DNA of 64,000 nt, taken from Antedon mediterranea (taxonomy: Eukaryota; Animalia; Echinodermata). A model generated the notes under the pieces. That model worked only from the letters and a program-made list of their open reading frames with translations, was not told where the DNA came from and did not search any database. Position numbers and translations under genes: made by a program. Positions 1-64,000 of this stretch are shown piece by piece. The stretch is from assembly GCF_964355755.1 (NCBI RefSeq), contig NC_092679.1:6044201-6108200 (forward strand), written 5' to 3'. Every line of letters starts with the position of its first letter. Within the stretch, counting starts at the first letter, position 1.

Positions 1-76
1 AACGAAAACATTTATAAACTTCTTACGAGTAGTGAAGGAATAACTTTTTATAGTATAATCTGCAATTGTTTCCAAA

Positions 77-140
77 ATGATTTGTCCAGTATCTATGGAA
101 CTTGACCATGCAGGAGAGACTAGCTGTGATGATAATAATG
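77..140 (+). CDS. Candidate alternative first coding exon V1 (tier 1, phase 1) of type II membrane collagen-like protein
   Basis: ATG at 77; open frame MICPVSMELDHAGETSCDDNN plus 1 base; strong donor GTGAGT at 141; phase matches the acceptor at 21527. Confidence 0.55.
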
Positions 141-864
141 GTGAGTTAACTACTCTAACCTTGTATTCTTCCTCTGGATGTAGAGGAGGTACATCTACAA
201 GCTAATCTTATAAATATTAGCTAATAATATAACTTTTACTTCCTTAAAGGTAAAGTGATGAAAAAGTTATATTTTCATAAATAAATTCATGGGGATCCTC
301 ATTTATTATCTTAACTCCATTCTCTCTCCCTCTTGAAACGTTTTTCGGCATTTCAACATTATGCTTTCCACGATTTGTTTCCACATTTTTCTGTTTTGGG
401 CAGGATGGTTTACTATGCTAAAGTTTACATTTTTCCTTTTAAATCTTTTTTTATTTGGTTATATTACCCAAAATAAAATTATAAGAAAAAAGGTTTTATT
501 TTACTTGCAAGAAGATATGGTTGACATTTATGAAGAGGGGTTTTCTACTTTTAGTGGCATTAGAGCTTGCTCCTGAGGCAGAATAGGCTGTTGTTGGTTT
601 ATCCAGCTCAGGTAAGCGGCACTACAAACATCACTGTTGGCATATAAGAATATATGGAGGTGAACTTCTCTTTATCATGGATGGGGTTAATCAGCACTAT
701 CTGGCTACAATATCTGTATTTATTTATTTGTAGGGCTATTTATATATTAACTGAAGATTTAATCTCGGCTACCAAATATATTATCTATTTGAACATCATC
801 TCCTCATTTTGATTGGTATTAAAACTGGAATGTGTAAAAAAAGGAAAAACATTTTTCTTGATCA

Positions 865-931
865 ATGTATGTCTGTCATCACTGGTTTCTGTGTCTTTTA
901 AGTATTGGAGAGAATGACTATGACATCATTG
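865..931 (+). CDS. Candidate alternative first coding exon V2 (tier 1, phase 1)
   Basis: ATG at 865; MYVCHHWFLCLLSIGENDYDII plus 1 base; donor GTACGT at 932; phase 1. Confidence 0.4.
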
Positions 932-1983
932 GTACGTACTGTACTGGAGAATCGTGAGAAGCGACTACTCTGTACGTCTATACATATCTTATTTGTGCTT
1001 TCGCTTTGTAATCACAAGTCAGGGGCGCCTAGGTGGGCTTTCCACTTCACTACAACACAACAACCAATCATGAACTCATCCAAACTGTCATGCTAGTGAT
1101 TGGTCAACTCACTTGTGTTTCACGTACACCCTTACGATACAGTACGTCCAAGTGGAAACCCAGCTTGACCACAGCAACTGTATTGAATAATTATTTAATC
1201 GTGGACGTTGGCATGTTGGTCAAGATAGGATTGATAGGCACAACTGATTATTTTGTTGATTTAGTCCAAATGGTCAAATTCTTTCAAGGTAGAAATACAG
1301 TACTTGCATTGAAAACACTTGAATGATGCAAATAACAGATTACAGTACATTGATTAATACAGATACATTACTATAAAAAATATGTTTACTTTTAGGAATG
1401 TTTGTGGCTATAATATTCACATTCAGACTGGTCAAACAAATATTAGCTATAGGTCTTCATTAATGAAGAAATTTATGTTAACAAATGCTTAAAGAGAAAT
1501 ACTGTTGTAGGATTCACACTACAGTTGAGTAATTTGATGACTTCTCCAAATCTATATAGTAATTCTAGTTGAGTGCATCAAGTCATAGGTACTATGGAAC
1601 CTTGTTAATACTGTTTTCAACAAGTTAAAATGTACAGTATGGTATTAACAAAAGGTTACGCTCAACCATAGCTAAACACAAGAGCCATTATGACTCTAAA
1701 ACCCATCACAATAGTACAATAGCTAAGGATGTACTTTACCGTACATGGCATACAATTAAACTTTTCCAAACCCTGTATGGAAAATCAGTGAAGCATGACC
1801 TGACTCAGTAGTGACGTTTCTTTAGGACCATGTTTTTTTTGCCCTGAGCACAACCCGTCACTCTGATCCAGTTCCTTCCTCTAGTTTTTACTCTCAAAAT
1901 AGTAATATCTGTACTAAGTTGGAGGGCAAGTGTACTATTTGATTCAGAAGTAATAATATCTGTTTGTTAGGCTTACCATCAAT

Positions 1984-2014
1984 ATGGATCAAAGTCAGGA
2001 TGTTGAAAATAGAC
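1984..2014 (+). CDS. Candidate alternative first coding exon V3 (tier 1, phase 1)
   Basis: aatATGG start; MDQSQDVENR plus 1 base; consensus donor GTAAGT at 2015. Confidence 0.55.
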
Positions 2015-2412
2015 GTAAGTACCTCTATTCTAAAATTTAGTTCTATTTGATACTTGTTGAGTTTTATGTTTCTTAATTAGGAAAGTGTATACTGTACCTT
2101 TTGTCATAGATAAAATATAGTAATAAATAATTGAAAATAGACGCAAGTTTAATTTTTTTAATATTCTAAATCTACAGTATATCTATTTGACAAAGTTTTA
2201 TGTTCTGAATTTGATGATGATTTGATTTGAATTTATTTGGAATGAGTATAAATACATTCAAAGTGATAACATTAACTTCTGTAACTGACATAACAGAGAC
2301 ATACATTTATAGAAGATTTTCCAATATAGCCCAAAAAGCGTTATTATTTCCATTTGGGGTAGTAGTTAGTAGTGTGTATCTGTATATCTGTATTTTTTAA
2401 GTCATAGGTAAA

Positions 2413-3040
2413 ATAGAGTATAATAACCAGTGATGAAGACCAATTATAAAATTATTTAATTGAAACGTTTCTGTTTAATATTTTAATAACTCTTGACAAT
2501 TGATACACTCTCACCGCTCTTTATTAAAGGAATACCGCCAAAAAGAAAATATGATAATATTGCATTCCATTTTTAGAAGTAAATTTTATTAATGGAATAG
2601 CACACATCGTCCTGTTGTTGTCGAGCACTTTTAAAAAGACTATAAAAGGTAAAAATTAAACAACCTCCGCATCTGGTCCTTTTGTGGTTCATTACATTTG
2701 TTGTTATAGCAAAGTTTATCGTGTCGGCTTTTTATATAGAGTATAACAACCAGTGATGAAGACCAATTCTTATAAAAATATTTCATTGAAACGTTTCTAT
2801 TTTGTTAATAACTCTTGACAATTGATACGCTATCATCTTTAGTAAAGGAATACCGCCAAATAAGGAAATGTAATAATATAATGATATTGCATTCCATTTT
2901 TAGAAATGTTATTAATGGAATAGCACACATTGTCCTGTTGTGTTCGAAGAGACTAAAGGTAAAAATTAAACGGCCTCCGCATCTGGTCCTTTTGTGGTTC
3001 ATCACATTCGTTGTTATAGCAAAGTTTATTGTGTCGGCTT
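2413..3040 (+). repeat. Tandem duplication (about 320-bp unit, 2 copies), each copy with a degenerate hammerhead-like motif
   Basis: ATAGAGTATAA..ACCAGTGATGAAGACCAATT...TTGAAACGTTTCT begins at 2413 and 2736; shared body to GTGTCGGCTT. Confidence 0.8.
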
Positions 3041-5674
3041 GTTATTAGGATAAGGCCTATGTTTTATGTAATCTGTGAAATATGTGATAAAAATAGTTAG
3101 TTATCGAAACTCAATCAATCTGCTTTCTGTTTCAACATGCGCATATCCTATTAGCCACTTAATGGTTCTTTAAAATTATTGCTTTTTTCAACATCATTTG
3201 TATAGAATATCACAATGCAATGCAGTTTCAACTTTGTTCATCATGATAAACATAACTTTTTTAATTGTCATTTTCAAATGTCATTTTTTGTAATTGTAAT
3301 GCGTCCATTTTTTTTTTATGCTTAGGGACTACAAAGACAAGCCACTTTGGCTTCTGTGTGTCTTGACCATAAACAATGTAAACTGTCTGTTGATGTTGAA
3401 TAAATGTTGTTGTTTAAATAAAAATTATTGGTTTTGTATTGTGGAGAAAAAAGTCAACTTTTTTCTTCATGGTTGGATGCACTTATCCGATCAAATCCCA
3501 ATATTTTCTTTATGAAAAACCGGTAGAATGTAATTCCTGTGGTGGAATAATCCCTATCCTGTATCGTCATACTAATTTATTTTTGTTGACATCACAAAAA
3601 CAATTTATTGTAGGAGGTAGTACAACTGTGATCCTGGTCCAATGTCAACAATTGTGGTCTAAATCCGTTATTCTTATTGCCAATGGTCATGACATGCACT
3701 TTTATTATTATAGTATAGTTTTATTATTTATTTCCAGTACTTGTTTTTCCCCCTTCATTTTACTTTCTTTAAACTGTGTTTTTCACTTTTTAACTATATC
3801 ATCTTCATTGTGATACTAGGTAACTAATAGCGATTAAAAGGCACCCTTTCAACCCCCCCCCCCCCCCCTCCAAACAAAATGAATGTTATTTGTCTCTCCA
3901 ACTCCAGGCCAAAAACAAAACACAAAATGCTTATAATTAAAATTAATTTATTCACAAGTTTGAAGATACAACTTAACTAGAAATGAATTTTTCACAACAT
4001 TACAATTTCATAAAAAAACCAGTTTTATGGTAGGAACTTGAAGATTTCCTGCGTAGACAAAACATTCAAACTAGGCCAAAACAAGTTGCAACTGAAAGTT
4101 GCTTCTTGACTGATGCAACCGATTCTTTTCGTCAAGTTCGTTAACAGTTTACCGCATTCTAGGTCATTGATGCGCTTTTTCAAAACACAACTTCGTAGTG
4201 AATCACAGTTTCCTGTTTTACGATTACTCAATTTACCTAAATTTAAGTGCTGACTGTTGAGTCGTTTTACGTGACGCGCCATTGACACCTCTGCGACAGC
4301 TGTTTTATCTTTTCGTATATTTTGAAAGATTTTCGGTATCTATTATGGGATTGATAGTGACCTGATTAAAATATGACCCAGGTTTTAACGATAGATGACG
4401 TTTACGATGGTCATCTTGTCATTGTAGGGGCGTGTGAAGGGAGGGTTTGTTGGCTCTAATTCAGAATTACGATTAAATCAACTTTTTTTGTAAAGTAAAA
4501 TTAAATAGATATTAATATAGAAATGCATTATTATTTTTAACACAGAATTTTTTTACTTAAATTAAAATGCAGCGATGCAATGAACCGAACACAAAGCAGA
4601 AAATGGTTTCCAGCGTATATTTGTAACAATTATTCAACAAGAGATTCATATTCTTTGTTATGTGTCCCGTGTGCTTATCTAAATAAGAATTTACAATTAT
4701 GTACTTATTTATGTACATTACATTTTTGCATGGATTAAATATTTATCTAATTATTTTAAAATCCATGATGTTTGGAATGATTGCCAAAACATTTAGATAT
4801 TGTTAGACATTTTAAAAACATGTTATGACAATATAGACAATGTGGTGTGTACTTTAAATATAAACCATTTACTATTACGTTTGAGCCCTCGGGCGCTTCA
4901 AGATCTGGTCCAAATCATAGTTTAAATTTTTCTTAAAGTTTGATTAAATGTGAAATTAAAGTGCAGTAGTAACCTTGCACTGGATGGTAGCCAAAATATG
5001 ACTTTTATTTTGGTCACAAAATCTGGACATTCAAAATGAGGTGGTCACTTACGGTAATCTAATTGGCAGATATCCTGATAAGAAGGATCTAAATGATTAA
5101 TATAGGTCATTTGTCTTTCCTGGCATTTTACCATATAAGGGAATTATCAATAATAATATAAAATTATTAAGTATTGAACTTTTAAACCTTATTTAACAAA
5201 AATACCAAGAAAGTAGTACAGGAACATATAATAACAAACACACAATCATTGCAACACACAAACATGTTAAATATTTATACTGTAGATTATAGTATTGGAC
5301 TGTTATTGTCAAGGAAAAATTATAATTTGTATCAAATTGCATATATAATTAAATTGGATGTTAAGCTTAGAACTTTAAGCAAAGCCTTCCTGATAACAAA
5401 AAAAAGTACCTTGAATGTGGAGTGAATCCCCTTAATCATTTTATCATAACATTAGTTTGTTTATGATTATAGGAAACGTTTAAGCTTTTTATCCTGTAAC
5501 GGAACTTAAAGGGACATTTCAATTACTGTAATCTATTTGTTTTTACAGTAATTATAGAAAATTGGTAAAAGTTAATATTCTATCTGGCAGTTAAAATAAA
5601 TAAATGAATAAAAATAGGTTCTTGAATTAACTTTTTTCCTGAAAATGTATTTAACATGAGATAAATTGTTGTAC

Positions 5675-5954
5675 GTTGTCCTAGTGGGTAGTTGTCCTAG
5701 TGGGTACTTGTCCTAGTGGGTAGTTGTCCTAGAGGGTAGTTGTCCTAGTGGGTAGTTGTCCTAGTGGGTAGTTGTCCTAGAGGGGAGTTGTCTTAGCGGG
5801 TAAATGTCCGGGTGGTAGTTGTCCTATGGGGCTTATTGTCCGGGTGGTAGTTGTCCTATCGGGGTTATTGTCCAGGTGGTAGTTGTCCAGGTGGTAGTTG
5901 TCCAGGTGGTAGTTGTCCAGGTGGTAGTTGTCCAGGGCGTAGTTGTCCGGATAC
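5675..5954. repeat. 15-16-bp tandem repeat (GTTGTCCTAGTGGGTA / GGTGGTAGTTGTCCA) ending in GGATAC; likely one end of a foldback/MULE-type element
   Basis: Tandem units directly visible; no partner end found in the window. Confidence 0.75.
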
Positions 5955-8840
5955 GAAAAGTAATATATCTGAAGTTAAAGAAATATAGAGGGCAGCAGAA
6001 TACTGTGTTTAAAATTTATAACATTTTCAAACAAAAGTACTGTACAGTAATAGGCCCTGTACAAGCAGCACTTTCAGACAAGGCTGTAAAAGAGACCTAG
6101 CTCCGAACAGAAAGAAGCTATCACCTATCACCTGTTTTAAGCCTCGTAAATCTTCAATGTATGTCATATAAAGATAATATATTAATGGTCAATTAAAACC
6201 TCATTTTTATTGGTGTACAGTAAGTTTACCTTTTTTACAATCAATTAGGAGCTACCTCAATATCTAATAAATTGGGCTGTAATTCTGCCTTTTTAGTTTC
6301 TTTGTTTAAAAATTTAAATTTTGTGGGAATAGTTCCTATATGTTTAAATATAACCAGCTGTCCCAGTATGATTATATTATTAATTTTATTATTATATTTA
6401 TGAGCAAAAATTTATGATTAAGGTAACAAATGTATGATTTATTTTATTATAGGAAATGTATTATTGCAATATATAGTATGGAACTATATCCTCCATGATT
6501 GTAATAAAACGTTTCATTGTCATCTTTTGTCTGTTGTTACATTGGATCTGTTTTTGTGAACAGTTTTTTGGGTGTATCCTGGTAGTACCACGATATAGTG
6601 GTTATTAATATCGATATTCTTTATTGTTGAAAATAAACATCTTCAACTTTGTCTCGGGGAAAGAAATTTACCTTTTTTAGCCACAACAAAATGAACCACC
6701 CAAATGGCTAGTTTGCTAGGGTGAATTTCAAGCCCTTTGATTTGGGAAAAAAACTATACATCTGTTACAGAATGCTTACAAGTTACAGTAGATTACAAAT
6801 GGTAGACAAAGGTAAAACGATGGATACGTTTCACTGATAATAGGATATCTTGCCTTTCCTCCTCTAACCCATTCATGCGTCATAGGTCACACAATCCAGA
6901 TAAAATGTTAGAGTGGGAATTAGTGGTCCTAATGAACCAATTTGCGTAAAATGTATCCCTGAATTAGGGAAGTGTCAGGTGATCAACCTTGTTGATATCT
7001 TTGGAAGGAACTAATACATATACTTGTTCTAATCATAATTTGATATTGATTTTTAATACAGTATTCATTTGTATTTATATTGTCTTATATAATACCTAAA
7101 CAATGTTTCTAAGTGCTTTGCACACAAAATTGATCCAAAAAGAAGAAAAGCAGAGGAACCATTTACACTGCTCCATTTTCCAGCACTTTGAAGCTCCCAT
7201 GTGAGAGCTCGCCGGATCAGTATTTGCAAAAACTTAAGTGGTGAAAAGGCATCTGTCTATCCTACCAAAATAAGAAGAAAAAAGATGTTGCTTGAAAAGA
7301 TGTAGTAAGAAAATGATATGAAAAAATGTTCACATAGCTTGTTGACATTTTTCTTTTAATGTAGAAACTAATGTAGTATATTATTACAAAAAAACATGCA
7401 GTGCTTAAACACAACTGAAAATGTTTGACAAAATCAGAGGATGATCTAGGGGGTTAGTTGCACCAGAGGGACTCACTTCCCTTTTTGACAGCTTTAATGT
7501 ACCGTAATCATGTTAGCTCTGAAAAATCCTTCAAAAAGTATCAGGAAATTTTACAATCTATAGTAAAAAATAACAATATAAGTTATAATGACAGGCGTAT
7601 AAGGAGTTACTGTTTCAAAACAACATTGTAAAATTCTTTTTTTTTTAAATCCCAGCTGGAGGTATACAGAAGCATTTAAGGAAATCCCACAGGTGGTTTT
7701 CTAGTATACTACTGTAATTGTATATTTTGTTTCCTTTTTAGGTTACTTAATATACTATTGTCTTATCAAGTATAAGTTCACATGACTAGTAGTAATAACT
7801 TTAGCAGTTTCTATTCCATAATAAATAACTAAAACGTAATAATAGTTAATACTTATAGTGCACAAATGTAACAAAATACATAGCTCAATTTACAGGGATG
7901 ATGACCCATTCGTGAGTACATATGTACTTATATGGAAGTTGTGCAAGAAGCCCATAAATTTTCCTTAAAGTTAATTCAAAGTTAATCAAGCATGGAAAGT
8001 CACTCCTTCCTTCATGATTCAAGAATATGATCTAGAAGCCAGGCCTTCTGAATTGAACTCAGTTCGACATATCCATGCTTCTGCAAAACATCTTGGTTGA
8101 ATTCTTCATTATTTAGTAATTTTTACAAAAAGTAGAATATAGTTCTTCAATTCCATTCTTCCGGTTGGAATCGAAGAAAAGAAAGGAAAACTTGCTGGAG
8201 AGAATTGCTTCCTGTGATTTTAGTTTCATTGTGCCACGCATGGGATCAGAATGCTCCTGTAATTTTTGTCTGCCAAAACAATTGAGAACTCTGTGATTGG
8301 ATCTGTGCTTTGAACTACGGAAGGAGTTGGTGTGATTGTTCCTAACCATCAAATGAATTAGTTTGCAGTTGAATTGTTTTCATTTATGTCCTGTATTTGC
8401 GCACAGGGTTAGCTGCTTACCTATGCATATAGTAATAAGTTTTTTCAAGGTTTTTCTTTTGAGCAAGTCATTTTATCCGACTTGTATTACTTCGTAATTA
8501 TCAGTCATCGTACTAAGTAACAATTCCAGAACTTGCTATTTTTTCCTCCTGTTTGTATAAAGTGCCTTGGAATATTCGGTACAAAAACATTTATGCTGAA
8601 ACTGATTGTTAAATTGTTTTATGAACTTTTTGCTGAAAGAGAGTTTTTCGGTACCAAAAGCCTGTCTATTTGAGTGAATTTTCCAGAACTTTTTTATCAA
8701 TTGTTGCAGTTTCAAGTTGTTGCTGGTGTTGTAGAAGATTTTTACTAAAATCACTATTCCAGAACTCATCTTTTTCCTAATTTATTCATATAAATCTGAA
8801 CTTTGTTACTCTATCCATAAGTCTAAGATTTTGTAGTCAG

Positions 8841-9003
8841 ATGAAGATGGATGAAAACAGCAGTTCAACAATTGAAATAGAAACTTTGAATACTGTTGGT
8901 AATGTAGGCTTAACAGTGAACTGTGGCAGACAGATTGAAAATAAACGATTAACGGTCTTTAATGATTACCAGTGTATTGATGAAGTGGATCCTACTGCTG
9001 AAG
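8841..9003 (+). CDS. Candidate alternative first coding exon V4 (tier 1, phase 1)
   Basis: ORF MKMDENSSSTIEIETLN...DYQCIDEVDPTAE plus 1 base; donor G|GTAATG at 9004. Confidence 0.55.
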
Positions 9004-10021
9004 GTAATGTGCTCATTATTTTTTACAATGTCAAAGTTCAGGTTTGGATAATGGGGTGATGTCATCTTGACAATGTTTAGTTCTTACAGTTTTGAATGTA
9101 GATGCTTTAGACCATGAGGGATCAACCAATGAATCCTAACTGAGAATAAAAATGTGTATGACTATAATTCTGTAGTTTTCCATGGTGTTTTTTTTTAGAC
9201 ACAGTGAAGCAAAATGTTACCTATACTCTTCTAATTTAATACTCTTACTAACTAAAATAATACTTTTTTTTTGTCAAATACCAATTAGGTAGCACTTAGA
9301 GAGACTTGTTAGGAGCAGTGTCTTTAAAATGAATTGAATATTGTTCGATAGTAAAAATCTTGTCTTGTACACAGAAAAACGAAAATCATTTGGCAATAGA
9401 CCAATCTAAAACTAGTTTTTTTTTTTGACAGTTACCGGTTATGAAACCAAAGTTATTTTAGAACAGACAAACATAGCCAGTGTTACAGTGGCTCATTCCA
9501 AATACAGCATAGGAAACCATTGTCTTTTAGTTGCAGTCTAAACCATTTCCTTTTCTAATATTAATCGGAAAAAAAAGAGATAATAATAGTTCATTTTAAG
9601 AGGCATAGATTTAATCACTATCCTAGAAAATAAATAATAGTAAGGACAACATTTTCATTAAATATTTTAGCAATAACTAATCTGAATTTGGAGTGAACAT
9701 TTTTCACTATATATATGATTTGTGGTGGTACTGTAATGTGAATGCTACACCGGGCGAAAATGTTCCCTGTAGGTGGTTGTTGAGGTTTGCGGTGTCACTG
9801 CCTAAGAAACTGCAAACAAATTAATAACACCAACATTCAGTATAAGCTTCGAAGCAACGAAGACTTAAATTTTGTTTTGTACCATAAAGGTCAGAATTCC
9901 AGGTCATTTAAGCAAACTAGTCATTCTCTGTTAACGAAATTGAATAAAAGTCAATAGACTACACAAATATTCCCTTAGGATATTAATCAACATGAATTAA
10001 TATTTGGCCGGAAGTGTTAGG

Positions 10022-10221
10022 AAGTTTGCAGAAGCTTGGGTTTACTTTATAGAGTTGAATATTAAATAACTACTGTAAAGTCAATTTATAGCGCCCTCAG
10101 TGTGGTCTCTTTATTTAGCAAAAGTGGTCTGAAGTTTGCAGAAGCTTAGTAGGTTTACTTTATATATTTGAAAGATATAACTACTGTAGAGTCAATTGCC
10201 AGCGCCCTCAATGTAGTCTCT
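10022..10221. repeat. Degenerate tandem duplication, about 110-120 bp
   Basis: GAAGTTTGCAGAAGCTT...TAACTACTGTA.AGTCAATT...AGCGCCCTCA occurs twice. Confidence 0.6.
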
Positions 10222-10398
10222 AGTATTACCGGAAGGGTTTGTGGTTCTATTCCTATTGTTGCTCCAAACTTTATTCTCATTTTGTGCAAAACTTTGAGTG
10301 ACTTTGTGTAAAACTTGTGAAAATGTTACCTATGTGCAAATGTTTAACCACTTTACATAAAACTTTTAACCCTTCAATTTTGTAAACCTTTAAGCCAT

Positions 10399-10607
10399 TT
10401 TGTGCAAAGTTTTACCTATTTTGTGCAAAGTTTGACCTATTTTGTACAAATCTTTACCTATTTTGTGCAAAGTTTTACCTATTTTGTGCAAATCTTTACC
10501 TATTTTGTTCCAAGTTTTACCTATTTTGTGAAAGGTTCATTTAATTTTTGCAAATATTTACCTATTTTGTGCCAAGTTTTACCTACTGTGCAAAGTTTGA
10601 TTTACCT
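10399..10607. repeat. 21-bp minisatellite (approx. TTTTGTGCAAAGTTTTACCTA)
   Basis: 7-aa periodicity (FVQSFTY) in the spurious ORF 10402-10698. Confidence 0.85.
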
Positions 10608-11636
10608 ACTTTTAATTGGCATAATGACAAGAATTAACATTAAAAATCAATATCTGCATTATAAAGGTTTGGTTCCTAACCAAATAATGGTTGAATAGAC
10701 GATGATTACAGCTTTTAATTTACAGCTAATTAACTTCTCTCTTGTATATTTTATCTTTTTAACTATCATTAATGCTGCATATTGTTAAAGTTATTAGGAA
10801 GCATTCAATTTGCGATTATGTTTAAATTCTTTAAAGTTAAATACGGTTTTTCCCTACTCCGTTTAACTTTAAAGACTTATCTCCCTGATGCAATGTATTA
10901 AATAGTTAAAATGATAATTATAATTAATATGATTTAGTATCTATATTCCATAATTGGTAAACAGATACCAACATATGTTTTTAATTATTGACAACATTGT
11001 GTTTGTTTACCACACAATCTTGGCAGTGTGCCATTAATAATCAATAAACATGACATGTGATTTCCTACCTAGAAGTATTGTAAATAACTTTGTATTACGC
11101 CGCGGTATTCACTTCATATGTATATAAACGATTGGATAATGATTATTATATAACACTTTACTTAAATAAAGAATTGTAAATACACATCGTATTGTCACAT
11201 GCTCTTTTAAATATTAACCGGTATTGTAAATATTGAACAGAGAAACCTTGCTGGTACATTTAGTTAGAGATTGCTGAATAAAATGATCATCAAATTTTGG
11301 CAAGAATTCAGCTAAGCTACAGTTAGGCCAGATAACTACCAAGGCTATGTTTACAACAGGTATTTAGAATAGAGACTATATGTAATATTCTATAATATCA
11401 CCAAGGATATGCAACTACAAAAGACACTTGGCAGTGAGTGGCTAGTTGAGCTCATGTTTAATTCATTTTTTGTCATGCTGTGCACTGTGACAAAACCACA
11501 TTCCATTATTGATTGCTATTCTGTGAATAGATCGCGCTATTTACGTAGCCAACCAAAGCAGTCTCTCAACAGATATATTACCGGCAGCTACTTGTACTAG
11601 ACAGTTCTATTAAACTAGACAATAATTTTATTTAAC

Positions 11637-11697
11637 ATGTCGGCCAACGAGTTCTACCATTATCCAAGTAATAACAACGGTTGGAATGTAATTTACT
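11637..11697 (+). CDS. Candidate alternative first coding exon V5 (tier 1, phase 1)
   Basis: aacATG; MSANEFYHYPSNNNGWNVIY plus 1 base; consensus donor GTAAGT at 11698. Confidence 0.55.
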
Positions 11698-13092
11698 GTA
11701 AGTAATTCTTTTGAACTGTTTTTATATCTTTTAATTAATTGTTTATGTTAAGATCATCATTAATAATTAGAGAGGAAGGTACAGTACAAATCTGTGTGTA
11801 CATTCATCGGATGATTTTTCGTTCTCGAAACAACCTAACACCTTCTGAGATCCATGATGTCATTGGCTAAAATTATTTTACAATAAAATAGAGGAACCAT
11901 AGGCCTACAGTTTCTTGATGTGATTTTGATCAAGATAAAATGAACCTAGATTAGTGGAGACATATGGTAATAATATTATGTGGGTTTTTGTGGGATGTAC
12001 AGCATGGGTGTGGAGTTGTGATATGCGCACTAAATAATATTTCGTAAAAGGACAAGATGCTTGTTTATATAAAGAAAATGCTTTTAATAAATTATTTAAT
12101 ACATACATGTGCTTCAAATTAACAAAGAAGTTATTTGTAAATATTAAATTATAAAATTTAGTAAGAAATATTAGATTTGAAAAGAATATATTGAAACATA
12201 TATTTAAATGAAATATACTAAACTTATAATATGAATTTTTAAAAAATGTTTCAATGTCAATAAAAAAAAAAATGATTTCATTGAGGATGAGGAAATAATT
12301 ATAAAAGTAAAATCTAGATTTGAACTTGCAGTTATCCCTGCAAATTATATATCCTTCTACTACTAGTGGAAATGATATTAATAAACCTTATGGCATCTAA
12401 TATATGCGGACTTTCTACCACATAGATTAAATTTCATTTTATATCAAGAAAAAGAATAATCCTAGATTACTTTTAAGTACGATATGCAAATTATTTTATT
12501 TTTTATTTCCTTATAAATAGATAAAAAAACATATATAAACATGACAGTTAATTTTATTGTTTCTTATTATTCATAAGCTAATATTTTACATTTAATAGCC
12601 AGTAGTAAAACTCATTAACATAATTCAAAATAAATATGCAAATTATTTTTTCCAACTACTTGTGTATAAAAGGAAATATTAATACCTTAGCTTCCTTTTT
12701 CATTCATAAGTTGAGTTGTATTCATAGACGGATGTTATTCGTAGTAAAAAAAACCATCTTGTGAATGAGTTTATGCTAATGACTTAACCGACCAATAAAA
12801 TCAGTGGAAAATGTATGGGAATAATTAGTCATACGTAAGCAAAATGAAATTGGCTCACTGCCAATATTCGTTTGTGACGCGATGTAATTTATTATTCTAA
12901 GACACAGAGATATAGAAAATTATAATTAGAAATACAGACGGATTGAACAATATATGTTATAAAAAGTCTATAAAAATTATTTTACTGTATCATCAGAGTA
13001 TTAGAATATAGTACTGTATAAACAAACATTGCCAAATTTTAAGAATTTAAAAATTACTTTTTAATATTTATTTATAAACATTTTATGCTAAT

Positions 13093-13320
13093 GACTTGCA
13101 CTGATGAAGGGCTAGTGTTGCCTGAAAGCTCTGAAAATGTTTCTGGCTGATGGTTTTAATTTAGTTTTTGGCTTATTTTTTTGGATCCTTATTGACATCC
13201 AGCCACCGATGACCACAGCACTGTCATTTTTTCAGTGCTTATGTTATTTTGTATCTCCATTGAGATCCAGCCACTGATGCCCACAGCATTTTCATTTTTT
13301 CAGTAATTTTCTTTTTTCAG
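13093..13320 (+). mobile_element. Penelope-like/retrozyme remnant: minimal hammerhead-like motif followed by two units of about 67 bp
   Basis: CTGATGA (13101), AGGGC..GCCT stem, GAAA-GC-TC; the downstream unit CCATTGAGATCCAGCCACTGAT... recurs at 36720-37053. Confidence 0.55.
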
Positions 13321-14105
13321 TAAAATTCCTGTGGTTTTGAAGGATGCACCTTTGTGCTAAGTGTGCCACCGATCTAAAGGTGTAATTCCAAATAAATAAA
13401 TAAATAAATAAATACAGTATAAACTAAACATCTTACATCAAAATATGTTTATTATCATACATTCTAACTATCAATCTATAATTTCCTGTATATTTTCATC
13501 TTTTAAAAAAATATCTAAACATTTTTATGATAAATTTGATGAAAAACGGTCTGAAGATGAAATTCATTAAATTTGCTTCGGAATTTATCTGAGGGCGTGC
13601 TTTTAGTAGAATTTCTGTCTTTGATTTGAAACAAATTTAGAGAATGCTTTTTTGGACAGTTTTGTAAATAAATAAATTTAGATCAATTTTATTCACAAAA
13701 TTCCTGCGGTTTTGAAATTATAAAAAGAACGTCACAGGATACAATTGCTTTATAGAAAAAGAGTATAATTTTTAGAAACTTTTAGTTGTTGGATAAATAA
13801 TGAGCTTTACTCACTGTTTACATTGTTTACTGAAGTGTGACCAGAATGACAAAGCTATAATGGTATAATGAATGGAAGGCTGAACAATCTCCCGCCAGCC
13901 TCTCAAACACAACCTCTGATTGGTTGATATCAATGGTCATAGAAAGGCGTGTATTAAAGGTGGTCTTTGAGCACATTTTATCTACCCAGTCAAGCGTGAA
14001 ATGAGAAGGGTGCTTTGGGCCTGTATGTAGTGTATTTAGTCATTGGATTAAGCCATCACTGCCAAGTGTACTTATACATAATACGGCCTTTCCCCTTTTT
14101 GGAAC

Positions 14106-14181
14106 ATGTCTTCCCCTGGGTCTATGTTACACCATAATCAACACTTCAACCAATTGGACAGAAGTCCCACTACTGACTATG
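14106..14181 (+). CDS. Candidate alternative first coding exon V6 (tier 1, phase 1)
   Basis: aacATG; MSSPGSMLHHNQHFNQLDRSPTTDY plus G; consensus donor GTAAGT at 14182; G+CA gives Ala into exon 21527. Confidence 0.65.
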
Positions 14182-15140
14182 GTAAGTCATTTTTCTAACA
14201 TGGTTGTTGAACCAAATCTCCCTGTCTCTTCATTATTTTGTTTATATTGAAGTGTACTGCTGCAGCTGCTATATAAATAAGACAATTTAGTTTATTTTTA
14301 TATTAGGGATAAAATGATGTAGTTATTGTAGCTTGATGTGTTTTCATACAACACAGAGGAGTTGTATGCAGGGAGTTGTAAAATAACAACTCCCTCACTC
14401 TATTATGACTTGGACTGTTTGGTATGCGAGTGTTTAGATCATAGATCACACCCTTGAGTGATTTATTGGGTTAACCATGGAGGTATAAAATTAGATCTAT
14501 GGGTTAAATACCTACCTTAACTTGTGTTCAATTATCCCATGTTTTAAAAGCTATTTTTTCCTAGAATGTACAGTTCTGTTCAGATTCTTCAACTTCAGTT
14601 CACCAATTATTTTGTCTTATAGCAATAATGTATTTATAAAACAAAGACAAAACCATTTATCTTTCTTGATTCGGGTAACAATAATCAAATAAGAAATGGG
14701 TACCAGTATACGTCAGAAATAACCTGGAAAACTATTAACACGTCATCATTTTTAGGACATTCATACAAACACTTACAGAAACTGTGCCATAATGTAAGCT
14801 CCAAATGATATGATTTAAATTCAATTTCAAATTCTTTATCTGAATTGAAGTACCGAAGTAATAAGTTTCCCCACTGTTTTTAATATATAAAATTCATTCA
14901 TCGCTTTTAGTCCGTTGTTCATTAGACAAAAGACAAATGGCACATGTGTTTAGTTGATTAATTAAACCATGTTTAATAATCCAAACCAACGATTGGTCCA
15001 TCACTGGCAGGATATGCAGATTAAATGCAGAGTAAATTGGCGGGTAACTTTTTTTTTTGGATTATTAATATTTTGGAAAAATCTCAAGGTACTGTATTAT
15101 AAACAGTAAATTGCAAATTGAACAATAACCTTATTTTTAA

Positions 15141-17617
15141 AGATGTATTGTCCCCCTAAAAATGAAAAATAAAGATTAAAAAAATCTAATTTTGAATAGA
15201 CTGTTTTGTAGTTAACATAAAGTTATTCACTTCCACCGAAAAAAAATCCGAAAAAAATATTGATTTCGCTTATAAAAAAATCAAAATAAGTTTACCATTT
15301 TTTCGAACTCATCGGCTCAGAAATTAGGCCGGTAGAGCTAACTCATACATATGCATGATATGTTAATGAGCATCCACACAGCAGAGATCTGATCTAACAA
15401 TGGACGATGCACGTTGTATGTACACAACAACACCACCAGAGATCGACGCGACTCGACTGTGGGTTTCCCTGGCATGATCGTATAAATATGTAAAGTTTTT
15501 TTTTTTAAAGCTGAGCTGTTAATGTGTCGGTAAGTAGGCCTAGACGGTTATTTTAAATATAATAATATATATAACGCAATAATAACAGGAAGGTAAATTA
15601 ATTAACTTAGCCTGGGATTTTTTCAGTTCAGGGCTAGCCTAGGCTAGAATAATTAATACATGCTGCTGCATATTATTAGGCTAGTAGCAAGCACACTGTG
15701 ACAATCGGGTCCCTGCAGAAGATGCCCAGCTAGGCCCTATACATTGTACTCTTCATAGACTGGCCTAGGCTATATGCCATCAATCTTAACTACATTCCGA
15801 AAATACAGCCAGCTTGCTGTACCATATATATTTACAGTTGAAGTTTGTTTAACTAATTTTTATGATAAAAATAAAACAAACATTTTTCAGGGAAAATGGT
15901 TGCAATACAAGCCTGAAATTGAGAACCTTCCAGCAGCACAGACAGTACAAACAAGTAGACAGAGGGGAAAAGCCAGCTTAGCCATTTTACAACACAAACA
16001 AATGTTCTCTGTACTGTAGTAAGTCAAATATTTATTTTCTCTTTTTATAAGTTATAACATTATAAGTAATGTGTTTTAATTACCATAGAAAGGTAGTATA
16101 CTTATTTGACTATGTCAAAGTAAGCAATTTCACTAGCCCAATTTTGCACTAAATATGCATGATCTATTTTTTCCAGATTTTCATACTTTGCTTTTACTTT
16201 TTTTAAAGACGTTGAGCTGATGAAGACTGGAACAGAGGTCACCCAAAGACAACAATGATAGACTCGGTATTGGAATATGATTGGATATTGCAGGAAAAAT
16301 ATTTCTGACTCTCCTGCTGCATTCGGCCAATATGTTCTTGTCCAGCTTGTAAAATATTGTATAATTTTTTTTGTATTATATGTACAGTATATTATTTTGT
16401 AAACATAACATTCAATAAATAAAAAAAAACTACTACAACAGTACACAGGATAAATTCTTCAAATTTACTTACACTTCATAATTTTACTGTAAATATTACA
16501 GTGCAAAAGGAGTTAATAAAATATATATATACAGTATATCTTATTGAATTCCTGTATTGTTTTTTGTGTCAATTTGTCTACTAATTATCAATGTGTTGAT
16601 TGTGGCAGTAATTACGACAGCTATATAGTCTTCTAAGATCGCTCACATCCATTACAAAGTGTCATTTTAATAGTAAGAAACGTTTCAATAAATTGTGAAT
16701 GTTGCCACTGTACGATACATTTTGTTTCTCACTACTTGCTCTTATTGTTCAATCAATCAACCTAAAAAAAAAAAAAATTTGTGTCAAAATATCTGCATAA
16801 AATGTTTATTTGCGGAATGTTAATTTGAACCTATTGCATTTGATACAGAAAATATTTTTAAAATATTGCATCAGTAAAACATCCAAAACAATATTTAGAT
16901 TTTCTTTTTTTTTAATTTTCACTGCCGAATAGATAGTTGAAATCAACCAATAAACCAATTCATCATGATAGAAACAAAAATACATCCCTTCTGGTGGTGG
17001 TCTACTGTAGCCCTAGCTAGCAGTGTACTGCCTAGGCCTACTACACTCTACTTCTAGAGACAGAAGTAGGCAGCAGTTAGGCTACTCGAGACTGTCAGTG
17101 CTAATAGTAGTAGTAGACTAGTAGTACAGTAGCAGCAAATTCGGGCCTAGGCCTAGCTAGGCCTCTCCTGTTAGCGAAACAAAAACTCCTCAAATGAATA
17201 AGATTCAACATCAAAGTTACCAACTGTAATTCTAACTTAGCATTCTGCTAGCTGTAGTTTTCTTCAAGCAAGATTCGTCTCGCATCACCACTCGACTCTC
17301 TCGCACGCATGCATTGCATGCTATCGTTGTTGGCTGTTGATTTGGAAAGCATCATCATCCACACGATGTATCCATACAATATGAATATTTATGAGCTAAC
17401 TCAGGTCAAGGGTTAAATTAAACCGGAACACATTTGTCTTCCAGACAAATAGCTTCCGGTTGGTTAATTTTTGCATTAAATTGCGATTTTCCCGTGTAAA
17501 AAATTATTTTTTTCAATCCAAATTGAGGTCAAAGTGAATAACTTTTATGTGCAATTAAAATGGCCTATTCAACAAAAATATTGAAAATTTTTTTTTTTTC
17601 AGGGGGACAATACATCT
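15141..17617. mobile_element. Non-autonomous Kolobok-like DNA transposon
   Basis: Perfect 17-bp TIR AGATGTATTGTCCCCCT / AGGGGGACAATACATCT; TTAA on both sides; no long ORF. Confidence 0.85.
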
Positions 17618-17690
17618 TTAATTTAAAGCCCCAGACAAAAAAAAAAAAATATTCTAAAGTTATACAGTACTTCGTATTAAAAACAATCAT

Positions 17691-18057
17691 AGAGTGTCAC
17701 AGTGTGACGTCACAACGATAGAGGGCGCTGCATGGTTGCAAGCCAACCAAAAAATGCGTTCAGCGCTACTATGTTCATAAACAGTAAAGATCTGTATTTC
17801 TATCAAATTATGTATCTTAGCTTGTTGTTTTTAACTGTAGTTGAAGAATTAATAGATTATTAAAAACAAATAGTGATCTGTTGAAATTTTAGTTTGTTTT
17901 TATTGAGAATTATTATATTTTAAAATTACTACTTCAATAAAGCCTATTCCAAACCATTGGTGACTTTGGAGTCACTCACTCACTCCGAACGCATTTTGGT
18001 TGCGCCAGCAACCACGCAGCGCCACCTACTGTCGTGACGTCAGCACCGCGATACTCT
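17691..18057. mobile_element. MITE with imperfect terminal inverted repeats of about 70 bp
   Basis: AGAGTGTCACAGTGTGACGTCAC...GGCGCTGC.TGGTTGC...AAATGCGTTC mirrored by GAACGCATTT...GCAACCA.GCAGCGCC...GTGACGTCA...ATACTCT. Confidence 0.75.
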
Positions 18058-21000
18058 TTACTGTATATAGTTAATAATACCTTAAAATGTATGATACTAT
18101 AAGTAGTCCAAACAAATTCTGTACTCTCACATGTTACATAAGATACTTCTCATTTCTCCTTCAATGTTTTTTTGAAAAATTAATTATTTAATATGATTAT
18201 CATTAATTATGGTCACTCACATCTGTTCAAATGTATACCCACTTGTCAATGCCTACACAAGGACTTCACCTATTATGTAAATGAAAATAATAGAGTCCAC
18301 TACTAATTAAAAATTATAATTATTTACTACATCATTAGCAGTTCCATGTTGTTTTAACTGGTGATATCCATAATTATTAATTAACATATTTAATTGTCAT
18401 TATATAAAATGAACTTGAAAATTGGATATTGAAATGAATGAAGGTTTAGTACCGGTACCATTATTTAACATAGTTCGGAAATAACAAATTAAGTTGTAAA
18501 AGTTACCTTGATAAATCAGCCCACATAGTTTGATTTTTACAGGTACTGTGGTACATTGTTGTACTGTTACCAGTATAAAATGACTTATTTCAAGATTGAA
18601 CATCAGTATTATGGTGTGTAAAACAAGTGCTAAACCAATCTACCTTTAATGTTGAAATAAATTCATCTGGTTTCTGATTGTTGAGAATTTTTCTTTGGTG
18701 TTTCACCAAAAATTTTTCCTGGAAAATTCTCAAAAAACCACATTATAATTGCAATAGTATACTTTAATTTGAAACCTTTATGTGATATATTAATAAATTA
18801 ACACCTTTGAAAATGAATGTCATTTCAACATGTTACCACTCACTAATGACCTTAGCAACCCACACATTCATGTAACATATGGTACTTTGTGATAGTATAC
18901 AACTGGAGGCCTATTGTAAAGCTTGAACATATAGGCCTACAGTTTAACACTCACATGGGTGTTATGGTCTGGTCATACTGTATTTAAGAACCATGTTTTT
19001 CCACATATTTTTCCAACATCTATATTGAAAAACACATTTTTAATTGGCTTTCCTAAGTAATTTAATTCAATGTTCTATTTTATAGCAACAAACAAAGAAT
19101 ATTTATGAAAAGAAAGTATATTGATTCTGATATTTTTTTAAAATGCAATGAACAATTGAATAGAAATAAAATTAATAAAATGAAATGTTATCTTTATGTA
19201 AGTTTAATATCAATAATAGATTACTTTTAGGGGACATTTTATATTATAATGTCAAAATTATCAAGTAAAATGCAGAAAAATAGTTTTATATTAGAGACAA
19301 AGTCTGAACAATCGTTGCGTTTTACACAATTGATAAGGAAGTATTATACTGTATATTATTATATATTATATTATGTATTCTGTACATAACAATAGTTTAA
19401 AAAACTAAGCTTATACTCCAATAGTTGGTACTATAGTAGTAGACAACAATATAATATTTTATCTAAATATGTAAGTTTAAATAGTAAAAGAATCTTTTTA
19501 TATAATATCAAAAAGGTTAAATGGATAATCCTACTATGGAATGTACAAGATAATCCTGTGAAATCGTGCAGTTTGACTGCAAAATCCATTTATGATAATT
19601 ATTCTACTTATAATAATCTGAGTTAATATTTAAAGAATGAATGAAATATCTGTAGGAGTAGTACTGTATACTGTACAGTGCTGTAATAGAATACACTTCT
19701 TATTCTACAGATTCAATATACCACCGTAGGATGACTAAGTTACATATGATAAAATTGGTTTATATATCGTTTGGAAGGTGGGCCCCCTTCATTGTGGCAC
19801 ATTCCTATTCAACTTCAACTTCAACTTTATTTTCCAAATAATATTTTGTTTTACAATGATAAATAATATTACATTTTAAAACATAAGGAAGGAGCTAGAA
19901 AATAGTGTAAACACTAATCAAGTCCAGCCCCTCTTACATAAATTATACTAAATTTTTACAACTATGGGCAATAATAACACAGGCCTAAAAATAAAAACTT
20001 AATAAGTTAAAACAATCCCATTTATATATTTTAAAATTTAAATATTACTGCACTTTTTCATAAATAAAATAAATAATTATATTCAGGAGAGCAAACTACA
20101 ATAACGCTACAGCCAACCTTTATTCAGAAGCAAGAGGACACCAGTAAGGGGACATTTGTGTGTCACAAAGGTGTCTCTTAGCGGTTATATTACATTTACA
20201 GTGTACATTATCAGCTATCTGTACCAGGCAATTTAAATATATTGTGATTGTTTTACTGTTTGAACTTCAGCCAGTCTGGAAACTTATCTTTACATTGTCT
20301 TTGTTCAAATCAACCTGTAATCTAAATATTTCATAATATATTTCAAATGATCAACATCCTCAATAGCTTGTGTCATTTCAAGAGGTTTATGATGACATTA
20401 TCGTCATGGTAATGACCTACTGTAGTAATGACCTGCTAATAGACATTGTCCCATGGTGGAGGTGTCATTACCTTTGATACCATATGGTCGTTGAACGTCA
20501 TAAATATGTATTCAACGTTTATTTGATGTCTGTCGTCAGATACCCTATTGCATAATATTAAGGACAAGTGGAATGGTTTTTAAATGAAACAATACAATAT
20601 TTGGTAGTTAAAATACAATACTAATAAGTTAGTTTATATTTATAATTTATATTTTAGAAACCTGTTATCCTAATTCAAATATACAGATTGTATTACGATT
20701 ATCATATAATACATATTTGTTGTATGTAATTGTATGAATTATGAGGAGACGATGATATGATGAATATTCAATGTGTTATTTTGTACATACGTCACAAGTC
20801 ACAATTATTATTAAACAATAATTATGTTTACATAATTATCAACTTAAAATACTAAAACAGAAAATGTTCTACATATCATTATGGAATATTAATTATAATA
20901 CAATGTTAATAATAAGTTACACTCATTAACTTGTCGCAACTTATTTTATAGGATTTAATTTTTATGTTAATTATTTACTAAAACATACGTTTATCTTGCT

Positions 21001-21526
21001 AATTGCTATTTTAGTTCGTACTTTAATGAATAAATTACAGACTTACATTAGTTAATGATGCGTGACAGTTTTGTCATAAGATATAGTACAATGGCCTATA
21101 CCTTCTATTAAATTCTATTACGTTATAGTATACTTGATCACAGTGCATGAATTTAGTTAAACCCTATTTGTATACTGTACTTTGACTCTTATCCAAAAAC
21201 TACTAAACTGGCACAATGGTACAGAAGGAGTCTGGACTGAAGGGCATAAGTTCAGACAGTCGCCAGCTAGTTTATCCTTACTTTCAATCTCATTACTTTC
21301 TTTCTCCATCCTTTAAATGGCAATAATGTGCATAAAAGTAACATTTACATGAAAAAAAAAGAGTACAGCCATCAAGCTAGTGTGTAGAACAGCTCTATGT
21401 GGCTCCCATGGACATACTGTAATAGGGTGTAATTCTACAATACGGGCATTTTTTTTATTCTTACACATAATAAAATAGTTATCATCGATGCACAACTAAT
21501 ATATTTTTCTTGTTCGTTTTTTACAG

Positions 21527-21866
21527 CACCACTACCAACTTATTTACCACCACCAATATATGGCAATAAACCACATGACAACAAGCTCCACGACCCAAAC
21601 CACCACTATGAAGAACTACCCAGCCCCGCCATGGTTGAAACAATGATAGCTTCAAACAACGGACCTGTAAGACCACCAAGCAGTGCCCCAACAGAGACAT
21701 ACGATGATGCTCGTGACAGCGGATGCTCACAGTTCTCGCAACCGGAAGCTGATCAGCAGATGATGCAACTCGACAGACTTGATTCAGGTTTTTCAAGTTT
21801 TACCGGAACAAGACTACCACTGACGCAGCAACAGCTAAAACCAAGCGTAAAACAGATGAATCCAAG
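21527..21866 (+). CDS. Internal exon (phase 1 to 2): Pro/Ser/Tyr-rich cytoplasmic region of the type II membrane protein
   Basis: Polypyrimidine tract plus TTACAG acceptor; only one open frame (PLPTYLPPPIYG...HHYEELP...DSGFSS...KQMNPR); donor AG|GTATGG; phase matches exon 34329. Confidence 0.75.
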
Positions 21867-24589
21867 GTATGGTGTAGCCACACAATTTATTGATTTTATA
21901 CTAATTTAATGTAAACCCACTGTCTGTTCTTCCTAAAATTGGCGAGTAAAACATTCCTCATTGGGCAACTTCAATCTTACAAAAAAGTAAATAAGGTACA
22001 GTAAGGCAAATGTATTAGTTGTAATACTGTATGGGAATTTGAGAAAACAGAGGATTCAGTAGAATATTAGTATTGAATATAATAACAATACAGTACCTAA
22101 AGAAATTGTTATTGGTATAGAAATATATTACCATTTTTTTCGAAAGACATTTCTTTTTTTTAAAGTCTGTTTAATTTCATAAAATATTTAGTAATTAAAA
22201 GAAATGTTCTTTTTTTATTATTATTTTGTTTGAAAGAAATAAATGTTAAATTGAATTGAATATATCTATGTATACAAACACACAGAAGAGAATGATAACA
22301 TCTTGTATAAGGCTGTGAAAGATTCAACTGGCTCGAAACCGAAGAATAGATGAGTTTATGTCTTGTCCTTCACCGCATATATGGAGTTTCGATTCAACAG
22401 TATAATATTCCAAATTTATGATACTTTAGTAGTTTCATATTAATATTGCTTCCTATTGCCCAGGGCCACTTTCTTGTCTCTTGTGTGTTCTGACCCATTA
22501 AGATTAACCAATTATGAGTGGTCAAGGCTGATTGACTGGTCAAGAAACGTTTCCTCCGTGCAATTAAGTACAGTACCCTGGCATATGTCTGATATAAATA
22601 ACAGAAAATCAAAATATTGTTAAAAATTTATATTTCATTTTTTGCCACTTCTATCAATTCTCCTTACATTACATGGCAGTAATACAAACAAAATGATATA
22701 ATACAGTTTCAAAAATATAATATAATATACGGCATGAGGATGGTACTGTACACTAACGTGGCAAAAAAAATTCATATTTAATTTCTTTGACTAATCTTGA
22801 CGCATCTTGAATGACTCAGACCACAGTATAGGTATTAAGTGTAATGTTCTTAGTCACTGTGACAAGAATTTCAGTGTTTTGAACTGCACTGTTATATGGG
22901 TCAAAAGGCTGTGCTTTTATGGTTTGATCATATTATCTTTCAGCATTAAATTAATATATCTCTAAACAAACTTTTTTTTCACACTGCTGCTCTAGCCCGC
23001 TACGTCACATGAGATAACTCATTCATTAGATGAAATCAAGCAGCAGTATAGTACTACATTTTGACATTTTTGTTAAAATGGAAACTCGACTATAATTTAT
23101 AGGTACCACCTGTTGAATCCAAAAAACTGCTGGGAAAAAAGTCTAATGACAAATCCCAAAGCATTTCTGGTATTTATGAGTCCCATGATATTACTATAAT
23201 TCACTGTCAGATAATCATTGAATTATTATCAAAACAGTCCATTGAAGTTTTTGTTTGTAATAGGATACTTGAAGTATCTAGGCTTGATGAAGTGACCCCC
23301 AGACTTGACCTTAGCAATAACAATAAGCGAGCAGCGTTTTTTGTAAGAAATATTCTTGTTCAAAGTTGAATTTACATAATTTTGCACGCACTTTGAAACA
23401 AGTGAGCATGTCTGTTTTTTGCCTCAAATAGCTACACAGTCTGGTGCCACATTAAAACAAAAAATACTCGCACCTGCAGCTATTTGGATACTGTACAGTT
23501 TATCCATGGAGGTAAAAATAAATAATTTGTTACCTCCATGGTTTATCTGATTATTGAAGGGAAAGGCTGCCTTATTGATGCTATAGCCACTAGCCTCAAC
23601 AGCTATTATAGTGTGGCTATCTGGTCTCTCCAGGAGACTTGAAAATATTGTATAAATAAAGTTCCTTTCCATCAACCCCTTGGACCTTTTCTAAACTTCC
23701 TATACAAAAACATCTAAATTATTTAAAGAATTTGTAGGTTTCTCAAGAATGTAGGCCAATGTCCATTTAATCCTTTCTCAAATAATTAAGAACTTCTTAA
23801 CTATTGTTTATACTGCTATTTTAGGTTTCTTTGAAGTTCAAGTTCGTTAAAACAAAACAAAACATTCATACTGATTGAAGGCCATTTTTACTACAAATAT
23901 CCTTGCTGCTAAAACTCCCAACAGCAGGCCATTGAAGGAGTGGTCAGCTAATCCTTGACCACTTCCCATATCAGACATCTAATGTTTGCTTTTAAAATTC
24001 AAGCCAGTCTTGAGAAGTTTATTATTGGTTTATGCTGAAATTAAATACTGTATTCTTTTGTTATTATTTTAATTATCTTGAAGGATAATTTGTATCATTA
24101 AATTAAGTCTTCAAGTAAAAATAGTACTGTTTAATTTTCCAATTAAACACTTCCTTAAAAAAATTAGACACCATGCCTGTAATCAATAAAGTACAAGGTT
24201 CACGATTGGTCAAAACCTGTTTAAAGCACTAGGTATGTGATTGGTCAAAAGCACTTATTTAAAGGTCATGAAATACTACATTTAGGACACTGCCTTGCTT
24301 ATTTCTTACTACTGTACATAGTAATTGTAAACTCTTAATTTTTACCAACTTACTGTACTACTGTATAATACGTTTTCCATGATTTTGTTTCCCGGTTTAA
24401 AAATAAAAAAATTCATTTTAATCAATAATGTTGTAGGAAATGTAGATCTTAGTTGTTCAACATTTTTCTTATTTACTGACATTACCAAAACAAAATTTTG
24501 GTAATTGAAAGTTCATAGTTTGCAAGACATTGTTCTTCTACCGCCGGTGAAGAATGGCTAAAATGGCGATTACTGTATAATTTTTTGTT

Positions 24590-24907
24590 TTATCTTTATA
24601 CTGGGTGACCTCTTCAGTCAAAGACTGATCTCCCAGAGGGCCCAGTTGGTGATCAGTGGCTGTGATGTACTAATACTGTTGTACTAATACACCGGGGTAA
24701 CCCCCTACTCGTCTCGAAAGATGTACTAGGTTCTTTAAAGTGCACACGAGCAAGTTGTGTACACTGGACCTACGGTTTATAGTCCTTATCCGAGAAGACT
24801 TGTTCTACCACCAGAACCATGGAGTGAGTGAGCCTCGAACCCCTGCCGATGTTATGGCTACGTGATTATGGTTCCACTGTCTTAACCGCTCGGCCACTCA
24901 CTCACTC
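24590..24907 (-). mobile_element. tRNA-derived SINE with Deu/Nin-like central domain
   Basis: Minus strand: A box TGGCCGAGCGG, B box GGTTCGAGGC, then CTTCTCGGATAAGGACTATAAACCG...TTAAAGAACC...GAGTAGGGGGTTACCCCGGTGT; second copy at 43656-43904. Confidence 0.8.
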
Positions 24908-25109
24908 AATTATTACCTGAATTGTTTATGAGGACTTCGGACAGGGTCCGCTGCTTTTAGCCATGCATACACTAATTGTATATCTTTTAAGTAGTTATAT
25001 AAATTGAGTACAACGTCATAGTTGACTGAACATGGTTCATTGTACCTTATACTTATTCGCATGTGATACAATACTTTGTATTTATTTAGATCACACACCC
25101 ACTAAAATA

Positions 25110-25690
25110 TCAAGACCTAGTACATTCTTTCCCATTCATTTGATGTCTCCAGCTATGAGATGATGCAGCAATTAGTATTGTAGAATACTTACAAAATATT
25201 TACAACCCTGGAAAATGCATAATCACCAATGATGGTTCATTATACTGTAGGCCTTTTACCGACATTTCAAACAATGTGTCTGGCTTTCTGATTTTAACAC
25301 ACCCTCTGAATTCATTACAGTACCATTCATTTGATGTTTCTAACTATGAAACAGATCTTTTGTACAATAGGCCTACAGAATGACAGTAATCAGTACAATG
25401 ATGGTTTAATTGTATTATTAACAAAGGTTTCAAACAAGGTTTATTTAAATAACAAACCCTCCAAAATGTTAAAAGCTAGGCACATTCTTTACCATTCATC
25501 TGATATCTCCAGCTATGATCCAGAACTCTTGTACAATACTTGTTATTAAGAAAATCACACAATTTCTGTAATAACACCCTGGAAAGTGCATTCAAGTGCT
25601 AATAATGATTGTTCATTATCTTGATCCAACATTTCAAACATGGCTTATATAAAATAATACTCTAAAGTGTCAAAAGCTAGACACATTATA
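25110..25690. repeat. Old degenerate tandem repeat (period about 180-200 bp)
   Basis: CCATTCAT.TGAT.T.TC.A.CTATGA recurs at about 25133, 25323 and 25493; ACCCTGGAAA.TGCAT occurs twice. Confidence 0.55.
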
Positions 25691-27196
25691 TTATATTTTA
25701 TTTATGTTAAAGGAAAGTCTTTAAACAGTGATTGGGTTCGCTTTTGACAATCCTGGCTTTTATATATATTTTTATGTATTCTGTTGTAATTGTAATGAGC
25801 CGATATTGAATAAATCAAACCAAATTATATTCTATTATTCATGTGTCTAGAATACCTGAATAGAATGTCTTTTTATAGATTGAGTTTGAAGTTGATGTTC
25901 TTATTTTTAATGACTGTACTCTGTATTAAACAGATATCAGAAGCGGATTACAATTCTATATTTAGAAGCGGTTACGTTTGACTATGTTACCAATTGTATT
26001 TGTAGATTTTTATTACATGATCGAATCAGAGTGCATTAGTGATCTCCTAGAACACCATAAAACGCATTATTTCCGAAGGGCCCTGGACTCCCCAGTGTAT
26101 TTGCTCACTACAATCGTATGTGCCCTCCACCAAAATAATCCTGGATCCGCCCCTCTGGATTAGGATGAAATTTAATTTGAGCAAATTCGTAATTATTCGA
26201 TAAAAACGACAGAGGGAGGCATACCATTGTTTTAGTAACATCTAACGTTTGAAATCAATACCAGATCAATACCATGCATAATCCCACACGTTATTAAAAA
26301 TAAATTTTCTCTTGTGGGGTTATTAATTTTAAATCATTTACGTTTTTGGATCTCTTATGATATTAACTACTCAATCGATAAAATCATTTAAATCTTAAAA
26401 ACTCATTTTATCATTAATCAAAAATTAACAGATAGATTACATATCAATAAAATAATCCTATGAGAATATTTCTAGGCGGTATTCAGACATACCGTCATTT
26501 TGGAAGCATCCCCTACGAAGGTTTGTTTAACAGAGTGTCCCCAGGATATTTTTTAGATCATTATTTTCAAATAAAATAGAGGATAATATCTTGTACTTGA
26601 TTAGCAACAAAGAAATTCAATCAATTAAAGGGAAAGCGCATAACCTTTTTTATTTTTTTTTAAAGTTGGCTTTGCTACCTATCCTAATTTACTGCAGTAA
26701 TGATCCTCTTTATAAATTCATACAGTATTTTGTAATACTGTTTAATATCTTTTTTCAGCTGGTTCATTTTCATTACTAGCCTAAACGTTTTGTAGCTGAG
26801 AAGAATAGGACTGATTTTTAAAACATAAATTGTAAATGAATCTATAATGAGTAATTGTAGGCTAATGTTAAAAAGTAAGTTCTCTCTTGTTTACCCATTC
26901 TACATCCTAAATCCACAATGAGCTTTGTTCATACAATTTATCCAACCTTTCTTAAAAGATTCCAAAGATAATTTTTAAGACCATTTATAAACTAATTAGG
27001 CTGCCTTATGGAGATGGAATCAGTTTGATTAATTTACCATTGGGCATAAATTGTAGGATTAAACTGATTTAATCGCAAACTTAGGGTCATGGAAACGCAA
27101 ATAAAGATGTAACGATAATGAAAAACAACAGAGAACATTCAGAATCTTGGTGATGCGTAATAGTTTTAGAGGCTACAGTGATTTACAGTTAGAATA

Positions 27197-27414
27197 ATGA
27201 ACTGGAACAAAAGGAACCTTCCGCTACCGGACTACCATCCTAATGTGTATTGTACAGGCTTTACTTTCAACCACGAAGATGCACCAGTATACTATACTGC
27301 AGGCTTTAATAAATTCAGGAAACCAGCAAACTACAGCAGATGGGAAGAGTCTAACAGCACAAGAAGGGCTCAGCAGGAAACAGTACCACCCCTAGCAAAT
27401 CGCCAGTCCTTACA
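27197..27414 (+). CDS. Candidate alternative first exon (or phase 1-to-2 cassette starting at 27189) V7, Tyr-rich
   Basis: ORF MNWNKRNLPLPDYHPNVY...ANRQSL ends CA|GTAAGA (phase 2); CA+A gives Gln into exon 34329; the upstream TTTACAG acceptor at 27188 is phase 1. Confidence 0.65.
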
Positions 27415-28245
27415 GTAAGACTGTTACAATTATGTTTCTACCATGTCTTCTTAAGACATTTAATTATTGACCTCGTGCCTAAATTAGTAATGATAATGGT
27501 TTTGTTTCTAGTAACCAGACACATTTTTGTTTATTGCAAAACTGTTTTTTTACATAGAGATGTCATAGGTCAGGTACAGGTAATACCAACATTCTTGAAA
27601 CTTGGGTATAGAGACAATATTGTATATTCCTTTGCACTTCTAAATGGCACTGATATATAAATGTGTTTGTGTATCGTTGAACTTTTGGTGTTATGTTACT
27701 GCTTATTGGAAAATCTTCGAATCAAAAAGCATTGTTCAATGTTAGTTTGCAGAGCTCGGTTCTCTTATATAAAAGTGCATGGACAAATAAACATTAGCAA
27801 ATGTTTGGCAAATAATGCTATCTCAAAATTGTCACCTCTGGCCTCTGCAGGATATTGTATTCACCTACTTGGTGTAAATTACAAGCTAACATTTTAGTGC
27901 ATTATAATATATCATTAATGTTGAACATTTATTTAAAGATACTTTGCAGCATCATTTTGCACTACAGTATTATTTGTTGTCATGCTAATTTGAGGTAAAA
28001 TTTGGCAAGTCATAAAACTCTATTTTCAGTTTTGTTTATACAAATACTTTACTTTCATCAAAATTGAATACAACAACAATTTAAGCACTTTGGCTCTTTT
28101 ATATTTAAATACCTTTTACCACAAAATTCTTTAGAACGTCGTCAAATACAAATATTTAACTTTTTGAATAAAAGTTTTAGAATTTAGAAACATTTTTAGA
28201 TTAGTTATGTTCAGAAGAACTGCCTAAATTCATACTCATACGGAC

Positions 28246-28256
28246 ATGGCGCCAAG
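28246..28256 (+). CDS. Candidate alternative first coding exon V8 (tier 2, phase 2): MAPR
   Basis: gacATGG CGCCAAG|GTAATG; good Kozak context. Confidence 0.5.
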
Positions 28257-30057
28257 GTAATGTTGTTATATTGTTATGTCGAGACATTTTATGCGATGTT
28301 TGTATTTAGGATTACAAGTTTTAGAATTGTATTTAAGTGAAAAATATGAATACTATTAAATTTGGAATACAGTACCAATTTTAACCAAATTTTGAGCTTG
28401 AATTTTTGGAGAGTTTAAGTTTGATGGTCAGATTTTAGAAATGTTAGTTTGTACAGTTTATATCTGCAAAGTTCTATCCATAAGAATTTGTTATTATAAA
28501 AAAAATTGTTATATAGTATAAACAAATAAAAATGTTTTTTTAGTTTTTTAAACGATCAAGATATTCTTTAATTTGATTAATTTTACCAGGCAGTTTGAGT
28601 CTGATTTGAATCGTTTGTTTGTATTTAAAACTAAAATGAAGAAAGTGTATTGTATTCAAATACAACATCTTGCCAAATCAAACTTTGACTTTGTCCTTTA
28701 TGGGTGTCAATCTAGGTTTCATCTTTGAACAAGTTCCAAAGTTTAATAGGGTTATCGCAAGTCAATATTATATCCAGCAGGTTTAAAGCACAGCCGGTTG
28801 GTATGTATTTCAGTTTCAGTTTTTGTACTGACCAATTTTGGGACTTTTTTGGAGCTCATTAGGACAGGAGAAAGGACTAGAAACTTTTGCTTGTTGTGTT
28901 CTTAATATTCATCATAAATGGTTGCAGTATCGATTCTTTTTACGGTAAAAATAATTGATTTTTACGGTAAATATTAAGAAGATTTCCATGATGATGATGA
29001 ATGGTTGTTTTAAAGAATAAAATCAGAAAGGATGACATGACTTTTTTTAATGCTGCCATAAGTGATCAAAAACGAGAATCTACCTCTGTTTCCATTTAAA
29101 TGTTGACAATGTATATAATACCACTACCTCTTCACAAAAAGTAATCTTAAAAAGAGGCCCTTGTTAGCATAAACAAGTCGGCTAAACCTGTGGTAGCCAC
29201 TGTGAACCGTGAACGACCATGCAGTAGGTTTCCTTTGGTCCACGGTTAGAATCCCATCCCCGATTTCCGTGTGTTTCACCTTACGAGTTGGAATACATGT
29301 ATATAGTGCACCATCTTTCGGATGAGATGTTAAGCAATGGTTATCATATGAGGAGAACCAAAACTAGGCAAAAGGTGGCTCATCCTGTGACACCACTTCA
29401 CCTTGTAAATAGAAAATAAAACTATTTCAAAGAGGATTTGATAGAAAACAGGAAAGTCAAGAAGGAAATATTTCGGGATGGATAGGGTGAAATTTAAGGT
29501 ATTGTAATTTGTTGGAAAGCAATCTTTAACATGTGATTAAATTTCAAGGGTACAACTTTCTTTAAATCATATAGTTTCATTTTCCAAATTGTATAAATAC
29601 ATTAAAACCTCCTCCCTATCCACTGCATCCTTTTTCTCAATTTATGCTCAATGGATAGGTATACATAGTTTATGAAAAACTTATATTGTATTTTACTTAA
29701 CTTTCAGTATTTACACAACTCTAGGATGGGCTGAATTTGAATGTAATCAACATCAAAGCATGGACCTATACATTAGGTTTTAATAATTTAATTAATCCAA
29801 TTTATAAGTCCATGATTGGCAGATGATTGCAATGTTAGGGTGGTGTTATGTACCTGTCAGTCTCTCATTAAAACTCATCAAACCATGAATATAAATTGGT
29901 AGAATATACAATTTTACACACCTAATTAAACCGACACTATAAAGTTAGTAAATTCATGAAGGCAAAAAAACAAAACAGGCAAGTAATACCTGTAGTTAAC
30001 AAAATATCATCCTGGCCATTTGATATTGAAAAGAAAACTCAATCAGATAATGTCAAT

Positions 30058-31312
30058 CCATCAGATAAAAGTGGGAAAAGTTAGTCAATTACACAATTAA
30101 TGTTTTTTTATGTGTTTCTTGGCGTTTTGGCTATTTGATATTGAGGACAATCTCCATCAGATAAAGGTGTGAAAAGTTACTCAATTACATAATGTTTTTT
30201 TATGTGTTTCTTGGTGTTTTGGCTATTTGATATTGAGGAAAATCTCCATCAGATAAAAGTGTGAACAGTTACTCAATTACATAATGTTTTTTTATGTGTT
30301 TCTTGGTGTTTTAGCCTTTGAGGACAATCTCCATCAGATAAAAGTGTGAACAGTTACTCAATTACATAATGTTTTTTTATGTGTTTCTTGGTGTTTTAGC
30401 CTTTGAGGACAATCTCCATCAGATAAAAGTGTGAACAGTTACTCAATTACATAATGTTTTTTTATGTGTTTCTTGGTGTTTTAGCCTTTGAGGACAATCT
30501 CCATCAGATAAAAGTGTGAACAGTTACTCAATTACATAATGTTTTTTTATGTGTTTCTTGGTGTTTTAGCCTTTGAGGACAATCTCCATCAGATAAAAGT
30601 GTGAACAGTTACTCAATTACATAATGTTTTTTTATGTGTTTCTTGGTGTTTTAGCCTTTGAGGACAATCTCCATCAGATAAAAGTGTGAACAGTTACTCA
30701 ATTACATAATGTTTTTTTATGTGTTTCTTGGTGTTTTGGCCATTAAGGACAATCTCCATCAGATAAAAGTGTGAACAGTTACTCAATTACATAATGTTTT
30801 TTTATGTGTTTCTTGGTGTTTTGGCCATTAAGGACAATCTCCATCAGATAAAAGTGTGAACAGTTACTCAATTACATAATGTTTTTTTATGTGTTTCTTG
30901 GTGTTTTAGCCTTTGAGGACAATCTCCATCAGATAAAAGTGTGAACAGTTACTCAATTACATAATGTTTTTTTATGTGTTTCTTGGTGTTTTGGCCATTA
31001 AGGACAATCTCCATCAGATAAAAGTGTGAACAGTTACTCAATTACATAATGTTTTTTTATGTGTTTCTTGGTGTTTTGGCCATTAAGGACAATCTCCATC
31101 AGATAAAAGTGTGAACAGTTACTCAATTACATAATGTTTTTTTATGTGTTTCTTGGTGTTTTAGCCTTTGAGGACAATCTCCATCAGATAAAAGTGTGAA
31201 CAGTTACTCAATTACATAATGTTTTTTTATGTGTTTCTTGGCGTTTTGGCTATTTGATATTGAGGACAATCTCCATCAGATAAAAGTGTGAACAGTTACT
31301 CAATTACATAAT
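30058..31312. repeat. 85-bp satellite, about 14-15 copies
   Basis: CCATCAGATAAAAGTGTGAACAGTTACTC... at 30331, 30416, 30501 and onward; two internal unit variants. Confidence 0.95.
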
Positions 31313-31536
31313 TAATTTTGTTTGTAGGTGTTCTTGATTTGCTGGCCATTTGATCCTGAAGAAAAACTTTATTTGATACTTTTCAAACTGTGTAAATTTC
31401 CGTTCTTAAAGTAAATAATTAATTCCTTCTTATGATTTAAAAGTAGACCAACTAGTTTTACGTTTCATTTGGGTAAGTATTTAGGTTGCCTAGTTTGTAA
31501 TTATTCTTGGATTTTATATTTAGATTATCGTTTACA

Positions 31537-31541
31537 ATGAG
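31537..31541 (+). CDS. Candidate alternative first coding exon V9 (tier 2, phase 2): MR
   Basis: acaATGAG|GTAAGT, consensus donor; too short to verify by composition. Confidence 0.35.
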
Positions 31542-32790
31542 GTAAGTGGTACATTTTACATTTTAAGAAAGATTTTATTCTGTTCTTGGTTTTTTTAACA
31601 GCATATGTAAAGTACCAGATTAGCATAACTAAATATTGATGTATTTGTACCAACAGAGAAGAGTGAAGTTACTAATTTCACTCTTCTGTGATAACCAAAA
31701 TGCAGTGAATTGGTATTGGTGTGTGGTAAACAATAAACAAACATAGTAATGCTGTAATATTTCAAGTAAACAACAAATATTCTGAAATTTCCGGACTTAT
31801 CAGTATGACTTGTTTACTTTGTGGATGTAATGTACAATAGTTCATAAGATAAAATCTCATAAGATCCTTTAAGTATTTGGATATATGATAAAAGTATTTT
31901 ATTATGATAAAAGTCTACCAAAGCGTTTGTATAGTTATAAACTGTTTGTTTACATATAAAGTTACCATAGTTTACACTATTAGCATGACCTGTAGAAGCC
32001 AAGTAATAAAAAAAGACATTTACATTTTTAAATGCTTCATATTAACTGTCTTGTTTTGAAGGTTTGCACGACGAAATCAAATGTTTGCGGTACACGATGT
32101 ATATATAGTTCTGAAAAGAACTGTTAACTTTGATCGTTCTCATCCCTGAACTTTATATCAACTTTCTTGCTAATGTTGTATTAATGGGTCATACCTACAT
32201 GCAACAAAAAAACTCTCAAGCCAAAGAGTTAAGATCACAATGGGTGGCTAAAATCTATAAACCACATTGAGACTTATTTATAAAAGGCTTGATAGGCTGG
32301 CAGAGGCGAGGTGAAACATCCTAAAATAACTTTTAATGTATATGTCATGTATGCTAGTTCTCCATCATCCTAAGGTTTTAATACTGTTCCGGTGAACTCT
32401 ATACTGGAGCTTCAAAGTGCTGGAGAACAGAGCAGTGTAAATGGTTCCTCTGCTTTTCTTCATTTTTTGGTTATTTTGGGATATTTTATGAATAATTTTA
32501 TAGGCGCTATTTACTGTAAAACTACCATTATTATTATTATTTAACAACAAAGAGCAAGATTTTTCTTCTCGGAGTCTGAGTATAGGCCTATATTTGATCA
32601 CCAGGAGAAAGTATTATCCATATTATAGACTCAGTGTAATGTTCCTTGAGATACTCAGACATGTTACTTTACAGTTTAGTTAATACTTCATGGGTATCCT
32701 AATGCTAATTCTTTCATCAAACATAAGTTTGGAGTACTAAGATACTTTACATGCTTTTTAAAATGAGCATCGTATTATGGTGTGATCAGC

Positions 32791-32801
32791 ATGGGTGGAA
32801 G
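32791..32801 (+). CDS. Candidate alternative first coding exon V10 (tier 2, phase 2): MGGR
   Basis: agcATGG GTGGAAG|GTAAGA. Confidence 0.4.
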
Positions 32802-33480
32802 GTAAGAATCTAGACTTTATACATTTCACAACAGGATTAGACACATTACAGATGTAAAACATGTTCTATAGGGGTATAATCAGGGAAGTATATTGTGTAT
32901 ATTGGCAACATGGGGAGGGCATTAGGTGGCCTTTGATCTCTCATATCCATAACCATAAGTGTTGTATTGTGGTTTACCATAAACTTGAGGTTTTGCTGTT
33001 TTGTGTACTCACTACCATTTTGTTCTACCGTAACTATTTTTAAAGATATGTGTGTTCAAAAGCTTTCTTTACCTAAATTATACTACAGTACAGAAAGAAT
33101 GATATTAGTATAATTATTAGTAAGTAAGCCTGAATCCGATAAAACTACTTATTTTACTATGTAATTACGATAGTTATATTATTACTATTATTAGGTTCTT
33201 CAAATCTAGCCAACAAATTTTTGCGGTTTAAATTGTTTTGACCCAAATTGTACCTGGTATTTCCATTACATATTGACACACAGTAGGTGTATTAGAGTCA
33301 CGCTATGAGTACTTGGTAGAATGAAACTTCCTTTTAGATTAGTATATTACATTATGAAATATGTAATTCAACTTATTGTGACTTTTTGGTTCACTATGAA
33401 CATTTGTACCGTGTTTCTTCCAACGATGCGCTTTAAACAGCTTGCAAGAGCTTTAGAAATAATCTCACAGGAAATTTGAA

Positions 33481-33521
33481 ATGATGGCGGAGGAAAAGGG
33501 AGTTAGGGACATTTCTCCAAG
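33481..33521 (+). CDS. Candidate alternative first coding exon V11 (tier 2, phase 2): MMAEEKGVRDISPR
   Basis: aaATGATGGCG...CCAAG|GTCAGA; AG+A gives Arg into exon 34329. Confidence 0.6.
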
Positions 33522-33586
33522 GTCAGAGTTCAGGAATATAGATTTACCAATTATTTATTGGTGGTTCATTATTCAATAAGGGCTAG

Positions 33587-33766
33587 TGTTATGTTATGTT
33601 TTCACTATGTTATAGATACTGAAACTAGAGACAGATGTAAATACAAATAAAGACTGTTATTTTATTCAGCTCAAGAAGTCGTGTCTCCATAACAACTTCG
33701 TGTCTCTCGTGCGCCCTCTATATCTTCTAGAAGATCATATTAATTATTTAGTACAATAATGTAACA
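33587..33766 (-). mobile_element. Solo LTR (180 bp)
   Basis: TGTTA...TAACA inverted termini with exact 5-bp TSD GCTAG (33582-33586 and 33767-33771); AATAAA present; orientation tentative. Confidence 0.75.
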
Positions 33767-34328
33767 GCTAGATGTTTATTTATGTTAGCCCAATAGATTA
33801 GATGCCTTTTTCTTACTGGTATGTATTGTTACCTGTCTTGATCCATGTAACAGTTTACTTATATAACTATATACAATATATCAACAATTGAACCAGGAAA
33901 TAAATAACAAGTTATTATTATAAGTTGCTTCTAAAAATACATTTTTTTTTCAGAATTTTTGTCTCATTTCATGCCTCTCGTACGTACGTGACTTTGAAAA
34001 TGTATATTAATTTCAATTTTTTCAAAGAGTTAAGTTAATTAACATAAAGTTATTACTGAATTTGACTGTTGAAATACATAGTTTGCTTAAAAATAGAGGG
34101 GGCACTGTAATGTTAAACTTTTTTATTAACAACCATACTATACATCTTGGTACTATGACATTGCTGCTATGTACAAGCTAAAAATATGATCCGTCTGACT
34201 GGAAAATTAAAAAACTGAAAAAATATTTTGTAAATATGCTATTTATAAAAATGTTCATATGTACCGGTAATAAAAAAAAATGTTCAATTACCACTTAATT
34301 TGAAAAAAAAATTAATTTATTCTTACAG

Positions 34329-34546
34329 AAAGAAACAAAACCCCCTTTATGAAGATTTTAACGGACAGCCTCCGGAAAAGAAAGTGTTCGTTATTGATGA
34401 TGACCTCAAGAAACCGACATCGTCGTCATGTTGCGGCAAATTGAAATGTTTCCGCAATAATTGTATCATACCAGTTGTAATCGTTCTTGCTTTGGCTGCA
34501 ATAGTTCTAGTTCTTCTGATGGTCTTTGGGGTCGTAGAACAAAAAG
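34329..34546 (+). CDS. Constant exon C1: cytoplasmic juxtamembrane region and transmembrane helix
   Basis: TTACAG acceptor; KKQNPLYEDF...SSSCCGKLKCFRNNC IIPVVIVLALAAIVLVLLMVFGVV EQK; donor G|GTAAAT; phase 2 to 1. Confidence 0.85.
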
Positions 34547-34895
34547 GTAAATATATTTATAATAAAGTTAAAACTAGACAAAATGAGCAAGTCTTGGAAA
34601 GAGAAATTGTTTATTTGAGGGGGATATTGAATATGTTGACTTAATCTATGTTATGTTCCACAGGCAAATCCAGTCTTTATAAACAGAGGGGTGTTAACAT
34701 TCAATATTAATAGTCTGTCAAAAATCATAAAGTAATTCATTATAATTTCATTTTACCAGCAATAGGGGGATCGCGCTTCCTCCAGGATTCGCCCCTGTGT
34801 CCAAAAGTCCAAAGAGAAGGAAATATTTTTTAAAAAGTTTAACAGCAATTTTTAATTGAAACAAATGTTTACTGATTATTTTTTGCTTTTTTTAG

Positions 34896-35044
34896 AATCT
34901 GGAGCAATTTCAGATGAGGTGATTCAGCCAGCTAGCACTTTATCACCGAGTGCTTGGCCAACTATGGATCCTAGCATGTCCCCGGAATATCTTCTGGAAA
35001 AGTTACTGTTACAACAAGATCAGATTTTAGAATTAACACAAAAA
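34896..35044 (+). CDS. Constant exon C2: stalk and start of coiled coil
   Basis: TTTAG acceptor; ESGAISDEV...LLEKLLLQQDQILELTQK; GTAAGT donor; phase 1 to 0. Confidence 0.85.
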
Positions 35045-35357
35045 GTAAGTTTTCTATTTTTTTTTCTCGCCAAATACATGTATTTTGTAAGTACTGTTGA
35101 TCAAATTTGAGGCTCAATGAAATAAGTAGCATTGAGACTGTCGGATGAATATTAAACCAAATGATTGAAGTGTACTTTTTAAACTAGAGATTATAACAGC
35201 GGAAATGATAATAAATAGGCCTAAGTAGCCTAGCTCTTTTGTGAAAAAAAGATGCATGTGGAGATTTTATTTAAAAAAAAGTAAATGTAGTGAAACCACT
35301 ATTGATTCTGTATAAAAAAATAAAAAGTTATTGTTAACTTTTGCTTTGTTTTTACAG

Positions 35358-35447
35358 ATTGAAGATCTAGAAAAGACTTTATCTGGTGAGGGTGATCAAG
35401 AACTAAATACTTCAGATAGTACACGTATCACAGTGAATTCTAACAAG
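35358..35447 (+). CDS. Constant exon C3: coiled coil
   Basis: TTTACAG acceptor; IEDLEKTLSGEGDQELNTSDSTRITVNSNK; GTATGA donor; phase 0 to 0. Confidence 0.85.
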
Positions 35448-35663
35448 GTATGATTATGAAACAGAAAACTGTAGGCCTACAATTAAAGTTAGTTTGCTTG
35501 GAGGGGGCTTAGGTTTAAAGTGCTTTAAGGCCAGTTCACACCAGACGTGAAAAAGTGACATGCTTCACATTCATCAGTAGACACCCAACCTGAAGAGGTT
35601 TGCATAGAAAATGTGTTACCTTGCTGCTGGGGGGAATCCAGCCTTTATATGAACAACAACATA

Positions 35664-36018
35664 TATATACGGCCATACTGCGTTGAAACACCGGTTCTCG
35701 TCAGATCACCGAAGTTAAGCAACGTTGGGCCCGGTTGCGTTCTGGATGGGAGACCGTCTAGAAATCGTGGCGGGTGCTGTATATACTGGAGAGTGATGGT
35801 GTAATGGTAATATCGGACTAGCATGTGATAGGCATGGGTTCGAGGTTATCTGTACCATACTAATTGCATCCTTAGGCAAGATGCTTTACTCTCATTGCCT
35901 AATCTGGTAGGCGCTGCACTGCTGGCTGCCGTGGGTCCGTGGAGGGCCTAATCCTAATTTCCTCACTGAGGACAAATATTAATACAAAATACAAAAAAAA
36001 AAAAATACAAATACAAAT
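35664..36018 (+). mobile_element. Chimeric SINE: full-length 5S rRNA-like head (35664-35785), tRNA-like unit, CORE-like segment and A-rich tail
   Basis: TACGGCCATAC...GATCACCGAAGTTAAGC...GGATGGGAGACCG...GTGCTGTA is 5S-like with complementary ends; then A box TGGTGTAATGG, B box GGTTCGAGG, TCCTTAGGCAAGATGCTTTAC and an (AATACA)n tail; no oligo-T terminator after the 5S part. Confidence 0.75.
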
Positions 36019-36238
36019 TCCGCAGGGGTGAGAAGGAACTTTTATAAAAGATTACAACTCTTCATTCATTATTCATGCATCACTACAGTATTTAAATTGA
36101 TACTTCTATTCCTTTAATAAATTCATTTTTTTTCGTTTCTTTTTTTAGTTACTCTTCAATTCACTTTCTTCCATCTTTTAGTCATCTATCTAGCCAACAT
36201 CTTATTGTATGATTTAATTTGTTATTGTTTTCTTACAG

Positions 36239-36355
36239 ATAAAAGAACTTGAACAGAGTCTAGAAGACCATAAGACAAATTCTGACAGTCGATTATCTGC
36301 AGAGGAATCAAGTTCTCAAGCTGCCTTGCTTTCAATCGCTCAGTTACAAGTTCAA
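36239..36355 (+). CDS. Constant exon C4: coiled coil
   Basis: TTACAG acceptor; IKELEQSLEDHKTNSDSRLSAEESSSQAALLSIAQLQVQ; GTGAGT donor; phase 0 to 0. Confidence 0.85.
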
Positions 36356-36719
36356 GTGAGTTAATCAATATACTGTGAATATGCTACTATAGCATACAGA
36401 ATGTAAACATCTAAAAAAAATCTTTTCTTTAAAAAAATCTAGTTGACCCAATTATTATTGTCAACTCTAAAACAAAGTTAGAATTGTGCCCCTTTCTTAT
36501 ACTAAAAAAATGTTTTGAAAAATGTATAAGTAGCACTTTACTTGGAATTTTCAAATAAATATTTTAAAATATTATATTGTGTCGAAAATATTAGTGGCTA
36601 CTTTAACTATAGATGGCAGCAAACATATCTGAATGATTAGTAGCCAAAAATTGTTTCTATGCACTTAACTGGTACTGTAGTGTTACCTGAAAATAGAGTT
36701 TTGGCCATTTTACTTTTTG

Positions 36720-37053
36720 CTTATTTTATTTATATCTCCATTGAGATCCAGCCACTGATAGCTACAGCATTGTCATTTTTTCAGTGCTAATTTTTTTTGT
36801 ATCTCCATTGAGATCCAGCCACTGATACCCACAGCATTGTCATTTTTTCAGTGCTTATTTTATTTGTATCTCCATTGAGATCCAGCCACTGATACCCACA
36901 GCATTGTCATTTTTTCAGTGCTTATTTTATTTGTAACGCCATTGAGATCCAGCCACTGATACCTACAGCATTGTAATTTTTTCAGTGCTTATTTTATTTG
37001 TATTTCCATTGAGATTCTGCCACTGATACCCACAGCATTGAAATTTTTTAGTA
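36720..37053. repeat. 67-bp tandem repeat, 5 copies (same family as 13190-13320)
   Basis: TCTCCATTGAGATCCAGCCACTGATA at about 36735, 36802, 36869, 36936 and 37003. Confidence 0.9.
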
Positions 37054-37093
37054 TTTGCCTTTTGATTTATATAATAATGTTGTTTATTTGCAG

Positions 37094-37201
37094 CAAATGG
37101 AAGATGATGATGCCATTAATGACAGAGTTGACGACATCGAAACTCTATTATCTGGAAAAGTTACTACACTTGAAACAAACCAAATGTCGTTGACAAGCAG
37201 G
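37094..37201 (+). CDS. Constant exon C5: coiled coil
   Basis: TTGCAG acceptor; QMEDDDAINDRVDDIETLLSGKVTTLETNQMSLTSR; GTATGT donor; phase 0 to 0. Confidence 0.85.
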
Positions 37202-37367
37202 GTATGTACTTTTGTATTATGTATAAATATAATACAGCATGCATAACATTTGGAGATTGAATCAAATTGAGGGAGAGATGGACAGAATTTGATAAAATAA
37301 ACTTATAAGAACATTGAAAAAACATACTAAAATTGTCCAAACATTTTTGCCCAATTCATGGATATTG

Positions 37368-37678
37368 GTGGAGCACTGTGGCGCAGTGGTTAGAGTATTA
37401 GACTTGCAATCAAGAGGTTGCCAGTTCAAGCCCCGGCACGGTCACTGCAGTGTTGTGTCTTTGAACAAGACTCTTTATCCACATTGTTCCTCCCCACCCA
37501 GGTGATAGAAATGGGTACCGGTATGTAAAAAGTACTGGGAAAACTCGTTTGTACGGGAGGAGTGGCGTACCCCCTACAAACATACACGCTTAGTGGAGTG
37601 GAGTGGCCCAAATGCTAAAGAAATGGGAAATGGGCACCACGGCCGTTAGCATTAGCTTAGGTTTCGACTTTACCTTTA
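37368..37678 (+). mobile_element. tRNA(Cys-like)-derived SINE with CORE-like body
   Basis: A box TGGCGCAGTGG, loop TTGCAAT, B box AGTTCAAGCC, then GTGTCTTTGAACAAGACTCTTTATCC...CCACCCAGGTG..AAATGGGTACC; ends TTTACCTTTA. Confidence 0.75.
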
Positions 37679-37777
37679 AGGGTGTCCGATGATATTTGAA
37701 AAAATGTTTATGGGGCCTTCTGTTGCTAATACTGATTTAAATAAATATAAATTATTTTTCTTTTATTCCTCATTCAG

Positions 37778-38017
37778 GTAAATCTACTTGAAACATCAGA
37801 CATGAAATTTGATGTAAAATTAACAACAGTTAACCACACTCTGACAGAAGAAGTTGACTCAGTAAGCAAAATGATGGGACCAAGAGGATACAATGGCTCG
37901 CAGGGACAGACAGGACCATCAGGGGCTGGTAATCTTAGCCTATGTGAATATAGCATTGCTCAGCATGGCAGCAGTATCAGTAATACCATCACTGAAGTTT
38001 CTATGACACCAACTGCT
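37778..38017 (+). CDS. Constant exon C6: end of coiled coil, short collagen segment (GPR GYN GSQ GQT GPS GAG) and start of Cys domain
   Basis: TTCAG acceptor; VNLLETSDMKFDVKL...NLSLCEY...SMTPTA; GTAAGT donor; phase 0 to 0. Confidence 0.88.
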
Positions 38018-38366
38018 GTAAGTCTTTGTTATGTTATCATTGGTACCAACAGATATGTAAATAATGCTTTTTCTCCTCTTAATCCTAATTATTTCGTCCT
38101 TTAAATGAGAGGTAAAGCTGTTGGTTCATATATTTCCATTTCACTGTCCTCTTACCGAGAATCATCATAAGCCAAACACACCAATAACTGAATACTAAAC
38201 TCATAAAGACACAATGTTCTCTTTTTTTTTCATCTTATTAGAGAACTAACTCTGTTTGGTGGTTTGGTATTCATTTGTTAAACCATGTGTTTTTTTTTTA
38301 TTGTACAGGATTTTCTGAATTTTGGATGTGCTTTTCACGTTAATTTAAATTTTTTCATTTTTATAG

Positions 38367-38567
38367 GATGATGTTGTATTTGGTGTTACCTGTTCCACAA
38401 GAGGTGGCAGTAATTATATTCTTAAAGTAGTTACTAGTAACATACCTGCAACACTGGGACAAAAAGAGTACACTTGCCAATGTGCCGGAACCGACACATT
38501 ATTCGAAAATGCTCCTAATGCTCGTTACTGCTATCTACATTACTGGAAGTGTCCAAAGATGAGTTAA
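38367..38567 (+). CDS. Terminal exon C7: Cys-rich C-terminal domain
   Basis: TTATAG acceptor; DDVVFGVTCSTRGG...YTCQCAGTDTLF...RYCYLHYWKCPKMS then TAA; AATAAA near 39229. Confidence 0.88.
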   Translation, partial: DDVVFGVTCSTRGGSNYILKVVTSNIPATLGQKEYTCQCAGTDTLFENAPNARYCYLHYWKCPKMS

Positions 38568-38955
38568 GCACATCAATAGACTGTCTGTACCCATTACTGC
38601 TATCTATACCAATATACCAAGCCCCAGACGAGTTAAGCACATCAATAGACTGTGCCCATTACTGCTATCTATACCAATATACCAAGCCCCAGATGAGTTA
38701 AGCACATCAATAGACTGTGCCCATTACTGCTATCTATACCAATATACCAAGCCCCAGATGAGTTAAGCACATCAATAGACTGTCTGTACACATTACTGCT
38801 ATCTATACCAATATACCAAGCCCCAGATGAGTTAAGCACATCAATAGACTGTCTGTGCTCATTACTGCTATCTATACCAATATACCAAGCCCCAGATGAG
38901 TTAAGCACATCAATAGACTGGCTGTGCTCATTACTGCTATCTATGACCCAGATGA
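38557..38955. repeat. 65/69-bp minisatellite, about 6 copies, beginning inside the last codons of the gene
   Basis: AGATGAGTTAAGCACATCAATAGACTG at 38557, 38626, 38691, 38756, 38825 and 38894. Confidence 0.92.
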
Positions 38956-39322
38956 TTTAAATATATAATATAATAATTTTATATTCATACTGTAATATTT
39001 TACCTGCCATATACACTATTTCTAAGGCGTTCTTTTATAAATTAGTTTTATCTGAATGTTTTAAATGTATATAAAAGAAAGAAATGTATAAAATGTCGAT
39101 AAATACTGTTGAACAATCAGAAAAGACAGATTTCTGTAACTTCAAATCAATTCAGATCAACTTTGTGCTGTTTGTCAAATTGCTGTTTTATTTTGAAAAA
39201 ATATAGTATTGTATTGTTTTTTTAATTGAATAAAAATTTAAAAAAGAAACATAAAAATGAATATAAAATAATATTTTTGGTTTTTAGGTAATTGACAGAC
39301 TTTCTAAGACTTTTCATAATTA

Positions 39323-39481
39323 GGTTTCATTCACACTGGATTGAGTGTGGTGGGGAGAAAACTACGGACTGTGTTACCTTTTATTTACTACACATATACG
39401 TTTTATACAGAAAAATTAGTTAGTGTGAACGGTAGTACTGTACTAATAAACACTGCACTCATTTCTCAGTGTGAATGCACC
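39323..39481. mobile_element. PIF/Harbinger-like MITE
   Basis: TIR GGTTTCATTCACACTG / CAGTGTGAATGCACC, flanked by TTA on both sides. Confidence 0.65.
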
Positions 39482-40782
39482 TTATGAGGTATCCCTCTCT
39501 CTGATGAAGAAGTAAATGATCCTAGTGGTGAACTGTATATACATTCCAAGTAGAATTTAGGTTACTATAAGGCTAAACACACATGAGTATAAATTGGTAC
39601 GTTGTGATTGACCTTCTTTCACAGCAAAACATCTCTAATTTCAACCAAAATATGTTGTGTCACAACTCATTTTATTTTAAATTCTTTATAACAATATATT
39701 ATTGGTTTCTCTAGCTATGCAATTTATATTATTTTGCTTTGAAACTATATGATATAAAAATAATATTAAAATAAAAAAATATAACCTATATTAAATATTA
39801 CAGAAAATAAATTGCATTTTTTAAATTGTACCGTGTAGATTTCAAACAAGTAATATTGTAATCTTCACTAAATAAATAATACACATCATAGTTAATAATT
39901 AAGTTTAAATTTTCATACAATAATTAGAATTATGAATATTACATTAATATTCAAATATCTTCTAAAACAATTTTCTTGTTAATTTATCTTTAGTATAATA
40001 TTTTTGTTTTATATTTGTTACTACTGCCAATAGCTATATTTTGATGTCCTGAATTGCAAGAATCACAAATTGATGATTTGAATTTTATTTAAACACCAAA
40101 AAAATTAGGTAATATAAGAAAAAAAAATAGAGAGAAAAAGAGAAATATATTTAATCGTCTCAACAAATTATAGAATAGAAAATTTACCTTATATATTGTT
40201 TTATCATAATTCACCTTGTTTCTTTTATTTTTTAATAAAAGTATTTTAATCCCAAATATGGTATTCAGAATAAAATTTATATATTGGGATTGTGAACTCT
40301 TTGTTCAAATGTTTTCTTTAGAAACTGATTATGTATTAATTTCTTTTTTAATTATCCTATATATAGAATCCTGTAAATAGTTACTTCTCCTTGTATTTTA
40401 TCAGTTGTAAATATATTATAAATAATATACAGTTAAACTTGTAATAGCTGTCTTGTATGTTAGAACTATGCACATGCAGTATATGTAATGTTACATATAG
40501 GTAATTATCATTTGCATAATCAATTGCATTTATTGCTTGAAAGTAACTGATGTAACGGTGCCTATAGATTTGAGTTGGTCCTCCTTAAATACCAAGCACA
40601 ACACACAAGTCCTATCAATCTTAACCAATACCCTAACTTCATACTGGTAGGGTGTAGTTTTACTTGGTAGGAGGGCCGTTCTGTTCTTAAATATGTAATT
40701 GGTGCGGGAATTGGTGCACTAGTCTGTTCAATCTGGATTTTATCCAAGTTGATAGGTATGCTCTGTCTATGCATGGAGTATC

Positions 40783-41553
40783 GCCCCATGGTCTATACTC
40801 GCCCCATGGTCTATGCTCGCCCCATGGTCTATGCTTTCCCCATGTTCTATGCTCGCCCCATGGTCTATGCTCTCTCCATGGTCTATGCTCTCCCCATGGT
40901 CTATGCTCTCTCCATGGTCTATACTCACCCCATGGTCTATGCTTTCCCCATGTTCTATGCTCGCCCCATGGTCTATGCTCTCTCCATGGTCTATGCTCTC
41001 CCCATGGTCTATGCTCGCCCCACGGTCTATACTCACCCCATGGTCTATGCTTTCCCCATGTTCTATGCTTTCCCCATGTTCTATGCTCTCTCCATGGTCT
41101 ATGCTCTCTCCATGGTCTATGCTTTCCCCATGGTCTATGCTTTCCCCATGGTCTATGCTTTCCCCATGTTCTATGCTTTCCCCATGTTCTATGCTCTCTC
41201 CATGGTCTATGCTCTCTCCATGGTCTATGCTTTCCCCATGGTCTATGCTCGCCCCATTGTCTATGCTCTCCCCATGGTCTATGCTCGCCCCATGGTCTAT
41301 GCTCTCTCCACGGTCTATACTCACCCCACGGTCTATGCTCGCCCCACGGTCTATGCTCGCCCCACGGTCTATGCTCGCCCCACGGTCTATGCTCGCCCCA
41401 CGGTCTATGCTCGCCCCACGGTCTATGCTCGCCCCACGGTCTATGCTCGCCCCATGGTCTATGCTCGCCCCATGGTCTATGCTCGCCCCATGGTCTATGC
41501 TCGCCCCATGGTCTATGCTCTCTCCATGGTCTATACTCTCTCCATGGTCTATG
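40783..41553. repeat. 18-bp minisatellite (CCCCATGGTCTATGCTCG variants), about 43 copies
   Basis: Direct periodicity; it creates repetitive ORFs in four frames. Confidence 0.95.
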
Positions 41554-42379
41554 TTACAATGTACTTGCTCTATCCTTTCTGTAAATAGATAACAAGATTC
41601 AAATCATCTTTTTAAAATTTGTAAATAAGTAAACGTAAGGTCTATGTTACACTGACTGCTTCCATTAAAAAATGTATGTAAACAAATGCGTCTTATTGTT
41701 TGAAGTATCTTAGGAATTAAATTCAATTGTTCAATGTTTGATGGTAGCTGTCATTATTATGATTGAATCTTTTGTTATCACAATGTTGTTGTCAGAAGAT
41801 TGTTGTTATTGTTTTTTTTCTTATTTTTATTTTGTTTCCATGGTGATAATCAAACGAGAATAGCCATTTTGTTTTATCATGGCAACAGCAAATTTGTAAA
41901 TACAATACTTAAAATGTTATTAATAAAAGATATAAAAATTGATGTTTGTTTATTTCATTTGACTTCAGTTGATAGTATGATAGATACGATAATGTTGTGT
42001 ATAGATGGTGATGATTAATTAGGCCTAATATCGAAACATTTTTTTATGGCGTACAAATATCTCGGCACCTAACAATTATAACAATTTAAGGGAGATTTAA
42101 ATATTTTAAAATTTATTTTTAGGTCTCAATGCAGTATGATTAAATATTAATATAACAATCTAATACCAATATAATTTATTATATATCCCTGAAATTTTGC
42201 TTTTCATAAATCGACAGAAAGAATATACCATACCGTGTAAACAATAACGGTTTATTGTATCATAAATTATAATATAGAGTCTAAGAGAAGGATGATTATT
42301 ACTATGTTGTGTCCTGTGTAAAACAATGATGAAATTATTTCATAATGAAAAAGAAAACTTTTGTAATGTGACGTTGTTA

Positions 42380-42609
42380 AATAATTGTTTGCGCCCCCTA
42401 TTGTTTAATCTAACATAAGAAAGAGCGAGCGTACTTAGCCGTGTGTACTTATCTTTCTTCTAATAGCGTGCGTTGAGTGTGGGGCTTCAACGACGACTAC
42501 CGGTAGGCGACAACAGAGGCGAGGATATTTTACCGTAGCTGTCGCAAGATTTTTGTTTTGGAGAGGAAAATCTACATAAATTTTGCCAAAACTTAAATGA
42601 AAATTCAAA
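42380..42609 (+). promoter_or_regulatory. Probable promoter/5' UTR of the PTK7-like gene
   Basis: Local CpG enrichment in an AT-rich background directly upstream of aaaATGG at 42610. Confidence 0.5.
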
Positions 42610-42676
42610 ATGGCTTGTTGGAATTATAACCCGATGTCTTTCTCTGGGATGTTGTTTGTCTTTGTTTATCTAAGCG
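42610..42676 (+). CDS. PTK7: PTK7/off-track-like receptor, coding exon 1 (signal peptide)
   Basis: MACWNYNPMSFSGMLFVFVYLS plus G; donor GTAGGT; phase 1 joins exon 49959 to complete a hydrophobic signal peptide (..VYLHMSTA). Confidence 0.7.
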
Positions 42677-43655
42677 GTAGGTATCTTGCTTCTGTTATAT
42701 CACGTATCGAGTAGGCTTGCATCGGCTGTCTGGGTGGGACTTACTAAAAGTAGTTTCAAGGGTGCAGACGATAGCCGGAAACGTCAAACTTTTGATGCCT
42801 GATGGCTTACCAACTGAAAAAAATATGCCCTATGAATTTAACATAAAAATTTGAATTTTTACTTGAATTTACTGCTCTTGTGGAGAAAGAGTTAAGATGT
42901 GATCCCCTGCTGGCCCCGATACTGTGTAGTTAGTTTTGTATTGAAAACTATCATTTATTTTAATAAAGATACTTTACAGAACCTACCTACCAGTACAATT
43001 AATTTACACATCAGGTTTTACAGATGACAGAATGCTGGTTGGGTGGGGTCTAAGATTATAAAAAAAAAGTGGTGGGGAAGCAGTTTCACTAGGCCCAGGG
43101 CTAATTATAATATTGGTGACAAAATGTAGACAATTATATCGCGATGATACTGCTTTAATGGAAAGTAAATAAAACTAATCATGCATAAATAAATATTTTA
43201 TTTATTTAATCTTTAAGGAAATTGAATGCGTAATGCATTGTTTTCTGAATACATTTATGAATTGAGCGAAAATTATTGTTGATGTATAGAAAAGAACAAA
43301 ATTTACACTGGCAGATAGATCCAGTATTTTGTTTAATTAATTAATTTCACAGGGATTGGACAAAAATTTTGAAGATTAATTGTTGAACTTAAACTAATGT
43401 CGTATTAGCCGATCTTTTTGCATTTTAATGTTTTATTTAATTATTTGTCACTACTCAAAACTCACATTTACTGATATTTTTGGCAGTGTCATGAGCAATG
43501 ACCGTTGAAATGGCGCTATATAAATAAAAAAATTGATTGATATATATCGGAGAATCAGACTTTGGCGCATTTGTAATTTTTGGAATTTAGAAGTTTTGTT
43601 GTTAATTATGGTTAGTACAGTAGTAATATTAATATCAAGGTAACTCTTATATATA

Positions 43656-43904
43656 CATAACATCGGCAGGGGTTTGAGGCTCACTCACTCCATGGTTCTG
43701 GTGGTAGAACGAGTCTTCTCGGATAAGGACTATAAACCGTGGGTTCAGTGTACACATCTAGCTTGTGTGCATTTTAAAGAACCTAGTACATCTTTCGAGA
43801 CGAGTAGGGGGTTACCCCGGTGTATTAGTACATCACAGCCACTGATCACCAACTGGGCCCTCTGGGAGACCAGTCATTGACTGAAGAGGTTACCCAGTAT
43901 AAAT
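43656..43904 (+). mobile_element. 5'-truncated copy of the Deu/Nin-type SINE, tail interrupted by a DNA transposon
   Basis: Near-identical to the reverse complement of 24590-24855; tail resumes after 45677. Confidence 0.85.
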
Positions 43905-45677
43905 CTACGCTCGCGCTAACCGTTCGCCAATGGCGACTGGAGTCTCCATTTGGCGAAAATAATTATTGCTTCGTTCGCCAAATTGGCGAAAACACATTTC
44001 CAAGCCTAGGCCTAGCCTGATCGGCGTGACTTCTTATGGGAGCGAGAATTCGCCACACTTTGGTACTTTCTGACTCGGGTACACTTTTTACCACCACAGC
44101 ATTTTATGTGACGACGTCACGATCGCCTTGTTCATTTTTTTTAGTTCTGTTTAAACATGCGCAGAGCGTGCCTCGATGACGTTTTAATGACACACAGTTA
44201 ATGTGATTGGTTCGTGGCCGGCCGTCGACGTGATGATGAGCGAATAAAACTAAAAGGGGAAGTCCCTATTCTTCGACGTAGAAAATGAACTTCGAGAAGA
44301 AAATGTAAACAGCAACATGTGGACGAATACTTCCGTAAACGAGGCTGTTCTGTTATTTAAAAAGGGGAATTTTAAATTTAACAAAGTAATTGCCTCAATA
44401 GTATAATGTTAACATGTTTAATTTTATTTCCCTTTCGATTATTCTAACCGAAAGTTGCGCTTTAAATTGAATAGCTAAGAAACAGCGTATACTACAACGG
44501 CAACCCTGGCCAAAGCGCGTTTCGGCCGCCTACATAGAATGGGTTACGGCCGCTGCATATCAAATTCAAAGCTTCTTAAATTTCTGCGGTACATTTCTTC
44601 CTAACCTACTTGTTTTATATTATTAATAGATTGATAAATATTCCACTTATTAAATAATTTAATAAATCGGTAAAATTGACGTTTCGAAGCAAATATTCCA
44701 TGATGAGAGGCGACATTTTTCGACATGCCTCGTGTGCGGCGAAGACTAGTTCAGAAAATGGAACAGTCCACTGCGGTGTTTATCCAATCATTAATTAACG
44801 CGCTAATACATGCATACCATGCACATTGCCTGGGCGACGGTAATTTAGTAATAAGCGGAGAACTGAATCCCCCGTAAGGAAAATGGTAAACACTGATATT
44901 TATGGTAGGGATTATTTTTTTCAGTGGTTGGTCTTGTTGGCTTCTTCGCACGAGGTCCACGCAAAATCAAATAAAACGATGTGGTTTATCAAACAGAAAT
45001 ATAAATTAGCTTTAATTCAATACTAAATTAGCCAGATTTTGATAATGAGAAAGACTCAAAAATTCAATTTTTATCGTTAAAATTGACATATGAGGCGGAT
45101 GTACATATAAATAATAACCGATTTACATATCAAAATAAAGAGTATTTAAAGCCTGATAACATGCAACAAAAATTACTCCACCACCTATTATAGACCTCGT
45201 GCGATCGGGTGCGAAAATGGGTAGGTGTTTTCCAAAGTTATTTTTTAGCGCGCGGATTTCGGCTCGCCGGCTTTTGTACCTCATTTTTAACTCGCGTTTT
45301 CTATTAAAATATTTAATAAACATAGATTAAAAATATATAAAAACAATCCCTTAAACAAGATCTTTCCAGGCATATAATTTTTATTCTCATGGGTACATAA
45401 GAAATAGCATATTTTTAACTTCAAAGACACGTCACTTTTTGAAATTTCACGAACGTGTTAAAATCACGGTAACGAAAATCAGCTTCAGTGGGATACCTAA
45501 TAATAATGTAAATGTAAAAGAAGTAAAATAACAAACAAATACATGCATTATTTATTTAATATTTTGCGAATTTTTATGGTTTTTTACATTTTTAAAAAGG
45601 ATTTTCAATTTGGCTAATGTTTTTCAAAACCTTTCGCCATTTTGGCGAACGAAAATTTGACCTTAGCGCGAGCGTAG
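43905..45677. mobile_element. Non-autonomous DNA transposon with 5-bp TSD (hAT5-like)
   Basis: Perfect 15-bp TIR CTACGCTCGCGCTAA / TTAGCGCGAGCGTAG; TSD TAAAT; subterminal TTCGCCA/TGGCGAA motifs. Confidence 0.85.
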
Positions 45678-45729
45678 TAAATATATATTTCAATCAATCA
45701 AGAGGAGATCCCATAAATCATGGGAGAAT

Positions 45730-48666
45730 CAGGGACGGGTCCAGGATTTAGAAATAGGGGGGGGCGTAGCTTTGCGAGCGAAGCGAGCAAACATTGGCTG
45801 GGGGCCAGGGGGCCGCCGAGGGCCCCCGGTGCGTTCTAGCGCATTGTAAGTCGTTTAAAACGATTTACAAACAATTCATAATGTCATTTACCAAACACTC
45901 TAAAGCTCGCAAATTACGACATGTGGAACATGCAGCTGATACTTACCTAGGGTACCAAAGCAAGCTAACAACTTGCCTGTACTTTACATCTAAATTTTTA
46001 CAACGCGACGATGTTTTTCAGCTTTTATATAAGATGTTCAAAGAGGGACTCACAAACCTTAAAGGGGGGTTCCGGGTTTAAAATGAATAGTAAAAAATGT
46101 AAAATATATTTGTTTGTCTCTTGAACGGTAAAAGTTTCAATTTATATAAGCGCCCAGTGAAGCAGAACGAAGGCTGTGAAATCAGGCCAGATTACAAGTG
46201 CAGCTACGGCAAAATCACACTGTGGTTACAAAATAGGAAATTCGTGAAATGGTCCATCTTCCGACGACTCGTTATCAAAAACCATATCAATTACTTTTGT
46301 AAAATTATACTTATCTGATGTAATTTTAGTCGGTCTTCCCATTTATAAAGTCAATTTTTTATGAAAATTCATCAAAACAGTGAAAAATTAGATATGTTTG
46401 CACTTTACGTTTGCCGATTTTCGCACCGACTTAGGGAAAAATCAAAATCAATGAAGCGTAACGTATACTGTACATTCCTGCTGAGGATCGAGCGAGACGA
46501 AAATACACGTGCTCTCTCTGCTGCCCATGCCTGGCATCGTCACGTGATAAGCAGATACAACAATACCAAACTGGTCGGGTCGCGTATACCCCGTCTATAA
46601 TCACAACATGAACGATGTACAGTATTTGATTGAAGGTCGACTTGACCTACCGGATTGGTATAGATAATATAGCTCGAATGAGAGAGTTGGAATATTTGTG
46701 TAGTGCAGCCTATAGTAAAAGGCCTGGTAGTATCAATTCGCATAGGGTCTACTACACTAGCTAGCTCAATTTTTAACTGGGCCGGATCGGCTAGGTCTCC
46801 TTCCTACTACCTGGTCTACTTGCTTGATGCATGAGTATCCGCTTTTTTGGAGAGTAAACTAAGCCTATTTTATTTTAGGCCTACTTAGACGATCGGAACA
46901 CCATACGTGTGGACGGCGATCGGACCTTGTTTTGCTTCAATATTTACAGCCGATTTTGTAGAACGTTTTAGGTTTAGATTGTTTAGGAGTTTGGTTGATA
47001 GGATGGGTTTTGTTATTTATGGGTCAATCGTCTAGTAGTAGGCTAGCTAGGCCCATGGGCCCCATTGTTTTAACGTAGCCATCGTGGCATGGAATCCCTA
47101 GTCAGAATGGCTCTCGCCCATATTATTATTAGGCTAGGCCTAGAGTAGTATTGGACGTGAAGCCGATAATACGATCTGTACTATAGAGGTATAAAAATAG
47201 TATAATTTATGACTCCGTATCTGTACTAAATTTTGTATTTCATTAAATGTCAAATAAATATATGCTACTACTGTTATTATTACACTTTAGGCCAGCTTAG
47301 AAAATCTACAAAAAATGTATTTCACAATGATCGGGTGGTGACGGTCGTCGTTTGACAGGGGAGAGAGATGTCAATTAGTTGACAAACACAACGTACATGA
47401 CGTCGCGAGTTTGGAATCCACTGGTGACGTGATTTTGTGAATATCTCATGAATATTAATGAGCTTCCCTAAGCTGCTGAAAAACAGACTTTCCATGAATT
47501 TACCCTAAAATGTATATGAAATTTAATTTTTTTAATTTCTCGTTATTACTTCTTCATTCTGACATGTCTATATTGTTATAATATTTTTTATTTAATAAAT
47601 AAACGATATTTAAAACCAATTTTAAACCCAGAATCCCCCTTTAACAGGTTTATAGTCTAAAGGTCAAGGTAAATCGAGGTAAATAAAATAAACTTGTCCT
47701 AGCCTAGGCCGGTATTATTTTCTTACACGTGCGCCGGGTCGATCGCGGTGACTACTTCTTCGCATCCATCATCCATGCAGCTAAAGTAAAATGATGTCAC
47801 GTTAAAGCGGGTCGTCACAGAGTCTCATGCATATTAATGAAGCAAACTTGCTGAGAGTGTTTTCCACCACCACGCAACACATGCGACGAGAGATTTATTG
47901 AAACTCCGAGCCATCGACTGACGATCATGTTTTTGACAATTAAAATCACGGCATATTCAACGACCTGGTTTAAACGATTGTTTAAAAATTAGCGGTCCGG
48001 CTCGATCATCATTACATTATATTTAGTGATTTGAAAAAAACAAAACACCCCTTTTGTCATCGCGATTTGTTTATGAGAATCATCGACGGAAAAGCAAATA
48101 AAACACTACAAGGGTCATGAAATGCTGCATGCAGCATTGTTAATATTTTAATAGTAATATGTTTTAATAAAATATAGGCCTAACGGGATAATTTTCATAG
48201 GCACTACAGTCCTAGCCTTTGTTTTTATTGTATTTAATAAATGGGCGCGTAGTGTAGCACTGACCATGTGACTTCATAAACTCTATTGATCGTCGGAGGT
48301 ACGTACCGCTACTCTACAATACGGGAGTGACGATCACAAAGGGTGCCGACCTGCTTAGTAAAACGCGACTAAGCTCACCACGTGGCTTTTATCAACTTGC
48401 TCCTTTTAGTTTTACACTTAACTGTGAATGATCGTTGGTAACGCTAGAGATTGATAGTAGGCTACACAAAGGATGTCGACGTACATGCTTGGTGAAATGC
48501 GATCAAGCTGACGATGTGCTCCGACGTACTATTTTCACTATGAAAATGAACGTCGAAACGATACGTGTTTTTAAAATCTATTTAATTTAAAAAAAAAAAA
48601 AAAAATCTTTAAAAAATAGGGGGGGGGGCGTACGCCCCACACGCCCCCCCGCTAGATCCGCCACTG
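45730..48666. mobile_element. Non-autonomous hAT-like transposon with 5-bp TSD, hosting a nested Kolobok-like element
   Basis: Imperfect TIR CAGGGACGGGTCCAG / CTAGATCCGCCACTG; G-run subterminal motifs; AGAAT on both sides. Confidence 0.8.
46063..47640. mobile_element. Nested Kolobok-like element
   Basis: TIR AGGGGGGTTCCGGGTTTAAAAT / ATTTTAAACCCAGAATCCCCCT (2 mismatches); TTAA on both sides. Confidence 0.85.
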
Positions 48667-49958
48667 AGAATCACAACAGTGTAAGGATACAATCTAAAAA
48701 CCCCCTTTGATGGGAGATATTTTGTAACCATTTCATCAACACCTTGGTAGTATGACAATCAGGTGTCAATACCAAACAAGCACCTGTGTAATATTATCTT
48801 ATAGTAATGCATTGTACTCCCATTTTGTACTGTCCGGACCTATACAATAGATTGTTCTACTGTTGTTCAGGAAAAAAATAAAGCTATTGATAATAGCTTT
48901 TAGAGATTCTATTGGCAGCGTTTTGTTTGTACAGTAGTGTTACTTAAAACCTCCTTTCACATAGTACATGTACAGTACACCACTTTATACAAACTTCTAG
49001 TGGTACTTAGTAGTGTCTAATCTAGGATTTTAGGCGAAAGAAAAATAGTTTTATGTCCCCTATCAACAATTTGTATAGCTGTACAAACTAAATATAAAAA
49101 AAAAAAAATTTTTTTTAAAGTAAATACAGTAGTCAATATAATAATATTTAATGGTTCATCATCATTAATTGATCATCATTTAATTAATTTAATGTGACCA
49201 TTTATTATAGTTTGTGGAAAAATTGCTTTTATTTGGCCTAGTATACAGTAAGCCTCTCATAAAAATCTGATACAACTAAGATTTTTGTGCTACAGACAAA
49301 AATTCACTAAAACAAAGAGAAATGTCACATATTAATTTATACTGTATGTACAACATTACTACTACTTCCAGTGTGTTTCCTACAATATTATTGTATTAGG
49401 CTGTTTAATGTCATGTCTACTACAAACCACTTCCACTGTACAATAGCTTCCTCCCACGAGGCCTATACAATGCCTTGATGGGTCTACCTACAACTTGTCT
49501 AGTGCAGTCATCACAAGCAGCAAGGTCATTCCATCTTACTGATAGGTTAATGGCCAATAGCAACTTCCAACTGAGTGTCTGTTTCTTCTGCCTGAAAACT
49601 GGATAAATATGGTGCGAAATTACTGTGCTCCCACCTCCAGAAACAACCTATTTCAAATAACTCGCAATTATTCCAATGTGATTTGCATTACAGTGTTATG
49701 TCTGAATAGATTAAAATTTGGCTGCCATTGCTATCTAAATAAGTACATGAGGCAGCTCCCATGTGGGCATATAATTACAGAATGGGGTTAAAATTCAATG
49801 TAAGTTTTATTGCTACAGTAGGATTACTGTACCCTACTGTACAAAAACCATCTGAAAATACACCATTGACATCCTACTGTAAGCCTAAGGTCACTCATAC
49901 TCTCACACCTGCAATTTTCAAAAGTTTTGACATCAAATTTGATCTTTTTTTTCTTCAG

Positions 49959-50255
49959 TTTATTTGCACATGTCGACTGCTTTATCATTTACAAGTCAGC
50001 CTGCTGGCCTGGATGTTAAGCAAGGAGAACAAGCCAGCTTTCAATGTGTGGTAGATGATCCTGAAAACGCCATTGTAACATGGACTTTAGATAATGTCCT
50101 GATCGAGGACACGTCGCGTCGGTTCGTTGACGGAGAATACTTGAGAATTATTGAAGTGCAGCGTAATGCAGATGACGGTGAATTTGTGTGTGTAGCAGAG
50201 GATAAGGTCACGGGGACAACAATAGAAAGTACGCCGGTTACACTTAACATTAAAT
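49959..50255 (+). CDS. PTK7: PTK7/off-track-like receptor, exon 2 (first Ig domain)
   Basis: TTCAG acceptor; LSFTSQP...QCVV...VTWTLDN..IEDTSRRF..G..L.I..VQR..DDGEFVCVAEDKVTG...LNIK; donor T|GTGAGT; resembles PTK7 Ig1 as I recall it (DTERRF, CVARDDVTG, NIKW). Confidence 0.82.
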
Positions 50256-50369
50256 GTGAGTAACAAATTATAACTACGGTATTATATTATATAGCCTACA
50301 GTATGTAAATAAATGGAAATATATTCCCTCGAACAAAATATTATTCCCTCTGGGATGTCAAATCTTATA

Positions 50370-52104
50370 CAGTCGACTCCGCCTAAGTCGAATTCGCGTA
50401 AGTCGAAAAATCGCGAAAGTCGAATTTTTAGGAAAGTCCCAATTCTTTCCTATACATTTAACTGTGTAATTTTTATTTGTAAGTCGAATTTTTCTAAGTC
50501 GAAATTCGTCTAAGTCGACGTCTTTTTGGGGTCCGAATACACACATTCTTTATTGATTTATATTACATAGCCTATGTAAATACGCTAACGTGATTGGTTG
50601 AAACTGCATCACATGACTACCGCTGCGAGGATCGTAAATCGTATATATCCTCGAGAACGATGATATTGACTGTGTAATTTTCGCGTAATTATCGTGTCCC
50701 TTGTCATTAAACATATAGATTCTCGAGTACGATGATATTGACTGTGTAATTTTCGTGTGCCAACACTCGCGTTGCCAATAAATAAACAAAAGTCATCAAC
50801 TCGATCTTGAACTCGGGTGGAATTGTCACTCCATCGCAAGACAACGCTTCAACCGTTGCGCCACGGAAGTTGCTTGAAGAATTTAATCTTCTAAACTATT
50901 TAAACTATGCATACATAGCGCCCTCATTTGTTAAAAGTCCACCCTAAATGTGATGAAACACCGTTTGTGATTGGTCAATACTCACGGTAGTAACCTAGTA
51001 ACTAGTACGCGCTGAACATCCGGTGATTCGGCTCCTCGAAGATCGAGAAGAAGACGAATTGTTTATTCGGCCTACCTGATTATAATATTATTATTTTTAA
51101 TAGGCTTATTGATGGAAATTCTTCTGTTAATTTAAACGACCTAGGCCTAAGTGAATATTTTATTGCCAAGGAATCATTAATTAGTAATTATCTGTATATT
51201 ATTCTTCGCAAGGTAAGGTGTCTAGGCAGGCTTGTTTAAATACAATACAAATACTATAGGAAGGAGGCCTAGCCTAGCTTCACCCAACCCAGCAGACTTG
51301 TTCTTGGCTATATAATATAACAGATATTGCCTTTTATATCGGTTAAATATAAGATTTGACATCCCCTCGGGAATGATATTAGGTTCTCGGGGAATATATA
51401 TTTCCTTCAGCTGGCGCTTCGGGATATATATATTCCCTCGAACTTAATATCATTCCCTCGGGGATGTCAAATCTTATATTTAACCTCTAAGCAGTCAATA
51501 TCTGTATAATATCGTATAAGTCGAAGTCACAAATTACGCGGCAACAACGCGCTAAAAAAGCCGATGAAACGTACGTAATTCGATAAACAAACAACAGAGG
51601 GGATAATGTGGGACCATATCGGTTCTCTCAAGCAGGTTGTATAGTATAGGCGGCGTCCTACAACTCGCACTAGTGTATGAGTTGTTTCAGATCGAGTTGA
51701 GAGCTTGAGCGGCGTTTTGTGGGTACCTATTTTGTGCTAGACAGATTGCAATAAACAATGGATACCGATTTCGAATAAAAACCGAAATGTATTTATTATA
51801 CGTTTTTGTATTGTTTCGGGCTTAAACCATAAAAGAAAATACAGTTTATCATTGCCGATAAAGAGGCTTAGCATTTATTAGGCCTAGCTAGCTAGCTAGC
51901 TAAGCAAACTCAATTCAAGAAGGCTCATCGCGTGGTGGGCCTCGATAGCGCCAGGGCAGGGTCCACTAGGCCTAGCCATAGCGCGGCTAGCGAGTGAACC
52001 TAGGCCTAGGCCTAGCATTTTTTTGGCAAATCTGTAAGTCGAAGTTCGCGTAACTCGAATTTTTATACCGGTCCCATTAGATTCGACTTAGGCGGAGTCG
52101 ACTG
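50370..52104. mobile_element. pogo/Tigger-like (Tc1/mariner superfamily) non-autonomous element with nested insertion
   Basis: Perfect 24-bp TIR CAGTCGACTCCGCCTAAGTCGAAT; TA TSD; subterminal TAAGTCGA repeats. Confidence 0.9.
51314..51511. mobile_element. Foldback/palindromic element of about 200 bp (possibly Crypton-related)
   Basis: ACAGATATTG...GGTTAAATATAAGATTTGACATCCCC.CGGGAATGATATT mirrored by AATATCATTCCC.CGGGGATGTCAAATCTTATATTTAACC...CAATATCTGT. Confidence 0.7.
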
Positions 52105-52673
52105 TATTTACAGTAACCTCTAAGCAGGCAATACTACTGTATAATATTATACTGTAGTGCTACTGTAATATTACTGTAATATTACTGTACCTTTATAAAG
52201 TTATAAGTATTCAACCTTGGTAATTTTTAACCACTGAACTGTACTATTGTACAATAATTTTCAAAATGAAGAACCTTTGACATATTAAATTGCATTCTGT
52301 AAAAGGTTTTGCATCCTGTAATAATGTAACTTACTGTACATATTAATACAGTATACTGTACTGTACTGTACAGTAACAGCCTTAGACAGTAGTTTAATGG
52401 TAAGTCAACATCTGAAAGTTTACCAGACTGTACAGTAGTGCAGGGCTGTAGCAACCAGTACTGCTAATAAGGTTTCAACCTGACCACTTTTTCACAGAAG
52501 CCTTTGACAACCCAGTGGTTTGAACAGAGATTGTTTCCTTTTCTTGTGAAAATCGGACCACTTTATTTCTCGTGGTTTACAGTACATCCCTGTAGTGTAT
52601 TCTCATATTTAAAATTTCAAAAAAATAATTTATTTGCAGCACCATTGTCTCTTGTGTTTTAACATTCTTTACT

Positions 52674-52993
52674 TTTCAATTATCAATATTATATGGAATT
52701 ATTATGTTGCAACTACAGTATAGATTAATCTCTCGATTTGCTAAGAATGCCAAAGGTCAATATTGCACAAGTGAACATTATGTATTCAACATGCCACTGT
52801 ACATAGAACAGTTGCTGTTGACTTTGATAAATCACACGTAAAACAATTATGATCCGTAGAAAGTTCTCTCTTTTAACTAAATTATCTGGTTAATGGAATC
52901 CAATCAGCAGTTCGCTTTTTCTAACTTTAAAGTTGCGCCACTGAAGCGCTCTCATTAGTTCATTAGTTGAAACATGACTGTTTCGATTAGATG
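52674..52993. repeat. 320-bp segment duplicated at 54227-54345 plus 55014-55219
   Basis: Near-identical sequence; the second copy is split by a LINE fragment. Confidence 0.9.
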
Positions 52994-53855
52994 AAATTAT
53001 TCAAAATAATAATGTTTTAAGATGAACTTGCATTGAACTAGTGAACAAGCAGTTTTAAGCTGTGTGTTGTGACATGCGTGAAAATTTGATATAAATCTAG
53101 TATAGTAATTCTTTGCTGTTGTGTGTAATCTCATATTTTATCAGTGATCACAAACTATGTATATTAAAATATCCTGTACGTGATACTTGATGCATATTAG
53201 CAATTTGTCTACCATACTAATATGTGTGTTATATTAACAAAAAATGTGTACAGCATGTTATTTGTAATTTACAGTACTTACTATTTCTACAGTACAGTAC
53301 AGTAGTACTGTACTTTACAGTATTATTGTTGATTATTTAAAATTTCATAAAAATTATTCAGAATCAGAATAATTATATCAAGCCATCTTAAATATTTACT
53401 ATTGCCGTAGCGAGTTGGTAATGATGATTGACCGTAGGCATACAGTATTATATATTAATAAATGGAGCAAAGACCCTTCAGAAATAGAATACACAATTGG
53501 AAATTGCCTACAGTATGTTATCAAGATTGTCTTTTCTCTTTAATTATACTACTGTATATTAATACAGAACTTTCCCAACAGGTACAGTAACATTTAAATA
53601 ACTGTATAATTGAATTGTAGTATCGCATACTTATCATGCCTAAATTACCTGGATAAACCAACAATAGTTCATACTCTCTCAGGGGACAAAATGATAAGTT
53701 GGACATCCCTCTGTTATAATAGACTCTATATAATAGACTTTGGAGAGTTGAATATACAGTACAGTACAGTATCGGCCATTAAAATATCAGTAGTTCTGCT
53801 ACATGTACACAGTATTTTGCAGATACAGTACCATACTGTATGAGTACAGTGGACA

Positions 53856-54226
53856 GCACAGTATTTTTCGGGGGAACAGTAATTGTACAGTAGTTTTCGG
53901 AGGAACAGTATTGTACAGTTCGGAGAACAGTATTGTACAGTAGTTTTCGGAGAACAGTATTGTACAGTTCGGAGAAAAGTATTGTACAATATTTTTCGGA
54001 GGAACAGTATTGTACAATATTTTTTGGAGGAACAGTATTGTACAATATTTTTTGGAGGAACAGTATTGTACAATATTTTTCGGAGGAACAGTATTGTACA
54101 ATATTTTTTGGAGGAACAGTATTGTACAATATTTTTCGGAGGAACAGTATTGTACAATATTTTTCAGGGAACCAGTATTGTACAGTAGTTTTTTAGTGAA
54201 CAGTATTTTTCGAGGGAACAGTATTG
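53856..54226. repeat. 28-bp minisatellite (GGAACAGTATTGTACAATATTTTTCGGA); resumes at 55220-55312
   Basis: Direct periodicity; explains the repetitive ORFs on both strands. Confidence 0.9.
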
Positions 54227-54345
54227 TTTCAATTATCAATATTATATGGAATTATTATGTTGCAACTACAGTACAGATTAATCTCTCGATTTGCTAAGAA
54301 TGCCAAAGGTCAATATTGCACAGGTGAACATTATGTATTCAACAT

Positions 54346-55013
54346 AACTTTCATGGAAAGTATATATTGATTCTATATGTGCAAAACTATCAAAAATTCT
54401 ACATCTGTTTTATAGATTGAAAAGTTTTACATCTCCTAAAATTATTAAAAGATTATACAATGCTCTATTTTTATCACTTTTTGACTATTGTTCAACAGCC
54501 TGGGGTACTGGTTCAAACGCCCATATTTTAAAATTGCAAAGGGTACAAAATAGAGCTGCACGATTATTTCTAGGTGCTGATATTCGAACTCCTGTTAGAC
54601 AAATACATTATGATTTAGGTGGGCTAACAATTAAGACAAGAATTGAATATCATATAATTTGTACAATATTTAGATGTTTACAAGAATCTGTACCTTCATA
54701 CTTATGTGATGTTTTGCAATATATTAGTAGTGTACACAATATTCAAACCAGAAACTATAACTAAATCACTTGTTAAGATTCAGTTATTGTTGCCGGTGGT
54801 CTAGGATGGTTGCAGTGAAATATATTTAAATATGGTATAAAAGTTATAATAATAATGAGAACATGCATTGAAGTTTAGTTTAAGTTTAGTTTAAGTTGTT
54901 TTCAAATTTTGTATACTGTAAATGTGCCGTAGGGCCCCTCGGAAGAGCAGTTTTATTTATAACTGAGAGGGCTACTGTACCCTACTGAAAGAAAACGAAA
55001 TAAATAAATAAAT
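54346..55013 (+). mobile_element. 5'-truncated LINE (CR1/L2-group, Crack/Daphne-like): ORF2 C-terminus and 3' tail
   Basis: RLYNALFLSLFDYCSTAWG...LQRVQNRAARL...PSYL...HNIQTR is a typical post-RT C-terminus; 3' hairpin region and (TAAA)n tail; AACAT duplicated at both ends. Confidence 0.85.
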
Positions 55014-57188
55014 AACATGCCACTGTACATAGAACAGTTGGTGTTGACTTTGATAAATCACACGTAAAACAATTATGATCCGTAGAAAGTTCTCTCTTTT
55101 AACTAAATTATCTGGTTAATGGAATCCAATCAGCAGTTCGCTTTTTCTAACTTTAAAGTTGCGCCACTGAAGCGCTCTCATTAGTTCATTAGTTGAAACA
55201 TGTCTGTTTCGATTAGATGTTCAATATTTTTCGAGGAACAGTATTGTACAGAAGTTTTCGGAGAACAGTATTGTATAGTATATTTCGAGGGAACAGTATT
55301 GTACAGTATTTTTTCAATTTTATATCCAAAGGACATTGAACCAGATAATTATATACAGTAGTCCTTGGATTTAATAAACAAGTTGTTTTTATTATTTCTA
55401 ATTGACATATTTAATTAATCTATTGAAACCTATTGAGGAAATTGCAATTAGTGTTCTTGTCATAGCAGTTTAAAAGTGCAATAAGTAAACGGGTCATGAC
55501 CATATGCCGATGATTGGGAATTTGTTCAGCCATCTTTTAGTATATTTTTGAACCACTACATTCTTGTTTTATAATGAAAATAATAATTCAACATTAAATT
55601 AGTTTCTATCAATGGTAAATGCAATACAATAAAAAGAGTGGTAATTTATAATGAGACAATACAAAAATACCATTAATAGAGGATCTTGCAAGAAGAGATT
55701 TCTTGTCACTCAAGACCCATAAAATGGTACATGATGTGGAATGGTTTTACTAGAGGACATGGTTCGTCGCACTTTTATCCGATAGGGTGTTCTATTTTCT
55801 TTTCGTAAGTAAAATGTATTCCTCTTTTTGGAGATAGCGGCTATTGGCTTATCCAGGTAAAGCAGGCACAGTATATTGTACACACCAACACCTGTGTATT
55901 TTAATAGTATTGTACATCATTCAAATGTTTATTACACTGTTTTTGTACAAAGTCCACTGTATTTATTTTAAATATCTTCTTATGTTCAGTAATGATTCAT
56001 CAGTTTTCTTGTCTTCCTATCAAATCTTTTTTATAATATTATTTTAGCCTCGGGAGCCAGAATTTAAGTAGCATAATGATATGAACACACCATTTTCTAA
56101 GTTCATGTCTAGCTTTGTACATTATCATCACCTAATATTAAGATGAATCACCGTTCTGACTTGAACTAATCCGCTGTATGATGTGATAAACATGGAGAAT
56201 ACAATGTAAATGACCTGCTAACAACATAACAAGATTTACTACTAGATGGAAAATGTACTAGAATATAATATTGAAGTTTCTTGAGATTTGCCAGACTATA
56301 CTGTATAGTCTACTGTAGATACATCTCTTAGGCTGATTTTCCACTAGGCGAATTTTTTCAACGTTTCGAAGAGAAAAAAATCGCCTACTCTCTTTCCACT
56401 ACATGAGCGAATAGCTGCGACGTTCATGTTCCTCGCGTGGTTGCTGATCTTTTCGATTCGCATGAGTGCTCATGAAAGGGTCATAGCCCATATCCTGAGC
56501 TCTGATTGGTTGTGCAATATTTGCTTCGCAAAAAGTAGAAACAATTCAAACTAGTAAATTTCGCTGAAGCTAAAAATCAAAGGAACTAGAATTCGTTGAA
56601 GAAGAGAGTATGACAGACAAAAACTTGAATGCGCATAGCATGACACTTTCGATTTGCGTGAACAAAAATCGGCTTTACATTTACATTATGTATGTACAGT
56701 ACAGTAGCAACTATCCAAAAAGCTTGTGGGAGGCTGTTAAATGGTTTGTGTGTGACTCAGTAAAAAACAACAAAGCTACACCTTGAATAAACTTAAGTAC
56801 TGTACTGTACCCACCTCTTTATTTCACTAACTTACAATTAAATTTACAATACCTGTATGGACATAATTTCATGTTTTTGTCTGCGGTTTTACTGTAGTTT
56901 TGGAAAATATACATTGTGCACATTTATATCATCATGTTACCACCAAGCTACAGCTCCACTACTTTATTATTAATTATTATTGATTATTGATAATATTGTA
57001 TTAAACGACCAAAAGATAGAAACTACTGTATATAGTTTTAATGTATTGTATTGATATTTTTAATGTTTTATATATTGTATGTGTTTTTAAGCATCAAGGA
57101 AAACCAATTTCATGTTTGCCTTGTTGTGTTCATGACAATAAAGATTTATATTATCTTATCTTACGTAATGAATTTCCCATAATAAAGT

Positions 57189-57267
57189 AGTGGAGCTGTA
57201 GCTTGGTGGTAAACGTGCTTGCCTTCCAATCCCAAGGTCCAGTGTTCATTTCTGACCTAGTGCCAGG
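57189..57267 (+). mobile_element. tRNA(Gly-like)-derived SINE head; inverted copy at 59872-59954
   Basis: GGAGCTGTAGCTTGGTGGTAAACGTGCTTGCCTTCCAATCC...GTTCATTTC. Confidence 0.6.
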
Positions 57268-58382
57268 GATGTACTGTACAGTACCACGCCCTAAGCCCTC
57301 AAATGCGACTATAGTTTATTAGAAATTATTAAACTTTCACTATTATATATTCATATTTTAGTCTACTCTGTAGCAATGTTAGTATACTTATAGGCATACG
57401 GGAGTCACGACTTAAAGTTCAGTGAACTTACTGTGACTTCCATCCACCCACATTTTATATATGTTATGTAAATGTAAATGATATATATATATACATATAT
57501 ATATATAAGTGAGTGGAAAAAAATAAATAAACGAATAAACGAAACGAAAATAGTTTATCCATCCTGTAATTGGTGAGTTACTTGCTCCTACAGTACTATT
57601 ATATGTACGTATGAAATATTAAAATAAATGTCTCTCCTTTTGACTGTAATAAATTGTCTTTATACTCCTTGTGTTCTAAAGTATTATTTTGATATATATA
57701 TTTTCAAACTCTATTGTTTACTAGTTTACTTGTATCCGGAGCTCAGCAGTGCTGGGTCCGGAGTCGAGGCTAGGCTATGCCTATAAGCCCCTCTTGATAA
57801 TTACATCAACTCTTGAATATGGCGCAAATTTTAGAGAGTGGTTGGACCATGCCCGTTCAAGACCTGACTTAAATTGATTGGTTGATCTTGCAGATACTAC
57901 ATCCTCCGATAACAAATTCCATAGTAATAACGAATTCCATAGTATAACGAATTCCATAGTAAAAGAAAAGTATTGCCTTTAGACCATCTACTGCATAATA
58001 ATAATAATAATATAACAGCAGTATCTACAATATATGTACTGTACTGTGTGATAAAACCAATGTATTGTTGAATTAATCATTCCAAGATTAATAGTGTTAA
58101 CTCATAACCATATCCCACAGTTTACCAAAATTTACTTTCTGCCTTTGCGTAGTATTTTTTAGATTTTAAATCCATTACTTCCTGCCACATCGGTTTATTC
58201 TTAGATATTTTTCAAAATGGATTACAAGATTAGATGGATTAAATTTCAGGATTAGTTCATAACCTCTAAGGCATTCAAAATGTTTGAATTGGCACCAGAA
58301 AAGTTAGGATTTATGGTTCAAATTAGTTTTCAAAATGTGTACTGTACAGTAGTACGACAGTAAAAGCTACTTTACAGGATAC

Positions 58383-58778
58383 ACTGTATGCAGTACATAG
58401 ATTACTGTATACAGTACATGTATTACTGTATACAGTACATAGATTACTGTATACAGTACATGTATTACTGTATACAGTACATGGATTACTGTATGCAGTA
58501 CATGGATTACTGTATGCAGTACATGGATTACTGTATGCAGTACATAGATTACTGTATACAGTACATGGATTACTGTATACAGTACATAGATTACTGTATA
58601 CAGTACATAGATTACTGTATACAGTACATAGATTACTGTATACAGTACATGTATTACTGTATACAGTACATAGATTACTGTATACAGTACATGTATTACT
58701 GTATACAGTACATGTATTACTGTATACAGTACATAGATTACTGTATACAGTACATAGATTACTGTATACAGTACATGG
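58383..58778. repeat. 21-bp minisatellite (TACAGTACATAGATTACTGTA), about 19 copies; resumes at 59600-59643
   Basis: Direct periodicity; the unit contains an internal TACAGTA/TACTGTA inverted pair. Confidence 0.95.
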
Positions 58779-59599
58779 GGATATGACCGGTTGGGCCGCC
58801 GACAAGTTGAGCCGCCGGTAATTTCTATGAAACGCCCAGTGCGTCTTTTACGACATTTCGCGTAGTGATAGAGGGGTGTCCTAGTACATAAGTTCATGGT
58901 CTTTAGGTTTATTGTGTCATGAAAATAAATAATAATTACATACTACAATTTTGTTGGTTTGAACAGCCATAACAACACAGCAAAGGAAAGTAGTCATATT
59001 TAATAATTTAATTGTTTTTAATCTTTCAAATCTTTCAAATTCTTTCAAGTGCAGTGCACTCCATAATATTTTTCTCGCGTAAAATCATGTTGTCTCTCAG
59101 GACTAAGAGTATTGATACTCTTCGAATGAGGTTAAATAATAATTATTTTTTATCTACTATCTTTTAATATCATATTTTATTGAATTTTACAATGTTAATA
59201 CTCAAAATATTTTACTAAAAAACGGTGATTTTATGCAATTATTTTACCGAAAAATGGAGTAGGCCTAGTTCATACAACTGCCGCCTAAGGGGGCAACATG
59301 TTTACGTCAATTTTGGCTAAAAACGATCATTTTCGGTCATGTTTTAGGCCTTATATTTTGGAATCTACAAGTCAGATATTCATAATTATTTCTCTTTAAT
59401 TATAATATTTAATAATATATACTAAAAACCGTGATATATAAACTTTGGAATATGCATCGTTATATCTAATAATTAATATAAATAGAACTTCTATTAAATA
59501 GAAACGAGCACCGGCGAAAGTAAGCATTTGGCGTTTCATAGAAAATAACGTTTTTCTGGCGGCGGCTCAACTTGTCGGCGGCTCAACTTGGCCTAATCC
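58779..59599. mobile_element. MULE-like non-autonomous element (9-bp TSD) inserted in the minisatellite
   Basis: Imperfect TIR of about 38 bp, GGAT...GCCGCCGACAAGTTGAGCCGCC / GGCGGCTCAACTTGTCGGCGGC...ATCC; AGTACATGG on both sides. Confidence 0.75.
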
Positions 59600-61677
59600 A
59601 GTACATGGATTACTGTATACAGTACATGGATTACTTTACAGTAGCCGATTATAATGCTCAATGTGCCCTGTGGGAAGTGAAAAAAATAATTTAATTTAAC
59701 TTGATGCAGGCTATTAAAATCAAAAATTAAAGTTAAAAATGTGTTTATTTTATAGGCATCCAATAGTGAGGAACTCGGCAATTACAGGATGGATAAACTA
59801 TTTAATAATTTATGGTGCTTATAAACTAAGTCTCATTTGATGCTTAAAGATTAGAGTTGAAAGAGTTACAAACCTGGCACTAGGTCAGGATTGAACCCAG
59901 GACCTGGGGATTGGAAGGCAAGCATGTTACTTAACTACCAAAGTACAACTCCACACAAATTTCAGAGTTAACACACACCCGGGCATCCACACTGGTGTGC
60001 ACTGCCTTGATGTGTGTGGAGTTTTGCTAGGCAATGTGGAATGGGTAGTACCGTAGTTTAGTCTTAAAGGAGTCGTGCCAAATGTCTTTCATTATTCTAT
60101 AAGGGGTTCATTATAGTATGAAAAATTATTCGCATAAACTTTTTTACTTTACAAAAGTACAATTTAAAACAGAAGAAACTTAGTTCTTGGTGATCAGTAA
60201 ACTGGACGAAGAAAGCAAATATTGATTTTGTGACTGAAATTCCGACAGAGTGGTCAGTGACCTTAAGATTATATTTGAATGATGATAATTAGAGCCAACA
60301 GATCTGATGGTTTAGTGTTCTCATAGGCATGTTAAAGGGACAAAGTAATTTTACATTTGTCATTTTGTCTACAGTAATTTTTGTGTTTACCATGAGGACA
60401 ATTATTAATATCCACTTAAAATTGGCACAAATTTGTTTGATATTGATAAATTTCTAGCACTGAATAAAAATGGATATGTACCGTAGGCCTGAAAAAATTA
60501 CAGTGGCTATTAAATCGCATAAATACAAAATCTGTGGTTAATAAAAGGTTTATGTTTATACATTATGGAAGCTAGACTGCATGGATGAACAGAATAACAA
60601 TAGATTAATTGAATGTATGCTGTTTCCTATTACTACTACGGTAGTTTGTTTTTAACAAAAGGATGATACAATACTGTACTGTAAGAAATAAAAACCAATA
60701 TATACTTGGTTTTAATTAAATTTTATGTAAATACTCAATTTATTTATAACATTTGGTATACAGTATTCCCAACATTTTAAGACGTTATTGACTTAAATAG
60801 ATATATAAATATGGTAGAAAAATAAAAGAAAAATGAAATATTAATTTACGATGAGGATAAATTGATGACTCCAAGATTGAACAAGCAGATGTTGAACTCC
60901 AGAAAGAGACTGGTGTTATTTATATCACTCCCGAGCCAATAGACGGAATGGATCTTCAAGTTTTATTAACAACTGGTTTTTGCAATCAAATAATTATTCT
61001 CTCCCAAGATGCTAATTATTTCTAAAGTCAAGGTTAATATCTTAATCAATTGCCGACAACAAAAGTACTTGCATATTTTAAAACCGATTAATTTCTAAGA
61101 TTAGTATTTAATACTTTGCATAACAAAGAAATTATATATGATTTGTTGTTTTAAATATTTATATTTTGTTCATTTTTTTTCCTACAGAAGTGAATAAATT
61201 AATTAATAACCTACAACAGTATTAAAAGTTAGGCCTATTTAAATTTCTTTATTTTTGTATGTTTTTAGGGGACAATAAATCTAACAGTAGGCCTACCGTA
61301 CTATAGATGTTATACATGTTTTGAGGAAGGCTACAATAGTAGTGCAAAACAAGTTGTTCTTGGTTAATACAAAAATATTTTATTTATATTGCACATGTGT
61401 TGAGAGAAAGACGAGAACAAAAACAGGTGTAGGGATCATAACGCAAGTTGATGGTTTCTTATGTTCAAATGGACAGTGAGTCATTCTCTAAACATGCTCC
61501 TCGTGAGGAAAATATGTAATTCTCTTAAGATTGCTGCGTTCAACTTTCTTGATTTGTAAACTACTCAACCACAGACCAATTATTATTAATGCCTAATTAT
61601 TACTGGTCATTGGATAACATGTAAGTTATACAGTGTAAAAATAATGGCTGGTGTGCTGTGTAGAGTAGGCTTATTCA

Positions 61678-62100
61678 TTTCAATGTTTATTTATTTAATC
61701 TTTCTTTATTCTGAAATACACTTTCAATACAATGTACTGATTTCCAAAGTGGTTCAGTTCTTAACTACATAAATGTAAACAAAATACAGTATATAAATGG
61801 ACAAAAGAAAATATAAAATTAAACCTAAAATTATCAAAATCAAATTAACACAATTAAAGTAAGCACATTTAAAGGTAAAAACATAAATAATTATGATTTT
61901 TAAACAAGCTAAAAGAAGTTTTAATCATTGAGCATTAATTAGATTTAGTTTTGAATTAAAATTAAAGTTTTGAAATTTGTGATTTGAAAGTTGATACTGT
62001 CATATCATAAAGATCATTTTTTATTATGTTAGGTAGAAAGTTCCATAATTTTGTAGATCTGTAGTTATATGGGCTATACTTGGTAAGAACACCTATAAAG
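61678..62100 (-). mobile_element. LINE 3' end fragment (CR1/L2-group)
   Basis: Minus strand encodes YSPYNYRSTKLWNFLPNIIK (LWNxLP motif), followed by an AATAAA/(TAAA)n tail. Confidence 0.55.
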
Positions 62101-64000
62101 AATATTAGTACACTATTAGAATCTAAGTATTGTAGGCTTACTGTAGTAACATTTAATCATTTTAATGAAAAAATGTTATAAGAATTCTTAATAGATTTAC
62201 TATAAAAACAAATGTTGACTACAGAAAGAAATAAATATATGAAAAATATTTTTAAAAAAGAATAAAAATCTAGAATTTTACAAATAAGAACAAATATACC
62301 ATGATTAAACAATATCATTTCTATACCATAATTAAAAAGTGTACAGTTTAAAACGCTAAATTCATTCTTTCCATTTTGAAATGTTGGCTAGAATTATTAC
62401 AATTTTATATTCAGAATATAGCAAAATAAATAATATATACTATTTTCTTTTAAAGTTTTCATCATGAATCTTCTTTTCATAAAAGCAGATTGCTTTTTAA
62501 AAGTAACTGTAAAAAATTTGTGTTTCATTCTTTGATATATTTTAACAATACCCATAGTTTCTTTTTAACTTATTCTTCTCATTGATAAAATTTGGGCGAA
62601 TTTGTGGAATTACCTGGCAATGATACTGTCGTCTGCTAATTTCAATGCCTCTTTGTTAAGTTGTTAATAGACATGGTTTGTTTGTAAAGCTTGCGGCAAG
62701 TTAAAAACGATCTTCTCATATGCTCAATAAATTGTTCAAGGTGAAATTAGTATATTGGTTAAACATTGTTCCTTCTTATTAATAGAATTTGATTAAATTT
62801 CTTTAAAAGAAACAAAACAAAGTACTGTAGAATAAATCGGCATTTTTTGTTGCTATTTTAAACGTTTTCTCCAATATTTATTGACTTCTGAAGTAAAAGA
62901 AGATGTGTGCTGAATAACTATTCATTTCAATTGCATTCATATTCAAGAACAATAGCATATTATTTTTATCTTGCTTGAAAATACCTTTAGACTGGCATTG
63001 ACCCTTGACCTGCTACTGTACTTTACAGTTTTATCAGTACGATCAAGGCGAAAATATAATACATTTTGTAATCCTAAGAAAAGAACAAGAACATTTATTT
63101 AGAAGGTTCAGTTTTTATTGATAACAGAAATCAAATATAAGCTAGAAAAAAATTCCATGCGTAGATTCACCTGGATAAACCTAACAATATCATATTCTGG
63201 AAGAGAAAGGTAAAACTAAAAAATTCATTGAACACCCCTTTCTATAAATGGTTTAGTCCATGATTCAAATGAAAGCAGCTAAGCATTAGATATCTTGGAA
63301 AACATTGTACAGTTTCTTTTTTTTGGATAAAATATGAATATGTTTTAATAATGATAATTGAAATATACCATTAGTAATTATCATTTACATCCACAAACAA
63401 AATGCAAACAAATTTACAAGATTGCATAAAAGTGCAACTCCTTTGTCCCGCAAAATTGGGACTGACTTAATGGGATCATCATTAATAATCATTATTTTTA
63501 GCCACAGAGTTAATTACTTTAAACCGAGAAGTTCGTGAAATGATCACTCAAACTTGTCATGCTTCGTCGGCCAGCCGTAGAAAAAAAGTTATTGAAAATA
63601 AATCAATCTGGTTTTACATTGATGATGTTAATACATTTGAACTCCAGTGACCTTTCACTGATCCAAGACATACAGAATAAAACATGGTTAATCCTGTGTA
63701 CCCTGTGATGTGGTTTTTATAACTGGTGCATACCAATTTGTCCCTGAGCCAAAGTAACGTTTGTACTTTTAGCTGTTGTACGTGACATTATCTCCAGGTA
63801 TAGACAGTTACAACAAAAGGAGTTGCTGCAAAAATAGCTGTGTGAATTTCGTCTCTTTTGAATGATTATGAGTTCAATTCTACTGCTCTTCTTTTAACTT
63901 GAATTTTAAAGTATTTTAAATGTGTTTTAATACATTTATCTTACAAAGGAAGACAACTTTTTGTATTTTTATTTACAATGACAACGAATAAAGTTATTTT

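Follow-up and report, generated by a model that had tools for sequence, protein, structure and literature searches.

Organization of the locus

The stretch of DNA that we analyzed (64,000 nucleotides, hereafter the window) carries the Antedon mediterranea gene for XP_071963601.1, an uncharacterised membrane protein and the sole Antedon record in the collection searched. All features described below lie on the + strand. A shared cytoplasmic exon at 21527–21866, encoding PPxY, YEEL and DSGxxS motifs, is present in XP_071963601.1 and in 7/7 isoforms of Anneissia japonica, which are automated RefSeq models that differ 5′ of this exon; 95/115 of its residues are identical. Seven constant exons follow. 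The first (34329–34546) encodes an NPxY motif and the transmembrane helix, as indicated by splice joints, a predicted helix at residues 221–247 and hydropathy. Joints likewise define a spacer exon in which the coiled coil begins (34896–35044) and three exons of coiled coil (35358–35447, 36239–36355 and 37094–37201). Joints and the structure model together define the exon in which the coiled coil ends, six Gly-X-Y triplets occur and the head begins (37778–38017), and the last coding exon, comprising the Cys-rich, six-stranded head and the stop codon (38367–38567).

Sequencing run X1 contains seven GT-AG joints at depths of 135–175, none of which occurs in DNA run X2; as it holds spliced joints that X2 lacks, run X1 is presumed to be RNA. 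The joints form a chain from 21866 to 34329 and on through the seven constant exons. Because the joint from 21866 to 34329 is present in X1 and absent from X2, exon 21527–21866 can be assigned to the same gene, as a preliminary description of the locus had proposed. The last 479 residues of the protein joined from these coordinates are those of XP_071963601.1. The X1 contig over the shared exon begins exactly at the acceptor of 21527, as would be expected from a branch point. A branch at this position could also be no more than an intron together with one upstream exon.

The first exon of XP_071963601.1 lies beyond the window, and its 68-residue N-terminus has no counterpart within it; by sequence, the array of first exons described below extends past the window, with at least one further member outside. 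Literature searches by locus identifier and topic found no publication on the gene among the titles listed.

Protein architecture and relatives

Structure modeling predicts a type II membrane protein with helices at residues 283–439 beyond the membrane helix. Residues 1–90 of the RefSeq isoform have pLDDT <50 and are predicted to be disordered, and the Cys-rich head is predicted to be six-stranded, with a weak likeness to resistin and PCSK9. A trimer model scored 0.82 versus 0.01 for the best of three controls, with contacts agreeing at ≥88% and pLDDT ≥84. This mark was reached by 21/30 solved pairs (7/16 for animals) and by 0/23 single chains, with the proviso that coiled-coil trimers may pass through memorization by the model. 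We predict that the constant part forms a trimer of stalk and head and serves at the cell surface as a receptor or in adhesion. The collagen/coiled-coil ectodomain that had been proposed is borne out by prediction for the coiled coil; its collagen-like part amounts to only six triplets, and PF01391 does not match the Antedon protein, while 35/70 relatives match it at E 0.1.

Pfam returned no family at its cut-off, and the SRCR, C-type lectin, TNF and olfactomedin families gave no match (P0001, P0002 and P0009 at E 1). Sequence searches of the PDB yielded coiled-coil and collagen matches only, and with Foldseek neither model matched anything at E 0.001. The best structure match in the ESM Atlas was an unnamed cnidarian cluster (TM 0.75), the feature matches of 0.89–0.90 being uninformative. 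An RX[RK]R furin site is absent.

Its relatives form an invertebrate family that has no name and no Pfam domain but has conserved YEELP and RKxNPxY tail motifs. Of 150 matches, 99 were membrane-spanning relatives; 35 of these contain RKxNPxY and 33 contain Y[EQ]E[LIV], versus 0.05 and 0.59 in shuffles, a comparison biased in favor of the motifs because the search profile contained them. We take YEELP to be an SH2-type site, NPxY a PTB or endocytic site, and PPxY and DSGxxS ubiquitin-ligase sites. No SRCR or C-type lectin family is among the 25 listed of the 87 families for 70 relatives, and the UniRef name of a Nematostella relative, "Scavenger receptor class A member 5", is automatic. Variable N-termini recur: the Lingula ortholog (beyond crinoids, we use this term for score plus shared motifs) has four different N-termini with one joining point, and Patiria has two. 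Counting against the alternative-first-exon reading, only 2/20 further clusters examined have mutually exclusive N-termini.

Probable upstream first exons

The preliminary description listed 11 short frames, six upstream of the shared exon and five downstream, as alternative first exons in two tiers. Each of the 11 begins with ATG, is open and ends at a GT in the proposed phase, and joining them by coordinates gives open isoforms of 375–541 aa, in agreement with the projected ∼375–540 aa. Comparison with Anneissia separates them. Three phase-1 exons match strongly: 8841–9003 is orthologous to the N-terminal exon of isoform X2 (24/55 columns identical; z 12.4), 11637–11697 to that of X6 (17/25; z 10.5) and 14106–14181 to that of X5 (19/26; z 13.0), each reached by 0/1000 shuffles. 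The best alignment of exon 8841 begins at the ATG at 8847, probably its true start. The phase-1 exon at 77–140 is a moderate match to X4 (10/27; z 4.5; 1/1000 shuffles), and that at 1984–2014 is the probable counterpart of X7 (4/12; z 2.9), a match that we grade as weak because 8/1000 shuffles reach it and 42 comparisons were made.

A blind scan of all 539 phase-1 ATG/donor candidates in positions 1–21526 returned these same exons as the top match for X2, X4, X5, X6 and X7, in each case with the same donor; exon 1984 led with a score of 22 versus 14. The N-termini of X1 and X3 had no match in the window. The sixth upstream frame, 865–931, is open and in phase but matches 0/7 Anneissia N-termini, and is most likely a chance ATG/GT pair in a long AT-rich intron. 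By sequence comparison, then, the five matching exons are likely to be alternative first exons spliced to 21527.

We consider it probable that the locus is one crinoid type II gene with five first exons inside the window and one or more beyond it, its isoforms varying at the tip of the tail. Each upstream exon would be transcribed from a separate promoter and start site, active in particular tissues or stages, and would splice to the shared exon, yielding isoforms that differ in their first 11–68 residues only. Given the predicted type II topology and a constant body, only the cytoplasmic N-terminus would vary.

It is possible, if doubtful, that the promoters set the place and time of expression while the peptides are passengers, their conservation reflecting constraint on DNA near the starts. 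Consistent with this, the family-wide motifs all lie within the shared exons, so that the variable part is a mere tip (11–68 aa) of the tail; the peptides are predicted to be disordered; and, as originally described, they are mutually unrelated (0/15 pairs beat shuffles; best 45/500), with those of exons 1984 and 77 poorly conserved. The other three peptides, however, retain blocks of identical residues, and those of exons 14106 and 11637 are as conserved as the ectodomain (192/303). In both species, joining exon 11637 or exon 14106 to the shared exon creates a YxxL motif, exon 8841 carries a conserved YxxI, and one Lingula first exon completes a DSG motif known in other relatives. These features count against the passenger reading.

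Candidate frames downstream of the shared exon

In the full two-tier model, internal promoters in 21867–34328 would produce short-tailed isoforms without the shared exon, which would lose its PPxY, YEEL and DSGxxS motifs and retain NPxY alone. The five candidates (27197–27414, 28246–28256, 31537–31541, 32791–32801 and 33481–33521) are all open and in phase 2. The two best donors in the intron are 31541, the highest scoring, and 32801; a PWM donor rule at threshold 3 places 5/8 pairs in phase 2; the 72-codon frame at 27197 has 45% G+C versus 31% in its surroundings; and the eye that picked these frames was correct for 5/6 upstream exons. Against the model, however, a frame similar to the 72-codon one arises in 94/500 shuffles, none of the seven Anneissia isoforms lacks the shared exon, and no protein of this type was found among 7997 candidates or among 317 from a short-fragment search with residues 60–300. 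None of the 15 joints listed from run X1, which has 174 more, starts at a second-tier donor, and X1 contigs are continuous across donors 27414 and 32801 and acceptor 34329; contigs drop rare forms, so absence is not implied.

By a second donor rule, phase 2 is not enriched: we counted 13 pairs, including the shared exon's own donor, versus 10.8 in shuffles, 59/200 of which reach that number. The same test fails in the upstream tier (22 phase-1 pairs versus 17.5; 40/200 shuffles reach 22) and thus has no power here, since that tier is otherwise supported. The switch of phase between tiers, put forward as evidence, is a product of picking exons by phase. By sequence conservation alone, only the upstream tier stands above chance. 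We regard the two-tier model as improbable; its second-tier frames most likely arose by chance, as ATG/GT pairs in introns that are long and AT-rich. The proposed count of about 11 first exons in the window is not supported; conservation in Anneissia supports five of the upstream exons but not exon 865.

Still less plausible is a choice made by splicing instead of by promoter, with the upstream exons, though genuine, serving as mutually exclusive internal exons or as second exons that follow untranslated leaders. Variation in the untranslated 5′ part exists, as a single protein has multiple accessions in the case of Anneissia isoform X1 and of several Lingula isoforms, and a borderline acceptor lies at 8710, 5′ of exon 8841, but each supported exon has its own ATG aligned with or near the orthologous start, for 4/5 the preceding 250 nt contain no strong acceptor (a weak contrast, given a background of 0.51 per 250 nt), and four upstream stretches share three 7-mers versus 13.5 in random sets (exact words only; exon 77 was left out for lack of room).

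Discussion

The reading that we prefer, a single gene with alternative first exons upstream of one shared exon, would place a variable tip on a tail predicted to couple to tyrosine-based adaptors through its shared part; by analogy with ECE-1, the tips likely tune sorting or partners. The five first exons are absent from the sole Antedon record, conservation of the array and of the encoded peptides extends across two crinoid genera, and a similar set occurs in a brachiopod. The protein also represents an undescribed invertebrate receptor-like family, the head of which may have the fold of resistin; were that the case, this fold would gain an invertebrate relative anchored in the membrane.

A bolder scheme, which we hold to be a long shot, posits an ancient trimeric receptor family with a resistin-like head, extending from cnidarians to amphioxus, with promoter arrays in crinoids and brachiopods, mixed trimers and second-tier decoys. 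Were it true, trimers of mixed composition would form in cells with several active promoters, 84 combinations being available from seven tips, and subunits made from internal starts would lack the YEEL, PPxY and degron motifs and act as non-signaling decoys.

SCARA1–5, ectodysplasin and gliomedin have a type II collagenous architecture. The crinoid protein resembles this group in its tail, single membrane span, predicted coiled coil, Gly-X-Y triplets, C-terminal Cys-rich head and predicted trimer. It differs in having only six triplets, a long tyrosine-motif tail, no furin site and no Pfam match to the SRCR, C-type lectin, TNF and olfactomedin families.

Variable first exons joined to constant exons are familiar. 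In clustered protocadherins, UGT1 and GCNT2, several first exons are each joined to common constant exons, according to the account in PMC1885805. The variable exons there are large, highly similar paralogs encoding a whole domain, whereas those of the crinoid gene are 31–163 nt long, encode 11–55 aa in the window and are unrelated. Plectin, for which PMC8468861 describes a dozen first exons, is a closer parallel, even though it is a cytosolic cytolinker rather than a membrane protein and has no sequence relation. Human ECE-1, as described in PMC2567069, has type II topology, and alternative promoters give it four cytoplasmic N-termini; only part of the N-terminal cytoplasmic region varies, and localization differs among isoforms. 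With ECE-1 and plectin as precedents, the layout is not new, and RefSeq already contains the Anneissia isoforms as automatic models.

The crinoid gene shares with ECE-1 a predicted type II body with a variable cytoplasmic N-terminus, and with both ECE-1 and plectin a constant body preceded by short first coding exons that bear no relation to one another. It differs from ECE-1, a zinc protease with four isoforms, in encoding an unrelated coiled-coil protein with more N-termini (at least six in Antedon and seven in Anneissia). Should the tips steer sorting, the gene would amount to a compact equivalent of ECE-1 in an invertebrate, with a larger choice of variants. On the sequence comparisons made here, the gene likely works like ECE-1 or plectin, and not like a protocadherin cluster.

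The constant exons form part of one gene

The gene's final coding exon (38367-38567) gives a 100% match to XP_071963601.1, an uncharacterised crinoid protein (Antedon mediterranea, 554 aa), and a 75% match to LOC117105472 of Anneissia japonica. When the shared exon (21527-21866) and the seven constant exons are joined by coordinate, their product is identical to the C-terminal 479 residues of that Antedon protein. We sought splice joints by placing two sequencing runs, X1 and X2 (a naming separate from that of the isoforms below), on 21000-40700. Among the 15 joint rows shown, run X1, which was taken as RNA by guess only and whose contigs cover introns too, gave seven GT-AG joints at depth 135-175 (21866 to 34329, 34546 to 34896, 35044 to 35358, 35447 to 36239, 36355 to 37094, 37201 to 37778, and 38017 to 38367); none of the seven appeared among the rows for DNA run X2. 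Because the joint from 21866 to 34329 is found in run X1 and is missing in the DNA run, the shared exon is part of this gene, removing the concern that it belongs to another gene upstream.

An intron of the gene holds a full-length 5S rRNA-like copy (35665-35785, + strand; Rfam RF00001, 74 bits), likely a 5S-derived repeat, in a bin where depth reaches thousands in both runs. A tandem array (69 nt x 5.7 copies, 38557-38944) starts across the stop codon, and run X1 depth is 700-1000 in bins 38082 to 39395, higher than over the coding exons. Further tandem arrays have units of 85 nt (30057-31312), 67 nt (36718-37049), 18 nt (40784-41553, with long open frames in several frames), 28 nt (53858-54207), and 21 nt (58383-58776). 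An immunoglobulin I-set exon (49943-50260, +; E 5.7e-9) belongs to the gene that follows on this strand, a candidate PTK7-type receptor, and a 138-codon open frame (54348-54764, +) may correspond to the end of a LINE-type reverse transcriptase.

A single tier of probable first exons is conserved between crinoids

The preliminary description proposed about 11 alternative first exons in two tiers. All 11 frames are present with the coordinates and phases it reported, and joining them leaves the reading frame open, with products of 497-541 aa for the upstream tier and 375-446 aa for the second. The description is confirmed in part: what stands is a single tier of 5 of the 11 exons, well supported by conservation. 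The Anneissia cluster comprises seven isoforms (X1-X7, automatic RefSeq models) with seven distinct N-termini of 12-61 aa preceding the shared exon. Compared with these N-termini (42 comparisons, 1000 shuffles), the exons starting at 8841, 11637, and 14106 scored z 12.4, 10.5, and 13.0, each unequalled in 1000 shuffles; exon 77 scored z 4.5 (1/1000), and exon 1984 z 2.9 (8/1000, to be read against the 42 comparisons made). The sixth upstream exon, 865, matched none of the seven. When 539 candidate frames were ranked blind, X2, X4, X5, X6, and X7 each had as top match an exon of the preliminary description with its donor, and the X1 and X3 N-termini had no credible match among these frames of the window. 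The X1 N-terminus matches that of the Antedon RefSeq record (31/68 identical); no sequence in the window encodes the latter, so its exon sits upstream. With five matched exons inside and one outside, the array would number six or more exons in Antedon and, from the isoform models, seven in Anneissia.

A strong acceptor is missing from the 250 nt upstream of four of the five supported exons (0.51 expected per 250 nt), a weak result because the rule overlooks 2 of 8 true acceptors. None of 15 pairs of first exons is related, and in an exact-word comparison of four of the upstream stretches shared 7-mers do not exceed chance. The contig of run X1 that covers the shared exon starts precisely at the exon's acceptor, an indirect sign that fits a branch point; an intron plus one exon would give the same. 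Most likely, each upstream exon would have its own promoter and be spliced to 21527.

All isoforms retain PPxY, YEEL, DSGxxS, and NPxY (positions 76, 95, 153, and 185 of the RefSeq protein), usually WW, SH2, beta-TrCP, and PTB or endocytic sites, respectively. The variable tips are 11-68 residues long. In both species, two of them complete a YxxL that spans the junction, and another bears YxxI, which makes a sorting role plausible. Alternatively, the promoters may be tissue-specific and the peptides only passengers, a reading compatible with the proposed exon structure that we regard as possible and rather less probable.

Phase and the second tier

ATG/donor frames of the kind described are common in the sequence. 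Under a simple donor rule, 1-21526 holds 22 phase-1 pairs vs 17.5 in shuffles (40/200 reach 22) and 21867-34328 holds 13 phase-2 pairs, the shared exon's own donor included, vs 10.8 (59/200 reach 13). Pairs of at least 10 codons number 14 vs 8.8 (16/200) and 6 vs 5.9 (106/200) in the two intervals, and a PWM donor rule distributes pairs by phase as 7/5/5 and 2/1/5. Phase had been offered as evidence for the array; with no enrichment over shuffles in either tier, phase by itself shows nothing.

A real second tier of internal starts (candidates 27197, 28246, 31537, 32791, and 33481) is improbable. Frame 27197 has 45% G+C and two candidates end at good donors (31541 and 32801), but none of the seven Anneissia isoforms lacks the shared exon, and no protein without it is on record among 7997 candidates of 304-970 aa (3 hits) or 317 shorter ones (0/317). 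Only frame 27197 is long (72 codons), and its length is at chance level, equalled in 94/500 shuffles.

Conserved motifs across the protein family

A profile search returned 185 proteins at E 0.001. Among the 150 listed, the named relatives, all uncharacterised, come from starfish, sea urchin, sea cucumber, three hemichordates, amphioxus, Lingula, a bryozoan, annelids, molluscs, and Nematostella. Among the listed matches, 99 relatives span the membrane; RKxNPxY occurs in 35 (0.05 in shuffled tails), Y[EQ]E[LIV] in 33 (0.59), and both in 28, with a query profile that itself contained the two motifs. Between the crinoids, the shared tail exon (95/115 identical) is better conserved than the ectodomain (192/303). 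Five cysteines are invariant in the C-terminal head (38367-38567 and relatives), an unnamed domain that occurs in about 150 invertebrate proteins and whose structure weakly resembles resistin and PCSK9 modules.

Among 20 clusters looked up, many with one member and thus saying little on N-terminal variation, Lingula has a truncated form and four different N-termini that meet at a single point, and Patiria has two N-termini; those of oyster, amphioxus, sea urchin, sea cucumber, and Nematostella have nested or single starts only. In Lingula LOC106171098, the first exon of isoform X2 alone completes the DSG motif and bears a YLxP motif common to several other relatives, so that first-exon choice is predicted to settle the presence of a conserved motif.

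Comparison with known systems

Our literature search, which left supplements aside, found no paper on the gene or its family. The protein family to which the gene belongs is undescribed, and the layout is of a kind already known: we liken the gene to plectin, whose short, differing N-termini come, according to PMC8468861, from a dozen first exons.
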